From: a virus
Direction: 5' to 3' (one strand)
IMG/VR virus record: IMGVR_UViG_3300008262_000017
Coordinates: 1 to 64,000 of that record
DNA length: 64,000 nucleotides
Shown: positions 1-64,000 of the stretch, in pieces
How the letters are laid out: each line of letters opens with the position of its first letter
How positions within the stretch are numbered: position 1 is the first letter of the stretch
The notes under the pieces: model-generated
Told to the model about the DNA's origin: nothing
What the model saw: the letters and a program-made list of their open reading frames with translations, nothing else
Database searches by the model: none
Made by a program: the position numbers and the translations under genes

Positions 1-981
1 CTTAAGAAAGCAGGACACAATGTTCAAGTTATTTCTGGCCCTGAAGATATTCCTTCTGCCACTACTCCTGGCGCTTTCCTTAATTTTGGTGGTACCAACA
101 TATATAAGTCAGCACAGGTGGAGCAGATCGGTCGCTTATTTTGCAACGGAAGCATTTGCGCCAATGATCACTTCATATTTACTGATGCTTGGCATCCTGG
201 CATCATCAATCTCAAGTACATGAGCGAACTGCTGGGCATTCCAGTCGTTACACACGGCTTATGGCATGCTGGCAGTTATGATCCTCAAGACTTTTTAGGA
301 CGACTAGTAGGAGACAAGCCTTGGGTTAGACACGCTGAGAAGAGTTTTTATCATGCGTTTGATCATAACTACTTTGCTACAGATTTTCACATTGACATGT
401 TCTTTAAGAACTTGTTTAGTGACGAGAACTTAGCATATTTTGGCAACAAAGTTGTGCGTACAGGCTGGCCTATGGAATATATGCAAGATACTCTTGCACC
501 TTATAAAGGCATGAAGAAACGAGACATGATCTTGTTTCCGCACCGTATTGCTCCAGAGAAGCAAGTTGAAATTTTTAGAGACTTAGCTAAACATCTGCCA
601 CAATACGAGTTTGTTGTTTGTCAAGATAAACAACTTACTAAGCATGAGTATCATACACTGTTAGGTGAAGCTAAAATGGTGTTTAGTGCTAACTTGCAAG
701 AAACATTAGGTATTAGCTGGTATGAAGGTGCTATTGTAGATGCTATTCCTATGGTGCCTGATAGACTCAGCTACAGTGAAATGGCATTTGACACATTCAA
801 ATATCCAAGTAAATGGACTGAAAGTTATGATGCATATACAGTATATCGTCCTGACATTTGTCGTGCTATTATGACACATATGGATTACTACAATACTAGA
901 TTGCCGCAAATACAAAAACAAGTGGAATCATTACATGAGCAATTCTTCTCAGCAACCAACCTCATCAAACGATTTGTTTAA
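1..981 (+). CDS. GT-B fold glycosyltransferase (5'-truncated by window edge)
   Basis: The frame is open from base 1 (LKKAGHNVQVISGP...). It has HAGSYD and FPHRIAPEKQ motifs and a C-terminal QETLGISWYEG motif resembling the E-x7-E nucleotide-sugar binding motif of GT4-type enzymes. Confidence 0.75.
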   Translation, partial: LKKAGHNVQVISGPEDIPSATTPGAFLNFGGTNIYKSAQVEQIGRLFCNGSICANDHFIFTDAWHPGIINLKYMSELLGIPVVTHGLWHAGSYDPQDFLGRLVGDKPWVRHAEKSFYHAFDHNYFATDFHIDMFFKNLFSDENLAYFGNKVVRTGWPMEYMQDTLAPYKGMKKRDMILFPHRIAPEKQVEIFRDLAKHLPQYEFVVCQDKQLTKHEYHTLLGEAKMVFSANLQETLGISWYEGAIVDAIPMVPDRLSYSEMAFDTFKYPSKWTESYDAYTVYRPDICRAIMTHMDYYNTRLPQIQKQVESLHEQFFSATNLIKRFV

Positions 982-1345
982 TGATGTTACTATAATATTA
1001 TCAGATGATGTTGTAGTAGGAGATATTACTATTCCTACATACAGTGGAATAGGATCGTATACTACAGCATCATCGATGAATAGTATGAATAGTATGAATA
1101 CTATAACACTGACAAGCGGTGGTGCTGTAGGATCATCTTATTCAATAAACGATACTATTACGCTTAACACTGATTATCAGTTTAACTGGGGTGATGCAGA
1201 AGAATGGATTGATTCGTTTCCAGATTGGCAACGTGTGCAGGACATGTGTAAAAAATATCCCGGATTAGAAATTGCACTGCGTAACTTTCAAACTGTATAT
1301 ACACTTGTAAAGGATGATTATGATAATCCAAAAGATGAAAAATAA
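935..1345 (+). CDS. Hypothetical protein, S/T-rich N-terminus with KYPGL C-terminal helix
   Basis: ORF fills the gap between neighbours; start is uncertain; shares a KYPxL motif with 1762..2130. Confidence 0.6.
   Translation: MSNSSQQPTSSNDLFNDVTIILSDDVVVGDITIPTYSGIGSYTTASSMNSMNSMNTITLTSGGAVGSSYSINDTITLNTDYQFNWGDAEEWIDSFPDWQRVQDMCKKYPGLEIALRNFQTVYTLVKDDYDNPKDEK
1076..1102 (+). repeat. 9-bp tandem repeat (ATGAATAGT x2 + ATGAATACT)
   Basis: Read directly; encodes MNSMNSMNT in frame. Confidence 0.85.
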
Positions 1346-1799
1346 GTTTTTTCAGTTAATGGAAAGACTAGGCAGAAAACGAATTGTATTAGATAGAGAA
1401 TCAAATGAGCCTTACCTCGAACGTTATTACCTGTTTCTTAAAGATAGAAAGCACTTCCCCTTTAATATCTTTTTGCACAAGTTCCTTAAATCAGATCCCG
1501 ATGATGTGCATGATCATCCATGGCCTTACGCTACTCTAATACTAAAAGGCGGATATTATGAATGGCTTCCTCAATTTAACAACAAAAGCGAAAAAATTGG
1601 CGAGATTGCAGTGTGGAGAGCTCCTGGTCATTTTCGTATTTGTAGTGCTAATAGTTATCACAGGATTGAGTTAGATCCTAACGTAGAATGTTGGACACTG
1701 TTTATGCCAGGTCCTCAAAAACGAGAGTGGGGATTTCTCGTAAAGAATAAATGGATACACAATGACCAATACCTACAAAGTCGTAAACCCATCAACTAA
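1335..1799 (+). CDS. Cupin-fold (metal-binding) protein
   Basis: HDHPW...LKGGYYE...HRIEL...WTLF cupin signature; ATG at 1335 preferred over 1314. Confidence 0.7.
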   Translation: MKNKFFQLMERLGRKRIVLDRESNEPYLERYYLFLKDRKHFPFNIFLHKFLKSDPDDVHDHPWPYATLILKGGYYEWLPQFNNKSEKIGEIAVWRAPGHFRICSANSYHRIELDPNVECWTLFMPGPQKREWGFLVKNKWIHNDQYLQSRKPIN

Positions 1800-2130
1800 T
1801 TATACATATACTACCAGTGGTACAGCTGGACAATTTTTAACGAGCGGATCAAACGGCACTACTTGGGCTACGTCACCTAACTATACCATAGGCGACGGAA
1901 TAATGAAGGTAAGCGGGGACCCTGCTACGCTAGAAGTTAAAGGTAAAATGGTGCTTAACGGACAAGACTTAGAAGAACGGCTAAAAACAATTGAAAAAGT
2001 CTTGGCAATTCCAGAAAGAGATGTTACACTAGAAGCTAAGTATCCTAGCTTAAAGAAAAAGTTTGATGATTATATCAATGCTTTGGAAAAATATAAAACG
2101 TTTGAACGTGTAAAAGGCACTTATGACTGA
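1762..2130 (+). CDS. Hypothetical phage protein
   Basis: T/G-rich N-terminus, coiled-coil-like LEERLKTIE, and KYPSL helix. Confidence 0.65.
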   Translation: MTNTYKVVNPSTNYTYTTSGTAGQFLTSGSNGTTWATSPNYTIGDGIMKVSGDPATLEVKGKMVLNGQDLEERLKTIEKVLAIPERDVTLEAKYPSLKKKFDDYINALEKYKTFERVKGTYD

Positions 2131-2371
2131 CGAAAAGAAAACTCCTGAAATTATCTTTGCACCTGGCTGTTTCGATAGTTTTGAAGGCACTCAAGAAGAA
2201 CTTAATGAACTTATGTCTGAAATTCAGAGAATGGCAGAATCTGGAGAATTATTTGAAAACGCTAAAGCTCTTGATCTTGACGAGTTAACTGAAGAAGACC
2301 CAGAATTTGCTGAAAAATTAATAACTGGCTTAGACAATATTAACGGTCAAGGAAAAAGAACATTGCAATGA
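2123..2371 (+). CDS. Small acidic hypothetical protein
   Basis: Overlap-coupled ORF; FAPGCFDSFEGTQEEL motif; E/D-rich. Confidence 0.65.
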   Translation: MTDEKKTPEIIFAPGCFDSFEGTQEELNELMSEIQRMAESGELFENAKALDLDELTEEDPEFAEKLITGLDNINGQGKRTLQ

Positions 2372-2556
2372 AATATGCACTGGGCGCATTTGCGGCAACA
2401 GTAATTTGGGTACTGTTGCTTTTTCTTATTCCTTTTCCTGAGGGTAGAATCTACGATTGTGGAATGGCTGAGTGGCATCCTGATATTCCTCCTAAAGTAA
2501 AAGAGGAATGCAGAAAACAGAGAATGCAACATAAGAAAGATATTATAACTGTATGA
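2368..2556 (+). CDS. Small membrane-anchored protein
   Basis: N-terminal hydrophobic helix followed by YDC...HPD...EECRK; ATGA overlaps on both sides. Confidence 0.65.
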   Translation: MKYALGAFAATVIWVLLLFLIPFPEGRIYDCGMAEWHPDIPPKVKEECRKQRMQHKKDIITV

Positions 2557-3362
2557 TGACATTAGATATTGATATGCCTAAACTTGGATTTATAGGCTTA
2601 GGATTTGTAGGCGAAGCTATTCGAGAACACTACGCTGGATTTGAAAGAATATGTATCGACAATGATCCGTCAAAAGGATATATCGGAACTTACAAAGAAA
2701 TAATGGATGCTGAGGGCATCTTTGTCTGCGTTCCTAGTCCGCAAAGTCTTGATGGATCTTGTAACACAGATATCCTAGAAAGTGTATTAGCTAATCTTAA
2801 AGACTACAAAGGGGTTATTATCAGTAAAGTAACTGCAACACCCGACGTATATGAACGATTAGGTAATCAGTATCCTAACTTAGTACACATTCCGGAGTTT
2901 TTAACTGCTGCCAATGCCAGTGCAGATTATGCAAAAGAAAACTGGGCTATTATAGGCGGTAATGTATTAGCATATCAGCATGAAGCTGAACGTATCATTC
3001 GATATACTAAAGCTCAAGCTGATATTGTTCACTGTTCTATCGGAGAAGCCAGTTTGGTAAAATATGCTATTAATAGTTTCTTATCTACTAAAGTAGTGTT
3101 TATGAATGAGTTGGCAGCTATTGCAGAGCATAACGGATATAATTGGAATAAGGTACGTCGAATGATTTCTATGGACAATAGAATTGGCATCAGTCATACA
3201 CAAGTACCAGGGCCGGATGGCCAATATGGATTTGGAGGCATGTGTTTTCCAAAAGATACTAGTGCCTTATTGTATTACGCAAACACAATAGACATTCACT
3301 TAAATGTTTTGAAAGAAGCAGTTAAGAAAAATACGCTACTTAGGTTGCAAAAACCTAAATAA
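2553..3362 (+). CDS. ugd: UDP-glucose/GDP-mannose dehydrogenase family, short form
   Basis: GLGFVG Rossmann motif, FVCVPSP, PEFL, KY..NSFL..KV.FMNE and catalytic GFGGMCFPKD; at 269 aa it lacks the usual C-terminal domain. Confidence 0.85.
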   Translation: MMTLDIDMPKLGFIGLGFVGEAIREHYAGFERICIDNDPSKGYIGTYKEIMDAEGIFVCVPSPQSLDGSCNTDILESVLANLKDYKGVIISKVTATPDVYERLGNQYPNLVHIPEFLTAANASADYAKENWAIIGGNVLAYQHEAERIIRYTKAQADIVHCSIGEASLVKYAINSFLSTKVVFMNELAAIAEHNGYNWNKVRRMISMDNRIGISHTQVPGPDGQYGFGGMCFPKDTSALLYYANTIDIHLNVLKEAVKKNTLLRLQKPK

Positions 3363-3373
3363 TATAGTACAAT
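3345..3373 (+). promoter_or_regulatory. Putative sigma70-type promoter for folE (TTGCAA-N17-TACAAT), overlapping a CTAAATA late-like box
   Basis: TTGCAA at 3345-3350, TACAAT at 3368-3373, 17-bp spacer; GGAG RBS before ATG 3414. Confidence 0.55.
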
Positions 3374-3413
3374 GTACAACAGTCATCCACGACAATAACT
3401 CGGAGAAATTATA

Positions 3414-4112
3414 ATGGATACAAGTAAAAACCTGTCGCAAGTAATTCGTAATAGAATGCGTAGCGACAACAAACGTTTCTGGGCAGGAGACAATATTAGC
3501 GACTATGTTGACGATAATGTATTGCCAGAATTAATCGACGAAGCAACAGAAGCATTTGAGCAAGTGCTAGATTCTTTGCTTATTGATCGTGAGACTGATC
3601 CCAACTCGCATGGTACAGCGAGACGTCTTGCAAAAATGTACTTCAACGAAATAATGGCAGGAAGATATGAACCAGCACCGGATGCAACAGCGTTTCCAAA
3701 TGATTCAGCGGACCGTTACGAAGGTATGCTTGTTGTTCGTAGCGAGCTTCGCAGTATGTGTAGCCATCATCATCAACCCGTTAGTGGCGTTGCTTATATT
3801 GGTATTATTGCGGCTCAGAAACTCATCGGACTTAGCAAGTATACGAGGATCGCTCAGTGGTGTGCCCGTAGAGGTACTCTCCAGGAGGAACTTTGTAATG
3901 ACATTGCTAGGGAAATCTCAAAAGCAACAGAGTCAGAGAACGTAGCAGTCTACGTTCAAGCAGTGCATGGCTGCTGTGAGAATCGTGGCATTATGGCACA
4001 CTCTAGTCTTACACAGACTACAGTGCTCAAAGGTACGTTCAAAGATGATCCTCATACAAAGAAAGAATTCTTTGATAACATTAAACTGCAACAAGAGTTT
4101 GCACCGAGGTAA
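3414..4112 (+). CDS. folE: GTP cyclohydrolase I
   Basis: SMCSHHHQP, IGLSKYTRI, LQEEL, and HGCCENRG Zn-ligand motifs. Confidence 0.95.
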   Translation: MDTSKNLSQVIRNRMRSDNKRFWAGDNISDYVDDNVLPELIDEATEAFEQVLDSLLIDRETDPNSHGTARRLAKMYFNEIMAGRYEPAPDATAFPNDSADRYEGMLVVRSELRSMCSHHHQPVSGVAYIGIIAAQKLIGLSKYTRIAQWCARRGTLQEELCNDIAREISKATESENVAVYVQAVHGCCENRGIMAHSSLTQTTVLKGTFKDDPHTKKEFFDNIKLQQEFAPR

Positions 4113-4116
4113 TATT

Positions 4117-4620
4117 ATGGCATTTTGGATTGTTAAAACACACTATAAAAAATCATGCGAACAGCATGAACACTATGTTCAACGCAACGGCACAGGACGA
4201 ATCACAGTTAAAGATGGATATCGTTTTTGTACATTCAGGGTAGAAACTGACGACGATAATTTTCCAGAGTTTGAGTTTGTTCAAGTACCTGGCGGTGATG
4301 GTAAAACTGACAGCTTAGATATGTATTCATGCGAAGCTAACAACATTATCAGTTCAGAAATGATCGATATGTTTGATGGAGGTTGCTGGGGTGATACAGA
4401 AATTGAAGGCATTGAAGATGACAACGAAGTTGAAGAGTTACAAGAGTTCATTGACGAAAACGGTGCCTATGCGTTAGAAGATGAAGGCGATTGGTACTTG
4501 GAAGATACTGAAGTTTATATCTGGGGTCCAATTGAAGTTACTAACGAAGACGACGAAACTAATACTCGTATTATCATTGCAGACGAAGATGGCAATGTAA
4601 GTGATTTTGAGGAAGACTAA
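4117..4620 (+). CDS. Highly acidic hypothetical protein
   Basis: GAGG RBS then ATG at 4117 (MAFWIVKTHYKKS); the track start at 3967 overlaps folE. Confidence 0.7.
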   Translation: MAFWIVKTHYKKSCEQHEHYVQRNGTGRITVKDGYRFCTFRVETDDDNFPEFEFVQVPGGDGKTDSLDMYSCEANNIISSEMIDMFDGGCWGDTEIEGIEDDNEVEELQEFIDENGAYALEDEGDWYLEDTEVYIWGPIEVTNEDDETNTRIIIADEDGNVSDFEED

Positions 4621-5153
4621 TGAGTAAAGTATACTTAATTAAACCGTTACATAAGAAAAGCATTTGCTGGCACATTGAAATGTTCCGCGAAAATGCGGAC
4701 GGTAGTATCAGTTGGTTCAATATTGATGATCACTATCGTTGGGGACAAGGTTTTGTTGAAGAAGACCTTGACTGCAATTTACCCTACGAAGGTGACGAAC
4801 AGGCCCATGCTAAAACAGACTGCGGCTGGGGCGCTGAACTAGATGACCAACATGCTTGTTGGTTTGATTTTAGTGATGATATCAGCGAAGAAGAACAAGA
4901 AGAAATTAAACGTTGCTACTTAGAAGGCGATGGTAACGAAGAATGGGAACGTAGTGGTGCCGCTTGGTTATTCGATGCTGAACACTATTGGCAATTAGAA
5001 GATGAATATTTAGTTATTGATGCTCCGTATCAGGTTAGCCTATGCGAAGACGATGGCACAGTTATTGAAGAAAATGTTAAACTACAGTCTCGCTCAGATC
5101 CAAAGACAAGCTGGCCCTGGAGCGTAGATAACCCTAAACCTGAGGACGAATAA
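4620..5153 (+). CDS. Highly acidic hypothetical protein, probable paralog of 4117..4620
   Basis: Similar N-terminus (YLIKPLHKKS vs WIVKTHYKKS) and late W-x-LED motif. Confidence 0.7.
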   Translation: MSKVYLIKPLHKKSICWHIEMFRENADGSISWFNIDDHYRWGQGFVEEDLDCNLPYEGDEQAHAKTDCGWGAELDDQHACWFDFSDDISEEEQEEIKRCYLEGDGNEEWERSGAAWLFDAEHYWQLEDEYLVIDAPYQVSLCEDDGTVIEENVKLQSRSDPKTSWPWSVDNPKPEDE

Positions 5154-5154
5154 A

Positions 5155-5358
5155 ATGAGACAAGAAATTATTAGCGTATTAAAACAACACTTTGAAGCAC
5201 ACATTCTCAAGCATAAAATGAATGTAGATATTATGCTTAGTAATCCTACAGCCATTCATGATCACACAGACCTAATGAGTGCTATCGAAAAAGAAGTAGC
5301 ACTCATGGCAGAGTATCAGGACAAGTTAGAAATAATGAACTCTTATTTTGGAGAATAA
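5155..5358 (+). CDS. Small helical phage protein
   Basis: HKMNVDIMLSNP..I..H.D...AIEKE pattern, recalled from T4-like phages. Confidence 0.65.
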   Translation: MRQEIISVLKQHFEAHILKHKMNVDIMLSNPTAIHDHTDLMSAIEKEVALMAEYQDKLEIMNSYFGE

Positions 5359-5362
5359 TGCT

Positions 5363-5584
5363 ATGGCACGTAAAAAACAGATTGCAGAATTAAAAGAAAA
5401 AGATGAACCTACTGTAGTAGTTGGTTCACATCTAACAGTTATTACACATCCTGACGGAAAAACAGAACTACTTTGGGATGACGAAGCCTTGCTAAGTGAA
5501 GTTAGAGCTGCTATACTAAAAGCAGAAAGTACGATTCCTGCATCGGAAACAAAACCTAAACGTACTCGAAAGGCAAAAGAATGA
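5363..5584 (+). CDS. Hypothetical protein with basic tail
   Basis: GGAG upstream of ATG 5363; GSHLTV...GKTELLWDDEAL. Confidence 0.6.
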   Translation: MARKKQIAELKEKDEPTVVVGSHLTVITHPDGKTELLWDDEALLSEVRAAILKAESTIPASETKPKRTRKAKE

Positions 5585-5892
5585 ACTGGTTTGACAAATG
5601 GGTTGCTAAAAAATGCAAGCAAGCGTGGGAAAACAAAGATAGAGATGAAATAATTGGAGCTAAACAAATGGCAATAGGTATGGGAACGATAGCAGTAGAA
5701 CGTGGCCGACCTGAAGGTGAAGGTCGAATTACTTTTGAGTTAAGCACAGCAGTAGGTGGCAAGATTCTTAATGTGCGGCATTATGATGAACGCAGAGATC
5801 GTCACGATCATCAAACTTATGTTATTCCTACCGGTGAAGACATTGGCGAACGTGTAGCAAAGATTATCAATTTAGAGATGTTTAAACAATGA
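5581..5892 (+). CDS. Hypothetical phage protein
   Basis: ATGA-coupled ORF; AVGGKIL...YD...DR motif. Confidence 0.65.
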   Translation: MNWFDKWVAKKCKQAWENKDRDEIIGAKQMAIGMGTIAVERGRPEGEGRITFELSTAVGGKILNVRHYDERRDRHDHQTYVIPTGEDIGERVAKIINLEMFKQ

Positions 5893-6752
5893 GTAAAATT
5901 AAAATTGCAGAGCTGTTTTACAGCATACAGGGTGAAGGACGCTATATGGGTGTACCTTCTGTGTTTCTACGCACATTTGGTTGTAACTTTAAATGTCAAG
6001 GATTTGGTATGCCTCGAGGAGAAGCAAGCCAAGAAGTCGAAGCTATTGCGGCACGTATTACAGAATTTAAAGATTATAAAGAGCTCCCGCTTGTGTCAAC
6101 TGGTTGTGATAGTTACGCAAGTTGGGATCCTCGTTTTAAAGATCTAAGTCCAATGTTGGAAAGTGATGCCATTGCAGACAGAATCATGGAGATACTGCCC
6201 TTCAATGAGTGGAAAGACGAGCATCTAGTTATCACAGGTGGCGAACCATTACTAGGTTGGCAACGGGCATATCCTGATTTGTTAGATCACCCTAATATGG
6301 CAGGCTTAACAGAGATTACATTTGAAACAAATGGTACTCAACAGTTATCGCCAGAATTTAAAAAGTATTTAAAACAATGGCAAATAAGAAATTGGCATAA
6401 CGGCGGGCCAGTAAAAGAAATTACATTCTCAGTAAGTGCCAAACTTCCATGTTCAGGCGAAAAGTGGGAAGATGCTATCTGTCCAGAAGTAGTTTGTGAA
6501 TATGAACAAGTTGGCACAGCATACTTGAAGTTTGTTATTGCTACCGAAGATGATTTTGATGACGCAGTAACTGCTACACTCGAATTCCGTAAAGCAGGCT
6601 TTAAAGGACATGTTTATCTAATGCCAGTAGGCGGTGTTGAAAGTGTTTATGCACTAAACAATCGCACAGTAGCAGACTTAGCTATGAAACACGGATTGCG
6701 ATATAGTGATAGATTACAAGTGCCGTTATTTAAAAATGAGTGGGGAACCTAA
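5889..6752 (+). CDS. queE: 7-carboxy-7-deazaguanine synthase (radical SAM)
   Basis: ELFYSIQGEG...VFLRTFGCNFKC with a displaced third Cys (GCDSY), VITGGEPLL, FETNGT; lies near folE. Confidence 0.88.
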   Translation: MSKIKIAELFYSIQGEGRYMGVPSVFLRTFGCNFKCQGFGMPRGEASQEVEAIAARITEFKDYKELPLVSTGCDSYASWDPRFKDLSPMLESDAIADRIMEILPFNEWKDEHLVITGGEPLLGWQRAYPDLLDHPNMAGLTEITFETNGTQQLSPEFKKYLKQWQIRNWHNGGPVKEITFSVSAKLPCSGEKWEDAICPEVVCEYEQVGTAYLKFVIATEDDFDDAVTATLEFRKAGFKGHVYLMPVGGVESVYALNNRTVADLAMKHGLRYSDRLQVPLFKNEWGT

Positions 6753-7237
6753 TGATTAAACAATTATTTAAAAAGATCACAGGTATTCAAGCAATTGAAG
6801 ACTTGAAAAAAGAAGCAGACGCGGCAGCAGTTGAAGCAGTTAAGGCAGCGGCAATGGCTAAAGCTGAATCAGATGCGGCCATTGCTGCCGCAAATGCTGA
6901 AATTGAACAAGCAAAAAAACAAGAGGAGGCTGCGAAACTTAGCCCAAAAGAACGTGCCTCTGCCCAAGGGATTCCTTATGTAGCTGTTTTAGATACGCAC
7001 GTCAATAAAGATAATATTAGAAACGGCTTTTTTGAGCTTGACTGGAATGCAGAGTTTGTGTTACAATTGAAACAAACTGGATACGGGTTTGATGGTGATC
7101 CAGAAGAAGAAATTGTTGATCGTTGGTTTCGCGATATTGTAAGAGGCATGCTAGCCGAAGAAGGCATGGATACTACACGCGGTGCTGGTTATATCAATGT
7201 TGTTCCAATTACTAAAGGTAAATCAGAGGTTTCATGA
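6752..7237 (+). CDS. Hypothetical phage protein (Ala-rich helix + FELDWN domain)
   Basis: TAATG coupling to queE; GFFELDWN...GY...EE.VDRWF. Confidence 0.7.
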   Translation: MIKQLFKKITGIQAIEDLKKEADAAAVEAVKAAAMAKAESDAAIAAANAEIEQAKKQEEAAKLSPKERASAQGIPYVAVLDTHVNKDNIRNGFFELDWNAEFVLQLKQTGYGFDGDPEEEIVDRWFRDIVRGMLAEEGMDTTRGAGYINVVPITKGKSEVS

Positions 7238-8253
7238 CATATATTTTAGTTGACACTGCTAACACATTCTTTCGAGCTAGACATACTGTCCGCGGAGATG
7301 CTGACATTAAAGTAGGCATGGCTCTACACATTATGCTTAATAGTGTTAAAAAGGCATGGCAAGATTTTAACGGAGCTCATGTTGTATTCTGCCTCGAAGG
7401 TCGTAGCTGGCGCAAAGACTTTTATAAACCCTACAAAGCAAATCGTGCCGAAACTCGTGCCGCAATGACTGTTAAAGAACAAGAAGAAGATAAATTGTTC
7501 TGGGAAACTTTTGATGCGTTTAAAGATTTTGTAGGAGAGAAGACTAATTGTACTGTACTACGTCATCCGCAACTAGAAGCAGATGATTTAATTGCAGGCT
7601 TCATCCAAGCTCATCCTAACAGTGATCATGTTATCATTTCGACAGACAGTGACTTTCACCAGTTGCTGGCTTCTAACGTCAAACAATACAATGGTGTTGC
7701 AGAAGAAACATATACACTAGAAGGCATCTTTGATAAAAAAGGCAAGCCAGTTAAAGATAAAAAGACAGGCGAACCTAAAGCTGTTCCTAATCCCGAATGG
7801 TTGTTATTTGAAAAGTGTGTTCGAGGTGATACTAGCGACAACGTCTTTTCAGCATATCCCGGTGTGCGTACTAAAGGCAGTAAGAACAAAGTGGGATTAA
7901 CTGAAGCATTTGAAGATCGTAACAGTAAAGGATTTTCGTGGAACAATCTCATGTTGCAACGTTGGGTAGATCACGAAGGTCAAGAACATCGTGTAATAGA
8001 TGACTACAATCGTAATCGTGTACTCATTGACCTTACAGCACAACCCCCTGAGATTAAAACTCTTATTAAAGAAACAATTGATGCAGGTGCTGTTCCTAAA
8101 GAAGTAACTCAAGTCGGTATTAGACTATTAAAATTTTGTCAATTGTATGACATGAAACGTATCATGGATAGTATCCAACAATACGCAGAACCTTTCCAAG
8201 CTAAATTTCCTGAACGAGATGTAACTTGGCGCAAACTAACAGAGACTAACTAA
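7234..8253 (+). CDS. rnh: T4-type RNase H / 5'-3' flap exonuclease
   Basis: LVD...SWRK..Y..YKANR, EADDLIA, STDSDFHQL, GDTSDNV motifs of the FEN/PIN family. Confidence 0.9.
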   Translation: MTYILVDTANTFFRARHTVRGDADIKVGMALHIMLNSVKKAWQDFNGAHVVFCLEGRSWRKDFYKPYKANRAETRAAMTVKEQEEDKLFWETFDAFKDFVGEKTNCTVLRHPQLEADDLIAGFIQAHPNSDHVIISTDSDFHQLLASNVKQYNGVAEETYTLEGIFDKKGKPVKDKKTGEPKAVPNPEWLLFEKCVRGDTSDNVFSAYPGVRTKGSKNKVGLTEAFEDRNSKGFSWNNLMLQRWVDHEGQEHRVIDDYNRNRVLIDLTAQPPEIKTLIKETIDAGAVPKEVTQVGIRLLKFCQLYDMKRIMDSIQQYAEPFQAKFPERDVTWRKLTETN

Positions 8254-8732
8254 TGACAGAAATTCACGCAAAACCTATTGTTGATGGTAAATTTTGGATT
8301 GTAGAACAAGACGGCGAAAAAGTCGGAACGCTACATAAGAAAGAAAACAACAAATTTATTCTAAGTTCTAAAACTGGTGAGAGTTGGTTTAACAAAAAAG
8401 AAGAACTTACAAAGGCATTTGGTAAAAATTTCTTTGGTAGCAAGATCAAAACAACTATTAGTCATCAAGAAGTTAGAGATGTTCATGGATATCCAACTAG
8501 TTGTTATCCGCACAATCCTATGTTTAATGTACAGAAGCGATTGCCATTGTTTACAAAGAGTCCAGAAAGTAAAAGCATCTATTGTGCTGGCTATTACATC
8601 ATTAAATTCGATAAAGGATGGGTTAAAAGCCTTTGTCCTAAGCTAATTACTATTGAACGTTATGAAAGTAAAGGACCGTTCAAAACAGAATTAGAAATGA
8701 AGCAGGTTCTATCAAATGCCAAATCCGATTAA
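8253..8732 (+). CDS. Hypothetical phage protein
   Basis: Coupled ORF; LPLFTKS..SKS.YCAGYY...CPKLIT..RY...GPFKT. Confidence 0.7.
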   Translation: MTEIHAKPIVDGKFWIVEQDGEKVGTLHKKENNKFILSSKTGESWFNKKEELTKAFGKNFFGSKIKTTISHQEVRDVHGYPTSCYPHNPMFNVQKRLPLFTKSPESKSIYCAGYYIIKFDKGWVKSLCPKLITIERYESKGPFKTELEMKQVLSNAKSD

Positions 8733-8961
8733 TACTATTCCTATCCAGCAGTTTTTACAACAAGTAAAGGCTGCTGAATTAAGCCAACAAAAAGAAGTTA
8801 AGATAGATATAAAATCTGCAAAAAATCTTGCTTTTTGTTTAGGTGAAGTTAGTTCTAAACTTCTTATGGACTATGACAAACTTCTTATGGAACTTAAAGA
8901 AGCACAAGGAACTGGCACAGTTTCTGTACAAATGGATGGCGGCGGCTTTTCTAATAATTAA
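8716..8961 (+). CDS. Hypothetical phage protein
   Basis: Helical ORF ending V.MDGGGF. Confidence 0.65.
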   Translation: MPNPINTIPIQQFLQQVKAAELSQQKEVKIDIKSAKNLAFCLGEVSSKLLMDYDKLLMELKEAQGTGTVSVQMDGGGFSNN

Positions 8962-8962
8962 G

Positions 8963-8995
8963 ATAAATATATGCGTACATTAAAAAGGACGCATA
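8963..8995 (+). promoter_or_regulatory. T4-late-like promoter ATAAATA plus hairpin TATGCGT/ACGCATA around the RBS
   Basis: ATAAATA at 8963-8969; inverted repeat 8970-8976/8989-8995 around AAGGA; ATG at 8997. Confidence 0.55.
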
Positions 8996-8996
8996 C

Positions 8997-9281
8997 ATGA
9001 GTAGACCAAAACCTAAAGTGTTATTGGAATATACTAATAAGAAAAACTATAAGAGTGAACAGATTTTAGAATCTGACGCAATATGGGCTGTATTCTATAA
9101 GAATCAGCCCTTTAACCTTAAGAGTTTTAATAGTTTAACTAGTTATCCTGGTCCTAAATACAAAAAAGTTTCATTTAGTAATCCCGGACACGCTGTTAAT
9201 TTGGCTAAAAAATTGAATAAAACATTTAATTGCGAAGACTTTCAAGTAGTTAGATTAACTTCGGGTGAAACATTAAAATGA
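8997..9281 (+). CDS. Basic hypothetical phage protein
   Basis: MSRPKP...YPGPKYKKVSFSNPGHA.NLAKKLN. Confidence 0.75.
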   Translation: MSRPKPKVLLEYTNKKNYKSEQILESDAIWAVFYKNQPFNLKSFNSLTSYPGPKYKKVSFSNPGHAVNLAKKLNKTFNCEDFQVVRLTSGETLK

Positions 9282-9676
9282 TCTCAAAAGAGACATATAC
9301 CAAAATTTTCTTAAATGAACTAGGTAAAAGCACAGATGAAGCCAATGTCAAACTTCATCTGCAAAAGTGGTGGCAAAATCATCGAACTAAAAAAGATGGC
9401 GGCTTAAGGTTGAGCGATGAAGGATATGAGTTTTTAGTAAAAGATCTTTCTCTACAAGAACACGAAATTCCATTTACTGATAAGATAGAAATTAGTCCGC
9501 AGGTTATTATATTTTTTGATAGATATTTGGACTGTCCTTATTACTTAACTTTTCAAAGTTTAACCGTTTTTAGCGAAAAAAAAGCCTTTGAGCTACACAT
9601 GTTTTCGGACGATATTCGAAAATATGGGCTAGTCAAAGCAATGAACGCCCGAAATAAAGACAGCCAAACGGACTAA
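9278..9676 (+). CDS. Hypothetical phage protein
   Basis: ATGA-coupled; WW.N.R...GGLRL...G motif. Confidence 0.7.
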   Translation: MISKETYTKIFLNELGKSTDEANVKLHLQKWWQNHRTKKDGGLRLSDEGYEFLVKDLSLQEHEIPFTDKIEISPQVIIFFDRYLDCPYYLTFQSLTVFSEKKAFELHMFSDDIRKYGLVKAMNARNKDSQTD

Positions 9677-9692
9677 AACTCCTAAAAAATTG

Positions 9693-9721
9693 TTGACGTA
9701 GACTGCTTATGGCGTTATAAT
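9693..9721 (+). promoter_or_regulatory. Strong sigma70-type (early) promoter TTGACG-N17-TATAAT
   Basis: -35 at 9693-9698, -10 at 9716-9721, A-tract upstream; GGAG RBS before ATG 9771. Confidence 0.85.
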
Positions 9722-9770
9722 AGATACATAGACAGTTAGTTCTTAACAATTTTTTAACCCTGGAGTATTT

Positions 9771-10862
9771 ATGAGCGAGATTATTTCACGCACCGTTGGC
9801 CCGAAAACTGGCAAAAAAGCAATTCGTCGTGCATTTAAGGCACAGCGTCCAATCTTCCTGTGGGGTCCTCCAGGAATTGGTAAGTCCGATATCATCAAAC
9901 AAATTGGTGCTGAATTGGATGCTCATGTTATTGATATCCGTTTGAGCCTTTGGGAACCTACCGACATTAAAGGTATCCCTTACTTTGATGCCAATGCAGG
10001 TCGCATGAATTGGGCTCCTCCTATTGAACTTCCAGATGCAGAAATGGCTGCAAAGCATGATCAAATCATCCTGTTTATGGATGAAATGAACTCGGCTGCT
10101 CCTGCTGTACAGGCTGCGGCATACCAATTGGTACTGAACCGTAAGGTTGGTACTTATACACTGCCCGATAATGTGTTTATTGTGGCGGCTGGTAACCGTG
10201 AAGCAGATAAAGGTGTTACTTATCGTATGCCTGCTCCGTTGGCTAACCGCTTCGTTCACTTGGAAATGAGCGTTGATTGGGATGACTGGTTCTCTTGGGC
10301 TACTGACAACCGTATCCATAAGGACGTTGTTGGCTTCTTGACTTTTAGCAAGAAGGATTTGTATGACTTTGATCCAAAGAGTGGCTCCAAAGCATTCGCT
10401 ACTCCTCGTAGCTGGAGTTTTGTATCCGAACTGTTGTTTGATGAAGACGAGGACGAAAGCACATTGACTGATTTGGCTAGCGGTGCAGTAGGCGAAGGTC
10501 TTGCTATCAAGTTTATGGCACACCGTAAAGTGGCATCTAAGCTGCCTAACCCTACAGACATCCTTTCTGGTAAGGTTAAGAAAATGGATACTAAGGAAAT
10601 CTCCGCTATGTATTCGTTGACTGTTAGCCTGTGTTATGAGCTCAAAGATGCTTGCGAAAAGAAAGCCAAAGATTGGAACGATCAGGCCAGTAACTTCTTC
10701 CAATTTATGATGGACAATTTCGAAACCGAATTGGTTGTTATGGGTACTAAACTGGCATTGACACAATATCAACTGCCTTTGGATCCAGACGAAATCAAAT
10801 GTTTCGATGATTTCCATTCCAAATTCGGCAAGTATATTGCGGCAGCTACAGAAAAGCGTTGA
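9771..10862 (+). CDS. MoxR-family AAA+ ATPase
   Basis: Walker A GPPGIGKS, Walker B LFMDE, AAGNR sensor, PLANRF Arg finger, TPRSW. Confidence 0.9.
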   Translation: MSEIISRTVGPKTGKKAIRRAFKAQRPIFLWGPPGIGKSDIIKQIGAELDAHVIDIRLSLWEPTDIKGIPYFDANAGRMNWAPPIELPDAEMAAKHDQIILFMDEMNSAAPAVQAAAYQLVLNRKVGTYTLPDNVFIVAAGNREADKGVTYRMPAPLANRFVHLEMSVDWDDWFSWATDNRIHKDVVGFLTFSKKDLYDFDPKSGSKAFATPRSWSFVSELLFDEDEDESTLTDLASGAVGEGLAIKFMAHRKVASKLPNPTDILSGKVKKMDTKEISAMYSLTVSLCYELKDACEKKAKDWNDQASNFFQFMMDNFETELVVMGTKLALTQYQLPLDPDEIKCFDDFHSKFGKYIAAATEKR

Positions 10863-10879
10863 TCGCTAGCCAAAATCAA

Positions 10880-10908
10880 TTGACAGGACCTACGGGTCCT
10901 GTTATAAT
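10880..10908 (+). promoter_or_regulatory. Consensus sigma70 promoter TTGACA-N17-TATAAT containing a cUACGg hairpin
   Basis: TTGACA at 10880-10885, TATAAT at 10903-10908; ACAGGACC-TACG-GGTCCTGT at 10883-10902. Confidence 0.85.
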
Positions 10909-10938
10909 ATATACATACAGTATTATTCGGAGCAATTA

Positions 10939-12150
10939 ATGACACATTTAGACCCTGTTGTAGATAAGATTATTGTAGCTCGTATTGGCTTGCTACTGCG
11001 CCATCCATTTTTTGGTAACATGGCAACCCGTTTGAAAATTGTAGATGCCAGTGATTGGTGTACTACTGCGGCAACTGACGGACGCCATTTGTTTTATAGC
11101 CGTCCGTTTTTTGAGAAGCTCACAGCTAAACAGGTAGAGTTTGTTGTAGCTCATGAAATTCTACACAACGTATTCGATCATATTGCACGTACCGAAAATC
11201 GTAATAAGAAAATTTGGAACGCCGCTATCGACTATTGTGTAAACGGTCAGTTAGTTCGTGATAAAATCGGTGATGGCAATTTTAAAGACATTAAAATCTA
11301 TCACGATCCAAAGCACTACGGCAAGAGTGCAGAACAAGTGTATGACGAAATCTATGAAGAAGAAGACGGCAAAGATTTAGATGCATTAGGCCAATTGCTG
11401 GATCAGCACATTGATTGGGAAGGCGATGGACAAGGCAACGGACAGGGCAAGCAACCCGGACAAGGAGGCAAGCCGCAGTACACTAAAGAAGAATTAAAAC
11501 AAATCCGTGACGAGATTCGCGAAGCCAGCATTGCGGCGGCGCAGGCTGCTGGTGCAGGTAACACTCCGGCAGAAATTCAACGTTTGATCCGTGAATTGAC
11601 TGAGCCTAAAATGAACTGGCGTCAGATTTTGCGTCAGCAAATCCAAAGTACTATCCGCAACGACTATACTTTTGCTCGTCCTAGCCGCAAAGGTTGGCAT
11701 ACTGGTGCTATTTTGCCTGGCATGAACTTTGATGAGACTATTGATATTTGTATTAGTATTGACATGTCAGGTTCTATCAGCGATGAACAGGCCAAAGACT
11801 TCTTAACAGAAATCAAAGGCATCATGGACGAATACAAAGACTATAACATCAAAATCTGGTGCTTTGACACTAAGGTTTATAATGAACAAGACTTTGATGG
11901 TTATGGCGGCAACGACATTACCGAATACGAGCCTATGGGCGGCGGTGGTACTGAATTTGACGCCAACTGGGAATACATGAAGCACAATGATATCAACCCT
12001 AAAAAGTTTATCATGTTCACAGACGGATATCCTTGGGGATCTTGGGGTGATGAGAACTACTGTGATACAGTATTCATCATTCACGGCAATAATACTATTG
12101 TACCTCCTTTCGGTACTTATGCATATTATCAAGAAGAAGCAAGAAGTTAA
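10939..12150 (+). CDS. HEXXH metallopeptidase-like + vWA domain protein (DUF2201-type), MoxR partner
   Basis: TAATDG, AHEILH, G/Q-rich linker, MIDAS IDMSGS, GGGGT, FTDG. Confidence 0.85.
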   Translation: MTHLDPVVDKIIVARIGLLLRHPFFGNMATRLKIVDASDWCTTAATDGRHLFYSRPFFEKLTAKQVEFVVAHEILHNVFDHIARTENRNKKIWNAAIDYCVNGQLVRDKIGDGNFKDIKIYHDPKHYGKSAEQVYDEIYEEEDGKDLDALGQLLDQHIDWEGDGQGNGQGKQPGQGGKPQYTKEELKQIRDEIREASIAAAQAAGAGNTPAEIQRLIRELTEPKMNWRQILRQQIQSTIRNDYTFARPSRKGWHTGAILPGMNFDETIDICISIDMSGSISDEQAKDFLTEIKGIMDEYKDYNIKIWCFDTKVYNEQDFDGYGGNDITEYEPMGGGGTEFDANWEYMKHNDINPKKFIMFTDGYPWGSWGDENYCDTVFIIHGNNTIVPPFGTYAYYQEEARS

Positions 12151-12429
12151 ATGGCTCTTAAAAACGGTAAAGTAAATCCGCTAAATGTGCTGGGTATCCG
12201 TAAAGTGGAATTCCCAGCACATCATTTTGTCTATACAGAAATTCCAAAATTTAATCCTTCGTTTGTTAATAAACTAGACAATTGGATTAGTCAAAATTTA
12301 AACGGTAGATATTACATAGGTCAGTATATAGGTATTATTGACAATACTATTGTGTTCACTACTCGGATTGGATTTGAACAAGAGAAAGAACTTAGTTTTT
12401 TCAAACTTGCTTGTCCAGATCTTATCTGA
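12151..12429 (+). CDS. Hypothetical phage protein
   Basis: NPLN...W...NL.GRYY...IGFE..KELSFF.L. Confidence 0.7.
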   Translation: MALKNGKVNPLNVLGIRKVEFPAHHFVYTEIPKFNPSFVNKLDNWISQNLNGRYYIGQYIGIIDNTIVFTTRIGFEQEKELSFFKLACPDLI

Positions 12430-12470
12430 TAGATAAATTATAAGCATATATAATAGAAAGGAGTACTCAC

Positions 12471-12680
12471 ATGAGTGAAAATGAAAATACCCAATCACAA
12501 GAAACTGCACAAGATCAGACTCAACTAACGATCAATGACTTAGTAGCTATAAAAAGCATTATCGATATTGCTAGTCAAAGAGGTGCGTTTAAACCAACTG
12601 AAATGATGGTTGTAGGACAGACTTATAATAAGCTGATGGCATTTTTAGAATCAGTAAAACAACAAGGAGAGTCTAAATGA
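12471..12680 (+). CDS. Small helical protein with RGAFK motif
   Basis: Strong AAGGAG RBS; LTINDL...RGAFKPTE..VG..Y.KL.AFL. Confidence 0.75.
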   Translation: MSENENTQSQETAQDQTQLTINDLVAIKSIIDIASQRGAFKPTEMMVVGQTYNKLMAFLESVKQQGESK

Positions 12681-12904
12681 CTGAACAAGTAAACGAAGTT
12701 ACTCAAGAACAAGTAACAGATGCACCGAAACCTGAACTTAACTTAAATGATTTGGCTGCTATTCGAAATTTAATCGAAGTAGTAACTCAGAGGGGTGCCT
12801 TTAAAGCTAACGAATTATCATCCGTTGGAGTGCTATTCGACAAGGTCAATGCATTCTTAGAGGCTGCAAAAGCACAGTCGACACAAGCACCACAAGGAGA
12901 ATAA
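12677..12904 (+). CDS. Small helical protein with RGAFK motif (tandem paralog)
   Basis: LNLNDL...RGAFKANE..VG..F.KV.AFL; AAGGAG RBS. Confidence 0.75.
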   Translation: MTEQVNEVTQEQVTDAPKPELNLNDLAAIRNLIEVVTQRGAFKANELSSVGVLFDKVNAFLEAAKAQSTQAPQGE

Positions 12905-12905
12905 C

Positions 12906-13550
12906 ATGGCAGATCTAAAACATGTAGGAAAAATTAAAGCTACAGGAAAAAAAGTACTAGTAGCATTTAGAACACTTCCAGGTGATGCGTATAATTGTTT
13001 AGTAGTTCCTACAGAGAATCTACTAGACGACCAACATAATTCTCTTATTCAACTTGTTGAAAGTCCTGCGGCTCAGCAAGCATTTGAGTTTCACGAAGTA
13101 CTTGCAAGAGCAAAGTTTCCAGATGGTAGTACTATGCTTCCTACACTACATGTTCAAGGAAAGCTAATTAAAGTAGGCACTGATAAAGTAGAAATGACTC
13201 CTAACTTTCAAGCATCGATTTCTTTGGCAGAGCTTAATCAATTGATCGCTGAACAAAGAGGAACAGCAGTTGATGACCTTTCAGTCAAGGATCCAAATGC
13301 TGTGCCTCCGAACGTAGAAGTTCAAGAAGTTGCCACTGTAAAAGACATTAGTAATGCAGGTAAAACAACCTCAGGATCTGTTAATGAAGATGTACAGCCT
13401 GTTGTTTCTGCTCCATTGTCTGTTGAAGATCAAGCTAAGAAATTCCGCAGTGATGCAGATCGTCTAAGCAAAGAAGCGGCAGAACTAAGACGCCAGGCAG
13501 AAGCACTAGTTCCAACTACTAAAAAGAAAAAAGAAGCAGTAAGTGAATAA
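12906..13550 (+). CDS. Hypothetical phage protein with C-terminal coiled coil
   Basis: AAGGAG RBS; LKHVG...VAFRTLPGD; ends in an A/E/K-rich helix. Confidence 0.75.
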   Translation: MADLKHVGKIKATGKKVLVAFRTLPGDAYNCLVVPTENLLDDQHNSLIQLVESPAAQQAFEFHEVLARAKFPDGSTMLPTLHVQGKLIKVGTDKVEMTPNFQASISLAELNQLIAEQRGTAVDDLSVKDPNAVPPNVEVQEVATVKDISNAGKTTSGSVNEDVQPVVSAPLSVEDQAKKFRSDADRLSKEAAELRRQAEALVPTTKKKKEAVSE

Positions 13551-13863
13551 TGGGAAGACTCTTCCCAAAGATGTAGTAGATTTATGGCCTGAGATATTCG
13601 GGGAAGTTACATTAAATGTAGTTCCCCTTGTTTATGTACACACTATTGAAATTACATTTAAAAACACCAAAGTTTGGGAAATAGATTTTAAAAAAAACTT
13701 AAAGGCTCAGAGCTGGGATGTCTTTGAAAAAGAAATCAAAGAAATTATTCGCCAATACGAAGATGACATTGATAAAATTGATTTCAAGTTAGACACAGAT
13801 CGTATTAAAAAAGACATGATCAAACACACTAAAAAATTCTTAAACAATAGAAAGCTAAAATGA
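13543..13863 (+). CDS. Hypothetical phage protein
   Basis: GTG start overlapping the upstream gene; WPEIFG...VP..Y...IDFKLD. Confidence 0.7.
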   Translation: MNNGKTLPKDVVDLWPEIFGEVTLNVVPLVYVHTIEITFKNTKVWEIDFKKNLKAQSWDVFEKEIKEIIRQYEDDIDKIDFKLDTDRIKKDMIKHTKKFLNNRKLK

Positions 13864-14534
13864 AAGTTAAATTAGTATCTTATAGCAAGCCCACAGAGGA
13901 ATTTCAAAATCAAGACATTGAAGATGCTCTTGATCTTGTTGCATACTGTGCTCGTGTAAGTAATCCTGCTAATCAGTTCAATACAGAAACTAGTGAAAAA
14001 CTAATTAAGTATTTGATCAAACATCAACATTGGTCACCTCTCGAAATGGTTTCAGCTTGTATTGAAATTGAAACTACTAGAGATATTGCTCGACAAATTT
14101 TACGTCATCGTTCATTTAGTTTTCAAGAGTTTAGTCAACGCTATGCTGATCCTACAGCAGAATTAGGCGAAGCGTTTGTAGTCCGTGAAGCACGTTTTCA
14201 GGACACAAAGAATAGGCAGAACAGTGTTGAGTTTGATATGAACGACGAAAGCCAACGTTTACTGGCTATTGAATGGGAACGTGCTCAAAAGCGTGTGCTA
14301 TTTGCAGTAGAAAAAGAATACAAATGGGCTATTGCAAATGGCATTGCTAAAGAACAAGCTCGAGCCGTTCTTCCTGAAGGACTTACAGTAAGTCGCATGT
14401 ATATGAACGGAACTATCCGTAGTTGGATCCATTACATTAACTTGCGTAAGGAAAACGGAACGCAAAAAGAACACATGGAGATTGCTCAAGCATGTGCTAA
14501 GATTATTTCCGAAGTATTTCCTTTAGAAATTTAA
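13860..14534 (+). CDS. thyX: FAD-dependent thymidylate synthase
   Basis: ThyX motif RHRSFSFQEFSQRY; also HWSPLE, EQARAVLP, TQKEH. Confidence 0.95.
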   Translation: MKVKLVSYSKPTEEFQNQDIEDALDLVAYCARVSNPANQFNTETSEKLIKYLIKHQHWSPLEMVSACIEIETTRDIARQILRHRSFSFQEFSQRYADPTAELGEAFVVREARFQDTKNRQNSVEFDMNDESQRLLAIEWERAQKRVLFAVEKEYKWAIANGIAKEQARAVLPEGLTVSRMYMNGTIRSWIHYINLRKENGTQKEHMEIAQACAKIISEVFPLEI

Positions 14535-15491
14535 TTTAAATGTTTTATACAACCAATCGAAATCATTAATCCTATGAGTTTCGGTTGGTTGTGTTTCGGC
14601 AAATAGTTTACCTGCTACTGCTCCTGCAATAGCATATTCCCCAAACAATTTATCAGCGCCTTGTGTACACCATGTATCAAGGCGCTGTTCTGTTTCTTCC
14701 GTTACTTGTCTATTAATAGATTTGCTGGCTAATTTAACACATTCTCTAAATGCACTTTTCCATGTGTTAAAAGGATCTGTATTAAACGCTGTAATGTTGC
14801 TGGCGTTATCCATTATTTTAAAATTGTTACTGATACTAGTTGTCATATCAGTTGAACTAGTGTCCATACCTAGTGTTAGTTGTCTAGGTAAGAGTTTAAC
14901 TCCTCCATATCCGTATTCTAAATTATTAATAGGATTTTTACTTCTCCATACATGAACTGTTTCAGCGTCCCATGTAGGTACGTGATAGTCAAAGTTGAAA
15001 CTGTCTAATATTAAAGCATCACCGTCAACTACCCAGAATAACGGAGTATCAGATATTTCAGCTGCTTTTATATGAGCATTATGAATACCTTTAACTCCGT
15101 GTACTCTTTTAGCAGTAGGTTGTTTATCTTTTAGTGCTTGGAAATTACTGTCTGCATTAGGTTCGTTATAGCTTATAAAGACAATATCATAAATTTTAGA
15201 TTTTGGGGTGCTTGCTTGTATGTTCCATTCTTTGCGGGTAATCAAGAATCTACTATTAAATTCTCTTTCACTAACTGGTCGATGCTTACTCATTAACATA
15301 ATACCATCATAATGATCCCCGTTAAGAAATACATGATTCATTTTACGATCATATTCATTGTCATGACTAAAATAAATATCAAACTTAAAAGAAGGACTAA
15401 TGACGATATCATCAGGCACTACCCAAAACATCTCAGTTGGGGAATCTGTTAATGCTTTTAAATAATCTTGATAAGATTTAATTGACAACAT
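14523..15491 (-). CDS. GT-A-like glycosyltransferase (C-terminal part of an apparently frameshifted repeat protein)
   Basis: One repeat unit, then YDIVFISYNEPNA...RVHGVKGIH.AH...FWVVDGD (DxD)...YGYGGVKL...AFRECVKL; paralog of 30700..31590. Confidence 0.65.
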   Translation of the reverse strand: MLSIKSYQDYLKALTDSPTEMFWVVPDDIVISPSFKFDIYFSHDNEYDRKMNHVFLNGDHYDGIMLMSKHRPVSEREFNSRFLITRKEWNIQASTPKSKIYDIVFISYNEPNADSNFQALKDKQPTAKRVHGVKGIHNAHIKAAEISDTPLFWVVDGDALILDSFNFDYHVPTWDAETVHVWRSKNPINNLEYGYGGVKLLPRQLTLGMDTSSTDMTTSISNNFKIMDNASNITAFNTDPFNTWKSAFRECVKLASKSINRQVTEETEQRLDTWCTQGADKLFGEYAIAGAVAGKLFAETQPTETHRINDFDWLYKTFKLNF

Positions 15492-16776
15492 ACTGCTGAT
15501 ATGTTACAGGACCACTAGCAACAATATCCCACTCTTTACGTTCTAATGGAGTCCTATACTCTATTTCACGTTTGCTAAGAGGTTTGTTTTTACTGCAAAG
15601 GAAAATACCGTTGTAGCTGTCTTTATCTCCAACACGATGTATAAATGCATGTGTTTGACCTCTATCATAACTGTTGTGATGACTAAAATAAATGTCAAAC
15701 TCAAAATCTAAGGCTGTAGCAATGTTACGGCTTGTCATCCAAAACATCTCTGTTGAACTTCTTTCAAGTGCTTCTTGATATTCTTCCCATGAGTCAATGT
15801 AAAAAATATCGTACTTCTTAGGAACACTTGCAACAATATCCCAATCTTTTTTATTTGTTAAAAATCTGTACTTGAACTCTCTCTCACTTATAGGACTGTG
15901 CTTACTTAACAGCATTACTCCGTCATAGTGCTCACCATTTAAAAATACATGATTTGTCTTTCTATCGAAATCGTTATCATGGCTAAAATAAATGTTAAAA
16001 TCAAAGTTAGAATCTAACTTAACGTCATTAGGTATTACCCAAAATAGTTCAGTAGGACTCTTTTCTACCAGTTCTAAATATTGCTCATATGTAGTTACAA
16101 GTCCGCAATAGTTTTCATAGTTTTTAGGAAGGCTTGCTACAATGTCCCACTCTCGACGATGGATTGGAAATCTATGTTCAACTTCTTTCTTGCTTAATGG
16201 CTTATTCTTACTGCAAAGAAATATGCCATTGAAAAAGTTAGACACCGGAGTTTGATGTACAAATGCATGATTTTGATTTCTGTCATCAGTATTGTAATGG
16301 CTAAAGTACATGTCAAACTTAAAGTCAGCATGTGTTTCTAAGTTCTTACCGGTCATCCAAAACATTTCTGTTGTAGATGTAGTTAGAGCTTCTTGATATT
16401 CTTCCCAAGAATCAATATAAAAAATATCATATATTTTAGGAACACTTGCCTGTACATCGATTTCTTTTTTCTTAATAAAAAATCGATGCTTTAGTTCTCT
16501 TTCTGATACATTTGCATTTTTAGGAAATAAACAGACGCCGTCGTAGAACTCGCCATTTTTAAAAACGTGTGTATAAGGTCTGTCCCATTCTGGGACTTTA
16601 TAATCAAAATTAAAATTTAGATTTAGCTTTAAATCATCCCATATTACCCAAAACATTTTTGTCAAACTCATTTGTTTAGCTTGAGCAAAGTTATCAACTT
16701 GTTTTGCTAACGGAAATCTTATTTTTAATTTTTGATATTCGTCGTTACTTTTACCTACAAAAAATATATCGTACAT
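15478..16776 (-). CDS. Repeat protein made of degenerate GT-A-like units (N-terminal part)
   Basis: About four ~105-aa repeats, YDIF...T(E/K)MFW...FD.YFSH...H.F..G...G..L..K...S..E...R....E.DI.AS.P. Confidence 0.7.
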   Translation of the reverse strand: MYDIFFVGKSNDEYQKLKIRFPLAKQVDNFAQAKQMSLTKMFWVIWDDLKLNLNFNFDYKVPEWDRPYTHVFKNGEFYDGVCLFPKNANVSERELKHRFFIKKKEIDVQASVPKIYDIFYIDSWEEYQEALTTSTTEMFWMTGKNLETHADFKFDMYFSHYNTDDRNQNHAFVHQTPVSNFFNGIFLCSKNKPLSKKEVEHRFPIHRREWDIVASLPKNYENYCGLVTTYEQYLELVEKSPTELFWVIPNDVKLDSNFDFNIYFSHDNDFDRKTNHVFLNGEHYDGVMLLSKHSPISEREFKYRFLTNKKDWDIVASVPKKYDIFYIDSWEEYQEALERSSTEMFWMTSRNIATALDFEFDIYFSHHNSYDRGQTHAFIHRVGDKDSYNGIFLCSKNKPLSKREIEYRTPLERKEWDIVASGPVTYQQYVVN

Positions 16777-16782
16777 CGTTTA

Positions 16783-16814
16783 CCTCGTGATATAGTAATT
16801 ATCAACACAAGAGG
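16783..16814 (-). promoter_or_regulatory. Late-like promoter GATAATTA inside an imperfect hairpin that pairs with the GAGG RBS
   Basis: Minus strand reads CCTCTTGTGTTGATAATTACTATATCACGAGG-TAAACG-ATG. Confidence 0.45.
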
Positions 16815-16828
16815 GACATCAAAAAATT

Positions 16829-17875
16829 TTAGCTATAGTCGCCGTATTCATCATCTCTAACTGTGTCTAATGTAGCACAGTGAGGACCGCCGCTGAGTGT
16901 ACGACAATGACGCATTACTACAGGCATAATATCAAAACCGTTTCTTTCTAATTGTTTTATTAAACGAGTTTGTCTAGATTCTACTGCAACTAGTTTATCG
17001 CTAATGCTTAACACATTCATTCCTAACCAAGGACTAGCTGTAGCCCAATCTTTAACATAAGGAGTTTCAATAGGATCTTCGGACCAAATCTTTTTCCAAT
17101 TTTTAAAATATTCTGGTAAATTATTTTCGTTAACTCTACTAGGATTTAGCAATACTGTTCCTGCTGCCAAAGGAAGAATTGTAGTATCTACATGTACGTA
17201 GGCATAGATATTATCCATTACATGAACCTTATAGCGATCACCTAATGTACTCTGTAACCATTTTGCACCCATCCTATTGCCGCTGTTGCTAACAAGGTAG
17301 AATATATCCTTGCCACACTTAATGACATTAGCAGCATCAAAAGCTGGTTCAAAGTCTGTAAGTGTAGACTTACTTAGATCTGTACGATCATATAATGCAT
17401 CTAACAATTCACCTTTAGGAGCACTGATCCAACGACTGCCTGCGTTAAAGTAGTTCTTAAAAATATCTTTGTAAGCAAAGTTTTCAAAATACCTTGCACG
17501 TAAAGGCATAGGTGTTTCTATAATAGTGTCGCCTATAATTAGTGTGCTGTCTCTTGGGCAATAACCATAATAAGCATCTGTAGACCAATAAGGATTACTG
17601 TGTTGTGTAGCATAATCAAACACTTTAGGTCGGAGAACTTTAACACCTACAGACTCTAACTGTTTTTGAAATACATCTAAATCTTCTACAGTTTCTTCAA
17701 TAATCTGATCCGGATAATAACCTCCTGGCAATCCATTAACTATGTCGTAGTTAGCATAGTCTACACAATGTATGTCGTGTCTTTTAATACTAGGAACCTG
17801 TGCATATTCAGCACGACCTAGTATAACTTCTTTTAGTGTTCCCCACTCTGTATTTGAATTAGCTTTTAACATCAT
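16829..17875 (-). CDS. L-arginine amidinotransferase (glycine/inosamine-phosphate amidinotransferase family)
   Basis: EWGTLKEVILG, CPRD, FDAAN, HVDTT, LGMNVLS and catalytic GGPHCATLD. Confidence 0.9.
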   Translation of the reverse strand: MMLKANSNTEWGTLKEVILGRAEYAQVPSIKRHDIHCVDYANYDIVNGLPGGYYPDQIIEETVEDLDVFQKQLESVGVKVLRPKVFDYATQHSNPYWSTDAYYGYCPRDSTLIIGDTIIETPMPLRARYFENFAYKDIFKNYFNAGSRWISAPKGELLDALYDRTDLSKSTLTDFEPAFDAANVIKCGKDIFYLVSNSGNRMGAKWLQSTLGDRYKVHVMDNIYAYVHVDTTILPLAAGTVLLNPSRVNENNLPEYFKNWKKIWSEDPIETPYVKDWATASPWLGMNVLSISDKLVAVESRQTRLIKQLERNGFDIMPVVMRHCRTLSGGPHCATLDTVRDDEYGDYS

Positions 17876-19047
17876 TTATTAGATAACCTTGTATTTCCGT
17901 AATGAATAACATTCACACCTAGTATAGGTGCAAGTTTTCTGCATGTATCTATAACAACTGATCCTTTTGGCCAAATGATTTGTTCTACCCAATCTTCCCA
18001 ATAAGAAATTAGATAGACTTCAGCTTTAGGAAAAAAATTGTCCCCAGTGTTTAAATCGTAGTAATTTAAAAATCCGCCGTGTTTAGAAATGTAATGTCCA
18101 ACTAACATACTAGGAGATCCTACAGTTACATTTACTTTAGGTTTGTAACTTTTACCTACAATACAAACTGTATTGCCAAAATCTAAACATCGTTGCGCCA
18201 TTCTTTCAGCTTGAACTTCTCTGGATACAGAAATTGCTTCAAACAAATCATAACCCAAATCAAGTTTTTTAGACAAATATCGTTGTGCTATATTATCTCG
18301 AGGTTGGCAAGCGCCGCCTGCACCCATACCTGCTTTCATGTAACTAGCACTAGTAATCATCTTTGTAGATTTCATTAATGCATTTCCTACTACATCTACG
18401 TCAATGTTTCCATTAGATTCAGCTACATCTTGTATCATATTGATAAAGCTTAATTTCATACTGATAAATGTATTATAAAACATTTTAATACTTTCAGCTT
18501 CATCCCAAGTTCCTACTTCGTAACGAGGATTGTTTTCCATTAACGTCTTATAAAAATCAACTAGTACTTCAGGAGTAGATCCATCTTCTGTACCAATGAT
18601 AATCATTTCTGGATTTGCCATATCTTGTTTAACCGTGCCCATTGCAATAAGATAAGGGTTGTATACAAAGGTAGCATTTGGAATATATTTTATTAAATGA
18701 TTTCTTACTGTGCCAACTAATACTGTTGAAACTAATACAACTATTTGATTCTTATCGACATATTTGTTAATTTCAATTAAACAATTAATTACTGTATCAT
18801 ATAAAAAATCTCTAGGAGGTAAGTGACTAGAAGGAGTTTCTCCTCCATATTCTTTATCATGAGGAGTTGGTACAGCAATAAAGATTATGTCTTTTCCTTC
18901 TACTGCTTCTTTGATAGAATTTACCATTAAGAAATTTGCAGGGGTTCTCGGAACTACATCGTAGCCAACTACTTTATGTTTTGTAGCCATTACTTCGGCA
19001 CAATTAATACCTAAGTTTCCGCAACCAATCATTGATACATTTTTCAT
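17872..19047 (-). CDS. UDP-glucose/GDP-mannose dehydrogenase family, full length
   Basis: GCGNLG, FIAVPTPH, YNPYLIAMG, K.FYNTFIS.K, GGACQPRDN, and a C-terminal GKSYKP domain. Confidence 0.85.
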   Translation of the reverse strand: MKNVSMIGCGNLGINCAEVMATKHKVVGYDVVPRTPANFLMVNSIKEAVEGKDIIFIAVPTPHDKEYGGETPSSHLPPRDFLYDTVINCLIEINKYVDKNQIVVLVSTVLVGTVRNHLIKYIPNATFVYNPYLIAMGTVKQDMANPEMIIIGTEDGSTPEVLVDFYKTLMENNPRYEVGTWDEAESIKMFYNTFISMKLSFINMIQDVAESNGNIDVDVVGNALMKSTKMITSASYMKAGMGAGGACQPRDNIAQRYLSKKLDLGYDLFEAISVSREVQAERMAQRCLDFGNTVCIVGKSYKPKVNVTVGSPSMLVGHYISKHGGFLNYYDLNTGDNFFPKAEVYLISYWEDWVEQIIWPKGSVVIDTCRKLAPILGVNVIHYGNTRLSNK

Positions 19048-19055
19048 TTTTTATT

Positions 19056-20261
19056 TTAAAAGAAACATAGTTTCTTAAGCCTGTTATAAGATTCTTGAAC
19101 ATAGTTTTTTGATTGAAGTAAATTAAAATTGTGTTCAATTAAATCTTTAGATCTTTTTATATTTTCTATTTTTAGATCCCTACTTAATGACATCCATTTT
19201 GTTAGACTTAAATGAAATTGATAAAATCTAGTTATAGGATCTATTATCTCATCATAACTTTGATCTATTCCATAAAAATTAGTTTTATAACCTAGATCTC
19301 TAAAACATTTTAATATTCCAGGTTGTCCTAGAATCATAAAAGGGTGTCCTGCTGCTATAGGTTTAAAAGCCTTTTCTGTAATAAACATTCCAGAATAAAA
19401 ATATGAAGATTCTGTAATTACACTGAGTAAACTGTTTTTATAGATATTATGATTAAAAATTGCAGTGTCATCACCGTCAGGATTTACGTTAAACCATTTA
19501 CCGTCTACTGTTAATGGTCCTACTTCATCTAGCGTAGTCTTTATATTTTTATATGTAACATTATGAAACATAGGAACAAATTTAAAGTCCTTAGGAAGAT
19601 GGCCACTGACTAATCCTTTTTGATATTCTTTATTTTTAATTAACCGATACAAATGTTCTATTCTATGAGTTCTGTTGGTTCTGTTTAGACTGTTAAAATC
19701 TTTTGATTCTTCATTTTTTATAGCATCTAAACACAAAGGATACTCAGGAAATTTATTATCAAAATAATAAAAACATGTTAAAAAATAACAGTGCCTTATC
19801 ATCGGAGATTGATTATTTTCACAGCACCATTTATGATAATCTTGTTCAAAAAATAAATTCGCATCACCTACAATAACACTAAATTTAGGAAGACCTAATT
19901 TTTGCATTACTTTATGTATTCTGTCATATCCATCACATTTATCATATACCATCGGCCAACCTTCTCCTTGACCATTTAAGAATATTTTTAATTTTCCCTG
20001 TTTAGCTAGGTATAATGCATCTTTAGATATAAAATCTAACACATGTTTATCTGTATCGTTAATTTTTGACCATGCTCTAGAAACTCCAACACTTATGTTG
20101 TAAATTCCTTTTTCTTCAAAGTCAGATAATAATTTAGGTACAAATCCTGATTCTATCAATTGATGTTTAATAATGTTAATGTCATCAGCTACTGCATAAG
20201 GAAAATTAATTTCATTATACAAATTATTAACGGTTAAATCATCGAAGTAAGCAGGTATCAT
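19056..20261 (-). CDS. Putative glycosyltransferase, TEK..KPI family, paralog 1
   Basis: SVITES...FITEKAFKPI..GHPF...G....L...GYKT...IDQSYD; resembles a GT10/GT47-like C-terminal lobe (inference). Confidence 0.5.
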   Translation of the reverse strand: MIPAYFDDLTVNNLYNEINFPYAVADDINIIKHQLIESGFVPKLLSDFEEKGIYNISVGVSRAWSKINDTDKHVLDFISKDALYLAKQGKLKIFLNGQGEGWPMVYDKCDGYDRIHKVMQKLGLPKFSVIVGDANLFFEQDYHKWCCENNQSPMIRHCYFLTCFYYFDNKFPEYPLCLDAIKNEESKDFNSLNRTNRTHRIEHLYRLIKNKEYQKGLVSGHLPKDFKFVPMFHNVTYKNIKTTLDEVGPLTVDGKWFNVNPDGDDTAIFNHNIYKNSLLSVITESSYFYSGMFITEKAFKPIAAGHPFMILGQPGILKCFRDLGYKTNFYGIDQSYDEIIDPITRFYQFHLSLTKWMSLSRDLKIENIKRSKDLIEHNFNLLQSKNYVQESYNRLKKLCFF

Positions 20262-21769
20262 AATTTTTTACAATTTTGATAAAAGGCTGCTAACTCAGGA
20301 AATGTTGTTGACAAGTTTAAGTTTTTTCTAACATCATATTGATCAAAATAACTGGCAAAGTTTTTTCTATCTAATGCTAGCTTGTTAAAATCTAATGAAG
20401 TTCTTTCTCTCATTATTGCAAGATTTCTTTCAAGTTTAGCTATTTCAAAATCATAAAATCCATCAAAGTTATCAACATTGCTGTTGGCTTTCATAAACTC
20501 TATTGCTTCTTCTAAATAGATATCAAACTCATAAGGTAGTAGTTGTACGCTCTGCCATTCTGGACTTCTTAATAAAGGAACATCGAACCAAATACGTTGA
20601 CGAGGATGAATTTCATAGTCAGGATGTTTTGTCCAAGGATCAACAATAGGAATATATTTTATGCCTTGTTTTTCTTTTGAAAATTCTTTTCTAAGCTCAA
20701 GAACATACTCTAAATAATTTTTAATCTTAGGGACACTTAAAATATTAAAAGTGTTAATAAATGTAACTGTAGTATTAGAAGTTTCTGTTAAGAACCTTGA
20801 TACATTGTCTTTCATTGTTTGAAAGTTTAAACCTGAACGAATATATTCAGCTTGTTCGTCAACGCTATCTACGCTGACAAATAAGGCAAAGTTTTTAACT
20901 GCCATATTCACATACCAGTTATTGCCTGAGCCGGGATTAAATCTTTCTTTTTCTTCCCATATTTGTATTTTTTCAAGCTTCTTTACTTTTTCAACAAACT
21001 TATCCATTAGTTCTTGCTTAGGAGGACACATGTTTGTTGTTACACTTACTTCTAACCAAGCATTGGGGTTTTCATAAATGTAATCAAGAACTTTAAATGT
21101 GTTAGCATCCATTAGAGGTTCTCCGCCAGTCATACGGAACACTTCTAATTTCTTATACAACTGAGGCCACCACTTCCAAAAAGCTTCAACATAGGGATTG
21201 TCTCCTTGTTTTACTTTCAATGGCATGTTGAGATACTCTAGTGCATTGTGCTTGCTAGCATTGCCGTTGGAGTCTAAAACATTGTAAGGTCCATGTTGTT
21301 CAACTTCGTCTTCCCAACTAGTGCTAAGGTGAGGACTGCAATACATACATTTAAAGTTACATGCTTGATTAAAGTTAACTTCTAAATAACGAGGATCTAC
21401 ATTGCCTGTGTCTAATGCTTCAATAATATCTTTACGTGCGTTTTGAGCCCAGTATTCACCGCTTCGGTATATACGATCACTACGTGCTCCAGCATCTTCA
21501 ATTCTCCAACAGTAGCTGCATCCATCAGGTCGTTCGCCCTTAAGCATTAACTTGCGTTCTAATTTTTTATGATCTGTGTTATGTAGAGCAGCTGGATTTT
21601 TTTTAATATCGTCTATACTGATTTTATGCAACGGAGGATGATAGCAACTGTGAGTCATTCCATTGGTCAGATGCATACTTGCCTGCGTCCATTTTGCATA
21701 GCACATTGATTTGCTAATAAGGTTTAGCTGTTTTTCTGCTGTGTCAGCAGCTTGATTGTAATTACTCAT
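20258..21769 (-). CDS. Radical SAM protein with N-terminal Twitch-like Cys cluster, paralog 1
   Basis: CYAKW...HSCYHP...CSYCW followed by CNFKCMYC and TGGEPL. Confidence 0.85.
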   Translation of the reverse strand: MSNYNQAADTAEKQLNLISKSMCYAKWTQASMHLTNGMTHSCYHPPLHKISIDDIKKNPAALHNTDHKKLERKLMLKGERPDGCSYCWRIEDAGARSDRIYRSGEYWAQNARKDIIEALDTGNVDPRYLEVNFNQACNFKCMYCSPHLSTSWEDEVEQHGPYNVLDSNGNASKHNALEYLNMPLKVKQGDNPYVEAFWKWWPQLYKKLEVFRMTGGEPLMDANTFKVLDYIYENPNAWLEVSVTTNMCPPKQELMDKFVEKVKKLEKIQIWEEKERFNPGSGNNWYVNMAVKNFALFVSVDSVDEQAEYIRSGLNFQTMKDNVSRFLTETSNTTVTFINTFNILSVPKIKNYLEYVLELRKEFSKEKQGIKYIPIVDPWTKHPDYEIHPRQRIWFDVPLLRSPEWQSVQLLPYEFDIYLEEAIEFMKANSNVDNFDGFYDFEIAKLERNLAIMRERTSLDFNKLALDRKNFASYFDQYDVRKNLNLSTTFPELAAFYQNCKKL

Positions 21770-22680
21770 AATAGTTTGTAAATTTCTTTTGCGGCTTGTT
21801 CGTGTATTTCTGTGCCGGGATGAACTAAATCTCTTGCATTTATGTTAGCTGTAACATATATGTCTGCTCTATTAATGTGTGCCATATAATCAAAGTAACT
21901 TAAAGTTACATATTTGATTCCTCTACACATGGCTTTTACAGCTTTTGATATATAATAATTTTCACCTACTTCGTGATATCTGTTTATATATCTGCTTTCC
22001 CAAGTTTGAGATAAATTAAGTCCGTCTAAATATTCTTCTGCTACACCAGTTACTGTTTTAGAATTCCAAGGACCTATATCAAAATATCTATTTTTAAAAA
22101 AATGTCTATATCTATCACCGGTTGTCCAGTTTACAACAACAGCATAAGGGGTTGGAAATTTTTCCAAGGTTAGCGCACATAAATGTGAAATTAAACTATT
22201 TGAACCTCCAGATGTTCCAAGATTTACTACTTGTCTTCCTGTTGATTTTTCTATATAATATGCTAAAGTTTCATCTTCTGCTACTCCAACACCGTAGGTA
22301 TTAGAACATCCTAAAAGTAATATTGCATTAGGCCAATCTATATCATCCCATTCGTATGTTCTATAGCCACTAGAATTAACTTTATATTCCACTTGCTTAG
22401 TTAGATACTTCCAATCAGGCCCCATTTTAATTTTGTTACGCTCAAATTCTTTAGGACCGTCTGAACTGGACCAAATATTTAAAATATTTCCGCTATTGTC
22501 TCTATGTGTTAGACTGTTACAGAAAAATAAAGGATGTTCTTTATTATCTACATATCCAGGAAAATATGCAGGGTATTCAATTCCTTCCATATTTCGATGA
22601 ACTACTTCCATATGGAATTTTTCATCTTCTAGAAAGTGACGTTCACCGTCCCAGAAAACTTTTTCTTCGTATTTTTTCAT
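21766..22680 (-). CDS. SGNH/GDSL-like esterase or acyltransferase, paralog 1
   Basis: GCSNTYG (block I), VVNLGTSGGSN (block II), DLVHPG (block V). Confidence 0.65.
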   Translation of the reverse strand: MKKYEEKVFWDGERHFLEDEKFHMEVVHRNMEGIEYPAYFPGYVDNKEHPLFFCNSLTHRDNSGNILNIWSSSDGPKEFERNKIKMGPDWKYLTKQVEYKVNSSGYRTYEWDDIDWPNAILLLGCSNTYGVGVAEDETLAYYIEKSTGRQVVNLGTSGGSNSLISHLCALTLEKFPTPYAVVVNWTTGDRYRHFFKNRYFDIGPWNSKTVTGVAEEYLDGLNLSQTWESRYINRYHEVGENYYISKAVKAMCRGIKYVTLSYFDYMAHINRADIYVTANINARDLVHPGTEIHEQAAKEIYKLL

Positions 22681-23705
22681 AGAGTTTTAATGTGATTATA
22701 CAGTAGTTTAGCATAAAGGTCATGTGCTTTGACGCCCGGATGAGCACAGGGAGTCATCCAACCATTAGGAGTTCTATTTCCTAAAAACTGAAAAAAGAAA
22801 TCGTTAGTGCTTTCTAAACTAGGCTCTTTACTCATTGCTAAATCAGCCAACGTTTGAAATCCTTCTGGTTTAAACATTTTTTCCCAAGGCCATAAATTTG
22901 CAAGACGCTTATGCTCTTTGCTGTTATCATAGGTAAAAAAGCCAGGAGGTGCAATTGTCTTTACATTGCCGTCCATATCTCTTTCAATTGAAACAGATAG
23001 TTCATGTTCAAAATATTCTCTATCATATCTTCTATCAAACCCTGGAGTAACAATAAGTTTTGCATTTCGAAGTTTGCACCAAGTCATTAACTCTTGGACA
23101 TGTGCTAGTTGTTCAATCACTCCAAATTTTTCAGTATAAAGAGATTTATTATAACCTGTCCACAGATGCTCTCTGCCGTTGCTGGGATTTTCAGTGATGT
23201 TAGGCCACATTGCTTTCCAATGAAAATGTTCAGGCCATAGATCATTAACAAAGTCAAACCGTTCTATACCACTTGGCATATATACCACTACTAACTCTTT
23301 AATGTCATCCCAGTTTATTTCAGGTCTAAAATAAAGTTCTTTAATTGATGCTCTGTTTCCGCAACCTCTAATCCCCAAGTTGATAGGTGCGTATTCACCA
23401 TCAAAGTATTTTTCGCACAATACATTAACAAATGCATTTTTATATTCCATTAATGTAAAATCAAGAACATGATCCGGATCAGGTCTAATAATTCCGGGAT
23501 GTTTTTTTAGAATTTCAAATTTTTGTGCATTTGTTATATCAATTCTAATAGGATATCCCATTCCTTGATATTTCCAAGTATAGTTATCATACAAGTCATC
23601 ATCTATGGCGCCTTGTCCTTGAACAAAAGAACAACCTATTGATACTACTGCTTTTCCTGTTCTTTTAATAGTTTTATTAATTAAAGGTATCTGGCTGTGT
23701 AACAT
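22677..23705 (-). CDS. SGNH/GDSL-like protein, paralog 2
   Basis: GCSFVQG, INLGIRGCGN, CAHPG. Confidence 0.6.
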   Translation of the reverse strand: MLHSQIPLINKTIKRTGKAVVSIGCSFVQGQGAIDDDLYDNYTWKYQGMGYPIRIDITNAQKFEILKKHPGIIRPDPDHVLDFTLMEYKNAFVNVLCEKYFDGEYAPINLGIRGCGNRASIKELYFRPEINWDDIKELVVVYMPSGIERFDFVNDLWPEHFHWKAMWPNITENPSNGREHLWTGYNKSLYTEKFGVIEQLAHVQELMTWCKLRNAKLIVTPGFDRRYDREYFEHELSVSIERDMDGNVKTIAPPGFFTYDNSKEHKRLANLWPWEKMFKPEGFQTLADLAMSKEPSLESTNDFFFQFLGNRTPNGWMTPCAHPGVKAHDLYAKLLYNHIKTL

Positions 23706-25069
23706 TATTTCTCCAAGTGTGCCTTTATTGTTTCGATCATATCTTTTACATAATTAGACGTTCTAGTTTTTAAAGTATCAAAGTTATGTTTAATAATAGG
23801 TTCTAAGTTTTTAAACCATTCTAATCTTTCTTGATCGGACATGGCATTAAGTCTTACTAGTTCTTTAGTAATAGCTTGCATTCTTTCCCAAGTAGGTAAC
23901 TCGTCGTAGCTTTCATCAATATAAGGATGGAATGTTTTGTATCCCATTTCTTTTAAGTTTTTAAGAATATTCTTACTACCTAAAATAATAAATGGTTGTT
24001 GACATGCTATAGGTTTAAAAGTTTTTTCGCTGATAAAACATGCACCTTCGCTGTCTCCGTAGCTAGCTTCGCTAACTACAGTACACCAACTGTCTAAAAT
24101 AGTTAAGTCATTTAACGACAATACATAGTTGGCGCCGTCACCTGAATAGAAATTATCAGGAGTATATGCAGGAGGATTCTCTATTGGTATCATTGGTAGT
24201 ATAGCGTCTAACTTATCAAAGTCAGCAGTATCCATTTTTCTACCTTCAAAATAAGTGCTTTCTACATCAAACTTATTCATTGTTACAATATTTCCTTTAA
24301 TTAAACCTGCATCGTAGATATGTTTAAAGAACCACTGTCTATATGCTCTAGGTCTTTTTTGCAAAATATTAAACATTGCAATCTTTGATAAGTCTGCTGT
24401 TTTATGTTCTATATGCGTTTCAAAGGTAGGAAGTTTTCTTCTTTCTGAAACTCCTGGAGGTAAATGTCCTGTATCATAACTATTAGATATTTCATTTACT
24501 ACGTGTTCAAAATGAGCAAGCGGGATTGTTAAGATCCTAGGAACTAGTTTACATTCGTCTGCCCATTTATTGTACTGTTTACTACAATCCATGTTACCGG
24601 TAATATAAATTATCTTACCAGGGTGTATGCCATATTCATTACAGTTATTATGAAACCATTGCCACATCCAATCTGATTGGTATCCTTCATGTGTTTGATC
24701 TATTAACAAATAGGCCTTGCCATTTCTCAAGTCTTCCAAGTACTGTTCATTTATAAAAGCAAACAATGATTTTCTATTAGGAAAATCTTCGTTGTATCCG
24801 TTTTTATAAGTGTCAGGACCACACCAGTCATAAGGACTATGTGCAACACCTACAGGAATAATATATGTCTCATCAACAGGAGGAGTCAATACTACTTTAA
24901 CTGCTGTTGCATATTCTCTATGTAATTGTGCTTCAGTTCTTAAAATTCTTAAAAGTGTCGATGTTACAGGACTTACTGTGATTCTACCTATACTGGATTT
25001 GTTAACATCTTCACAATTGGTAAGATTTAAAGGAAGCTCATCTACTATTTTTTCAAATACAAAATACAT
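23705..25069 (-). CDS. Putative glycosyltransferase, TEK..KPI family, paralog 2
   Basis: VVSEA...FISEKTFKPIACQQPFI..G....L..MGYKTFHPYIDESYD; start 25069 abuts the upstream stop. Confidence 0.5.
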   Translation of the reverse strand: MYFVFEKIVDELPLNLTNCEDVNKSSIGRITVSPVTSTLLRILRTEAQLHREYATAVKVVLTPPVDETYIIPVGVAHSPYDWCGPDTYKNGYNEDFPNRKSLFAFINEQYLEDLRNGKAYLLIDQTHEGYQSDWMWQWFHNNCNEYGIHPGKIIYITGNMDCSKQYNKWADECKLVPRILTIPLAHFEHVVNEISNSYDTGHLPPGVSERRKLPTFETHIEHKTADLSKIAMFNILQKRPRAYRQWFFKHIYDAGLIKGNIVTMNKFDVESTYFEGRKMDTADFDKLDAILPMIPIENPPAYTPDNFYSGDGANYVLSLNDLTILDSWCTVVSEASYGDSEGACFISEKTFKPIACQQPFIILGSKNILKNLKEMGYKTFHPYIDESYDELPTWERMQAITKELVRLNAMSDQERLEWFKNLEPIIKHNFDTLKTRTSNYVKDMIETIKAHLEK

Positions 25070-26076
25070 TACATCAATCTTTCTGACCAAGTTTTAGGAG
25101 TATATTGATTAATAATTTCTAAAGGATATGTATAATCAAACGGCTTAGAGCCTCTACTTTTTATATATTCAATAGTACTACGAACACCTTCTACTAACGA
25201 CGTAGAAGTGTTGTATCCTAAAAATTCCCTAGCCTTGTTAGCATCGCAAGTTGCATACTTAATTTCTTTAGGACGATCAGGCATAAAAATAGGATCTCCT
25301 TTGAAATTTAATTCTGACATAATCAACTCAGCGAGACGTTTAATAGTAACAAATTCTTCATCTGGGCCAATATTAAATGTGTCATTTTTAATGTTAGGGT
25401 CAAGTGCTAATTTTTCTAAACAATAGATACAGTCATCAATAAAACTAAAACAACGCATTTGACTTCCATCGCCGTATATTATTGGAGGTTTATCTTGCAG
25501 TACACGGTTAATCATAATACTCATTACATTACGGAACGGGTCGTCATAACGCTGTCTAGGCCCAACAATGTTGTGAGGTATAGCAACAATCCATTCCATA
25601 CCGTTCATAGGAGCAAGTGCTTTAAGAACGTCTTCACCTGCTACTTTGGCAATACCATAAGGATCAACTGGATCAGGACGCTGTGTTTCTTTAAATGGAT
25701 ATTCTTGATTACCATAACGTGCCATGCTTGAACAGTAGACAAATCGTTTTACTTTGTTTTGTATTGCTGCACTAATAGTCGACACACTTGCTTGAAAGAT
25801 ATTGTTAGTAATAAAGTAAGGACTGAATACACTTAGTCCTTCGTGAGGAGTTGCAGCAGTATGAAATACAATGTCACACCCTTTAGAAACTTCAACCATG
25901 AAATCTAGATGGCAACAGTCGCCGCGTTTAAAATCTACGCCAGCAGGAATGTTGTCTACATATCCTCCTGTTAGATTGTCACATCCTACAACTTCGTGTC
26001 CTAACGCCAACATTCTATCAGCTAGATGACTTCCTAGAAATCCTGCTACTCCTGTAATTAAAATACGTTTTTTCAT
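25069..26076 (-). CDS. NAD-dependent nucleotide-sugar epimerase/dehydratase (extended SDR)
   Basis: GVAGFLG, SSMARYG, YGIAK, HNIVGP, GDGSQ.R.F. Confidence 0.92.
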   Translation of the reverse strand: MKKRILITGVAGFLGSHLADRMLALGHEVVGCDNLTGGYVDNIPAGVDFKRGDCCHLDFMVEVSKGCDIVFHTAATPHEGLSVFSPYFITNNIFQASVSTISAAIQNKVKRFVYCSSMARYGNQEYPFKETQRPDPVDPYGIAKVAGEDVLKALAPMNGMEWIVAIPHNIVGPRQRYDDPFRNVMSIMINRVLQDKPPIIYGDGSQMRCFSFIDDCIYCLEKLALDPNIKNDTFNIGPDEEFVTIKRLAELIMSELNFKGDPIFMPDRPKEIKYATCDANKAREFLGYNTSTSLVEGVRSTIEYIKSRGSKPFDYTYPLEIINQYTPKTWSERLM

Positions 26077-27257
26077 AATTCTCCGCCTGTGCCTGGTACT
26101 GGCAAATTCTTTTCTAAATATGGTTCAACCCATGCAAATTCTTTTTGTAAAGAAACGGCTTCTCTAAGTTTGTTCATAATTTGAAAATTATGTTTTGCAA
26201 TCTCATTGCATTTGTTCATAACTTCTAAAAATTCTTCTTGTGGCATTTTACATAGTCTTTCAACTTCTGCAACAATAGCATTTAATCTTTTAACATCATC
26301 TCTAATATTGTCATAACTTTCGTCAATATAAGGATGAAAAGTTTTATAACCTAAATTTTTAAATTCTTTTAAAAACCAAGGCGTTGAAAAAACGATAAAA
26401 GGTCGTTGACATGCTATCGGTTTATACATTTTTTCAGTAGGAAAACTTGGACTAAAACTCTGAGGATGCATGGCTCTATGTCCTCCAAAGTTCCAGAACG
26501 GATCAAAGTGAGATTCCACTACAATATTAATTCCTGATGTTTGAATTAAATTAAATGCATCAGCTGCAAGTTTTTCTTGAATATGATCTTTAGGCAGCGT
26601 GTAAGGCATGCCGTCTACCCATTTTTCTAACTCAGGAGTTAAGGGAATTTCTAATGTTGCTAAATCTGCTTTTACATTTTCAATTGGATACACTGTAAGT
26701 TTACCATAAGGGTTTATATTATTAAAAGTATAATTAAAATGCTTTGTTAATAATTTTTTATTAAAAATCTCAGCATATAAATGTAGTCTCCATTTGTTAT
26801 AGTTTCTGCTTAACATACTAAATCTTTTTGCTAATGGTTTAATTTTTTGAGGCTTAACCCTATCCATTAGTAAATTAAAATCTTGTATATTAACTCCCTT
26901 ATATCCTTTTTCAGCAAATTGTGCAATAGTCCAACTGAGCCAATTTTTATCAAGACACATTAGATATACCTGGTTAGGTGCAATGTTCCATTTTTTCAAA
27001 GTTGCTATCCAGTCTTCCATGTCTAGCCAGTTATAATATTCGTCACCGTAAAACATGAATATTTTTGAAGTTGGGTCTCGTTGTAAATGTTCCCAATGGG
27101 GCTTATCTATAAATCGATTGAACGGAGTTCCTTTTATAACCATATCGTGTTGGTCATACCAATAGATAGAGTTTTCTTGAAATTTAGCTGCTTTTAAAGG
27201 TCTAAATAACTTTGGATCAAAATATCCATGATGAGAGTTAGTCTTTGTGTATATCAT
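26073..27257 (-). CDS. Putative glycosyltransferase, TEK..KPI family, paralog 3
   Basis: IVVES...FPTEKMYKPIACQRPFI...LGYKTFHPYIDESYD. Confidence 0.5.
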   Translation of the reverse strand: MIYTKTNSHHGYFDPKLFRPLKAAKFQENSIYWYDQHDMVIKGTPFNRFIDKPHWEHLQRDPTSKIFMFYGDEYYNWLDMEDWIATLKKWNIAPNQVYLMCLDKNWLSWTIAQFAEKGYKGVNIQDFNLLMDRVKPQKIKPLAKRFSMLSRNYNKWRLHLYAEIFNKKLLTKHFNYTFNNINPYGKLTVYPIENVKADLATLEIPLTPELEKWVDGMPYTLPKDHIQEKLAADAFNLIQTSGINIVVESHFDPFWNFGGHRAMHPQSFSPSFPTEKMYKPIACQRPFIVFSTPWFLKEFKNLGYKTFHPYIDESYDNIRDDVKRLNAIVAEVERLCKMPQEEFLEVMNKCNEIAKHNFQIMNKLREAVSLQKEFAWVEPYLEKNLPVPGTGGEL

Positions 27258-27985
27258 AATTGGTTTCTGTTATCTGTAGGTAATCCGTTATCATCTATCC
27301 AATATTGGCTTCTATGAGGAGGATCATCTTGTTTGTATGTAGAATTACTTGTGTAGTAAAATAATCTAAAAGTTGTTCTTGGGGTTTCTACTGGGCACGC
27401 CAATGGCTTAAGATGTCCGTGCCATCCGTACTTATGATAGTTCCATATTAAACATCTATTAAATAGACAGTCAACATGTGTAACAGGCGCTTGTCTTTTG
27501 TCATCATAAAAATCTAATCCCCCGTTCCATTCAGGGTTCCAATTGGGAGTTAGATATATAATCAAAGAAAGTGCTCTGTGCAGTTTTAAACTGTCATTCC
27601 AGTTGAAATCAGTATGAAGATTAAGTACATCTCCAGGGAATGATTTACTATATCCTGCACCAATTAAATGTGGATCAGGAATAAGATTAGGAATACCGGT
27701 TAGATCAGATAGTTGTTTTAATACTTGAGAGCTATGCAAATAGTTTACAAGATTAAATGCAAGAGGAGCTAAATTAAGTTTGTTTAACTCCATCATGTGA
27801 CTTCCGTTCCTATTAAAAATTCTCCAATGCTCATCAGGAATAGCAAACATTTCATTGTATAATGATAGGGCTACATCTTTAGGTAGAAAATTATCAACTA
27901 CTCCCATCGGCCCTGGTTGTGCCGTTGTGTAATCGCTAGTTGTTTGAAAAACATTTTTTTCAAACATATCTGTTAACTTTTCCAT
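27254..27985 (-). CDS. 2OG-Fe(II) oxygenase (prolyl-hydroxylase-like)
   Basis: LHTDFN (HxD), IIYL.P.W...W.GGL, FNRC, WHG, R...R.FYY. Confidence 0.85.
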   Translation of the reverse strand: MEKLTDMFEKNVFQTTSDYTTAQPGPMGVVDNFLPKDVALSLYNEMFAIPDEHWRIFNRNGSHMMELNKLNLAPLAFNLVNYLHSSQVLKQLSDLTGIPNLIPDPHLIGAGYSKSFPGDVLNLHTDFNWNDSLKLHRALSLIIYLTPNWNPEWNGGLDFYDDKRQAPVTHVDCLFNRCLIWNYHKYGWHGHLKPLACPVETPRTTFRLFYYTSNSTYKQDDPPHRSQYWIDDNGLPTDNRNQL

Positions 27986-27986
27986 A

Positions 27987-29372
27987 TTACTCCTTATTAT
28001 TCAGTTGTTGGCACTCTTCAAAAAATGTAGTCATTTCAGGAAAAGTCTCTAAGAAATTTACATCTCTTCGTTTGTCATATTCCGTAAACCAGTTGTAAAA
28101 ATCTTTTCTACCTTCTAGTATTCTTTCTTCTGAATATGTTTTAGTAGCAAAGTAATCTCTTACACGTCTGAATCTTTCATATTCTAAATCGCTAAACTTA
28201 GTAGAATCATTTTCATCTAAGTTGTCTTTAACAAAATTTAAAATTTTATCAAAATAAGGAAGATATTCTTCCTTAGGTAAAATAAGCATGTCATATTGTA
28301 ATGGTTCTTTTAGATAAGGAATATCAAAAATAATCTTTCTAGTTTTAGAACTATCGTAAATGTCTTTGTATTTTGATCGCCATTCTAAAACTTTTTCTAA
28401 AAAAGAAACGTAACTGGTTACACTTAATATATTAAAGGTACACATAAAAGTTACAGGCCTTGCTGTTTTTCTAATAAACAGATCTAAGTTCTTTTCCCAT
28501 AATTCTAAATCAAGACCTGTACGTAGATACTCAGCACGTTTACCCCAAGTGTCCATACTTGAAAAAACTTTAAATTCTTTTATCTTATTGTTAGATAATA
28601 AATCATTTACATTGTCAGCTAACTTTTCAACCATTGCTGTTTTTACACCAAGGTTACTATTAATATTAAGTTCTAAATGAGGTTTAGGTTCTTCACGAAG
28701 TGTGTCAAATAATCTCCAAGTACTTTTATGCATTAACGGTTCTCCGCCGGTGATGCGAAGAATGTTTAATGTCTTAGACATTTCTGGCCACCATTTCCAC
28801 CAAGCTTCAATCCACGGATTATCTTCTTCTTGTTGAACTTTGAACCATTCAATACTGTTGCCGTGATTTTTTACTTTAGGGTAAGGACCATGCTGTTTGA
28901 TTTCGCTGTAGTAACTACTAGAGTGTTTAGGATGACAATAACCGCACTTAAAGTTACATTCGTTACTAAAACTAATTTCAATGTAGTCTGGATTTACATT
29001 AAGATCCCATCTGTTTGATGTTATTTCGTCTACCATTTCAGGTCGATACAATGCTGCATTACGAATGTGCCTATCACTGATATGATCACCACCTAAGTTT
29101 TCCACATTCCAACAGTACTGACAACCTTTTGGTTTTTCTCCTACTAGCATTTCAGCACGTTCTTTTTTCTTTTGAATAGTGTTGTGCAATGCGCTGGGAT
29201 TAGTTTTTAATTCAATTAACGGAATATCATGAGGTGCAGGATGATAGCAACTGTGCGTTTGTCCCATGTGCATATACATAGTTACATGATGCCATTTAGC
29301 CAAACAAAATGTAGGACTAATTTCATTTGTTATTTCTATAACTTTTCTAATTTTGTCTGTTTCTCGACTCAT
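27987..29372 (-). CDS. Radical SAM protein with N-terminal Twitch-like cluster, paralog 2
   Basis: CLAKW...HSCYHP...CQYCW; CNFKCGYC; TGGEPL. Confidence 0.85.
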   Translation of the reverse strand: MSRETDKIRKVIEITNEISPTFCLAKWHHVTMYMHMGQTHSCYHPAPHDIPLIELKTNPSALHNTIQKKKERAEMLVGEKPKGCQYCWNVENLGGDHISDRHIRNAALYRPEMVDEITSNRWDLNVNPDYIEISFSNECNFKCGYCHPKHSSSYYSEIKQHGPYPKVKNHGNSIEWFKVQQEEDNPWIEAWWKWWPEMSKTLNILRITGGEPLMHKSTWRLFDTLREEPKPHLELNINSNLGVKTAMVEKLADNVNDLLSNNKIKEFKVFSSMDTWGKRAEYLRTGLDLELWEKNLDLFIRKTARPVTFMCTFNILSVTSYVSFLEKVLEWRSKYKDIYDSSKTRKIIFDIPYLKEPLQYDMLILPKEEYLPYFDKILNFVKDNLDENDSTKFSDLEYERFRRVRDYFATKTYSEERILEGRKDFYNWFTEYDKRRDVNFLETFPEMTTFFEECQQLNNKE

Positions 29373-30703
29373 AGCTGTTTACATTTTTGCAAAAATTCAT
29401 TCATTTCAGGGAATGTATTTTGAAAACTTGTGCCTCTCCTTTTATCATGTTCTATAACAAATGCTGCAAAATCTTTTTGGTCTTGTATTTTAGATTGATT
29501 GTTTTTTACATGATTTTCAAATAATTTATAAATTCTTTCAAATCTATGAATTTCATGATCAAAAAACTCTCCAGACTTTATGTAGCTTAATTGATTATCA
29601 AAGTATTTAATAAAAGATTGATCCAGGATGAATATATTTTGATGAGGAGGCCATCTAAGATAAGAGATATCTAAACTTAGATTTTTCTTGTTATGCTGGC
29701 TTCTTAAATCTATCCAATCTTTTAAGAAATCTAAGTAACTTGTAACGCTTAATGCATTGTACGTTGACATTACAGTGAGCTTACCATTTGGTACTTCTTT
29801 TAAAAATTTATTACAATTTTCTTTCCACTCTTGATAATTAAGTCCAAATCTAATATATTCTGCGTTAGCACCGTGTGCCTCTGCACTAGTGTAAAGTTTA
29901 AAAGATTTTATTAAATTATTTTCTTGAATGAATTTTATCTTATCAATAAACTGATTAAAAATTTTAGAGGGTACACCTAAGTTACTATTAATATTAAGTT
30001 CTAAATTTGGTCTAGGATTTTGTATAATGTAGTCTAAAACTTTAAATGTGTTTTTAGTTAACAAAGGTTCGCCGCCAGTGATACGTAAAACTTCTAAACT
30101 AGGATATAGTGTAGGCCACCATTCCCAAAAAGCTTCAACATAAGGATTGTACTCAGATTCTGATACTGGCAATTTGTCCTGACTCTTTAACCATTCTAAA
30201 TTGTTAAAATTTGTACTGGTAGGATAAGCGCCATGTTGTTTAATTTCTTCAGTCCATTTTGAACTTGCTTCAGGACTGCAATAGCTGCATTTAAAATTAC
30301 AAGTGTTGCTGAAACTGACTTCTAAATAACTAGGATTATGATTTCCTAAAGGATTTGCAACAATAGAATCAATATGATTGATAGCCCAACTGTCTACACT
30401 TTTCATTATACGATCGCTGTACACATCTAAGGAGGTATCTTCAACCTTCCAGCAGTAATCGCATTCAGCTGGTCTAATGCCATCAATCATTGCTAATTGC
30501 TGTTGCTTTTTAAAAGATGTATTATGCAATGCACTTACATTTACAGCAATTTCATTTAGAGGAATTTTATGAGCTACAGGATGATGACAACTATGAGTTT
30601 GACCAGTTGCTAAATGTATTGTTACTTGCTTCCATTTAGCAACACAGAAACTAGGACTAATAAAGTTTAGTTTGTTTCTAAACTCATTAATTTTATCTTT
30701 CAT
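29369..30703 (-). CDS. Radical SAM protein with N-terminal Twitch-like cluster, paralog 3
   Basis: CVAKW...HSCHHP...CDYCW; CNFKCSYC; TGGEPL. Confidence 0.85.
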   Translation of the reverse strand: MKDKINEFRNKLNFISPSFCVAKWKQVTIHLATGQTHSCHHPVAHKIPLNEIAVNVSALHNTSFKKQQQLAMIDGIRPAECDYCWKVEDTSLDVYSDRIMKSVDSWAINHIDSIVANPLGNHNPSYLEVSFSNTCNFKCSYCSPEASSKWTEEIKQHGAYPTSTNFNNLEWLKSQDKLPVSESEYNPYVEAFWEWWPTLYPSLEVLRITGGEPLLTKNTFKVLDYIIQNPRPNLELNINSNLGVPSKIFNQFIDKIKFIQENNLIKSFKLYTSAEAHGANAEYIRFGLNYQEWKENCNKFLKEVPNGKLTVMSTYNALSVTSYLDFLKDWIDLRSQHNKKNLSLDISYLRWPPHQNIFILDQSFIKYFDNQLSYIKSGEFFDHEIHRFERIYKLFENHVKNNQSKIQDQKDFAAFVIEHDKRRGTSFQNTFPEMNEFLQKCKQL

Positions 30704-31590
30704 CTTTTTAGAATTCTATCCGTGTTGGTATAAACTCTTTTAAAAAATTTAGAACCTTCCTTGTCAATATTTGATATTTCTAAATCTAATTCAGTTTTAA
30801 GCTGACTGCTTAACCAGACACTGTAGTCATCAGGATCTGTTTTATCTTCATGTTTTTCTTTCCAATAATTTGTAAGATAGTCAAAATCTCTAACATTAGC
30901 ATAATCCCAATCTGTACAGTTTGTCATATAGCAGCCTTCTCTGGCTCCTAGCATACTCCAGATACCGTTCTCTACATCAGCACCAACGTTACACCATATT
31001 AACAAACGTTGATAATTTTGCCACCAAACACGTTTGATATCATCAGCTTTAGCGCCTTCGTTTAAACTCATTTTTACGCCTTCACGAAATCCTGCACGCC
31101 ATGCTTGAAATGGAGTTGCGTTTGTAAAACTCTCACTGTAGTTTTCGTTAAACTGATAATATCTGTTATCAAAACAAAACTCAACTAGTCCTTTATGATC
31201 ATTAGGATCTGAGTTTTCGTGAGTCTTCATTTCATTAACAAATTTTCGAGTCCATAACTTGAGGCCGCCATTTCCATACATTAGATGATTGACGTGTACT
31301 TTGCCGCACCAACTGAATACATGATTTTCAGTCAGTCCTAGTTCTTCTAAGTCTATTTCGACTTGAAAAAACTTAGGGTCAACAATATTGTCTGCGTCAA
31401 CTGTAACAAAATATTCAGTTTCGCTTTTTGCAGCACAGGCTTTATGTGCCGCATCACTGCCTTTAACTCCGTGAACACGTTTAGCCCACGGTACTTTTTT
31501 TACCAAGTCTGCATAATTTTTTTCTGCATTAGGCTCATCATAACTTAAAAATACAATATCTTGATCAACAACTTTAATCTTACTGGACAT
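30700..31590 (-). CDS. GT-A-like glycosyltransferase
   Basis: DIVFLSYDEPNA...RVHGVKG...VTVDAD (DxD)...YGNGG...AGFREGVK; start taken at MSSKIK. Confidence 0.65.
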   Translation of the reverse strand: MSSKIKVVDQDIVFLSYDEPNAEKNYADLVKKVPWAKRVHGVKGSDAAHKACAAKSETEYFVTVDADNIVDPKFFQVEIDLEELGLTENHVFSWCGKVHVNHLMYGNGGLKLWTRKFVNEMKTHENSDPNDHKGLVEFCFDNRYYQFNENYSESFTNATPFQAWRAGFREGVKMSLNEGAKADDIKRVWWQNYQRLLIWCNVGADVENGIWSMLGAREGCYMTNCTDWDYANVRDFDYLTNYWKEKHEDKTDPDDYSVWLSSQLKTELDLEISNIDKEGSKFFKRVYTNTDRILKR

Positions 31591-32170
31591 ATTTTTCCTT
31601 AACACAATAGTCTCTAAACTTTTTAATAGTATACACTGAAATATTTGAAAAATCTAGTTCCATATTAGAAGTAAACTCGAACGATACTGGTCCGTTAATC
31701 AAGTCAGTTGCACTTGCTATATATTCTGCTATCAAAAAACACGGGTTGTCTTTTTTACAAATATAAAAAGGAACGGTAGATACAATAGTTAATCTATCTG
31801 TTGCTTGAGACGTTGTAGTTGCAATCCAAACTTTTTCTTGTATGTTATATTCAAAAATTACATCACAATTTGTTAAATCTTTTTTTGGAATTTCATACAG
31901 AATATAATCAGTTTTTATAAGATCTTCTTGTTCCTCTGTGTCTGAAATAAGTCCTGCACTAATATTAAAGAAATAGTCAATTTTGTATTTTGTACAATCT
32001 TTAATGCCTCGAATAAAATTTGGAATTAAATGTATGCTAATTTCAAAATTATTTAAACTTTCATCTTTAACATTACTAGCCAAATAAACTTTACCGTCAT
32101 TATCATAATGTACAAAAAAACTTTTTACTTCATAGGCTTCTATGAAAGGTTTAACTATATCTTCTTGCAT
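31580..32170 (-). CDS. Hypothetical protein
   Basis: ORF overlap-coupled within the operon; no recognisable motif. Confidence 0.6.
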   Translation of the reverse strand: MQEDIVKPFIEAYEVKSFFVHYDNDGKVYLASNVKDESLNNFEISIHLIPNFIRGIKDCTKYKIDYFFNISAGLISDTEEQEDLIKTDYILYEIPKKDLTNCDVIFEYNIQEKVWIATTTSQATDRLTIVSTVPFYICKKDNPCFLIAEYIASATDLINGPVSFEFTSNMELDFSNISVYTIKKFRDYCVKEKYVQ

Positions 32171-32984
32171 AAGCACTTTCTAATTTTTTAATAAAATTTT
32201 CAGTTAAGAAACCTTCTTCTACATAATGCAACAATCCAGATTGTTGAAAATTTCCCACTTTTAAATTTAATTCATCATCTAAAAAACTGTTCAATACATT
32301 TGTCCATTTAGATGGAATATTTTTCCATCCTTGCACACCTGGTTTCATATGAATAAAAGAAGGAATTCCTCCTTTATCTACATGTGTACCCATAAATCTA
32401 AGAGCTAACGCGGCGCTAAGATCAATGCTACAAAAAGATTGGGCATGATTTTTTAAATGAATTCTATAAAATTTTTGCCAATGTACTACAATAATTTCAA
32501 GCCATTTGAAAAATTCATAAGCAGTATTTACTTTTCTAAAATAAAATGCTCCTGTGTAAATATTATCTAATCCGTTACGTGTGAATGATTTTCTGTAATA
32601 ATTGCTGTTAACAACATTACCTCTATAATCACGAACATGAGTAGTAAAACATAAATCTTTGTTTTCGAAATAATCCCACCAATGGTCATTACTTTCTAAT
32701 AACAACATATCAACATCATATACAATATTTTCTTCAAATGGAGTTGCATAGATTATCTTCCATCTGTTTTCAATTTTCCATTGAGTAGATGCAGCTGAAT
32801 CTTTCCATGGAATCGGAACTATGTGATCAAATACATATCTGTATTTTTCTGGAACTGAGTCGTTAGTAATAAGACAAGTTTTGTTTTCTTGATTATGTAT
32901 TTTAATAGACAACGCTAGTGCATAGGCTTGCTCAACATAATCTACGTCAGAATTTTGCGCTAAAAATACATGACCTTTACTCAT
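32151..32984 (-). CDS. GT-A (GT8/mannosyltransferase-like) glycosyltransferase
   Basis: Y...AYALALSIK, TPFEENIVYDVD (DxD), FIHMK, LLHY. Confidence 0.65.
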   Translation of the reverse strand: MSKGHVFLAQNSDVDYVEQAYALALSIKIHNQENKTCLITNDSVPEKYRYVFDHIVPIPWKDSAASTQWKIENRWKIIYATPFEENIVYDVDMLLLESNDHWWDYFENKDLCFTTHVRDYRGNVVNSNYYRKSFTRNGLDNIYTGAFYFRKVNTAYEFFKWLEIIVVHWQKFYRIHLKNHAQSFCSIDLSAALALRFMGTHVDKGGIPSFIHMKPGVQGWKNIPSKWTNVLNSFLDDELNLKVGNFQQSGLLHYVEEGFLTENFIKKLESAYARRYS

Positions 32985-33807
32985 TATCTAACATCCTTAT
33001 TAAACTATATTTGTTCATTACGTGAATGTCATTGTTAGAAAATTTCAAAGGCAGATAATCACTTTCTTTATTTTCATTTTCAACTAAAAAATAAAAATCT
33101 CTATCTTTTATCTTAACTAAAATATCTCTATCTAAAGTATAAAATAATTTGCCTGGCAAACGTTTTGCAAATTCTCCAGACGAATATCCGTTCATAATAT
33201 GAATTGCAATACTAAAAGCAAAATCATTTCTAAAACTTGAACTATTAAGATGAAATAAAAATTTGTAATATTGCCAATGCTGTTTAATATGAGATACTAA
33301 AGAAAAAAACTGAGCTGTTTCTTCAGTCTTTTTAAAAAAGAACACAGTAGCCCAGTAAAATGGAATAGAATAATCACTTAAATGTGTAAATTCACTTACG
33401 TCTTTTCTTTGGCCTATATCATAAAATTTATTATATATTAAAAAGTCATAAGGTTGATTCCAACAATAAGAAAGAACATTAGAGTTTATTACATAATCAA
33501 CATCTATTACAAGAGTCTCATCGTACGGGGACAAATCAAAACTATCATTTCTGTGAGAATTTTTCCAATGAGTTTTAGATATTTTGGCGCCGTCGTGAAA
33601 TCTTTTAAGATGATATTTCTCATTTTCAATAATTATGATGTTATCAAATAACAATTTATCATTTATTAACAAAGATGATTCTTCATCTGTAACTACAGAC
33701 ACTGGCACTTGTAAAAATTTATGTACTCTTTTAGCAGTATCTTCAGCTAGCTTTATATAATTAATTTCAGAATTATTTAAAGCAAATAACAACACACCTT
33801 TAGTCAT
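32977..33807 (-). CDS. GT-A (GT8-like) glycosyltransferase, paralog of 32151..32984
   Basis: KGVLLFA.N...NY, SPYDETLVIDVD (DxD), WATVFFF, RNDFAFSIA, HVMNK. Confidence 0.65.
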   Translation of the reverse strand: MTKGVLLFALNNSEINYIKLAEDTAKRVHKFLQVPVSVVTDEESSLLINDKLLFDNIIIIENEKYHLKRFHDGAKISKTHWKNSHRNDSFDLSPYDETLVIDVDYVINSNVLSYCWNQPYDFLIYNKFYDIGQRKDVSEFTHLSDYSIPFYWATVFFFKKTEETAQFFSLVSHIKQHWQYYKFLFHLNSSSFRNDFAFSIAIHIMNGYSSGEFAKRLPGKLFYTLDRDILVKIKDRDFYFLVENENKESDYLPLKFSNNDIHVMNKYSLIRMLDNE

Positions 33808-34156
33808 AAAGATCAATCAAACTTTCTATTTTACGCTGTTTGATTAATGAACTATGCTTGTTGTAATAAGCATTAGCTGATTCAAAATAAACTGAAACTA
33901 CCTTATCAAAAAAAGTTTTGAGATTTTCTATATTGACAGGGGTATTGTTATCATCTACTAAAACTACATTTTCTGTATAACCAATATCTAATAAAGTTTT
34001 AGAAAAATTAATCAATTCTTTCGAAGACGTAAAAGTTCCTCCATTTTCGTAATAGAGAAGACTTTGTAAAAATTCTTCATTTAAAATATTTTTTTGGCTA
34101 ACCAACGTAGCCATATAATTGGCATTATCAAATGCCTTTTGAACTCTTTCGTCCAC
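33800..34156 (-). CDS. Hypothetical protein, first gene of the enzyme island (possibly fibre-assembly chaperone-like)
   Basis: GTG start with AGGAG RBS; GGTF...VLVDDNNTPV; the chaperone idea rests on position only. Confidence 0.6.
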   Translation of the reverse strand: MDERVQKAFDNANYMATLVSQKNILNEEFLQSLLYYENGGTFTSSKELINFSKTLLDIGYTENVVLVDDNNTPVNIENLKTFFDKVVSVYFESANAYYNKHSSLIKQRKIESLIDLYD

Positions 34157-34161
34157 AAAAA

Positions 34162-34207
34162 ACTCCTAAGTTAATAGTACTATACTATTTTATCTTAGGA
34201 GTGTCAA
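34162..34207 (-). promoter_or_regulatory. sigma70-type promoter TTGACA-N17-TATAGT inside a 41-bp imperfect palindrome covering the RBS
   Basis: -35 at 34207-34202, -10 at 34184-34179; arms ACTCCTAAG (34162-70)/CTTAGGAGT (34194-202) and AATAGTA/TACTATT. Confidence 0.75.
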
Positions 34208-34225
34208 TGATTTAGGTAAAACTGG

Positions 34226-35287
34226 TTATAGAGCAGTTGCAACGCCTGTAGGTGCTGGAACATCAACGTTTCCGCCAGTACCAGATGGTCTTGTGCATCG
34301 AACTAGACTAGTTAACGTACCTGTTACTTCTTCGTCAACGGCGCTGCCGATACCAGTTTGATCGCCTGCGTCGTCATCTCTGAATGTAATTACAAACTCT
34401 AATGTGCTAGCAGTTGGTCTACGCACTTTAATAATGTAGTCGTTTTCTACATACTTGTTATTAGGTGTTGTAGGACCAGTTGTTCTAAATATTTGTGTGT
34501 AGTTAGTTGATCCAGTAACAAGCTGAAAAAATCCAGTTGTAGTAGCAGTACCAGGAAGTGTACTATCAGCTGTTGGACCAGTTCCGCCTTCAGTAGAAGT
34601 AGCAGTATTAGTATTTCCGCCGCCTAAAGATTGTGTGTTGTTAGCACCAAAATAAATTTGTTGGAACTGATTTAGTAAATCTTTCCACATAGCATTTTTA
34701 GTTCCAGCTGCTGGAGGATCAATAGTAGGTACAAAGGTACCAGAAATTTGAATATAACCACCAGTATTAAAGAAATAAGTTGCATGATCTGCAGGAGTAA
34801 CAGTAAACGCACCTCCATTTTGTGTATAACCGTTAAATGTAAGAGTTACTGTATGACTGATAACGTCTGTAGCTCCTCCCCAGTTTGCAGTTCTTTGGGT
34901 AGAAGTGATAGCTACGTTAGGAGTTAACTGAGCAGCATTATGCTGATTTTTATTAGTATTAATAAAGTTTGAAAAATTAGTATACTGAGTTAAAATTGCA
35001 TCACTAATAACAGTAGAAGATCCAATTGTTTGTAAGTAAGGAGGATTAACATTAACAATAGCTAATACGTCTTCCACTGCAGGTGTATTATTTGTTTGGT
35101 GTATGTATGCTCTTATCATGTCAGTTCTTACACTATTCCATTGTGTAGATGAAACAACAGTGTTAGGTTGAGCTGGGGCACTATTTAAAAATTGCCCGTA
35201 TCCTGTAGGGTTTGCACCTAAAACTAAACTGGTTGTTGCTTGCAAATTATTATATGCAGCTGAGGTAATGCTATCGCCTTTTGACAT
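34226..35287 (-). CDS. Putative virion structural protein (tail/baseplate associated)
   Basis: GGAGG RBS; T/G/N-rich; GYGQ and YFFNTGG.I motifs; follows the fibre genes. Confidence 0.6.
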   Translation of the reverse strand: MSKGDSITSAAYNNLQATTSLVLGANPTGYGQFLNSAPAQPNTVVSSTQWNSVRTDMIRAYIHQTNNTPAVEDVLAIVNVNPPYLQTIGSSTVISDAILTQYTNFSNFINTNKNQHNAAQLTPNVAITSTQRTANWGGATDVISHTVTLTFNGYTQNGGAFTVTPADHATYFFNTGGYIQISGTFVPTIDPPAAGTKNAMWKDLLNQFQQIYFGANNTQSLGGGNTNTATSTEGGTGPTADSTLPGTATTTGFFQLVTGSTNYTQIFRTTGPTTPNNKYVENDYIIKVRRPTASTLEFVITFRDDDAGDQTGIGSAVDEEVTGTLTSLVRCTRPSGTGGNVDVPAPTGVATAL

Positions 35288-35299
35288 ATTACATCCTCC

Positions 35300-36970
35300 T
35301 TATAGTATAATTGATTCTACTAGCTTAACACCAGGGTCGTCATTAGTTTCTAATGCAATAGCAAATGTATCAGGGAAAGTTCCTGCTCTAATAGGCATGT
35401 TTCTTAAAATAGATGCTGCTTCTGCGGCGCAACCGTTATCGGCTGCAATAAGCTTATCACCTTTATTAACCGGTCCTGTTACTTTAACTGGAACTCGGCC
35501 TTTAAGAGCAATATATGTTCCTCCAACTAATCCACTGTTCATCATGTATGCAGGGTTCTGAGACACTGCACCAAATGCTCTATCTCCTGCTGAACAAGCA
35601 GTTACTTCAGCGTCGCCGCCTACTACAACCACTGTACCAACTTCATACTCTTGGTCTGCTAAATATTTTTCCGCCAAGTCGGCGAATAGTGCTGATGTTG
35701 CGATTCCCACGAAATAATTTCCTTTCACTGATCCTGGAGTAATTGTTATACCCCCTACAACTTCTTCAGAAGTTGTTCTAGCTACAATAGCTCCGGAAGC
35801 AACTGTTTCAGTTGCTACCCTATAACTTGTTCCTACAAGAAGATTATTAGCATTAGTAGCTGTAGTAGCTGTAGTTGCTGTAGTAGCAGTTCCAGATATA
35901 CTAACATTATATGTTCCACTTAATCTACCAGTAGGTACTGTTCCAGTAGAAAGTTCAGATGCATTTAACGATGTTAAATTAGTGCCTGCGCCGTAAAATT
36001 GGGCAGCATATACATTTTTAAATTGTTCTCCGGACGATCCTAGATCAGTTGTATTATTTACACCCGGAAGAACATGAGCACCTTGTAATTTAATAGGAGT
36101 ATTAGCTTGAGTTTGAAATTTTAATGTATTTGATGTTATTGTTCTAATTAAAGGAGTAATACCATCACTGTCTATCTTTACTTCTAAATCAGCACCATCA
36201 CCTACAGTGTAGCCAAAATCTGAAAAACGAACTATTTCTTCAAAAGCTAGACTTCCAGCAGATTTTAAATAAAAGTCTTCCCAAGACAATAGTTGTCCAG
36301 ATTCACCAACTAAGCCTCTTGCTGAACTAACTGTTCCCCAAAAAACATCATTTAACGTTACATCTGTAATGCCTTCGTCATTGTTTGTATTAGCAAGTGT
36401 AATACCTTTTTTAATTCTTCCAAAGCCTGTAATAGGTGTTTGATTTCCTAATACAAAAGTTTCAGAAGATATAACAAATGCAACTACACCATTAACAAAT
36501 GCCTTAATTATTCCCCTAGTTGCGCCAGTTGTATCAATAGCCGAATCTGATACCATTTCAGTAGTACCTAATCCTGGAACACCTTGAGGTCCTATTAGGA
36601 TAAATGTAGATCCATTCCATGCATAAAGTTGTTCGTTGTTGTCGTCCCACCACAAGTCACCTATGGATAAACCAGAAGGAGCTGCACTAGCTACTTGGGC
36701 GCCTCCGGCTGTTTTCCATTGCAATGTTGCAGAGTCGTAATATTTTAGTTTTCTAACACTGGTATCGTACCAAATTTGACCGCTAATTGGTCTCGGAGGA
36801 GGATTAATTCCTGCAAAGTTTTCTAGGATATGTACAAAATTTTCATTTTGTGTTTCACCGTAACCAGCATAATTTTTACCTATTAGACGAATGTCTAATG
36901 AGTTGTCGATCGTGCCATCCTCAACTGTAATTGTTCTCGATCCGCTGTATGTATCGACGCTATAAGCCAT
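35300..36970 (-). CDS. Tail fibre/spike with C-terminal intramolecular chaperone autoprotease (peptidase G2-like)
   Basis: Shared N-terminal GKNYAGYGE..NENF...LENFA...GQIWYD anchor; C-terminal ADLAEKY...IALKGRVPVKV.G.V.KGD. Confidence 0.8.
   Translation of the reverse strand: MAYSVDTYSGSRTITVEDGTIDNSLDIRLIGKNYAGYGETQNENFVHILENFAGINPPPRPISGQIWYDTSVRKLKYYDSATLQWKTAGGAQVASAAPSGLSIGDLWWDDNNEQLYAWNGSTFILIGPQGVPGLGTTEMVSDSAIDTTGATRGIIKAFVNGVVAFVISSETFVLGNQTPITGFGRIKKGITLANTNNDEGITDVTLNDVFWGTVSSARGLVGESGQLLSWEDFYLKSAGSLAFEEIVRFSDFGYTVGDGADLEVKIDSDGITPLIRTITSNTLKFQTQANTPIKLQGAHVLPGVNNTTDLGSSGEQFKNVYAAQFYGAGTNLTSLNASELSTGTVPTGRLSGTYNVSISGTATTATTATTATNANNLLVGTSYRVATETVASGAIVARTTSEEVVGGITITPGSVKGNYFVGIATSALFADLAEKYLADQEYEVGTVVVVGGDAEVTACSAGDRAFGAVSQNPAYMMNSGLVGGTYIALKGRVPVKVTGPVNKGDKLIAADNGCAAEAASILRNMPIRAGTFPDTFAIALETNDDPGVKLVESIIL
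35856..35890 (-). repeat. 9-bp coding repeat (TATTATTATTAT peptide, fibre shaft)
   Basis: Plus strand shows repeated GTAGTAGCT-like units. Confidence 0.7.
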
Positions 36971-36993
36971 AAATCCTGTCTCCAATCTATATA

Positions 36994-37000
36994 TATTTAT
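36994..37000 (-). promoter_or_regulatory. T4-late-like promoter ATAAATA
   Basis: Intergenic; upstream of GGAG RBS and ATG 36970. Confidence 0.55.
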
Positions 37001-37005
37001 TCTAA

Positions 37006-39696
37006 TTAGTGTAGATCAACCCATGTGCCAGGAGTTACGTATGCTTGAATTTTTCCTGCATCTGTATTATAAACAAGCTCTCCATAATTTAGAGAAGATA
37101 AAATCCTAGCAGCTAATCCAGCATTCGTATAATTAGGAAGTCTAAAACTAGCACCATTTATGTTAGATCCTGTTTGATTAACTACAGAAATGTCACCATA
37201 TAGATAAGTTGATGTTCTATTTCCAGGAGCTGTACCTGGAACAACTTGAACTGCATATTGATTTTGTACTCCTGAGTCATCAAAAACACTCATTAAAATA
37301 CCAAATTTTCCTGATCTTATTTTTATATCATTTAATGTAGAAGCTAATGTTAGACCAGCAGGTGCTGTAACAGATGCACCACTAACTGGACCAAAATGTG
37401 TTCCTGTTGTATTGCCTGATAAATTTGCATTAATTGCACTACTAACTGTTAATCCGGTTAAAGTGCCTAGACTAGTTATGTTAGTTTGAGCTGGCGATAA
37501 AACAAATCCTGTTAAGTCTCCTGTAACATTACCAGTTACATCACCATTTAAATCACCAGACACATTACCTACAAACAATGCTGTGGGGGAAGTTGTATCT
37601 AAAATTACATTATTCGATGATGACGAAATTACATTACCTTTAAGATTAGCAAGTAGTTCATTTGGAATAACTTGCTGTTCAGAATACTTCCAACCCTGTG
37701 AAGAGTTTGTGTAAACTAGTCCAAAAGCTGTATTCTTATCATTTACTAAAAGATCTTCGTCAAGACTTACAATGTTGTCCATCTTAATTGTAAAAACTAA
37801 ATCGTTTGCAGGACTTAGACCACCTAATTCTGTTCCAAGAACTTTAATTATATCGTTATTTCTATACCCTAATCCGTGATTAACTATTTCAATATTAATT
37901 GACCCTGAAGTATAAGTTCCTGTAGAAAGCACATTTACATTAAGTAACAGTCCTGAGCCTGTAGACGGTCCTAAGTTTACTGTAGAAATATTTGCATAGC
38001 TTCCAGTAGCATCAGCTGTTCCTGCTAAAGAACTAAGATCAATTCTTCTAAATCTAATAATGTTTAATTCAGATCCAGGTAAATCAAACGTACCATCAAA
38101 GTCAATAAATCTAATTATATCCCCAGCAATAGGCACTTCAGGAAGTACTATATTAATAGTACCCGAAGCTGTACTTGCAAAAATTCTTTGTCCAGCTTCT
38201 GCCAGATAATTGTTTTCGGCAACTTCTGCCCAAGGTTCGCCTATTAGTCCATCGACATAGCCTTTTGTTGCTGCATCAGTCGAAAACGCTGGAAAATAAA
38301 TGTTAGTAATTCTACTGTTAGAAACATCGATAACACCTATGCCTGCTGGATTAATTATCAAACTTCCAGAAGAAGTACTAATAGTATTTCCATTAATATT
38401 AACGTTGTCAACTTGAAGGTCAACTAGTGTTCCCAGTTGTGTTAAACCTTGAGCTGATGTAATAGTATTTTTTATTGCAGTTTCAGAAATTAAATCTACA
38501 CCGCCAACTTTTATTGAAGTTCCGCTAGGAATATTAATACCTTCACTAAAATTCCAATTATCAGTAGATTCATTCCATAAAATAGTATGATCTGTTGTTC
38601 CTTTAAGTACAAGACCGCCCCCGTTTGCAGTGGCATCTGAAGGTGTAGCAGTTGATGCAAGAATAATTTGCTTATCATCAATAGATAATGTTGTGCTATT
38701 AATTGTTGTAGTTGCACCGTTAACTGTTAAGTTACCAGAAATTAAAACGTTACCGTTAACGTCTAATGCTGCTTGAGGATCTCCATTAAAAATTCCCACT
38801 CTATTAGTAGCAGATTTAACAGTTAATGCTTCATAAAAAATATTATTTGCACGAGTTGTAATTTTAAAATCTTGATCGTTTTTATTACTTCTAATTTCAA
38901 AATAAGATTGTTGAGGCGATGGTAATGTTACTACCTTTATTTCATTTTCTTGATTAACACCTAACTTTAAAGGAGTAGGATTTAATATGCTTAATATACC
39001 GCTAGTTGCATTGTTTCCATTTTTAATTAAAAAGTTATCAGCAGTTTGAGATTGTCCTAAACTATTAATTAAAGATTCTGCTCCTCTTGCTATGGCATTA
39101 ACTCTGATGGTAGAAAAATCAGCAGAATTAAATCCAGGTTTAATTGTTGCTTGTGAATATTCAGACAATCCTGAAGGAGTAAATTCTGGATGACTACTGT
39201 AGTAACCTAATAGCTCGCCTCCTGATCGTACTTCATCAACTAGTTTAATATTACCAAAGCTGTCAGACAGTTTTACAGGAAACATTCCTGATCTTCCGTC
39301 GCTTCTTCTCCAAGCAGGTCCTACTAAAACAGTTTCTAATCCATCATTAAAGTAAAATTGATTCTGCTCGTTGTCAATCCAAAAATCACCTTGACCTAGT
39401 GTTAATGGTTGTGTAGGAGAAACTATAGGGCCGCTGGCAACTCTAAACCCGTTTCCGTCATATACTTTTAATCTACTATCAGTTAAATCAAACCATAATT
39501 GTCCGCTAATTGGATTATTAGGTTCTGTTGTGCTAGCAAAATTTTCTAAAAGCTTAACAAAATTTTCGTTAATGTATTCGCCATAGCCAGTGACGTTTTT
39601 TCCAATAAGCGTTAGATCAGTTGCTGCTTGATCTATTTCGCTATCAAGAATTTCTTTTAATAAGCTACCATCAGTTTTGTTAATCTTATAGGTCAT
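37006..39696 (-). CDS. Tail fibre protein
   Basis: Same N-terminal anchor; G(N/D)(L/V)TG and ITSLGTLT.L fibre repeats; DAATKGYVD. Confidence 0.8.
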   Translation of the reverse strand: MTYKINKTDGSLLKEILDSEIDQAATDLTLIGKNVTGYGEYINENFVKLLENFASTTEPNNPISGQLWFDLTDSRLKVYDGNGFRVASGPIVSPTQPLTLGQGDFWIDNEQNQFYFNDGLETVLVGPAWRRSDGRSGMFPVKLSDSFGNIKLVDEVRSGGELLGYYSSHPEFTPSGLSEYSQATIKPGFNSADFSTIRVNAIARGAESLINSLGQSQTADNFLIKNGNNATSGILSILNPTPLKLGVNQENEIKVVTLPSPQQSYFEIRSNKNDQDFKITTRANNIFYEALTVKSATNRVGIFNGDPQAALDVNGNVLISGNLTVNGATTTINSTTLSIDDKQIILASTATPSDATANGGGLVLKGTTDHTILWNESTDNWNFSEGINIPSGTSIKVGGVDLISETAIKNTITSAQGLTQLGTLVDLQVDNVNINGNTISTSSGSLIINPAGIGVIDVSNSRITNIYFPAFSTDAATKGYVDGLIGEPWAEVAENNYLAEAGQRIFASTASGTINIVLPEVPIAGDIIRFIDFDGTFDLPGSELNIIRFRRIDLSSLAGTADATGSYANISTVNLGPSTGSGLLLNVNVLSTGTYTSGSINIEIVNHGLGYRNNDIIKVLGTELGGLSPANDLVFTIKMDNIVSLDEDLLVNDKNTAFGLVYTNSSQGWKYSEQQVIPNELLANLKGNVISSSSNNVILDTTSPTALFVGNVSGDLNGDVTGNVTGDLTGFVLSPAQTNITSLGTLTGLTVSSAINANLSGNTTGTHFGPVSGASVTAPAGLTLASTLNDIKIRSGKFGILMSVFDDSGVQNQYAVQVVPGTAPGNRTSTYLYGDISVVNQTGSNINGASFRLPNYTNAGLAARILSSLNYGELVYNTDAGKIQAYVTPGTWVDLH

Positions 39697-42077
39697 TCTT
39701 GTATCCTACCGGTATAGATAATATAATTTATTGTTTGATAAGGGTTAACAATATCAAATGGTTGTCCTAGAGGTGAAGCTGTATCTATACCTCCGGAGTT
39801 CTTTAAGAAGTGTCCTGCATTCGAAGTGAAATACAAGTTAGTTTCTATTACATTAGGTTCTGGAACAGGTCCAGTAGCATTTGCAACTGCATAATATTGG
39901 TTTCCAGTACTGTCTTTTAGATCGTGCTGGTGTTCTGGAAGTTGGCTTGTTGTTAGCGTGTGTCTACTTGTTCCTCCAACATTGCCAATAGTTGTTGCAT
40001 TTGGAACTCTAGGAGGAGTAGGCGTGCCGCCTCCAGCGTCTATAACACCAACAGAACTTAATATTAAATTACTTGCTGCAAGTAACGGTGCTTGAGGAGA
40101 ACAGGATACAATTATTTCTGTTTGTCCTGTTGGAACGCCAAAACTGTCTAAAATAGGAATTACCGAGTTAATAACTGCTGCACTAAGACTTACATTTAAG
40201 CCTGTGCCTATTAGCGGTCTACCAATTTGGAAAGGGCCGTTAGTTGTTAAAGAATCAGTAACTACAAATCTTGCAGTAATGGCGCCGTCAGCTACTTCGT
40301 TTCTAGTAACACTTGTTGCTAAAATTTCTTTGTTAATAGAATTACTATTATCCATGTTTTCTCTACCTAGAGGAAAACGTCCTCTCAAATCAGGAAGAGC
40401 AAAAGTTTGAAATCCTTGAAGCAAAGTTTCATTTTTATACTTAAATCCAATAACTGAAAACAATCTAAAATAAACATTTCTACTTTGTTCGCTACCGTCG
40501 CATAGTAAGTATCCTGGAGGAAGTTCTTCTCCTGCAAAAGGCATAATACTACCTACAGGAACTACACCTATACCTTTTAATATTACTGATCTAGTAACTT
40601 TGTTAAAAGAAGTGTTTCCAGGTCTTGATAATAAGAACAAATCATTTTCGTTAATATCTGTAACTGCTGTTTTATTTGTAACAAATGACGGACTAATTTC
40701 TGTAGTTAATACTACTGAACTTGTACCATTAAAACTAACAGCATTGTTTGTTGTAACATCTCCTGTTATACTAAAATTAACTGAAGATGACAATTGACTT
40801 GCGGACCCTGACAGTGTTCCAAAAAATTGCCCGCTAAAAGAATCAGCAGTGATTGTGTCTACAAAAATATTTTTAGAATATATATTGTTAAATCTCTTAG
40901 TAGGAGATCCAATAGCTGTTAAGTTTGTAAATTTAGGTAATAGGTCTGAGTTAACTGTTACTATTCCGCCAACGTTAAAATTTTCTCCAACGTTAAGAGT
41001 TTTTGCTACACCTACGCCTCCACTAAAAATAGCAGATCCTACAGATGTACTTCCTGTGTTACTTACATCATCAGCAGTATTTGTAATCCTTAATATGCCC
41101 GAAGAAGAAATATTTCCTTCTACGTCTAAAGTTGCACTTGGGTTTTTATTAATACCTACTTTTTTGTCACCAGTAACTGTAACAACATCATTAAAAACGT
41201 TAGTACCAGATTCAGTAGTTTTTAAAACAATAACTGATCCTGGTGTCTTTTGATGAATAACTGTTCCTACGATACTTGAAGAAATAGAAGTTTCTAAACT
41301 AGGGCCAACGTTTAATCCTGTTGCACTTCTAATGTTTAGTGTATTGTTTGTTGTACTAACTACATCGCTACGCAAGAAATTAGATGCAGAGATTATAGTG
41401 TTTCCAATTACTAAAGATTCAGCCTTTTCACTAGTTCCCCAAAATTTATTTTTATTAACTCCTGATAAATCAAAATCTTCATTAGATAATGTAATACCTC
41501 GTTTAATAGATTCAAATCCTGCCAGTGTAGATTTAGGAGTAAATTCGTCTTTACTAAAAACTGCAACACGTTTATCTTCAATAAACATTGTCATTACAAG
41601 TTTTTGTAAGTTAGTAGCCCTGTCAGTAATTTCTTCAACTTTTAAACCTGTCGAACTTGCTTGGTTAAACTGAGGACCTACTAGTAGCCATTGAGCACCT
41701 GTCCATAGATAAAGTTGTTGGTTAGCAGAGTCTGACCATAAATCTCCAATAACTACACCTTCTGAAGGTCTAGTACTACTTTTGTAAATATTTCCTGCAG
41801 GAATCCAATTTTTACTTTTATCTAAGACTTTTAATTGAGGATTAGTTGCATTTGTGTCATACCAAAGTTGCCCTGGAACAGATTTTTCTCTAGACGGAGC
41901 ACTGTTGTTTGCAAAATTTTCTAGAAGGTGTAAAAAATTTTCTCCAATTACTTGAGCATATCCAGGATAATTTTTTCCTACAAAAGTAAGACTTGTTTGA
42001 GTGTTAAGATCTTGGTCTGCTATTGTTATACCGTTAGGATTAGCTACTTGATCTGTAAAATTAATCTTATAAGCCAT
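39693..42077 (-). CDS. Tail fibre protein with tail-collar domain
   Basis: Same anchor; PVGSIMPFAG...GYLLCDG...FALPDLRGRFPLG collar; LPEHQH and PYQTINYII tip motifs as in gp12-like fibres. Confidence 0.85.
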   Translation of the reverse strand: MAYKINFTDQVANPNGITIADQDLNTQTSLTFVGKNYPGYAQVIGENFLHLLENFANNSAPSREKSVPGQLWYDTNATNPQLKVLDKSKNWIPAGNIYKSSTRPSEGVVIGDLWSDSANQQLYLWTGAQWLLVGPQFNQASSTGLKVEEITDRATNLQKLVMTMFIEDKRVAVFSKDEFTPKSTLAGFESIKRGITLSNEDFDLSGVNKNKFWGTSEKAESLVIGNTIISASNFLRSDVVSTTNNTLNIRSATGLNVGPSLETSISSSIVGTVIHQKTPGSVIVLKTTESGTNVFNDVVTVTGDKKVGINKNPSATLDVEGNISSSGILRITNTADDVSNTGSTSVGSAIFSGGVGVAKTLNVGENFNVGGIVTVNSDLLPKFTNLTAIGSPTKRFNNIYSKNIFVDTITADSFSGQFFGTLSGSASQLSSSVNFSITGDVTTNNAVSFNGTSSVVLTTEISPSFVTNKTAVTDINENDLFLLSRPGNTSFNKVTRSVILKGIGVVPVGSIMPFAGEELPPGYLLCDGSEQSRNVYFRLFSVIGFKYKNETLLQGFQTFALPDLRGRFPLGRENMDNSNSINKEILATSVTRNEVADGAITARFVVTDSLTTNGPFQIGRPLIGTGLNVSLSAAVINSVIPILDSFGVPTGQTEIIVSCSPQAPLLAASNLILSSVGVIDAGGGTPTPPRVPNATTIGNVGGTSRHTLTTSQLPEHQHDLKDSTGNQYYAVANATGPVPEPNVIETNLYFTSNAGHFLKNSGGIDTASPLGQPFDIVNPYQTINYIIYTGRIQE

Positions 42078-42079
42078 TG

Positions 42080-42691
42080 TTATGCAACCTCACTTAGACC
42101 TGTTAAGCTTTGAATTCTAACAGTGTAATCAATCTGGATCAATCTGTTTAAACTTTTTTGTACAGGATGAAAAATAACATGAGTTAGCAGTCTACCTTCG
42201 CCGCTAGGGCTGTAAGACACTAAACCTAGTTCATCAAAAACATAAGCACTGTTATTATCACTAGTGTTATCAAAAGCTTCTTGACCGCTTGGCTCGCCGT
42301 AGTCTAATAGGCAAGTAACAAATACATCAGTATAATTTGTACCTGTCAAATGGCGAATCTCTATACGGTTTCTAGTAGGATCTAAATTTCCAGAACTTCG
42401 ATCATTGACTATTTTTCTATAAGTTTCATTATACAAACTAGCATTAGTTCCTGTACTGTTTGGCGTAAGGTAAGTAATGATACCTGTTGGATCTACGTTA
42501 GTTCCTCCATTACCAAAGGCCATAGCATTTATAAATCCCTGCCCAGAGTCTGCAATACTTTCTGCAAGAGCAATACTCATATTTTCGTAATGGATGGCGT
42601 TTCGTTTATTAATATAAACTTCGGCAGATTCAGGGTCCCATATTTTAATGTGGCCCTCAACATGAATTCCTGATAGATCTTTACCTTGCAT
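42080..42691 (-). CDS. Putative baseplate/virion structural protein
   Basis: Lies between the wedge giant and the fibres; NAIHYEN, FDELGL, LLTHVIFHPVQKS. Confidence 0.6.
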   Translation of the reverse strand: MQGKDLSGIHVEGHIKIWDPESAEVYINKRNAIHYENMSIALAESIADSGQGFINAMAFGNGGTNVDPTGIITYLTPNSTGTNASLYNETYRKIVNDRSSGNLDPTRNRIEIRHLTGTNYTDVFVTCLLDYGEPSGQEAFDNTSDNNSAYVFDELGLVSYSPSGEGRLLTHVIFHPVQKSLNRLIQIDYTVRIQSLTGLSEVA

Positions 42692-42714
42692 AATGGTCTC
42701 TTTTTGATTTTATG

Positions 42715-42721
42715 TATTTAT
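42715..42721 (-). promoter_or_regulatory. T4-late-like promoter ATAAATA
   Basis: Intergenic; about 25 nt upstream of ATG 42691. Confidence 0.55.
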
Positions 42722-42752
42722 TCTTTGAATAAACTGAGTAGTTAACATATAT

Positions 42753-45700
42753 TTAGCTCCTTACAGTTGCAGCTGGCCAAACAGTTTTTACTGCTTTAAC
42801 AAATTTAGCAACGGCGTTTTCTGAATTTGCTAAACGCTTTCCTAGGTCATTCCATACCTTTCCTTGTTTCTTAATTACTACAACTAATGTTCCTAGTTGT
42901 GGCGTATCTCTTAGTTGTACAAAACCTGAAGAATAAGTAAATTCAGGAGCACGAACGACATCTCCTTCTGGACTATAAGGATAATTTGTATTAGCGTATA
43001 TAGTATATTGGTTCTTTTTCAGTCTATAACCTCCTACAAAAACTTCTATACTATCTGTAGGACGAGTGTTAACAAAATCAACTATCATTTTTCCGTTTAC
43101 ATAAACTTGATCTTGTACTAAACTTCCATTAAGTCTCTTTTCGTCACTTCTAGCAATCAAATATTCATCCTTATAAGGAATAGTTTCACTAGGTCCAATA
43201 TTTTGAATTAAAGTGCCTACAGAATGTTGAGTAGGAATTCCTGTTCCTAATGTTCCTCTACGAAGTTGACTTAGTATGTTTCCGTCCTTACTAAAGTATT
43301 CAATTCTTTCTCCATTAATTTCAATAACTCCTGGTTTATTTTCAGAAGGATTAGGAATGTCTAGTGTATTAGAATCTAAAACAATAATATCCCTATCTCT
43401 TTGAGATAAAGGTTGAGCTAGTGCGGTTGTCTTATCCATGTTTAATCGCTTGTAATGTGTGCGATTCATTATGTCTTTAAACTGCATAAATCCAAACTGA
43501 TCTTCAACAACAGTATTTGTAAAGGCAATAATTTGAACTTTATCTTCTTCTGCAACATAAGTGTTTAGTATAACAGTTTGTTTGTCTTCTGCTAATTCGT
43601 AATCTACTTTGTGAGATAATAATAATCCGTTCTTTATTACCCAAACAAAGTCACCGCTAGAAACAGTAGAGTTAAGTTTAAATACTCCTCCTAATTTTGC
43701 GTTATATTCAAAATATTCAGGACTTGCAAGATCTAATATAGGAATTGGACTAAATGTATCAACTGTTCTCTGAATATCTAAAGTATTATGATTATAAAAA
43801 CTTAAAATTTCAAACTTAGTGTTTGACTCATATTCTTTATTAAAAGTAATAGTTTTAGTTAAACTATCTATAGAATAATCTGCAAAAGATGTAACACCTA
43901 TAATTAAATTGCCATTTTCAACGTATCTAGAAGGAACTAACGATACTTCGACTCCGTTTAAATCTTGTTGAAGTACAAATGATGCTGAAAGTCCTACACC
44001 TGTTCCAGATCCGCCTTCGAGGATAAATGGAGCAGTAGGAAAATCAACATATAATCCAGGATCAATCAAATCAGCACGTAATATTGATCCTCCCCCTATA
44101 ACAGATGACACTAAGAAAGTTGCAATTCTATCGTAGGATATTCCTCCTACTAGTTCAATAATGTCTCCTTCTACATAACCTGATCCTCCTTCAAGAACAA
44201 AGTTATTAATGTCAATACCATATAAAGGAACAGAGTAATTTAAGTTAACATTAAAATCTGATCCAACACTTAGTTGTTCTCCATTTAAGTATACTACTAA
44301 ATTATCTACGTTAACTTCAGTTGCTTGATACTTACTGTCTTCGAGAGCGTAAGTTAGTTGCAGGTTCTTTATTGTAAAATAATTGTAACTTGGAGAAGAA
44401 AGTATTTCATTTTCTGTTTTAACTAAAACATTTGCTTCAAATGGTAAATCAACACCGATAGTATTTGTTAAACTATAAGTTGCTGTTCCTTCTTGATAAT
44501 CAATAATTTGAGATTTAATAATACTTGCAGTTTGAGAAATATCAGCAGAATCTATTATAAAGTTAATAACAGCTCCAGCCGGAGGTGCTTCAGGAAACTG
44601 GATACCAAGTCTAGACCTCCATGTTTGTCCTTCTAAATCTGTGTAATTTGAATCTGTACTAAAGATAGTAAACGGTACAACTTCTCCGTTTACTAGCACA
44701 GTTGCATTAACACTAGGTAGCCAAGGAGAACGAGTAATGTATTCAGTTGTTTCTCCATCTGAAATATAATAATCTAAGTCTAAAATATTTTCAGCGTTAA
44801 AGCTAACGCTTATAATAGAAACTTCTAATCCTGCCGGAGGAGTGACTTCAAGAATAACTTTATTATTTTGATAATCAATAGTGTAATCGTCTTCAAATAT
44901 TAAAATTTGATCAGCTAATTTTACAATAACAGAGTTACTATTTGGAAAGTATTGCCCAATAACAAATTCATTAGTTAGACCATTAGTCAAATGAGTTTTA
45001 AACAGTATGTTAGGACATCCGCCAGTCGGTCTTGAATAAACTTTAATGGCCAATGTATCCATAACTTGCCCTGGCACTACTTCTTCAGGTGCATGACTAG
45101 TCATTGCTGTAACAAATCCGTCACCGTCTAAAGTAATATCATCGGGTGCAAATCCAGTAGCAGTATTATATGCTAGGTTGCCTCCAGACAGTTTAGTGTC
45201 ATAGTCGTCATCTCTAGGATTGATAGATCCGTCACTTTCAATTTTTCGAATGATGATTCTATCGCCGTAATCTTCGTTATCTATTACATAAGTTTGTAAA
45301 TTGAGAGATTGAGGTAATACTAAAATATCAATTTCGCCGTCGCCGACAAAAGAAATCATAGATGCATCATTATTGTAAACTCTCCATTTTCCAGAAGTTA
45401 ACCCTTCAAGGAAAGAGGACTGAGATACGTGTGAAACTAAACAGACATACTTTTTATCAGAACCAATAACTGATCCTTTGACATAGTTAGTGTTAGGAGT
45501 CCAACTACCTAAAGAAGTTACACCAAATGCTGAGTCATCAATTTTTATAGGATCTTCGTGTTTTAAAGTTACATTATTAAATCTAGCAATATAAACATTT
45601 AAGATTTGATTTTTTTCAGGAACATAAGGAAGACTAATTTGATAAGATGGAGTTCCTGTTGCATCTATAATGAAATCGTCAAAATCTGGAGCGGTAGTGT

Positions 45701-48700
45701 CCCATACCTCTGAGAACCAAGGAAGACTGTCCCATCCAAAAGATGCTTCAAACCCTAGTCCTGTAACAGCTACTCCGCCATAATCAACTCCTGTCATTAG
45801 TTGACTTAGATCTTTTCCTAACTGACCTGTTGTAGGTTTATAATAAAAATTAATTCTATCTGTTGCAGCTAGATGATTAAAGTTTTTATGATACTCAATT
45901 ATTATCTCGCTGCCTTTAACAGGAGGCTCTGCAAATGTTAAAAGTCCAGAATACTCTGTAACACTTCCATTAAATGTAGAAACCGTGGTTAACTTATATT
46001 CATTTTTTAATACTTCTGCACCGTTAAGATATACAAGATAACTATCAGTGCTGATGTTAGGGCTCCATATTAGAGGAAACTGTGTCTTAGATCCAGACGC
46101 TGTAAAAGTTTCAGATACTTCTAAATTTGTAATTTGATAAGACTTTGAAATTCTATCAAATTTAATTGTTGTACCAGTTGTTCTTGCAAGAGAATCTCCT
46201 ATTATTGCCACAGCTCTTGCCGGAGTACCTCCTAGGCCAAGTCCTCCTTTTATAATAACATTAGGAGCCTTAGTCCATCTAGAACCAGCTTTGATTAAAT
46301 CAATTCTGTTTACTTTACCGTTTGCAATATAAGCTTTTGCAAGTGTCGGAGTTCCTCCGGACAATTGATCTCCTACTATTTCTACTGTTGGATTTAAAAT
46401 GTATCCGTTTCCTGGATCAACTATTTTTACACTTATTACTTTAAATCCTAGAGTGTCTGCCCAATTTTTCCATGGGTATTGATTTATTTCAGCAAAACTT
46501 GTAACTACTTCTGTTCCTTGAACATAGACTGTTAAAGGAGATACTGAATAATCTTGATTAATTACTGGCAACAAATCAAAATCAGTTACAACAGTTTTAG
46601 TAGGGTCTAACGCATCATAACTACTTACAAACTCCCTAATTTTAGTTCTGTACGGTTTAACTTCTTTTATGTACTCTTCAAAATTTTCAAGGTTGTCGTT
46701 TTTATAAGTTATTTTCTGTGTAAGTTCTCCAACATTATGTTGACTCTTAACAAAGCTAGTTTTAAACACCCAGTCAACTAATAGTTGCTCGCTTAGAACA
46801 TACTTAACGCTTGCAAAGAAAAGTTTTAGATATTCAACTCTATACTGATCTATTAAGATGTCATCTCTAATAGATTCTAATATAATTTTAAGTTCCGTAA
46901 CTGGGTAATTATCGTATAGGTTAGCATCTAACAGTAGATTATCATAGGTAGTTAACGGACTATAAATTGAACTTAAAAATTCAACAGTTCCGTTTTGTCT
47001 AGCAATGACTTCGTAATTTTCTGTATAATCAATTGTAACCTTATCATTAAATTTTCTTAATAACATCCATCCGCCTGAACCAATGTTATTAATTTTAACA
47101 ACACTTCCTACACGAACATCAGTTACTACTAGCTGATGAGTATTTTCAAAAATTTTATCAATTTTTGTAAACTGATTAAATCCTTCTTTATACCAGTCGA
47201 TATATTTCCAATACTTAGTAACATTGTAAGCTTGAGATTTTACTCTTTCCCATACATTGCTTTCTAAATTCCATTCGTAAATAGTCCAACTTTCTAATGC
47301 AAAAGTATCAGACGTGACTAACACTGACAGCGACCTAATGTCTAACACAGTATCGCTATCATAGCCTTCACCGCCGTTGATAATTTCTACTTTAATTACT
47401 TGGCCTAAAGCATTTACTACAGTTTTAATAACTGCACCCATGCCGTTGCCGCTAATTTTTAAATCTGGACCAAACCAAGCAATAGGATCTAACGTTTGGT
47501 TGTCGTATTGATAAGGCCTAAAGTTAGCATATCCGTTTCCTGAAGAAACTATTGTTACATCAATAATTTTACCGTTACTTACAACCGGATTAAAAATAGG
47601 TTTTACAAAATTCTTTGTAGGAACAAATCGCAATTCTTCTTCTATATCTATATTTCTATCCCACTCTCCAGACACGGTTGTCGGAGCTACTTCAGCTTGT
47701 AATAAGTTTGAAAAATTATACGTATCAGCAATTAAGATATCTTTAAGTACTGTGTTAGTTCTTTCAACTAATTGTTTTAATGCTTCAATTCTGTTAATAA
47801 ACATGCCTTGACGCGGTCTAAATTCAATACCGTATCTATTTTTAAAAGGCAACTTTAGATCTGGTACAAGTCTGCCAGCATCATCTTTTCCAATTAGACT
47901 ATGGAACCACTTGTTTTCAATTGCAGATGGAATAACAGTGTTTTTGTTTAAACTTAATAACTTCCATTGACTATGGAAGTTAGTTCTGTTATCAGTAATC
48001 CAATACTGAACATTTAACGCAACATTGTTATCTTCAAGATACTTGTCAACGTTCACTAAACTTAGACAATTAGCACTGTTAAAAACAACGCAAGGATATC
48101 CATAAGAAATCGGATCTGCTATTAGCCTAGATACATTAGATGCGCTAACAGTTCTACCTTCTACATTAGGTACAGTTTTTTTATTTTTTACCCAATAGTA
48201 ATATGTGCTTTTTACTTTTTGACTAATATTATCAAAATAAGTTTTTACACTATAGACGTTATTTCCGTACCTTGGTGCTCCGCTAATGCCTCTAGTAAAT
48301 CCTTCTTCTGTGTCTGAAAGTGCAGACCATGCTGTTGGCAACAAATCAGTTTCAACCCATTCATAAATGTCAATGCTAGCAGTATCATACAGTTTATTCC
48401 AATTAGAAGATTTGTATAAAGAATCACCTGAGTGATTATCATAAAACCTTGCTCTTGATAGATCCCACCATAACATTCCGACATGTTCAGCAGTCCAATT
48501 TAAACCTTCATCAACATTGACTCCTGTTCCAGTTGAATAAATTGCAGGGTCATAATATGTTTTAAATTTTATTTCTTGATCTGCTGCACCTGGAAGTTTT
48601 CCTTGTTGTGTATCAACTACATCAAGATATGTAATTAACTCGTTTGTTTTTTTGTTGTAAAGATATGCCTTCTTAATTTTAGAAACATCAATGTCTAATG

Positions 48701-51700
48701 ATTGTTCTGCTGTTTTAATCCAAGACGTTTTATTGTTTGGTTTAGTGTAAGAAATAACTTTTCCGGATTGAGCAATACCAGCATCAGGTCTATTAATTGC
48801 TGATATTAATATTGTGTTATTACCAACTGCAATATCGTATCCATACCTGTCAAACTTAGTTCCTTTGTTAAGTAAGGATTCTCCATATAAGAATTTTTCG
48901 TTGTATCTATCGTAAATATCAACTACAGATGCATCGGTATTTAAATCTTCAAAAGTACAACTGTCTTTATCAAACGTAGTTGTTGATTTATCAAATGTTG
49001 TTTGTTGAGAAGAATCTCTATTAAAAGAAAATATAGCTAGAGTTCGATCGTTGTTTATAAACTCTACTCTTGTGCCAAACTTTTCGTTAACTTCGCCTGC
49101 TCTAGTATTAATAATTTGTAAGAGCTGATATGCAGTTCCTATTCTCTTATAAACAATGACCGCTCCTACATCTACTTTATTTCTAACGTTGATTAAATCA
49201 GCGCCTACTGCAATGTATTGACCGTTATCAGATATAGAAATGCTCTTTCCAAAGTTTTCGTAATCTGATGCAGAAGGATTGTATACTATCTGTTGATCTA
49301 ACACAAAAGGCAAGATTGATAGAGGATCATCTTTATAAACAAATACTTTGTTAAGCTTAGGGGCAGTTATTGCTAAGATAGCAGCAGTGCCATTAACTTG
49401 TGAAAGTGCAAGGTCAGTTCCAAACTCGTCAGCTAACTCTCCAGATCTCTCTGCATATAAAAACCAATCATTGTCGAGAGTAATCTCTTCACCTGTGCCA
49501 TCAACAACATATTGATGTTTGTAAATGTAGACTGTTGCATTAGAAGAATCGTATACTGACAAGAAGTAAGTAGCTGCTGATCCTCCGTATAGATCTGCAA
49601 CTTTGACAAAATCAAAGTTAGATCCAAATCCACTGTTGCCTTGATTAATTTCTAAAACTTTAGAATATTTTCTATTGGTTTCTCTCTTATATAGATAAAA
49701 GAATCCTGCTTCAGGTGCCGAAATAACAAGCCACTGACCGTCTTTTGAAAACTTAGTAACGTCTCCGAACGAATTAAAAGATGCAGAATTTTTTCTATAG
49801 AAGGAACCTGTTACTCTCCAAACAGGATTGGTATTGCTTTTTTCAAATATAGTAACAACTGCTTTTGAATTATCGCCAGGTGCAATTTCAGAAGTTACTG
49901 CACAAGTATTGCCGTCTGCTGTCATTGACAAAGCTTTGCCAAAAGTTAAGCCAGGTGCCGGTGTTGGATTTTGAATATCTGTTTTAGAATAAACTCTATT
50001 ATTTTTAAATATTCCCCACAGACCATTTCCTGAACTGTCTACCCACACTGTTTCATTTGGTTTAATCTTATAATCTAAATTATCATTGACACTGTCTATA
50101 TTATCAAATACAACTGATTTTAAATAGAATGATATTATAGGTTTAGTAGTCTTTGGTGCACCTTCAAAAAGTTGCACATCAATCAATGCATTTCTAATCT
50201 TAATAATTTTACAAAATGCAGAAATATTTGGAGCACTTTCTATTCTAAGATAAGTGCCAACTATTACATCAGGAATTTTATCGCAAACTAGTGTAGTAAC
50301 TTTATCGTGTTGAATTTCAAGAATTTTAAAATTAGTCTTTGTAATTCTATAGACGTTCCAATCTGCTCCTTCAAACGCTGTTTGAATATATTTTCCTTCA
50401 ATATATTTTAAAGCGTCTACGCTTGTCAACGAATCTAAATTGTCTACACTTATAAGGATATCTTCTTTTCTAACATTTCCTGGAGTTCTTAAAAATCTTT
50501 TAGGAGCAACAGTTGGCCATAGATCTGCTTTATAATCTATAGGTTTTATATAGATATCAGCTTCAGTTTGTCTATAAACAAAATCGTTAACTTTAGGATC
50601 AATCCTATCTACAAATTCGATAGGCTGAGGATTAATTTTAAATTGTTTTTCTTCTAAAACTATTTCAATTTCATTAAAACTGTCAACTGCTCCGTATTCT
50701 CCTACACGGAACGCCCATTCTTCGTCAAATACTAAACTTTCTTTATCAGCAGCACTTAGCACATCGAATAGTTTATTAAAAACATTTTGAGTTCCTTTTT
50801 CTGCAATCATGCCTTGATAAAACTTATACTGACTTACATCATTATTAATAATGTTTTCAAGGTACTGACGTTTTTGGTAACCAATTAAATGCTGTGCAAC
50901 TTTTTGTTGTTCAACATCAAAATTATCAGTGTCTAAGTCATAAAAATCTGTAAACTGTTCTGCTTTATAGTCCCAGTTAGGTAGTAGTTTTGATTCTAGT
51001 TTATTTTCTAGTAAAAACCAATCAGCATAATCAAAAGTTTCTACTCCTGGTAGGAAAGATCTTGCACTGAAATAGAATTCTTTATATTTTACAATATCTC
51101 CTAGATTGTAATCAGTCCAAGGTTCCCAACTGTTAATTTTTAGTTGATCATAGATAAATCCAGGTGTTTCAAAACTTCCGCTCCATTGACTTGTTACGTA
51201 ACCTAAAATTTTTAATTTATCTTGCCTATAGCCTGTTTCTTTATCGTAAATTGTATCATTAAACATTGTTGTGTTATCAAATACTACAACATGTTCTTTT
51301 TGTACAAGATGAAGAACTGCACAATAGATACCTGCAGATGTGCCGGCAGTAGGAGCAAGACTAAATTCTCCTTCAGATCTAAATACATCTATTAGTTCAG
51401 GTTCTAATTTTTTACCATCTAATTTAAAAATGTTATAATCGTAAAAAGAATCTATAACACTGTCAACAACTGCTATATTAGATTTAAACGTTAATTTATT
51501 TGCTGCCGGGCTTAAACTAATAGTAGATCCAATAGCCCAATTTTGACTTGTCCAAGTTAAAAATTCTTTAGTACTGGTAATCCAATTAGCAACAACTGAA
51601 AGATTATTATTGTATTCTTCAAATACAAATCCTTCAGATTTTAAAAATTCTCCGTATCCTTGTAAGAAGTCTGCTACTTCTTGTATAGATCCCAATACTG

Positions 51701-54700
51701 TGTTGTAAGCAATCTTAATTGGATTATTGTAATCCCAACCTTTTCTAACAATTACAGTTTTACCTCCTACCAGCGGTAAGTTTGGTAGCTTAACATACAA
51801 GTTGTTATCAAACGAGTTTCCGCTAGTATGCGATACTCTTACTCTATAATATGTGTCTGCATATTTTATTACTTTGCCTGCAACATAATACTGATCAGAT
51901 GCCCAGTTAGCATAAATTTCGCTTATGCCACCCACTGTGATTTCTTTTCCGCTTAGGGTGTATGGATAAACTGTAAAGTATTGATCGTTATAATTGTAAC
52001 CTTTTATTTCAAATCCAGTTTCTACTCTTGTTACAATTACACCGCTATAGACTAGCTTCTTAACAGCACTAGAAACATTTAAATTGATATTGTAATTTTC
52101 TTCAGGAACAAATACTCCACTTGTTGCGCTAGGACTTTTACTGTCTAATAGGACTCTATATTTTTGTTTACTAGTAAATGCTCCTAAGCGAGAAGACAGC
52201 TTATTGGTTATGTTTAGCAAATCTTGTTTGAAGTTATTAACTTTAGACAAATTGTTACCAGCAATATAATCAAATATGTAATTAATTAAACCTGAAGTAT
52301 ACACCCTAGTAGAAGTATTATCTGTAGAAATTGTAGGTGTTTTTAAATCGCTGAGTCTAAGTCTTAGGCCTGTATCAGCATATACAAGTTGTCCATTAAT
52401 ATCTCTTACAATTCTACTTCTATCTAAACACTTGGCTAGTACATCTGCTGGAGACATTAATAACAGTGTCTTAATTACTGCAAAAGGATAGTAGCTAGAT
52501 TTTCTCCAAGCAGATTCTATAGGTGCAATATCTCCAAATTTAAAAGCATCGCTTGCTGGATCAGTTACAATGCCAATGACAAATCTTTCTTCTAAAGGAG
52601 TACTTAACTTTCCTTGTTCATCAACTGGAAATCTATTTTCTAATATTGAACGTTCAAATTTTTTATTTCTTCTAACAGGAACACCAGGTTCTCTTATAGT
52701 ACCTGTTTTTAAATCTCCCCACAATACTAAATTATCTTTTGTATAAGGAGCCGGACCATATGTTTGTGTCCACCATGAAGGTTCTACACTAAAACCTAAA
52801 CACTCCCAAGGGTGTGTATGAGGTCTAGCAGTGTCTAGCATCCATGTATAGATACCTCTCCATGAGTGAGGCGTATCTGTATTGTTAGGAGCATATGAGC
52901 CAGATAAGTTATATGTAAATGCATTTAAACTATCAAAGTTGATATTTTTTGTAAAATCTAAACCAACTAACTGTAACCATTTAAAGAAAGAAGTTGAAAG
53001 AATTTCGTTGTATTCATTTATAGAATAAGCAGTTGATCTTTCATACCCGGGAATATAATCATAAATGTCAAAAATTTCAGAATTATAATTTACTTTAATG
53101 TTGTTAAAAATTCTTTTTTCTAATTCTAATATTAAATCATCTCTGTAATCATTAAACGCAACAGTTATGCTGCCGTCGTGACCTTGTATTACTTTTGTAG
53201 GAGTAACATACGTGTCGTCTATATAAATCTTAGGTTCGTATTTTGGAAATAGACCCAATTTAGTTGGCGTAGGGGGACAAAAGCATCCATCAGTAGTAAC
53301 ATACTCTACTGCTTCAATACTATCATTTTCTTGTAAATCTATTAAAATTTCAAAAAATTCTGTATCTCCAAAAATATAATCTCTTCCTTCAATTAGCTGT
53401 GTATCATTAAGATAGATATGCACCGCCTTGTTTGTCAAAGTGCTAAGATTAAAAATATTGCTTAAAGGATATGTTTTTATTCTACTGTCTAACACTGTGT
53501 AATTGATTATGTTAGATCCGGAATATGCCACCATGTCAGACAAATAATAAGGATTAGTTTTAGGTTTATCCTTGTTCATTAATTCTAAAATTACATCAAC
53601 ATGATCCCTAGTTGTTCCGCCAAAACTACTATCTGTTGCAGCTAAAATAAAAGATCTTTTAAATTTATTATAATCGTCCTTAGCTTTGTCAAGAGCTTTG
53701 ATAATATTAGCTTCTTTAGAACCAAGGAAATACGAAGGTAAATTTAAAGAGCCGGAATGTTGAACAAATTTAGTTCCAAAGTGAGATACATTTCCTAAAT
53801 CTTTTAAGTTACTTGTGCCAGGAAAAGATCCAACAAATTCATCAATGTTATCAATAATTGAATTAACATGGTCAACAACTTGACCTAAAGTAAATGTGTC
53901 AAGGTTATTGTTTAAAGGGTTGTTTTGAAGATTTATAGGAAATTCATAGTGCCCGTTATTGTTCTTTGACTGTTTAGCAAAACACTTTAATACAACGATG
54001 TCAGTTTCAGCAACAGGAGAAATTAATTCAACAAATTTATATGTAACGCCTGTTCCAATAGTGTAATCAAGTTTGTTTAATTTCTTTCCGTTAATATAAA
54101 CTCTAACTGACAAATCTTCTAAGTTAGTTTTGTCATTGAATACATCAACATTAAAAGTGTTAGATACTTTACCTGTATACGTTCTAATAACTGGCTGATA
54201 ATCAGTTACTTTAGATTTGACCCAGCCGTTAACAAAAGAATATCTTTCTAAGTCTTCAGAAACTTTTAAAAATCCAGTATCATTGTTTTTATAAAATACT
54301 GCATCTTTTACTTTATACGCAAAGTTATCTTTTAAAAGATAAAAATCAAAAACAATGTCACCTATGTTATTAATGTTTTGATATGATAACGGAAATCCTA
54401 ATTCATTATCAACTACTCCGCTCGAAGATTCTTTATATCCAAAAAGTTTGTTTCCCTTAAAGCTTGATCCGTCATACTTAGAAGGGTCAGAAAATGACAC
54501 TCCGGCGTTATCAAATAAATCAAATAATGGAGTTTGATTAACAGATGTTTTGATTTGACCTAGGACCCATTTAGATCCGTTGAACCAATATGTCTGTCCC
54601 TTATTTCCTATTAAGTTATTTTCTAACGGCTCAATTTGACCAAATCGTATAGCTGCGTTTTCTCCTATTTGAGGAATTAAATCAGATTCTTCAGTTAGTT

Positions 54701-56519
54701 GAATTTGTCTTCTTTTTCCAGAATATACTTCTAAAGAATGTGTACCAGAAACAAGTCCTAAGATTTCTGCTTGTCTAGTTAACTTAGGATCTTTAAAAAG
54801 TGCAATAGTTAATTGGTCTATTACTTGAACCCAATAGATGCTTCTATTAGTAAGTCCGGGAATAAGATCAAATTTATTTTTTAAATAAGTTACTTGACTT
54901 CCTGTAGATAAACCGTGCTCAGAAGTAAAAGCAATTGTACTTCTTGTTAGATCTACACTTGTTTCAGGATTAAAATTTAATAATCTTCCTGGAACAACAA
55001 CATTTATAAAGTTAACTTTGTATGTGTTGTTCTTAACAAGGATATCTGTATCAGCATTAAAAATAATTCTCATGCCGTCTGCTAGATCAACTCCATCAAC
55101 GTTGTAACCTAAACTACCTTCAACTGTACTAAAAGCATCAGTTGTAAAATTATCAATTAAGTCAACTGTTTTTTTAGCAACTGTACCAAAATTATAAAGT
55201 TTTAATCCAGAATTAAATTCAATAATTGGTCGGATAGCTCTTGCCTTTTGATCAAATTCTGGAATAGAACTGTTTACTTCTGCACTGACTTTAATAACAT
55301 CAGTATGGAACCATCTATTATATTTGCTCCATGGGTTACCATCTACGCTAGAACGATTAATAGTTACATAGTCTTTATTATTAGGCCATGAACCTATTTC
55401 ACTAAACGGAACTTGGTCAAAAGGAATGTCATCGAATAATAAGGTAGATTCTTTTGCATACGTAGATCTTATTTCTAATTCTTTTTCAGAAATAAGTTTA
55501 ATAGATGAACCAACACCTTCAACGTACCAAAATCCATTTTCGTATTGTTCAGGAACTACTTTTCCAATAAAGTTTAATTTCATTCCGTTGCTTAGTGCCA
55601 CACTGCCTATAGGGGTATTAGGAATAGAATATGTTTTCTTTCCTAATACTTCAGCAGAAATATCGATGAAAGTATTTTCTTCAATATCTAAAATATGAAA
55701 AACTCCGCCTGTATCAATAGCAGCTTCACTAACATAAAACAATACATCAGGAGCATTTAAGGGAACTTCAAATGTTAATTTTCCAACTTCTGTTCCGTTT
55801 CCGTCAACACCTTGATTATATCTATCAAGTGCTCCTTCTGATCTTTCTGTTTTAATGCTAAAAGGATGGCCTTGAGCATCTAAATCAAGTATATAAGTTT
55901 GTCCTCTAAAAAGAGTAATAGTTGGATTTCTAACTAATCCTTCAACAGGGCCTTCTGGATTAAAAAGAAATGCCACGTTGTCAACTTCGTCGACTGTTGT
56001 TACAGAGTATGTACTAACTATTTCTTGTTGTTGCCCAGCAACATTAATCGGTGTTGGTCCGAATGGCAACCAGTAATATTGTTGGAAATTAGATAATTTA
56101 TCCCAATTAATATGAGGGTTCCAGCTATAAAATTCTTGTTTGTTTAATCTACTGTGATTTTTAACATTTCCATCAAACACTTCTACATGATTGATGTGAT
56201 CTATGTAATCTTTATAAAAAACAGTATTGCCAAGATAGTCTTTAATAACTGCCGCTGGCTCTAGTTGATAGTCTTGTCTAGATTTATCCGCTGCATCTAA
56301 GAATACATCAGTAGATTTATTTGTTTTAGAATATTGGCGGCCAACGTATCCATTTATTTTTTTAACAGTACCAGGCTGAATTAATTGATCTAATGTAGCT
56401 TGTAAAAATTTTTTGTTACTACTAGTTCTATAAAATCTTGGCAGTAAACTAGAAGACTCTCTTTTATTATTTGAACCAGTTGGTAGACTTGGTTCATTTT
56501 GGTCTTTATCGTATGCCAT
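42753..56519 (-). CDS. Giant (4588 aa) baseplate wedge-like multidomain virion protein
   Basis: Uninterrupted 13.8-kb ORF right after the gp6-like gene; FG-GAP-like propeller repeats, CBM-like W...Y..G..V motifs, G.GY repeats, KPYRTKIR. Confidence 0.75.
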   Translation of the reverse strand: MAYDKDQNEPSLPTGSNNKRESSSLLPRFYRTSSNKKFLQATLDQLIQPGTVKKINGYVGRQYSKTNKSTDVFLDAADKSRQDYQLEPAAVIKDYLGNTVFYKDYIDHINHVEVFDGNVKNHSRLNKQEFYSWNPHINWDKLSNFQQYYWLPFGPTPINVAGQQQEIVSTYSVTTVDEVDNVAFLFNPEGPVEGLVRNPTITLFRGQTYILDLDAQGHPFSIKTERSEGALDRYNQGVDGNGTEVGKLTFEVPLNAPDVLFYVSEAAIDTGGVFHILDIEENTFIDISAEVLGKKTYSIPNTPIGSVALSNGMKLNFIGKVVPEQYENGFWYVEGVGSSIKLISEKELEIRSTYAKESTLLFDDIPFDQVPFSEIGSWPNNKDYVTINRSSVDGNPWSKYNRWFHTDVIKVSAEVNSSIPEFDQKARAIRPIIEFNSGLKLYNFGTVAKKTVDLIDNFTTDAFSTVEGSLGYNVDGVDLADGMRIIFNADTDILVKNNTYKVNFINVVVPGRLLNFNPETSVDLTRSTIAFTSEHGLSTGSQVTYLKNKFDLIPGLTNRSIYWVQVIDQLTIALFKDPKLTRQAEILGLVSGTHSLEVYSGKRRQIQLTEESDLIPQIGENAAIRFGQIEPLENNLIGNKGQTYWFNGSKWVLGQIKTSVNQTPLFDLFDNAGVSFSDPSKYDGSSFKGNKLFGYKESSSGVVDNELGFPLSYQNINNIGDIVFDFYLLKDNFAYKVKDAVFYKNNDTGFLKVSEDLERYSFVNGWVKSKVTDYQPVIRTYTGKVSNTFNVDVFNDKTNLEDLSVRVYINGKKLNKLDYTIGTGVTYKFVELISPVAETDIVVLKCFAKQSKNNNGHYEFPINLQNNPLNNNLDTFTLGQVVDHVNSIIDNIDEFVGSFPGTSNLKDLGNVSHFGTKFVQHSGSLNLPSYFLGSKEANIIKALDKAKDDYNKFKRSFILAATDSSFGGTTRDHVDVILELMNKDKPKTNPYYLSDMVAYSGSNIINYTVLDSRIKTYPLSNIFNLSTLTNKAVHIYLNDTQLIEGRDYIFGDTEFFEILIDLQENDSIEAVEYVTTDGCFCPPTPTKLGLFPKYEPKIYIDDTYVTPTKVIQGHDGSITVAFNDYRDDLILELEKRIFNNIKVNYNSEIFDIYDYIPGYERSTAYSINEYNEILSTSFFKWLQLVGLDFTKNINFDSLNAFTYNLSGSYAPNNTDTPHSWRGIYTWMLDTARPHTHPWECLGFSVEPSWWTQTYGPAPYTKDNLVLWGDLKTGTIREPGVPVRRNKKFERSILENRFPVDEQGKLSTPLEERFVIGIVTDPASDAFKFGDIAPIESAWRKSSYYPFAVIKTLLLMSPADVLAKCLDRSRIVRDINGQLVYADTGLRLRLSDLKTPTISTDNTSTRVYTSGLINYIFDYIAGNNLSKVNNFKQDLLNITNKLSSRLGAFTSKQKYRVLLDSKSPSATSGVFVPEENYNINLNVSSAVKKLVYSGVIVTRVETGFEIKGYNYNDQYFTVYPYTLSGKEITVGGISEIYANWASDQYYVAGKVIKYADTYYRVRVSHTSGNSFDNNLYVKLPNLPLVGGKTVIVRKGWDYNNPIKIAYNTVLGSIQEVADFLQGYGEFLKSEGFVFEEYNNNLSVVANWITSTKEFLTWTSQNWAIGSTISLSPAANKLTFKSNIAVVDSVIDSFYDYNIFKLDGKKLEPELIDVFRSEGEFSLAPTAGTSAGIYCAVLHLVQKEHVVVFDNTTMFNDTIYDKETGYRQDKLKILGYVTSQWSGSFETPGFIYDQLKINSWEPWTDYNLGDIVKYKEFYFSARSFLPGVETFDYADWFLLENKLESKLLPNWDYKAEQFTDFYDLDTDNFDVEQQKVAQHLIGYQKRQYLENIINNDVSQYKFYQGMIAEKGTQNVFNKLFDVLSAADKESLVFDEEWAFRVGEYGAVDSFNEIEIVLEEKQFKINPQPIEFVDRIDPKVNDFVYRQTEADIYIKPIDYKADLWPTVAPKRFLRTPGNVRKEDILISVDNLDSLTSVDALKYIEGKYIQTAFEGADWNVYRITKTNFKILEIQHDKVTTLVCDKIPDVIVGTYLRIESAPNISAFCKIIKIRNALIDVQLFEGAPKTTKPIISFYLKSVVFDNIDSVNDNLDYKIKPNETVWVDSSGNGLWGIFKNNRVYSKTDIQNPTPAPGLTFGKALSMTADGNTCAVTSEIAPGDNSKAVVTIFEKSNTNPVWRVTGSFYRKNSASFNSFGDVTKFSKDGQWLVISAPEAGFFYLYKRETNRKYSKVLEINQGNSGFGSNFDFVKVADLYGGSAATYFLSVYDSSNATVYIYKHQYVVDGTGEEITLDNDWFLYAERSGELADEFGTDLALSQVNGTAAILAITAPKLNKVFVYKDDPLSILPFVLDQQIVYNPSASDYENFGKSISISDNGQYIAVGADLINVRNKVDVGAVIVYKRIGTAYQLLQIINTRAGEVNEKFGTRVEFINNDRTLAIFSFNRDSSQQTTFDKSTTTFDKDSCTFEDLNTDASVVDIYDRYNEKFLYGESLLNKGTKFDRYGYDIAVGNNTILISAINRPDAGIAQSGKVISYTKPNNKTSWIKTAEQSLDIDVSKIKKAYLYNKKTNELITYLDVVDTQQGKLPGAADQEIKFKTYYDPAIYSTGTGVNVDEGLNWTAEHVGMLWWDLSRARFYDNHSGDSLYKSSNWNKLYDTASIDIYEWVETDLLPTAWSALSDTEEGFTRGISGAPRYGNNVYSVKTYFDNISQKVKSTYYYWVKNKKTVPNVEGRTVSASNVSRLIADPISYGYPCVVFNSANCLSLVNVDKYLEDNNVALNVQYWITDNRTNFHSQWKLLSLNKNTVIPSAIENKWFHSLIGKDDAGRLVPDLKLPFKNRYGIEFRPRQGMFINRIEALKQLVERTNTVLKDILIADTYNFSNLLQAEVAPTTVSGEWDRNIDIEEELRFVPTKNFVKPIFNPVVSNGKIIDVTIVSSGNGYANFRPYQYDNQTLDPIAWFGPDLKISGNGMGAVIKTVVNALGQVIKVEIINGGEGYDSDTVLDIRSLSVLVTSDTFALESWTIYEWNLESNVWERVKSQAYNVTKYWKYIDWYKEGFNQFTKIDKIFENTHQLVVTDVRVGSVVKINNIGSGGWMLLRKFNDKVTIDYTENYEVIARQNGTVEFLSSIYSPLTTYDNLLLDANLYDNYPVTELKIILESIRDDILIDQYRVEYLKLFFASVKYVLSEQLLVDWVFKTSFVKSQHNVGELTQKITYKNDNLENFEEYIKEVKPYRTKIREFVSSYDALDPTKTVVTDFDLLPVINQDYSVSPLTVYVQGTEVVTSFAEINQYPWKNWADTLGFKVISVKIVDPGNGYILNPTVEIVGDQLSGGTPTLAKAYIANGKVNRIDLIKAGSRWTKAPNVIIKGGLGLGGTPARAVAIIGDSLARTTGTTIKFDRISKSYQITNLEVSETFTASGSKTQFPLIWSPNISTDSYLVYLNGAEVLKNEYKLTTVSTFNGSVTEYSGLLTFAEPPVKGSEIIIEYHKNFNHLAATDRINFYYKPTTGQLGKDLSQLMTGVDYGGVAVTGLGFEASFGWDSLPWFSEVWDTTAPDFDDFIIDATGTPSYQISLPYVPEKNQILNVYIARFNNVTLKHEDPIKIDDSAFGVTSLGSWTPNTNYVKGSVIGSDKKYVCLVSHVSQSSFLEGLTSGKWRVYNNDASMISFVGDGEIDILVLPQSLNLQTYVIDNEDYGDRIIIRKIESDGSINPRDDDYDTKLSGGNLAYNTATGFAPDDITLDGDGFVTAMTSHAPEEVVPGQVMDTLAIKVYSRPTGGCPNILFKTHLTNGLTNEFVIGQYFPNSNSVIVKLADQILIFEDDYTIDYQNNKVILEVTPPAGLEVSIISVSFNAENILDLDYYISDGETTEYITRSPWLPSVNATVLVNGEVVPFTIFSTDSNYTDLEGQTWRSRLGIQFPEAPPAGAVINFIIDSADISQTASIIKSQIIDYQEGTATYSLTNTIGVDLPFEANVLVKTENEILSSPSYNYFTIKNLQLTYALEDSKYQATEVNVDNLVVYLNGEQLSVGSDFNVNLNYSVPLYGIDINNFVLEGGSGYVEGDIIELVGGISYDRIATFLVSSVIGGGSILRADLIDPGLYVDFPTAPFILEGGSGTGVGLSASFVLQQDLNGVEVSLVPSRYVENGNLIIGVTSFADYSIDSLTKTITFNKEYESNTKFEILSFYNHNTLDIQRTVDTFSPIPILDLASPEYFEYNAKLGGVFKLNSTVSSGDFVWVIKNGLLLSHKVDYELAEDKQTVILNTYVAEEDKVQIIAFTNTVVEDQFGFMQFKDIMNRTHYKRLNMDKTTALAQPLSQRDRDIIVLDSNTLDIPNPSENKPGVIEINGERIEYFSKDGNILSQLRRGTLGTGIPTQHSVGTLIQNIGPSETIPYKDEYLIARSDEKRLNGSLVQDQVYVNGKMIVDFVNTRPTDSIEVFVGGYRLKKNQYTIYANTNYPYSPEGDVVRAPEFTYSSGFVQLRDTPQLGTLVVVIKKQGKVWNDLGKRLANSENAVAKFVKAVKTVWPAATVRS

Positions 56520-59500
56520 TAACTTCTCCTGATACTATTAACATTTTGTGAATTTAAGATTTGTGCAGTGTTATCAATAGCGCCTGCACTATTAATCTTT
56601 GTAGCTGTAATTGCAGAAATAATTTCTATATCATCAATGCCTGCACCGTTAATAAAGATTTGATCTTTTTCTAAACGAATTTCAAATAAACTTCCAAACT
56701 TTAAATTATTTTGTTTTGGTACTATAACAAAATTAACAATGTTCGGCGACAGTTGTTTCATTACATAAGCTGACAGTTCGCTAAAATAAAAATTATCTCC
56801 AAACTCCCAATTTTCTAAATTAAAAAATTCTGTTATAGCAGATAACACTTTAGATTTAACATCATTGTCACTTATAACTACTTCTGAATTTTTTATAACT
56901 TTAAATGTTGCTTGAACATCGGTATTGGCTTTACTTCCAAACAAAACTTTATATTTTACAGGATGATAAATTATTTCATCACTTACTGTTTTAATTTTGT
57001 TTAGATCAATAGATAGTAAGTTTGATAAATCATCTGTGCTTTGAGGCAATGGTTCTATGTTTAAAGAACCGTTAAGCCATTGCCTAAAATTAATATCATA
57101 TTGTTTAGTTAATACAAATAAATCAATCAGATTAGTTAATCCAGGATCTATCCTTGATTCATAATCAGCATTATGGATATATTGGAATCTTAAATTATCT
57201 CTTCCTTGAGATACTTTGTAATCTAAAGAAGTATGTAATAATCCTGTAGTTGCATTAAACAATTTAACAGTTTTTGTATCTAAGAAATAAAAATATTGTC
57301 CGTTAGGATAATTATTTAAATTTATATCAAGCTCACTATTAAAAAATAATACTTTTCCATTATTTGACACATAGCGATAGTCTTCTTGGCCTTGACTTAT
57401 TTCGTATTTTTCTTGTATTACAAATCTAGATTCAACAGGTATGCTTTCATTGTCAGGATCAACAATTTGATTAAACAATGTTGGATCGTCTACTACTCCG
57501 TCGTCATCTGTATCATTAAAAGTAACTTGTATTTTTTTAGTATCAACGTATCCGTCAAGTCCAACAAACTGATCAGTAATTTCCCAATCTTTATCAAAGT
57601 TAAAAGAATAGTTAGATCCAGGAATAGAATTAATGTTTAAAATTTTAATTTTATCTTTTACTGTTTGATTATTTCTCACATCATAAACTTTATCGCTTGA
57701 ATCAAAGAAGAATCGAACTTGTTTATCACTTTCAAAAATAAATCTTTCTAAGCGACTTGCTACTGTATAAAACTCAGTATCTGAAGTAAACAACACAAGC
57801 CAACTAGAGTCAACATTTTGATTTGTAGCATCACCTTGTCGACCTAAGTTGAAATTATCTATAACATTCAAATTAGTTTCAGTAATAATTTTCCATGTAC
57901 GAGAGTCTATATCATATCTTAGACCAAATGCTTTATTACCAAAAATTAAATCTATCATCGAAGCAATTGTAGTGCTTTCTAAGACATCTCTCCAAGCAGG
58001 AATAATTTCAGTTAGTTTTGGAGCAAGAGTCAAAACATTGTTATATGGATCAGGAATTATGTCATTTAAAACAATAGGACCTGCACCAGTAATTAAAATA
58101 CCTGTGCCTCCGTTAGTGCCGTCGCCGGCAACAGAAATAACTTTAGTCCATAAAGTAGTAGCTGCATTAGGAATAGCTTCTATTAATTTTCCATTAAGTG
58201 GAGTAATTTTATTAGACTTATTCTTATCAAAATAATAACCTGTTGGCGCATCAAACTTAACCAATGCTCCTAGAGTAAAATATTTTAACAGTGTACTAGA
58301 AAACGTACCTACTTTTAAAATAAGGTTGTTTACATCTTGTAGATACCCAGTAACTTGATTAGTGTCAATTGTTCTGTTGTACCAATATGCGCCAATTAGC
58401 TCTGCTGGAATTTTTGCAAAGTTATTATAATAAAAGTTTCTTAAATTTTTAGAACTTAGCAAAGGAAATATTTGATTATAGATAACTGCTTCAATTTCTG
58501 TTCTAGACCTAAACTTAAATCTAAAACTGTCTTGGTAAGTTTCTTTATACAATGCTCCGTCGTCAGCAAACAAATTTGTCTTGCTGTATTTTCCTGTTGG
58601 ATCTACAAGATCAAAATAACGGCTAATGCCGCTGCTTGTTCTATTGATTGCTTTAATTTTAACAATTTCTTGATTAACGCTTAACGGACTAATGTTGTAA
58701 TCTTCAGCAGTAATCATTCTATTTTGTGTATAGTATGTAGCAGGTGCTCTAGATTTTATACTAGCATTTTCTTCTGCAGGACTACTATTTGTAACAGAAC
58801 TTTGTAAACTTAGACTTACTGTCAATCTTTCTTGCTGACCTAAATTGCTAGTGTAAGGAATATCAATAGTAACATTTCTAACATCTCTAGGATTAACTGT
58901 ATAACGAAGTCCGTTACTTACTCTATAATAAACACGGAATGTTCCTTGAGGTAAATTACCAAATACTCCATCACTAAAGATTAAACTAGCTTGGTCGTCA
59001 GTACGTGTTACAACTCCATAGAAATTTTTAATAGACTTGTTTAAACTATTATAGATAACGTTGTTGCCTTCAAAGTTAGGAACTTGTGTCCAATACTCTG
59101 ATTCTGCTCCATTTTTATCTAGTCTATATAACCAAATATCACTGTTGTTGATGTTAACTGCATCAATGTCTACAGTTTCATCTGTACTAGGTTGTGTGAT
59201 GTTAAATCTTCCTTGAGCAACAGTACCTTGCTTAAAGTGTAGGAAGAAACCTGTGTTTCCGCTGCCGTTACCTTTGCCGTCATCTCTATATAAGAAAGCC
59301 AGCTGGTTTCCAATTTTAGGAGGTTCTTCAACTATAGCATTGCCGTTTTCAAACGCTGTAGAGACTATTTCAAAATCCATTGATCTTCCGTCAATAGTTT
59401 TATTAAACTTAAAAATAGGAAGTGCAGTAGACAACGTTTGAAATCTATATTGCTCTGTTGGAATACCTAATACAAAATCTTTATCGTCAGGATTTCCAAA

Positions 59501-60007
59501 TTTTCTTAATTCAGGAAGTGCAGAGTTAATAACACGAATAAACTGATCGTACCAGTCGCTGTTGGAGGGGTCGTTCCAACCAATAACTTGGCCTGTTAGA
59601 TTACGTCCGTTACTATCTAAAATATTTTCAGTAGTAGTAACTGTGTTAAATTTTAGTAGGCCGCTTGCAGGAATATTTCTTTTAACTTTGTAGCTTAATA
59701 ATCGAGCTAAACGTAGTACACTTTCACGACGTTCTGCTAAATCTAAGAAGTTTTCACGAGAATTTAAATCAACTCGAAATGCAAAACTTTGTCCTAAAAA
59801 GGCAATAAGATCAATAAGAGCCAAGTATTCGCTTGACTCAATATAATCGTTAAAATCTTCTGGATAGTTTTCTCTAATGTAGTTAATCATCACGCGGCGA
59901 AGGTTTTCAAAGTCGTAACTTTGAAAATCGGCGTTTTGAAAGCTCTGGTAAATTCTTTTCCAGTCTTCTGCTACTAGTAATCTATTTTGTCTATCGGTTG
60001 CTGACAT
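56519..60007 (-). CDS. Baseplate wedge subunit, T4 gp6-like
   Basis: DF..L...MI.Y....F.D...S....L.D..A, ENFL..A.RRESV..LA..L.Y, FSDG.FG, E....IK.RAP..Y.TQNR.IT.EDY. Confidence 0.85.
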   Translation of the reverse strand: MSATDRQNRLLVAEDWKRIYQSFQNADFQSYDFENLRRVMINYIRENYPEDFNDYIESSEYLALIDLIAFLGQSFAFRVDLNSRENFLDLAERRESVLRLARLLSYKVKRNIPASGLLKFNTVTTTENILDSNGRNLTGQVIGWNDPSNSDWYDQFIRVINSALPELRKFGNPDDKDFVLGIPTEQYRFQTLSTALPIFKFNKTIDGRSMDFEIVSTAFENGNAIVEEPPKIGNQLAFLYRDDGKGNGSGNTGFFLHFKQGTVAQGRFNITQPSTDETVDIDAVNINNSDIWLYRLDKNGAESEYWTQVPNFEGNNVIYNSLNKSIKNFYGVVTRTDDQASLIFSDGVFGNLPQGTFRVYYRVSNGLRYTVNPRDVRNVTIDIPYTSNLGQQERLTVSLSLQSSVTNSSPAEENASIKSRAPATYYTQNRMITAEDYNISPLSVNQEIVKIKAINRTSSGISRYFDLVDPTGKYSKTNLFADDGALYKETYQDSFRFKFRSRTEIEAVIYNQIFPLLSSKNLRNFYYNNFAKIPAELIGAYWYNRTIDTNQVTGYLQDVNNLILKVGTFSSTLLKYFTLGALVKFDAPTGYYFDKNKSNKITPLNGKLIEAIPNAATTLWTKVISVAGDGTNGGTGILITGAGPIVLNDIIPDPYNNVLTLAPKLTEIIPAWRDVLESTTIASMIDLIFGNKAFGLRYDIDSRTWKIITETNLNVIDNFNLGRQGDATNQNVDSSWLVLFTSDTEFYTVASRLERFIFESDKQVRFFFDSSDKVYDVRNNQTVKDKIKILNINSIPGSNYSFNFDKDWEITDQFVGLDGYVDTKKIQVTFNDTDDDGVVDDPTLFNQIVDPDNESIPVESRFVIQEKYEISQGQEDYRYVSNNGKVLFFNSELDINLNNYPNGQYFYFLDTKTVKLFNATTGLLHTSLDYKVSQGRDNLRFQYIHNADYESRIDPGLTNLIDLFVLTKQYDINFRQWLNGSLNIEPLPQSTDDLSNLLSIDLNKIKTVSDEIIYHPVKYKVLFGSKANTDVQATFKVIKNSEVVISDNDVKSKVLSAITEFFNLENWEFGDNFYFSELSAYVMKQLSPNIVNFVIVPKQNNLKFGSLFEIRLEKDQIFINGAGIDDIEIISAITATKINSAGAIDNTAQILNSQNVNSIRRS

Positions 60008-60035
60008 ATCTGCGTCCCATTATACAGATATTTAT
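60006..60035 (-). promoter_or_regulatory. Late-like promoter ATAAATA overlapping a hairpin (ATATCTG/CAGATAT) that covers the gp6 RBS and start
   Basis: TATTTAT at 60029-60035 on the plus strand; inverted repeat 60006-60012/60025-60031. Confidence 0.55.
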
Positions 60036-60056
60036 TGAAATTTATAATGTGAGTGT

Positions 60057-60503
60057 TTAATTGCTAACTAGGCCGTTAGCTTGGTCAAACTTAAATCTAA
60101 TAGATTCTTGTATGTTGTAGGGCAAATATGTTAACTTGCACTCTATTTGTAAACCGCTTTCATACTGTGTGATAACAACTGTATCAGAAGTAATTCTAGG
60201 ATCGTAATTAATAATGGCCTCAACGTCTTCAACAATAGCTTGTTTAGATTCTTCTGTTAAAGGTTCAAAAATATAGTCCCATATAATAGTGCCAAATAAG
60301 GGATTTTCAAGTCTTTCTCCTTGACGAACATGAAAATGATTTATAAGATCTTGTTTGATTAAAGCAAAATCATACAGACTAAAACTTTTACTATCGTTGC
60401 TAACTGTGCTAAAACCTTTATATGTTTTAGACATAGGAGCATTAGGTCTTCCGCTAGGACCTTTTAATACAATCTTATCGTATAATTTTTGGCTTGCTGT
60501 CAT
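60057..60503 (-). CDS. Baseplate wedge protein, gp25/GPW-like
   Basis: LIKQDLIN....GER...P.FGT.I....FEPL...I..YDPR. Confidence 0.88.
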   Translation of the reverse strand: MTASQKLYDKIVLKGPSGRPNAPMSKTYKGFSTVSNDSKSFSLYDFALIKQDLINHFHVRQGERLENPLFGTIIWDYIFEPLTEESKQAIVEDVEAIINYDPRITSDTVVITQYESGLQIECKLTYLPYNIQESIRFKFDQANGLVSN

Positions 60504-60517
60504 AATAATATTTAACC

Positions 60518-62317
60518 TTATTCGTCGGCGCCGCTTACCTTGGCAAACGTATCTGTAGCAGTAGAATATTTAGACCAAGCTGGCGCAGGTTCACTTAGTG
60601 TTTTTGTTTCTAAGTCTGAATATGCTCCGTCAGTTTGATTCACAGTATTAGTTCTACCGTCTAAATCTCTATCAAGTTTTTCTCGTTTAAACATTTTTGG
60701 ATCAAGATTCTCATGGTGAGGCCATGGCTCATGTGTAGGAACTCTACGCAATATAGAATCAATCTCAGGATTTCCTATTTCATTAGGAAGAATATTTACT
60801 TTGAGCTTTGGCGGTAAAACTGCCAACGCTGCTTCTGCAGGTGCTGCTGCACCGGCGGCACTTGCGGCGCCTGGCCCGTTCATATGAATAACTCCGGCGG
60901 ATTCAATATGACTTCCTCCAGATTTAATATTAGTAGACCCGCTTGCTGTAAAATTATTACTGCCCGTTGTTAATAAGTTAAAAGAGCCGCCTACTTTAAT
61001 TTTTGTTGTTCCATTTATAGACGAATCTAAACTGCCTTTTACTAAAGATTTTGAGCTACCGTTAGTTACAGAATCCGTACTGCCTTTTGTAAGAGTTTTA
61101 TAGTCGGCATCGTTTTGAATGTCAATGTTACCTACAACATGTTTTGTTAACTTTGCTCCTAGAGTTATGTTAACGTCTTGTTTAATGTGTAGATTTTGTC
61201 TGCCGTCTACTATTAAAACTTGATCTTTAGTCACTTCAGTTTGCATACTTCCGCCAACTTTAAGATTGAAGTTGCGTTTTGCTTCTAGATTAATATCTCT
61301 ATCAGCTAAAACATTAAAATCTGTTTTTGTATGCATAGTGATAGAGTCTTCAGTGTAGATGTCCATTTTTCCATCACTGGTTAATTCGATCCAAGCTGTT
61401 CCTCTAGCGTTTCCAATATAGATTAAATCTTCACTGTTATGCAATAATATTTGATGTCCTGTTCTAGTACGAATACGAATTAATTCGTTATGCGGTATTT
61501 CTTTTTGACCGTCAGTTTCGCCTTGTTCAACCGCAGCATATTCTGGAGGGCCGTCAGTTGCAGTTGTTTTGCGAATAAACTTATCGTCACCGTCGTCCAT
61601 TACAAAACTAGATCCGCCTAATCTGCTTACATACGCTTGATCAATAGGGCTTTCTTTTTTACCTATTTTTCCCCTTTTACCTTTTTTATCAATAGGACCA
61701 GGAGTGCTTATACCAAAAACTGCACTAGGAATTTCTCTACGAGCACTAGAAGTAGTAATGCCTCTGATATCATCTTGTAATAATCCTTGGGTATCTAGCG
61801 TGCCTTCAAACGGAGTTGCTGGTTTTTTAAATTTTGTTGGGTCTACGCTGCTGTCATTTTTAATTTTATTGTACTCAGCAACCGGCACTCTAGCTTTATC
61901 AGTTTCTTTACTTGTAGCAAAACTTGTTGCAGCATAGCCTGGCATCATAAAGTTCATATATTGATCTTGAGCACAACCTATCCAATATCCTTTTCTAGGA
62001 TCTCCGTCAATAAAAATAACAACAACAATGCCGCCAATATCGGGCGGTATCATCCACATTCCATAACTTTTTTGTGTATTGTTATAATCTTCATCACCTT
62101 CATCAATATGCCTAATACTAGTTTGTCCTGCAAACGGACTTAGATATTTTACTTGATGCAATTGACCTGTTGAGTCTGTGTCGTTGCCAGACTCGTGCAT
62201 TAGTTGCACTTCTAGAGTGCCCATGTATGTAGGATCTAAATGACTTACAATTTTTGCAAGGTACGGTCCTGGACTCGGAAGCGAGTAATTCGTGCCTTTT
62301 CTTTCTTCGATAGCCAT
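60518..62317 (-). CDS. Baseplate central spike, gp5/VgrG-like (no lysozyme domain seen)
   Basis: N-terminal OB-fold (DP..MG.L.V; PPDIG..V.V.F..GD....WIG), RTRTGHQI, beta-helix repeats. Confidence 0.8.
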   Translation of the reverse strand: MAIEERKGTNYSLPSPGPYLAKIVSHLDPTYMGTLEVQLMHESGNDTDSTGQLHQVKYLSPFAGQTSIRHIDEGDEDYNNTQKSYGMWMIPPDIGGIVVVIFIDGDPRKGYWIGCAQDQYMNFMMPGYAATSFATSKETDKARVPVAEYNKIKNDSSVDPTKFKKPATPFEGTLDTQGLLQDDIRGITTSSARREIPSAVFGISTPGPIDKKGKRGKIGKKESPIDQAYVSRLGGSSFVMDDGDDKFIRKTTATDGPPEYAAVEQGETDGQKEIPHNELIRIRTRTGHQILLHNSEDLIYIGNARGTAWIELTSDGKMDIYTEDSITMHTKTDFNVLADRDINLEAKRNFNLKVGGSMQTEVTKDQVLIVDGRQNLHIKQDVNITLGAKLTKHVVGNIDIQNDADYKTLTKGSTDSVTNGSSKSLVKGSLDSSINGTTKIKVGGSFNLLTTGSNNFTASGSTNIKSGGSHIESAGVIHMNGPGAASAAGAAAPAEAALAVLPPKLKVNILPNEIGNPEIDSILRRVPTHEPWPHHENLDPKMFKREKLDRDLDGRTNTVNQTDGAYSDLETKTLSEPAPAWSKYSTATDTFAKVSGADE

Positions 62318-62320
62318 TTA

Positions 62321-64000
62321 TTAGGCTCCTTTGCTGAATTCTTGGTTTAATGGCGATTCCGTTGCAATTGGACCGCCTTCTCTATTTGTAGATTCTTGGT
62401 TTCTTCTTCTTACAAGATTTAAAGTTTGAGAAAATTTTCCTTTAGAAAAATTATTCTCTAATGTAAGAACTTGATACAATCCGCTAAATGCTTTTAATAA
62501 TTCAGTACCTGATGGGAATTCGTATAGTCCATTAGGTTTTCCATTGTCAACTGGCACTCTAAAGTTTATAATGACATCAACTTCTCCGCTTTGGTAATCC
62601 ATAGAGCCATCTGAATTCATATTCATGTATTCTGTTTGTTTTGCAGAATAGTTTCCAAAACCGCTGTCTGCCAAATAATAAGGATCTCCGATAATTGTTA
62701 AATCAAGTTCTAATATATCTGACTGTGATGTTACTGCTTCCATAAACTGTCTAGCTGCACGAGATTTAAAATCTTCTAAAGCGCCGCCGCCTCGATTTGC
62801 TAAAGGAGTTTTTATTCCTGTAGCAAGAAGTTTATTAGGTAATTCTACTTTAGACAAATCTTCATTCTTTAAAACAAACTCTTTAGTTGCAGGAGCAGTA
62901 CCTACTGCTGTACTAGATTGAGCACCAATAGCAGCGTCGCCGCCAGTTAAATTTCTATCAGCACTCATAGCAGTATAAAAACCTGCTTTAAATTGTAAAT
63001 CAAAATCTAGTACATCAACGTTTTTGCCAGTATAGATATAGTTGTATTCTTTTAGTGCTTGACGTTTTAGATTAGTCTTACCTTTAAGACTAGTACCAGG
63101 CGCACTTAATTTAGATACGTGAACTTTGTAAGGTATAACCCTATATCGAATATTCTTAGGATATGTACCGGATGAGTTAACTTGATTATCTACTTGTATA
63201 ACCCTTGCTTCAATTCTCCACCAATCTACCATACCGTTTTCATCAACTGTTTCAAGTGCAGCACGACCATATTCACTCATTAAAATAACTTGGTTAATAA
63301 CGTTGATGATATCACTGCCTTGTGCAAACTTAAATTCTGTTTTCTGAGGATCAATAACTGATTTACTTCTTTTAAAAGTTCCACTAGCTGCATCGTACAC
63401 ACTGATTTCTTGACCAAAAGGTTGCATACCCATACGCTTAGTATCAAATCCCATACTGGCTAACGCAATTTTATTGAACCCGCCGTCTTGATCAGGAGAC
63501 TCGGGAAAATCTATTGAATATGTATCTGCGGCGTTGTCATCTCCTGACTTTTGAATAATTTCTGCTGCTCTAGCATTTAAAACATTTTCAAGCGTTTTGT
63601 TTGCATCAGGTCCTGCTGCTCCGCCTTTTAACATTTCTAAAACTGTTTTACCTACAATAGCTACATCAGTTTTAAGCTCTGCATGAACAGTTGTAAATGC
63701 TTTATCAGTCCAAGGATATGCTTCTATTTGATAAACTGAACCAGCTGCTGTAACTTTCATATCAAGCGTTTGAATACGCATTGGAATGTATTTTGTTGTG
63801 TTAGGAATTTTTATGTTTTGTTCATTAGGAGTCTTGTGTCCATAAAATTCAATTGTTAGTAACAAAGGAACTTCTGTGTAATTGGTGTTCCCATTTTCTA
63901 AAGCTGCAATCTGCAATACTTGGAAAAGCATTCCCATACTGTAAGGTTCAGTAACTTTAAAACTTATAGAAGTTGCATTTGTATTTCCGCCTGCGGCTTT
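62321..64000 (-). CDS. Putative baseplate hub (gp27-like) protein, truncated by window edge
   Basis: Frame is open to base 64000 (…SFKVTEPYSMG); C-terminal L.IIGDPYYL...SGLYQV....N.F..G.F.Q.L.L.R; adjacent to the gp5-like gene. Confidence 0.6.
   Translation of the reverse strand, partial: KAAGGNTNATSISFKVTEPYSMGMLFQVLQIAALENGNTNYTEVPLLLTIEFYGHKTPNEQNIKIPNTTKYIPMRIQTLDMKVTAAGSVYQIEAYPWTDKAFTTVHAELKTDVAIVGKTVLEMLKGGAAGPDANKTLENVLNARAAEIIQKSGDDNAADTYSIDFPESPDQDGGFNKIALASMGFDTKRMGMQPFGQEISVYDAASGTFKRSKSVIDPQKTEFKFAQGSDIINVINQVILMSEYGRAALETVDENGMVDWWRIEARVIQVDNQVNSSGTYPKNIRYRVIPYKVHVSKLSAPGTSLKGKTNLKRQALKEYNYIYTGKNVDVLDFDLQFKAGFYTAMSADRNLTGGDAAIGAQSSTAVGTAPATKEFVLKNEDLSKVELPNKLLATGIKTPLANRGGGALEDFKSRAARQFMEAVTSQSDILELDLTIIGDPYYLADSGFGNYSAKQTEYMNMNSDGSMDYQSGEVDVIINFRVPVDNGKPNGLYEFPSGTELLKAFSGLYQVLTLENNFSKGKFSQTLNLVRRRNQESTNREGGPIATESPLNQEFSKGA

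Follow-up and report, generated by a model that had tools for sequence, protein, structure and literature searches.

What does a giant phage do with a long run of sugar-processing genes beside its tail fibres, and which molecule do their products modify? The question is raised by a stretch of 64,000 nt, referred to here as the window, which is a fragment of a jumbo myophage genome from an uncultured freshwater giant phage. The baseplate of this phage resembles those of PA5oct, Atu_ph07 and RsoM2USA, and near-identical DNA turned up in 12 metagenome studies of lake, freshwater and estuary samples. An earlier note had read the locus as a candidate undescribed, tail-linked pathway of glycan decoration, with virion proteins or DNA as the acceptor.

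A soluble operon downstream of the fibre genes

In the ORF list of the window, the island comprises 19 ORFs at 14523-34156, all on the minus strand, as are the leader and the fibre-like genes described below. Overlaps occur at 15 of the 18 junctions, in agreement with the earlier description of about 19 co-oriented, mostly overlapping genes right after the fibres. With its tight overlaps and one leader, the island forms a single operon. Directly upstream lie four fibre-like genes (34226-42077) with matches to PHROG tail fibre, collar and virion proteins, which are candidate acceptors; the upstream neighbours also include the gene of a 4588-aa protein and baseplate genes resembling gp6, gp25 and gp5. 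Serine, threonine and asparagine make up 24-33% of the fibres versus 15-22% of the island enzymes. At its other end the island converges on a nucleotide-metabolism block that includes ThyX, FolE and QueE, where the gene DxD2 and the convergent ThyX gene share a 12-nt overlap. The G+C content of the island is in line with that of the remainder of the phage.

As the earlier note had claimed, the island proteins include no flippase, no polymerase and no membrane segment; no hydrophobic 19-mer reaches 1.6, the maximum being 1.49. Its further claim, that this is not a captured O-antigen or capsule locus, agrees with the lack of membrane proteins, but the host's lipid-linked glycans are still compatible as a target. 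Overall, a soluble multi-enzyme operon for sugar-donor synthesis, transfer and tailoring is supported.

A conserved core of glycosyltransferases

The core, located after the fibre genes, consists of four glycosyltransferases, two GT8-like and two GT2-like, and two small proteins. One of the small proteins, u118 (33800-34156), found no match in family profile searches; its homologs in relatives (35-54% identity) keep the same position, as does gene 354 of RsoM2USA. Next comes G8a (32977-33816), a GT8 (glycogenin-like) glycosyltransferase by profile match, with invariant residues D90, D92 and H253 and with syntenic counterparts in relatives (gene 353 in RsoM2USA). Its GT8-like paralog G8b (32151-32984) matches GtfB weakly in NCBIfam (E 2.4e-4), and a joint profile of the two matched glycogenin GT8 (E 4.3e-5), the DxD motifs coinciding in the alignment. 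The other small protein, u198 (31580-32176), evolves fast and gave no lead in family or fold searches; between G8b and DxD1, 92 of 99 loci have a single homologous ORF (~165-217 aa).

DxD1 (30700-31605) is the most conserved core gene and brackets the variable slot on the left. Its predicted fold (AF2 model, pLDDT 83) is that of a GT-A (GT2-like) glycosyltransferase with a C-terminal helical domain. Foldseek placed the SunS/ThuS S-glycosyltransferases at the top (E 5e-5), with PBCV-1 A64R among the matches, and the comparison with GT2-type enzymes gave a VIA Z of ~10 over ~140 residues. The motif D70-x-D72 is invariant, and identity in 80 relatives is 72-79%. The right bracket, DxD2 (14523-15491), is a GT-A paralog sharing 33% identity with DxD1 (E 2.5e-31) and 45% with RsoM2USA gene 348, and it is found downstream of DxD1 in 78 of the 80 relatives. 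While DxD2 is built from one repeat unit and a catalytic domain, the adjacent Rep432 (15478-16776) holds four degenerate copies of that N-terminal unit without the DxD motif, recognisable by internal similarity and by similarity to DxD2. In many family members, a single catalytic domain is joined to as many as 16 such units, and the split into Rep432 and DxD2, without an indel, also occurs in independent metagenome contigs.

A variable slot of donor-sugar, transfer and tailoring enzymes

The slot adds three GT-B transferases. T3 (26073-27257) is assigned from its predicted fold (AF2 model, pLDDT 94) and belongs to an unannotated phage family, in which 0 of 223 homologs carry a Pfam domain. Foldseek matched it to GtfA, OtsA and SdgB (E 1e-6 to 1e-4), and T4 beta-glucosyltransferase ranked 38th among its GT-B fold matches. 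The paralog T2 (23705-25090), which was taken into alignment A3, shares the C-terminal donor-binding half with T3 (BLAST, 40% identity over 129 aa, E 7e-23) and has another N-terminal half. T1 (19056-20261) is a third member of the type, with BLAST matches to T2 (38% identity, E 2e-18) and T3 (27% over 225 aa, E 6e-17). Folds, profiles and BLAST together bear out the earlier estimate of about seven transferases falling into three types; the GT-A/GT2-like and GT8/glycogenin-like types have two members each, and GT-B has three. The enzymes proposed before for donor synthesis are backed by Pfam and PHROG. An SDR nucleotide-sugar 4-epimerase-like enzyme (25069-26076; PF01370, E 8e-44) has UDP-glucose 4-epimerases as its best PDB matches (E 4e-42), followed by MoeE5 and UDP-GlcA decarboxylase, and a UDP-glucose/GDP-mannose-type nucleotide-sugar 6-dehydrogenase (17872-19047; PF03721 and PF00984) matches phrog_9148 (E 3.5e-84).

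The tailoring set includes three N-terminal-twitch radical SAM proteins of NF033640 (N_Twi_rSAM; cut-off 170 bits), a family for which no described reaction was found in the literature searched. Of these, rS444 (29369-30703; 333 bits) is an extra paralog in the present phage, 41% identical to RsoM2USA gene 349. The copy best conserved in relatives is rS461 (27987-29372; 312 bits), whose homologs (56-74% identity) adjoin DxD1 in many of them; homologs of rS503 (20258-21769; 310 bits) lie at the module's far end in relatives (66-70% identity). B12-radical SAM enzymes also occur in relatives. A 2OG-Fe(II) oxygenase of the prolyl-hydroxylase type (27254-27985; PF13640, E 9e-11) is paired with T3, and this pair recurs by itself in many other viral contigs. 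The oxygenase keeps an invariant HxD...H...R, and the PDB entry nearest to it in sequence is that of a HIF prolyl hydroxylase (E 0.04). Pfam, PHROG and NCBIfam confirmed the three radical SAM enzymes and the oxygenase listed in the earlier note.

The amidinotransferase on the same list also stands. The enzyme (16829-17875) is L-arginine-dependent and StrB1-like, and aligns over its full length with inosamine-phosphate amidinotransferase (PDB 1bwd; E 3.8e-102, residues 8-341 on 7-340), the active-site motif GGPHCATLD aligning with GGFHCATLD in StrB1. Its Pfam match is weak, and its PHROG family is phrog_25854. Domain searches of the island found no aminotransferase that would supply it with an amino-sugar. 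The two SGNH enzymes that had been proposed are better called SGNH-like, the assignment coming from conserved S-G-N-H blocks and a language-model lead, with no match to Pfam or PDB sequences. In SG1 (21766-22680), block V reads R-D-x-x-H-P-G; SG2 (22677-23705) has the blocks G-C/D-S, N-x-G, G-x-N and H-P, the Asp of block V being absent, and its language-model neighbours carry the names SGNH/GDSL.

Synteny and the island promoter

In ~100 metagenomic relatives, as well as in the cultured Ralstonia phage RsoM2USA, the fibres are followed by the core in the order u118, two GT8, u198, DxD1 ... DxD2, and the slot between DxD1 and DxD2 varies from 0 to ~27 kb. This is clearly the pattern that the earlier note had proposed to look for, a conserved core by the fibres and a variable enzyme set. 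T1-UGDH-AmT is a rare accessory sub-module absent in most relatives, whereas all of them share the core of four transferases. The accessory module of one 93%-complete relative is found ~35 kb away from the DxD pair. Homologous clusters of DxD, twitch radical SAM and GT2 genes are also present in Bdellovibrionota chromosomes without fibre genes.

The leader of the island (34157-34225) carries a sigma70-like promoter within a hairpin. The promoter, TTGACA-N17-TATAGT at 34207-34179, has 11 of 12 matches and is the best promoter-like site of the region. The hairpin (-16.9 kcal/mol, z -2.4) holds an AGGAG ribosome-binding site in its 3' arm and is followed by a U-run. Among relatives, 43 of 65 u118 leaders contain a TTGAC-N15-19-TAnnn(T/A) site, which no fibre-gene leader has, and the u118 leaders are strongly structured (mean MFE -17.4 versus -9.9 in shuffles). 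A different motif, AATAAATA, precedes fibre and baseplate genes, for example at 37001 upstream of the fibre gene f561. Because the conserved island promoter differs from AATAAATA, co-expression with the fibres is unsupported. Expression of the enzymes appears to start from a host-type promoter of the island itself, separately from the late fibre genes, and an early function, on the host surface or on DNA, fits this promoter as well. The earlier term 'tail-linked' holds for the position of the island, but its own promoter and the Bdellovibrionota clusters speak against more than that.

Comparison with described systems

The claim that the pathway is undescribed was too strong, for both comparable islands (PMC7029224) and sugar clusters (PMC7824862) have been reported. 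Islands of glycosyltransferase and radical SAM genes adjacent to fibres are already known as the 'host recognition cluster' (HRC) of pelagimyophages and cyanomyophages, a hypervariable island by the tail-fibre genes in the structural region (Zaragoza-Solas et al. 2020, PMC7029224). The likeness extends to GT8, UDP-glucose 6-dehydrogenase and radical SAM cassettes gained or lost between close relatives. The HRC phages are T4-like phages of SAR11 or cyanobacteria, whereas the present phage is a jumbo myophage with a PA5oct/Atu_ph07/RsoM2USA-like baseplate, and in its island six genes form a defined core, with two paralogous GT-A genes on either side of the slot. Jumbo cyanophages such as P-SSM2 carry sugar or 'capsular polysaccharide modification' clusters (Iyer et al. 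2021, PMC7824862), which are similarly large, contain SDR epimerases and several glycosyltransferase families, and are polymorphic between related phages. Those clusters hold sugar kinases and nucleotidyltransferases, both absent here, and are read as host O-antigen modification; unlike them, the present island is radical-SAM-rich and fixed beside the fibres.

Soluble viral glycosyltransferases and donor-sugar enzymes acting in the cytoplasm without a lipid carrier are shared with virion glycosylation machineries, namely the PBCV-1 capsid glycosyltransferases (A64R), the mimivirus fibril clusters and the mycobacteriophage capsid/tail systems. There the virion glycan is proven experimentally, whereas here it is predicted from genes. 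We know of no twitch radical SAM or amidinotransferase genes in these clusters; the present island has three NF033640 paralogs (310-333 bits) inside a glycosyltransferase operon. The amidinotransferase shares with StrB1 an end-to-end alignment and the conserved active-site Cys motif, but its phage context lacks a cyclitol pathway. Coupled hydroxylase-glycosyltransferase pairs include the Skp1 prolyl hydroxylase with Gnt1 and the collagen lysyl hydroxylase-glycosyltransferase, the latter also in mimivirus. The oxygenase adjoining T3, in a pair that recurs as a unit, may be compared with these by analogy.

The acceptor

We tentatively favour the reading that the island is one operon for cytoplasmic glycosylation and glycan editing, the acceptor most likely being a virion-exposed structural protein of the phage, either the fibres or another protein of the virion surface. 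The dehydrogenase and the epimerase would provide uronic-acid donors, and the transferases would assemble a short hetero-oligosaccharide on an acceptor that is conserved. The oxygenase may hydroxylate an acceptor site for its partner transferase, and the SGNH-like, radical SAM and amidino enzymes would edit the sugars through acyl groups, C-H chemistry and a guanidino group. If the acceptor is such a protein, the exchangeable content of the slot would set the surface chemistry of the virion. DxD1 is 72-79% identical among relatives and the fibres only 27-54%, which suggests an acceptor that is conserved and independent of the host. Among the closest solved relatives are enzymes that modify proteins (glycogenin, SunS/ThuS, PBCV-1 A64R, GtfA, SdgB and HIF prolyl hydroxylase). 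The likeness to protein glycosyltransferases is non-specific at the level of the fold, since enzymes acting on lipids, sugars and DNA have these folds too. We counted the recurring pair of 2OG oxygenase and GT-B transferase, the lack of membrane segments and the phage-like G+C content in favour of a virion protein, and the promoter difference, the Bdellovibrionota clusters, the displaced module and the missing aminotransferase against it.

Many O-antigen glycosyltransferases are soluble and have no membrane segment, so the lack of membrane proteins is compatible with action on the host's lipid-linked glycans. The transferases might thus modify such glycans (LPS core, O-antigen, capsule or another surface glycan) at the inner membrane face, using the host's flippase and polymerase, and the altered surface of the infected cell would keep other phages out. 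For aquatic and jumbo phages, clusters of GT8, UGDH and radical SAM genes beside the fibres have been interpreted in this way (PMC7029224, PMC7824862); the sigma70-like, early-type promoter suits a role soon after infection, and the chromosomal DxD, radical SAM and GT2 clusters of Bdellovibrionota suggest a cellular acceptor. We nevertheless regard envelope remodelling as rather unlikely, since a DxD1 conserved far above the fibres and common to a Ralstonia phage would be odd for strain-specific host glycans, the oxygenase is of a protein-hydroxylase type, and the island lacks an initiating phosphoglycosyl transferase, a ligase and any membrane-anchored part.

The close relation of the amidinotransferase to StrB1 of streptomycin biosynthesis brings to mind a free aminoglycoside-like or nucleoside-like guanidino molecule that, during infection, would target the host or competitors. 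The radical SAM enzymes, the B12-radical SAM enzymes of relatives, the oxygenase and the several transferases do resemble a natural-product cluster, and 'antibiotic synthesis' or secondary-metabolite clusters in cyanophages are mentioned in PMC12801897 and PMC7824862. Such a product is improbable: domain searches of the island found no cyclitol or amino-sugar synthase, aminotransferase, exporter or resistance gene, and the amidinotransferase belongs to the rare sub-module rather than to the universal core. DNA hypermodification, in which the transferases would glycosylate a modified base and the other enzymes edit its sugar, shielding the genome from host nucleases, would agree with the early-type promoter, the convergence on nucleotide-metabolism genes and the presence of T4 beta-glucosyltransferase among the GT-B matches; phage DNA glycosylation is known (bioRxiv 10.1101/2023.12.21.572611). 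We consider it very improbable here, as the oxygenase is not of the TET/JBP type, the window contains no hydroxymethylase-type ThyA homolog, and a ThyA-family gene is present in just two of five large relatives, where it scores as an ordinary thymidylate synthase, and absent from the 93%-complete relative. To our knowledge, seven transferases together with GT8 enzymes are also atypical of DNA systems.

For the favoured virion-protein acceptor, virion glycosylation in mycobacteriophages offers a precedent, as cited in PMC12619734. The abundant virion bands of RsoM2USA do not include the core homologs (PMC8504454), which argues solely against the core proteins being structural themselves. The proteins detected in virions of cyanophage S-SCSM2R by proteomics include an amidinotransferase and one that resembles prolyl hydroxylases (PMC12801897).

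Genomic setting of the island

The window is the leading 64 kb of an IMG/VR viral contig with a length of 92.4 kb, for which CheckV estimates a completeness of 25%; this implies a genome of the 300-400 kb class. Upstream of the island, the minus strand carries gp5-, gp25- and gp6-like baseplate genes, a single ORF of 4588 aa (42753-56519, between the gp6-like baseplate gene and the fibre genes) and four fibre-like genes. With its counterparts in jumbo myophages, e.g. PA5oct, Atu_ph07 and SCTP-2, the gp6-like protein shares about 37% identity, and the baseplate is nearest to that of PA5oct/Atu_ph07-type jumbo phages. The giant ORF has its counterpart in gene 361 (7.6 kb) of the cultured Ralstonia phage RsoM2USA, the product of which was detected in RsoM2USA virions (PMC8504454). 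Twelve metagenome studies of lake, freshwater and estuary sites contained near-identical DNA, and the whole island was covered piecewise by independent contigs at >=99% identity. Joints between metagenome contigs, with sides of 20-41 nt, link paralogous genes and were taken as relatives or repeats.

Elsewhere in the window, on the plus strand, a truncated second nucleotide-sugar dehydrogenase-like gene (2553-3362, 269 aa, without the C-terminal domain) adjoins a GTP cyclohydrolase I gene (3414-4112) and a QueE-like gene (5889-6752). The latter two suggest a 7-deazaguanine pathway; QueC, QueD and DpdA were not recognised among their neighbours.

Gene content of the island

The earlier note described about 19 co-oriented, mostly overlap-coupled genes. 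Indeed, 19 minus-strand ORFs run from 34156 to 14523, with overlaps at 15 of the 18 junctions, and the first begins 69 nt past the last fibre-like gene. At the far end, the last gene, DxD2, and the convergent gene ThyX share 12 nt at their 3' ends (14523-14534), leaving no space for a terminator between them.

The donor-synthesis and tailoring classes assigned at first reading were borne out by family searches, which recovered a UDP-Glc/GDP-Man-type dehydrogenase, an SDR epimerase, three radical SAM proteins and a 2OG oxygenase. The best matches of the SDR protein were UDP-hexose 4-epimerases (E 4e-42); MoeE5 and UDP-GlcA decarboxylases ranked lower. The oxygenase is of the PF13640, prolyl-hydroxylase type. 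The amidinotransferase gave a weak Pfam match, yet it aligned over its full length with StrB1, an enzyme of streptomycin biosynthesis (1bwd, E 3.8e-102), and with AGAT at E 1e-54; its catalytic Cys motif, GGPHCATLD, aligned with GGFHCATLD in StrB1. All three radical SAM proteins belong to the NCBIfam family NF033640 (N_Twi_rSAM), in which they scored 310, 312 and 333 bits, the cut-off being 170, and their translations show a CNFKC-x-YC motif with further Cys residues upstream of it. A single-sequence PDB search with one of the three genes returned nothing, and nothing was found in the literature on 'N-terminal twitch' radical SAM enzymes; the N-terminus of a twitch radical SAM homolog from Bdellovibrionota matched the SPASM Pfam model.

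The claim of two SGNH enzymes was sustained in part. Conserved Ser, Gly, Asn and His blocks were found (S26, G111, N117 and H322 in an alignment of 27 sequences), but neither Pfam nor PDB gave a sequence match, a PDB profile search of the family having returned nothing meaningful, and the block V Asp (DxxH) occurs in the SG1 group only. We therefore speak of SGNH-like proteins (SG1 and SG2). A language-model comparison pointing to SGNH/GDSL was treated as a lead.

Twelve island ORFs had no match in Pfam or other family searches. For ten unassigned ORFs, Pfam at E values up to 10 yielded no usable match; for u198, a protein of the core, the protein atlas yielded none either, and the stored model was poor. 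No Pfam match to a flippase, polymerase, ABC transporter or membrane-bound initiating transferase was obtained among the island ORFs. In agreement with the earlier reading, no candidate membrane helix occurs in any island protein, the maximum 19-residue hydropathy being 1.49. By these features the island does not resemble a bacterial O-antigen or capsule locus.

The repeat protein Rep432, which lacks a DxD motif, directly precedes DxD2, and their stop and start codons overlap out of frame (15478-15491). In most members of the DxD family, repeats and catalytic domain make up one protein, with up to 16 units and up to 2164 aa. An assembly error was considered and rejected as the origin of the split: two independent assemblies (X4 and X9) cross the junction without an indel. 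The split is natural.

Fold assignment of the transferases

Since 12 ORFs had no family, the claim of about seven transferases of three types required evidence at the level of folds. Models of DxD1 and T3, together with sequence comparison for the others, support it: DxD1 and DxD2 would be GT-A proteins, G8a and G8b GT8-like, and T1, T2 and T3 GT-B proteins.

An AF2 model of DxD1 (30700-31605) built from 50 homologs reached a pLDDT of 83. Its best Foldseek matches were the peptide S-glycosyltransferases SunS and ThuS (E 5e-5), with PBCV-1 A64R also listed. VIA gave Z scores of about 10 to GT2-type enzymes, with an rmsd of 3.1-3.6 A across 137-142 residues, and nucleotidyltransferases of the same fold followed just below (Z 8.4-8.8). 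The D70-x-D72 motif is invariant among homologs. DxD1 is thus modelled as a GT2-like protein of GT-A fold with a DxD motif. DxD2 (14523-15491) is its paralog (33% identity, E 2.5e-31). A PDB profile search of the DxD family gave no meaningful match. The joint profile of G8a and G8b (277-279 aa) matched glycogenin, a GT8 enzyme, at E 4.3e-5 over the N-terminal 115 positions only, with the DxD aligned; in the sequence alignment D90-x-D92 and a distal H253 are invariant.

For T3 (26073-27257), the AF2 model had a pLDDT of 94 and a pTM of 0.91. Foldseek returned 104 PDB matches at E<=1e-3, of which those listed were GT-B enzymes, the nearest being GtfA, OtsA and SdgB. In its model, T3 is a GT-B protein; a PDB profile search of its family gave no meaningful match, and tblastn found no T3 homolog among GenBank phages. 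T1 and T2 share the C-terminal half of T3 and differ in the N-terminal half.

A conserved core brackets a variable slot

The earlier note had proposed synteny as its own test, expecting a conserved core beside the fibres and a variable set of enzymes. This is what we observed, both in IMG/VR relatives and in RsoM2USA. Megablast of the island against GenBank phages gave no match, and RsoM2USA was the only GenBank phage with homologs. Behind its giant protein and fibre genes, genes 354 to 348, all annotated as hypothetical, encode in order u118, two GT8-like proteins, a 184-aa ORF, DxD1, a twitch radical SAM protein and DxD2, that is, a minimal core plus one twitch radical SAM gene.

DxD1 homologs were found on more than 599 IMG/VR contigs, and the DxD family as a whole, when clustered at 90% identity, forms more than 8000 groups, and at 50% it forms 1650. 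In the best 80 of the more than 599 contigs the order is invariant: fibres, u118, G8a, G8b, a u198-like ORF, DxD1 and DxD2. Of 78 loci, 62 have less than 150 bp between DxD1 and DxD2, a distance which we call the slot; 13 have 0.4-0.7 kb, made up of extra N-terminal repeat units, and three have 7-9 kb. The slot measures about 15 kb in the window phage, and in two relatives of larger size about 19 and about 27 kb. One 331-kb relative, 93% complete, has its accessory module about 35 kb from an almost empty DxD pair.

Contigs with filled slots were found through a search seeded with the T3 family. Many of them share the order of the window: DxD1, the radical SAM gene rS461, the 2OG oxygenase, T3, the epimerase, T2, SG2, SG1, the radical SAM gene rS503, in some cases a repeat protein, and DxD2. 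Relative to this order, the window has a third radical SAM gene and a block of T1, the dehydrogenase and the amidinotransferase as extras. In relatives, the slots contain, in addition, short dehydrogenase-like genes as well as radical SAM enzymes of B12-binding and other types. Taken together, the slot lengths and gene orders indicate that a conserved core with variable enzymes is real, and that the window island is mid-sized and no outlier.

Further types of radical SAM gene were seen in relatives' slots (L147:7539-9464, L147:2278-3249 and L094:15926-16993), one of them coding for a B12-binding protein of 641 aa. Separately, the prolyl-hydroxylase-type 2OG oxygenase and a T3-type GT-B gene form a stand-alone pair in many viral contigs without the rest of the island (loci L107-L110, L121-L127, L131, L133, L135 and L141).

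The island has its own promoter-like signals

The only sizeable gap at the island head (34157-34225) contains the best sigma70-like site of the region, TTGACA-N17-TATAGT, within a hairpin whose 3' arm includes the ribosome-binding site. Among relatives, TTGAC...TAnnn(T/A) lies upstream of u118 in 43 of 65 cases and upstream of no fibre gene, and the u118 leaders show an unusual degree of structure. On the plus strand, perfect sigma70-like sites were found before ATPase and nucleotide-metabolism genes as well. In the leader of the RsoM2USA homolog the sigma70-like site is absent and the hairpin is different.

A second motif, AATAAATA, has just three sites on the minus strand of the window (37001, 42722 and 60036), each 10-30 nt before a structural gene (the fibre-like f561, u203 and the gp6-like gene). 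It precedes 33 of 37 f561 homologs, as against none of 65 u118 homologs. It resembles TATAAATA of T4 and may be the late-promoter motif used in this phage clade. These sequence signals suggest for the island a transcription unit of its own, of the host-RNAP (early or middle) class, outside the adjacent late-type fibre unit. The description of the island as tail-linked thus stands as to its fixed position after the fibres, but not as to co-transcription with them. We accordingly dropped co-transcription as an argument for virion glycosylation, with which an own promoter is still compatible because enzymes made early can act late.

Candidate acceptors

A virion protein is the acceptor that we tentatively prefer, as a possible rather than a probable one. 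This reading draws on the fixed position after the fibres, the conservation of DxD1 (72-79%) while the adjacent fibres are 27-54% identical, the lack of lipid-carrier machinery, and the protein-modifying enzymes among the nearest solved relatives together with the prolyl-hydroxylase type of the oxygenase. We also count in its favour the virion proteome of a cyanophage, in which both an amidinotransferase and a prolyl-hydroxylase-like protein turned up (PMC12801897). The early-type promoter and the existence of homologs in bacteria would fit remodelling of the host envelope or surface as well, which is how such islands have been read in print (PMC7029224, PMC7824862); we consider it unlikely. 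Phage DNA as the acceptor has little in its support besides the promoter class and the nearby nucleotide-metabolism genes, and is the least probable of the readings considered: the oxygenase is of PF13640 type and not TET-like, no hydroxymethylase is evident, and no enzyme making hydroxymethyl bases is found in the island (a ThyA-family gene occurs in two of five large relatives). A search for the Tet_JBP family gave no match, in its controls either, and is given no weight here. The likeness of the amidinotransferase to StrB1 would suit a free metabolite as the product, but the scaffold synthase, aminotransferase and exporter are all absent, and we hold this to be very improbable.

Returning to the virion surface, a more specific and quite unlikely version can be put forward. 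Tail fibres, or further proteins exposed on the virion, would receive on hydroxylated residues a guanidino-bearing, radical-SAM-edited uronic-acid oligosaccharide. The bracket formed by the paralogs DxD1 and DxD2 would serve as a scaffold on which phages exchange tailoring cassettes by recombination, so that the surface is diversified independently of fibre sequence. If true, adsorption or evasion of host defence would be diversified through virion surface chemistry, apart from the fibre sequence.

Relation to known islands and bacterial homologs

The earlier note presented the island as a candidate undescribed pathway. This could not be upheld, since fibre-adjacent islands of such kind are already published (PMC7029224, PMC7824862). 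Zaragoza-Solas et al. described in pelagi- and cyanomyophages a fibre-adjacent, hypervariable 'host recognition cluster' (HRC) with GT8, UDP-glucose dehydrogenase and radical SAM cassettes (PMC7029224), and Iyer et al. polymorphic sugar clusters in jumbo phages (PMC7824862). Like the HRC, the window island lies in the structural region beside tail-fibre genes, varies strongly in gene content between related phages, and carries GT8-like glycosyltransferases, UDP-glucose dehydrogenase and radical SAM cassettes. The HRC, however, sits between VrlC and gp14 in a T4-like (Tevenvirinae) genome, whereas the window baseplate is of another affinity, nearest PA5oct/Atu_ph07-type jumbo phages. With virus-encoded virion glycosylation systems the island has genes for soluble glycosyltransferases and donor-sugar enzymes in common. 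Twelve radical SAM genes have also been reported from one T4-like marine genome (PMC5332604). The 'moraphage' paper describes four core glycosyltransferase groups (PMC12619734); no link to the window clade was established, and the lineage, with Bacteroidota hosts, appears different.

We thus rate the window island as belonging to an already known, functionally unsolved kind. Fibre-adjacent glycosyltransferase/radical-SAM islands are widespread in aquatic phages. What the present case adds is an anatomy (a six-gene core, a bracketed slot, and an own promoter contrasting with the fibre motif), fold-level assignments for three formerly unannotated protein families, the DxD and T3 families among them, and, in RsoM2USA genes 348-354, a cultured, tractable minimal model. 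Because RsoM2USA is cultured and has the core, the question of what such islands decorate is open to bench test. The case would also set NF033640, an uncharacterised family of radical SAM enzymes, in its first reaction context.

Large contigs of predatory Bdellovibrionota, reaching 3 Mb in length, carry homologs of the DxD proteins with 31-47% identity; in many cases a DxD2-like gene and twitch radical SAM genes come next. Clusters of DxD, twitch radical SAM and GT2 genes occur at L195, L204 and other loci among L170-L198, and one cluster adjoins dnaB and includes three GT2-family transferases. The partnership of DxD and twitch radical SAM proteins therefore predates its link to fibres. Other nominally bacterial DxD matches (52-76% identity) carry phage fibre genes. 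Fibre genes with the core cassette were seen in MAG bins assigned to Flavobacteriales, Bifidobacterium, Neomarinimicrobiota, Rickettsiales and Pacearchaeota (L163-L169, L178, L180 and L184); these are probably mis-binned phage contigs.

What the first reader, a model, noticed from the sequence alone, without database searches (positions are those of the whole stretch)
16829..19047. Arg-dependent amidinotransferase coupled to a nucleotide-sugar dehydrogenase in a phage
Seen: an intact Cys-His-Asp amidinotransferase overlaps the stop of a nucleotide-sugar dehydrogenase. Known: this family makes guanidinoacetate (AGAT) or streptidine (StrB1) and is unrelated to the QueF-like/ArcS/Gat-QueC enzymes that make archaeosine. 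Inference: it puts a guanidino group on an amino-sugar or on an amine-bearing base such as preQ1, giving a cationic modification I do not know from phages. No aminotransferase is present in this window, so the amine acceptor is unknown.
Basis: partly seen in the sequence, partly recalled or inferred. Interest (0 to 1): 0.75.

Follow-up and report, generated by a model that had tools for sequence, protein, structure and literature searches.

The report
Phage amidinotransferase inside glycan island
A giant lake-water phage carries an intact streptomycin-type enzyme that turns an amine into a positively charged guanidino group, set in a 20-kb block of sugar-modifying genes behind its tail-fibre genes; it probably makes a guanidino sugar that nobody has detected, and here the aminotransferase that most close relatives place beside it is missing.

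Summary
Window 16829-17875(-) encodes a 348-aa amidinotransferase. It matches StrB1 (1bwd) over its full length: E 4e-102, model TM 0.95, 46% identity. Cys333, His228 and Asp180 are in place. Its ATG overlaps the stop of a 391-aa UDP-glucose/GDP-mannose-type dehydrogenase that keeps Cys247.

Both genes lie in a 20-kb run of soluble enzymes directly behind the tail-fibre genes of a roughly 350-kb lake phage. The run holds three radical SAM enzymes, a 2OG oxygenase, an SDR enzyme and GT-B-like and GT-A-like proteins.

The enzyme belongs to a virus-specific clade. At least 356 IMG/VR contigs encode a relative, and no bacterial genome exceeds 49% identity.

In 13 of 15 close relatives the gene sits beside a half-size DegT/StrS aminotransferase and a 2OG oxygenase. 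That supports an amino-sugar to guanidino-sugar step. This phage's island lacks that aminotransferase, so its amine acceptor is still unknown.

The preQ1-DNA idea is not supported. No TGT/DpdA was found here or in a 93%-complete relative.

The gene has been annotated in phages since 2010, but its function has never been tested. This scan has already flagged the same cassette on other DNA, with 342 notes in at least 218 genomes. No product has been shown. I rate it a new variant of a known kind, of moderate interest.

The parts
16829..17875 (-). StrB1-type L-arginine-dependent amidinotransferase, 348 aa (Cys333-His228-Asp180; guanidino-binding Asp109 and Asp230)
17872..19047 (-). UDP-glucose/GDP-mannose-family nucleotide-sugar 6-dehydrogenase, 391 aa (GxGxxG at 8-13, Cys247 in GGACQPRD); its stop overlaps the amidinotransferase ATG
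14523..16776 (-). Two ORFs (432 and 322 aa) made of ~104-aa degenerate GT-A-like repeats plus a C-terminal GT-A-like domain with a DGD motif. Relatives have one fused protein of 854-1066 aa.
   Evidence: the split is seen in L003, L012 and three runs
19056..20261 (-). Probable GT-B glycosyltransferase, virus-specific family with a GT10-like TEK motif; paralogues at 23705-25090 and 26073-27257
   Evidence: fold evidence weak: VIA Z 6.8 at best
20258..21769 (-). Radical SAM enzyme with an N-terminal twitch domain (NF033640, 310 bits); 70-72% identical in relatives
21766..22680 (-). Unknown 304-aa protein of the island
   Evidence: no family
22677..23705 (-). Unknown 342-aa protein; SGNH/GDSL-hydrolase-like as a lead only. 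Its homologue directly follows the amidinotransferase in relatives.
23705..25090 (-). GT-B-like paralogue, 461 aa
25069..26076 (-). SDR NAD-dependent epimerase/dehydratase (PF01370, 150 bits)
26073..27257 (-). GT-B-like paralogue, 394 aa
27254..27985 (-). P4H-type 2OG-Fe(II) oxygenase (PF13640). In relatives its homologue sits directly before the mini-DegT and the amidinotransferase.
27987..30703 (-). Two further radical SAM paralogues (461 and 444 aa)
30700..31605 (-). 301-aa protein similar to the C-terminal GT-A-like domain of the repeat protein
31580..34156 (-). Four unassigned ORFs (198, 277, 279 and 118 aa) at the head of the island, directly behind the fibre genes

Best explanation
P0001 is a working L-arginine-dependent amidinotransferase of the StrB1 type.

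Mechanism, inferred from the family: Cys333 attacks the guanidino carbon of arginine, ornithine leaves, and the enzyme-bound amidino group passes to a primary amine, giving a guanidino group.

The acceptor, inferred from context, is most likely an amino sugar. It could be nucleotide- or phosphate-activated, or already part of a glycan. The sugar would belong to a glycan built by the surrounding 20-kb island of soluble enzymes: the UGDH-type dehydrogenase, an SDR enzyme, a 2OG oxygenase, three radical SAM enzymes and GT-B-like and GT-A-like proteins.

In most close relatives the amine is made on the spot by a half-size DegT/StrS aminotransferase encoded next to the amidinotransferase, preceded by a 2OG oxygenase. 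This phage's island lacks that gene. Here the amine must come from a host amino sugar or from a gene in the unsequenced three quarters of the genome.

The neighbouring dehydrogenase would supply a uronic acid in the same glycan or on the same sugar, giving a zwitterionic or cationic decoration.

The least certain step is the target. The island sits behind the fibre genes, has no membrane proteins, and DNA-modification entry enzymes were not found. A virion protein such as a tail fibre is therefore the most likely carrier.
For: Enzyme identity (shown):
- Full-length match to StrB1, SxtG, HsvA and AGAT.
- Model TM 0.95 to 1bwd, against about 0.6 to arginine deiminase and DDAH.
- Catalytic and guanidino-binding residues invariant in 26 homologues.
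- Collinear with StrB1 with no net indel, whereas the AGAT and SxtG alignments need 12-13 extra residues.

Virus-specific clade (shown):
- 356 IMG/VR contigs encode a relative.
- The best of 185,579 bacterial species genomes reaches 49% identity.
- Viral sequences group together and the window's clade has support 99.
- No other module gene lies next to the bacterial homologues.

Sugar context (shown):
- The module of UGDH, 2OG oxygenase, mini-DegT, amidinotransferase, SGNH-like protein, N-twitch rSAM and GT-A repeat protein recurs at 43-77% identity.
- The mini-DegT keeps the SFHxxK lysine and lies within 10 kb in 13 of 15 close loci.
- S-SCSM2R has the same trio among glycosyltransferases.
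- In the distant clade, 13 of 41 unique loci carry an RmlC-like cupin within 10 kb, and in the mapped loci it sits directly upstream.
- UGDH homologues in phages Bellamy and HTVC008M sit in glycan-tailoring runs.

Soluble pathway and position:
- None of the 19 island proteins has a predicted TM helix.
- The baseplate hub lies about 44-45 kb upstream of the amidinotransferase here and in three jumbo relatives.
Against: - No product, acceptor or target has been measured for any phage amidinotransferase.
- This island has no aminotransferase, so the link that argues for an amino sugar in relatives is missing here.
- In the more distant viral clade only 6 of 41 loci have a DegT within 10 kb. The commonest neighbour there is an SPPY methyltransferase-like protein, so acceptors may differ across the family.
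- The family also acts on glycine, lysine, polyamines (HsvA) and cyclitols.
- The glycosyltransferase assignments rest on motifs and weak fold matches (model pLDDT 61, VIA Z below 8).
- The virion-protein target is inferred only from gene position and negative searches.
- Only about 25% of this genome is in hand.
Confidence: 0.5

Rival explanations
1. Small-molecule metabolic gene. The enzyme amidinates a free amine of the infected cell: glycine to guanidinoacetate, lysine to homoarginine, or putrescine or spermidine as HsvA does. It would be only loosely associated with the glycan genes.
For: - HsvA, AGAT and SxtG are strong full-length matches.
- The island has no aminotransferase.
- Most distant-clade viral loci lack a DegT.
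- Ocean surveys list creatine-pathway genes among viral metabolic genes (PMC11360552).
- A second amidinotransferase-like protein of S-SCSM2R was abundant enough to appear in the virion proteome (PMC12801897).
Against: - The gene is overlap-coupled inside an operon of sugar enzymes.
- The enzyme is collinear with StrB1 and lacks the extra residues of the glycine-type enzymes.
- Close relatives couple it to a sugar-type aminotransferase.
- The long AGAT-like forms in SAR11 and Prochlorococcus genomes form a separate clade.
Confidence: 0.17
2. DNA hypermodification. The island decorates phage DNA, and the amidinotransferase acts on an amine-bearing base (preQ1 or aminoalkyl-pyrimidine) or on a DNA-linked amino sugar.
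For: - FolE and a QueE-like radical SAM gene lie at 3414-6752 of the window.
- The best, though weak, fold matches of the GT-B-like protein include the T4 alpha- and beta-glucosyltransferases.
- Bacillus phage SP-15, whose DNA I recall carrying a sugar-substituted hypermodified base, has a UGDH homologue.
- An SPPY amino-methyltransferase-like gene adjoins the amidinotransferase in 29 distant-clade loci.
Against: - No TGT/DpdA, QueC or QueD in the record.
- No TGT and no ThyA-family hydroxymethylase in a 93%-complete relative that carries the module.
- The window's thymidylate synthase is an ordinary ThyX.
- The island holds about seven transferase-like genes, which I judge more than a DNA sugar decoration would need (inference).
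- The VIA Z values are below the level the tool calls meaningful.
Confidence: 0.12
3. Free aminoglycoside-like or aminocyclitol metabolite. The enzyme set resembles streptomycin, butirosin and gentamicin pathways (StrB1-type amidinotransferase, DegT/StsC, twitch and B12 radical SAM enzymes, 2OG oxygenase, RmlC and SDR enzymes, soluble GTs). It would build a diffusible guanidino pseudo-oligosaccharide.
For: - The closest solved relative is StrB1.
- All enzymes are soluble.
- The S-SCSM2R authors read their genes as antibiotic synthesis (PMC12801897).
- One locus (L096) has two amidinotransferase paralogues, as streptidine synthesis needs.
Against: - No DHQS/DOIS-type or myo-inositol-phosphate synthase in this record or in the 93%-complete relative.
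- No exporter or resistance gene was seen in the island.
- The island keeps a conserved position in the late structural region.
Confidence: 0.1
4. The protein is a hydrolase of the same superfamily (arginine deiminase or DDAH-like), or an inactive remnant.
For: Pfam and NCBIfam see only weak ADI and DDAH hits.
Against: - 345 bits to StrB1, against TM about 0.6 to hydrolases.
- 65-89% identity across more than 120 clusters, with the active-site residues invariant.
Confidence: 0.03

Closest known systems
StrB1, L-arginine:inosamine-phosphate amidinotransferase of Streptomyces griseus (PDB 1bwd), acting after the DegT-family aminotransferase StsC in streptidine synthesis
   Same: Same length, collinear, 46% identity, TM 0.95, same catalytic residues. 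Close viral relatives repeat the order aminotransferase then amidinotransferase.
   Different: The viral sequences form their own clade. No cyclitol synthase is present. The partner aminotransferase is half-size in relatives and absent from this island. The context is glycosyltransferases and phage fibre genes, not an antibiotic cluster.
AGAT, CyrA and SxtG (glycine or small-amine amidinotransferases) and HsvA (polyamine amidinotransferase of Erwinia amylovora, 5wpi)
   Same: Same fold and triad; E 1e-54 to 1e-67, TM 0.86-0.89.
   Different: These enzymes carry 12-13 extra residues in the alignment. The long AGAT-like bacterial forms are a separate clade. None is encoded in a glycan operon.
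Phage UGDH-centred glycan-tailoring runs in Synechococcus phage Bellamy and Pelagibacter phage HTVC008M
   Same: The UGDH homologue is 49-55% identical and sits in an operon with glycosyltransferases and tailoring enzymes.
   Different: There the neighbours are a NadE-like amidotransferase, a carbamoyltransferase and a methyltransferase. Neither phage record matched the amidinotransferase in the tblastn search of the phage collection.
Amidinotransferase with radical SAM modules of Campylobacter phages CP220 and CPt10, and the amidinotransferase, DegT-like and rSAM genes of Synechococcus phage S-SCSM2R
   Same: An amidinotransferase among several radical SAM and nucleotide-sugar-transferase genes. 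In CP220 the module also lies downstream of baseplate genes (PMC2853527, PMC12801897).
   Different: Identity is only 25-40%, and CP220 sits on a very long branch. No function was tested in either study.
UDP-2,3-diacetamido-2,3-dideoxy-uronic acid pathway (WbpA, WbpB, WbpE, WbpD) of Pseudomonas aeruginosa. This comparison is from my own knowledge.
   Same: A UGDH-family dehydrogenase works with a DegT-family aminotransferase on one nucleotide sugar. WbpE is among the weak PDB matches of the mini-DegT.
   Different: There the amine is acetylated, or converted to an acetamidino group by a different enzyme class, not amidinated from arginine. That pathway feeds a membrane-bound O-antigen machinery, which is absent here.

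Membership tests
Amidinotransferases (AGAT/StrB1 family, pentein superfamily) | Full-length sequence homology to characterised members | tested here: met
   StrB1 E 3.8e-102, SxtG 1e-67, HsvA 5e-60, AGAT 1e-54, each over about 335 residues
Amidinotransferases (AGAT/StrB1 family, pentein superfamily) | Pentein fold closer to transferases than to the hydrolases of the superfamily | tested here: met
   Model pLDDT 87. TM 0.95 to 1bwd and 0.86-0.89 to SxtG, AGAT and HsvA, against 0.57-0.66 to ADI and DDAH
Amidinotransferases (AGAT/StrB1 family, pentein superfamily) | Cys-His-Asp catalytic triad plus two Asp that hold the guanidino group | tested here: met
   C333, H228, D180, D109 and D230 align with the StrB1 residues one position lower. 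They are invariant in 26 homologues. C333 maps to AGAT Cys407 by the offset. The residue roles are from my knowledge of the AGAT and StrB1 structure papers.
Amidinotransferases (AGAT/StrB1 family, pentein superfamily) | Acceptor-dependent conversion of arginine to ornithine | not testable with these tools
   Needs an enzyme assay
StrB1 orthologues (inosamine-phosphate amidinotransferase) | StrB1 architecture without the insertions of glycine-type enzymes | tested here: met
   334 query residues align to 334 StrB1 residues, against 348 residues of AGAT or SxtG for 335-336 query residues
StrB1 orthologues (inosamine-phosphate amidinotransferase) | Falls within the actinomycete clade | tested here: inconclusive
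   Viral sequences form their own group beside, not inside, the actinomycete clade. The deep branches are unresolved, and no named StrB1 sequence could be put in the tree.
StrB1 orthologues (inosamine-phosphate amidinotransferase) | A cyclitol supply (inositol-phosphate synthase or DOI synthase) in the same genome | tested here: not met
   No PF01761 or PF07994 match above cut-off in G000 or in the 93%-complete relative G002. A host supply is not excluded.
UDP-glucose/GDP-mannose dehydrogenase family | NAD-binding and central domains, catalytic Cys | tested here: met
   PF03721 60.7 bits and PF00984 57.4 bits, above cut-off. Cys247 in GGACQPRD aligns with GGSCFPKD of 4a7p.
UDP-glucose/GDP-mannose dehydrogenase family | Reaches the curated subfamily score; substrate assignable | tested here: inconclusive
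   TIGR03026 scores 150 bits against a cut-off of 189.8, and all equivalog models are far below cut-off. The nucleotide sugar used is unknown.
Phage 7-deazaguanine DNA modification (DpdA system) | DpdA/TGT transglycosylase together with a preQ0 pathway | tested here: not met
   No TGT, QueC or QueD in the 92-kb record. No TGT in G001-G003. Only FolE and a QueE-like gene are present. The record is a fragment.
Phage cassette of mini-DegT, amidinotransferase and 2OG oxygenase (seen in relatives and in earlier notes of this scan) | Half-size DegT aminotransferase next to the amidinotransferase | tested here: not met
   A profile of 60 mini-DegT sequences against the six-frame translation of G000 gives a best E of 0.94, with a positive control at 7.7e-137. 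It is present in 13 of 15 close-clade loci.
Phage cassette of mini-DegT, amidinotransferase and 2OG oxygenase (seen in relatives and in earlier notes of this scan) | P4H-type 2OG oxygenase in the same operon | tested here: met
   27254-27985 is 46-53% identical to the oxygenase that precedes the mini-DegT in relatives. Here it lies about 9.4 kb upstream in the same operon.

The most novel reading that the evidence does not exclude
A virus-specific clade of StrB1-like amidinotransferases, present in hundreds of uncultured large phages, makes guanidino sugars. In this phage the product would be a guanidino sugar or guanidino-uronic acid placed on tail-fibre or other virion proteins. That would be a cationic glycan decoration not described for any virus or, to my knowledge, any glycan. 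It would be made here from a host-supplied amino sugar, because the phage's own aminotransferase is missing.
Probability: 0.3. Interest if true: 0.8.

Novelty: new variant of a known kind. Interest (0 to 1): 0.55.

Why it matters
If the product is a guanidino sugar on a virion, it would add a new building block to glycobiology. It would also show that large environmental phages chemically tune the charge of their surface, with possible effects on adsorption, host range and recognition.

The enzyme family is abundant. At least 356 IMG/VR contigs carry it, and there are more than 1,000 protein clusters each for the amidinotransferase and its mini-aminotransferase partner. It is strongly conserved and completely uncharacterised.

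Cultivable carriers exist (Synechococcus phage S-SCSM2R, Campylobacter phages CP220 and CPt10), so the question can be tested directly.

This window adds a natural variant that has the amidinotransferase without the partner aminotransferase. That bears on where the amine comes from.

Tried and rejected
Contexts were taken from the search for related loci instead.
- Megablast of the island against the phage collection found nothing.
- A single-sequence scan of genome contigs found no relative. The alignment-based scan did.
- Pfam, NCBIfam and PHROGs give nothing for seven island proteins.
- The ESM Atlas gave only virus-specific unnamed clusters. GT10 at 0.80 and SGNH at 0.96 are leads, not assignments.
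- The P0125 model is poor (pLDDT 61). Foldseek found nothing at E 0.001 or better, and the best VIA Z is 6.8. GT-B is therefore likely but not shown.
- The one RNA run holds a single 169-nt contig across the UGDH/amidinotransferase junction. This is too little to claim transcription, and DNA carry-over is possible.
- I looked for a remnant of the mini-DegT in the window by tblastn and by profile and found none.
- I considered a lipid-linked surface-polysaccharide pathway and rejected it, because no island protein has a TM helix.
- I considered a cyclitol acceptor and ranked it low, because no cyclitol synthase was found.
- The host was not determined.
Full report
**1. Observation**

On the minus strand, ORF 17872-19047 (391 aa) and ORF 16829-17875 (348 aa) overlap by four bases. 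The read is AAT AAA TGA for the first gene and ATG ATG TTA for the second.

The downstream protein, P0001, gets only a 22-bit ADI hit in Pfam. Against solved structures it matches StrB1 (1bwd) at E 3.8e-102 over residues 8-341. SxtG, HsvA and AGAT follow at 1e-67 to 1e-54.

An AlphaFold model built on 26 homologues has pLDDT 87. Its best match is 1bwd, with TM 0.95, rmsd 1.6 A and 46% identity. Other amidinotransferases give TM 0.86-0.89. The hydrolases of the superfamily, arginine deiminase and DDAH, give about 0.6.

D109, D180, H228, D230 and C333 align with the StrB1 residues one position lower and are invariant in the alignment. By the alignment offset, C333 corresponds to AGAT Cys407.

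The upstream protein, P0002, passes the Pfam cut-offs for the NAD-binding and central domains of the UDP-glucose/GDP-mannose dehydrogenase family. It keeps GxGxxG at residues 8-13 and Cys247 in GGACQPRD. It stays below the TIGR03026 cut-off, at 150 against 189.8 bits, so its substrate cannot be named.

Contigs of three DNA runs from different studies cover the junction at 99% identity or more.

**2. Setting**

The window is the first 64 kb of a 92,405-bp virus record that CheckV rates about 25% complete. The stretch recurs in 19 DNA runs of 13 studies, labelled lake water, freshwater and estuary.

Genes 62321 to 34226 on the minus strand are structural. They include a gp5-like hub at 60518-62317 and a 4588-aa ORF.

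From 34156 down to 14523 run 19 co-oriented genes, mostly overlapping:
- four unassigned ORFs;
- a GT-A-like protein;
- two radical SAM enzymes;
- a P4H-type 2OG oxygenase;
- a GT-B-like protein;
- an SDR epimerase/dehydratase;
- a second GT-B-like protein;
- an SGNH-like protein (lead only);
- an unknown protein;
- an N-terminal-twitch radical SAM enzyme (NF033640, 310 bits);
- a third GT-B-like protein;
- the dehydrogenase;
- the amidinotransferase;
- a repeat protein.

The repeat protein is made of ~104-aa degenerate GT-A-like units and ends in a GT-A-like domain with a DGD motif. It is split here into 432 and 322 aa, but fused into 854-1066 aa in relatives.

None of the 19 proteins has a predicted transmembrane helix. 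This is therefore not a lipid-linked surface-polysaccharide pathway.

The GT-B assignment rests on three things: a GT10-like TEK motif, a poor model (pLDDT 61) and weak but consistent GT-B matches. The best VIA Z is 6.8, to T4 alpha-glucosyltransferase. It is likely, not shown.

**3. Relatives**

The amidinotransferase has more than 1,000 homologous clusters in metagenomes. The best 120 are 63-89% identical and almost all are 345-351 aa long.

IMG/VR holds 356 contigs that encode a relative. In one genome for each of 185,579 bacterial and archaeal species, the best match is 49% (Gemmatimonadota, Myxococcota and Planctomycetota MAGs). Actinomycetes reach 39-47%. Longer AGAT-like forms in SAR11 and Prochlorococcus reach 35-39%. 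None of those loci carries any other module gene apart from ordinary SDR epimerase/dehydratase homologues and one weak hit to the window's separate short Ugd paralogue.

In a tree of 71 sequences, 33 viral sequences group together, with SH-aLRT 86 (not strong). This group excludes only CP220 and one contig, L167. The window's clade of 11 has support 99. The deep order of the clades is unresolved.

Hub-to-amidinotransferase spacing is about 44-45 kb here and in three jumbo relatives. One of these, G002, is 330 kb and 93% complete. The island's place behind the fibre module is therefore conserved in a lineage of roughly 350-kb phages.

**4. What travels with the gene**

In close relatives the order is UGDH, GT-B-like, 2OG oxygenase, a 212-242-aa protein, amidinotransferase, SGNH-like, N-twitch rSAM, GT-A repeat protein. 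A B12 radical SAM enzyme lies nearby.

The short protein is a DegT/DnrJ/EryC1/StrS-family aminotransferase (Pfam 1.8e-21). It keeps the SFHxxK lysine but lacks the C-terminal domain. It has more than 1,000 clusters of its own.

I counted unique viral loci. Among the 15 close-clade loci:
- mini-DegT lies within 10 kb in 13;
- the 2OG oxygenase in 13;
- a radical SAM enzyme in 15;
- a GT-B-like protein in 12;
- UGDH in 6.

Synechococcus phage S-SCSM2R has the same oxygenase, mini-DegT and amidinotransferase among glycosyltransferases.

The more distant viral clade (40-53% identity, 41 unique loci) looks different:
- only 6 loci have a DegT;
- 13 have an RmlC-like cupin within 10 kb, which sits directly upstream in the loci mapped;
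- 18 have an adjacent protein with GWGGR and SPPY methyltransferase motifs;
- 27 have at least one sugar-type gene.

But the conserved partner is the aminotransferase and oxygenase, not the dehydrogenase.

**5. What is special here**

This island, whose two ends are both inside the window, has no aminotransferase:
- no island ORF matches an aminotransferase family in Pfam, and seven match no family at all;
- PF01041 is not found in the 92-kb record;
- tblastn with four mini-DegT sequences gives nothing below E 1;
- a profile of 60 mini-DegT sequences gives a best E of 0.94 against a control of 7.7e-137.

One other close lineage, L102, also has UGDH 1.2 kb upstream of the amidinotransferase and neither a DegT nor a 2OG oxygenase.

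The amine acceptor in this phage must therefore be host-made, or made by a gene in the missing three quarters of the genome.

**6. Mechanism**

Shown: the protein has the fold, the length and all the catalytic residues of an arginine-dependent amidinotransferase, and it is under strong conservation.

Inferred from the family: a ping-pong transfer through an S-amidino-Cys333 intermediate, with release of ornithine.

Inferred from context: the acceptor is an amino sugar of the glycan built by the island. The dehydrogenase supplies a uronic acid in the same product.

Inferred weakly: the carrier is a virion protein. The grounds are position, co-orientation with the fibre genes, the lack of membrane proteins and the negative DNA-modification searches.

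**7. Rivals**

- **Base amine such as preQ1, or a DNA-linked sugar.** The window has FolE and a QueE-like gene. However, TGT/DpdA, QueC and QueD are absent. TGT and ThyA-type enzymes are absent from the 93%-complete relative. The thymidylate synthase here is an ordinary ThyX.
- **Cyclitol or free aminoglycoside-like product.** The enzyme set resembles aminoglycoside pathways, but no DOI/DHQ-type or inositol-phosphate synthase was found.
- **Free glycine, lysine or polyamine acceptor.** HsvA and AGAT are homologues and no aminotransferase is present. The operon coupling and the StrB1-type architecture argue against it.
- **Hydrolase.** Excluded as far as sequence and fold can tell.

**8. Known or new**

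Phage amidinotransferases were noted in Campylobacter phages CP220 and CPt10 in 2010, as a swappable module with five radical SAM genes (PMC2853527). They were noted again in S-SCSM2R in 2025, where they were read as antibiotic synthesis (PMC12801897). Neither study tested a function. I found no paper on a guanidino sugar in a phage or a glycan.

This scan has already flagged the same cassette on other DNA many times: 342 notes in at least 218 genomes. Those notes are not independent evidence. I reached the cassette reading before consulting those cassette notes.

This window is thus one more member of a virus-specific clade of a known enzyme family, in a pathway whose product is unknown. Its particular feature is that the partner aminotransferase is missing and the dehydrogenase takes its place upstream.

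**Verdict:** observation confirmed, interpretation partly supported, new variant of a known kind, interest 0.55.

Noticed in passing
window 15465-15500 (junction of ORFs 15478-16776 and 14523-15491): The GT-A repeat protein is one gene of 854-1066 aa in relatives but is split here into 432 and 322 aa. The same split is in two other IMG/VR contigs (L003, L012). Contigs of three runs cross the site without gaps, so it is a real population feature and not an assembly error.
   Followed up: partly
L126:11060-12640, L136:8784-10004, L117:11017-12105 and 26 further loci: In the more distant viral clade the commonest direct neighbour of the amidinotransferase is a 360-526-aa protein with GWGGR and SPPY motifs and a weak N6_N4_Mtase hit. 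It is an amino-methyltransferase-like enzyme that might N-methylate the guanidino or amino group, or act on DNA.
   Followed up: partly
L096:4449-5435 and L096:10001-11038: One viral locus carries two amidinotransferase paralogues (40% and 78% identical to the window's). One lies next to the mini-DegT and B12 radical SAM genes, the other next to the 2OG oxygenase.
   Followed up: no
L005:9283-10011, L007:7586-8233, L001:9287-9874: A half-size DegT/StrS aminotransferase family (212-242 aa) keeps the PLP lysine motif but has no C-terminal domain. It has more than 1,000 clusters at 70-87% identity, almost all from metagenomes.
   Followed up: partly
window 2553-3362 (+), with 3414-4112 and 5889-6752: A second, short UGDH-like protein (269 aa, GGMCFPKD, 22% identical to P0002, no C-terminal domain) lies beside FolE and a QueE-like radical SAM gene. 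QueC, QueD and TGT are not in the record.
   Followed up: partly
L014 (Bellamy) 6464-9215; L015 (HTVC008M) 7240-9140: In two cultured marine phages the UGDH homologue directly follows a NadE-like amidotransferase, with a carbamoyltransferase and a methyltransferase just upstream. This suggests a uronamide or carbamoyl sugar pathway built around the same dehydrogenase.
   Followed up: no
window 60518-62317 against 16829-17875; G001, G002, G003: The gp5-like hub lies about 44-45 kb upstream of the amidinotransferase in this record and in three jumbo relatives. One of them is 330 kb and 93% complete.
   Followed up: partly
window 17743-17911: An estuary metatranscriptome run holds one 169-nt contig spanning the UGDH/amidinotransferase junction, with one mismatch. 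This is too little to claim expression.
   Followed up: partly
window 42753-56519 (-): A single 4588-aa ORF sits in the fibre region, with no predicted TM helix. It was not analysed further.
   Followed up: no
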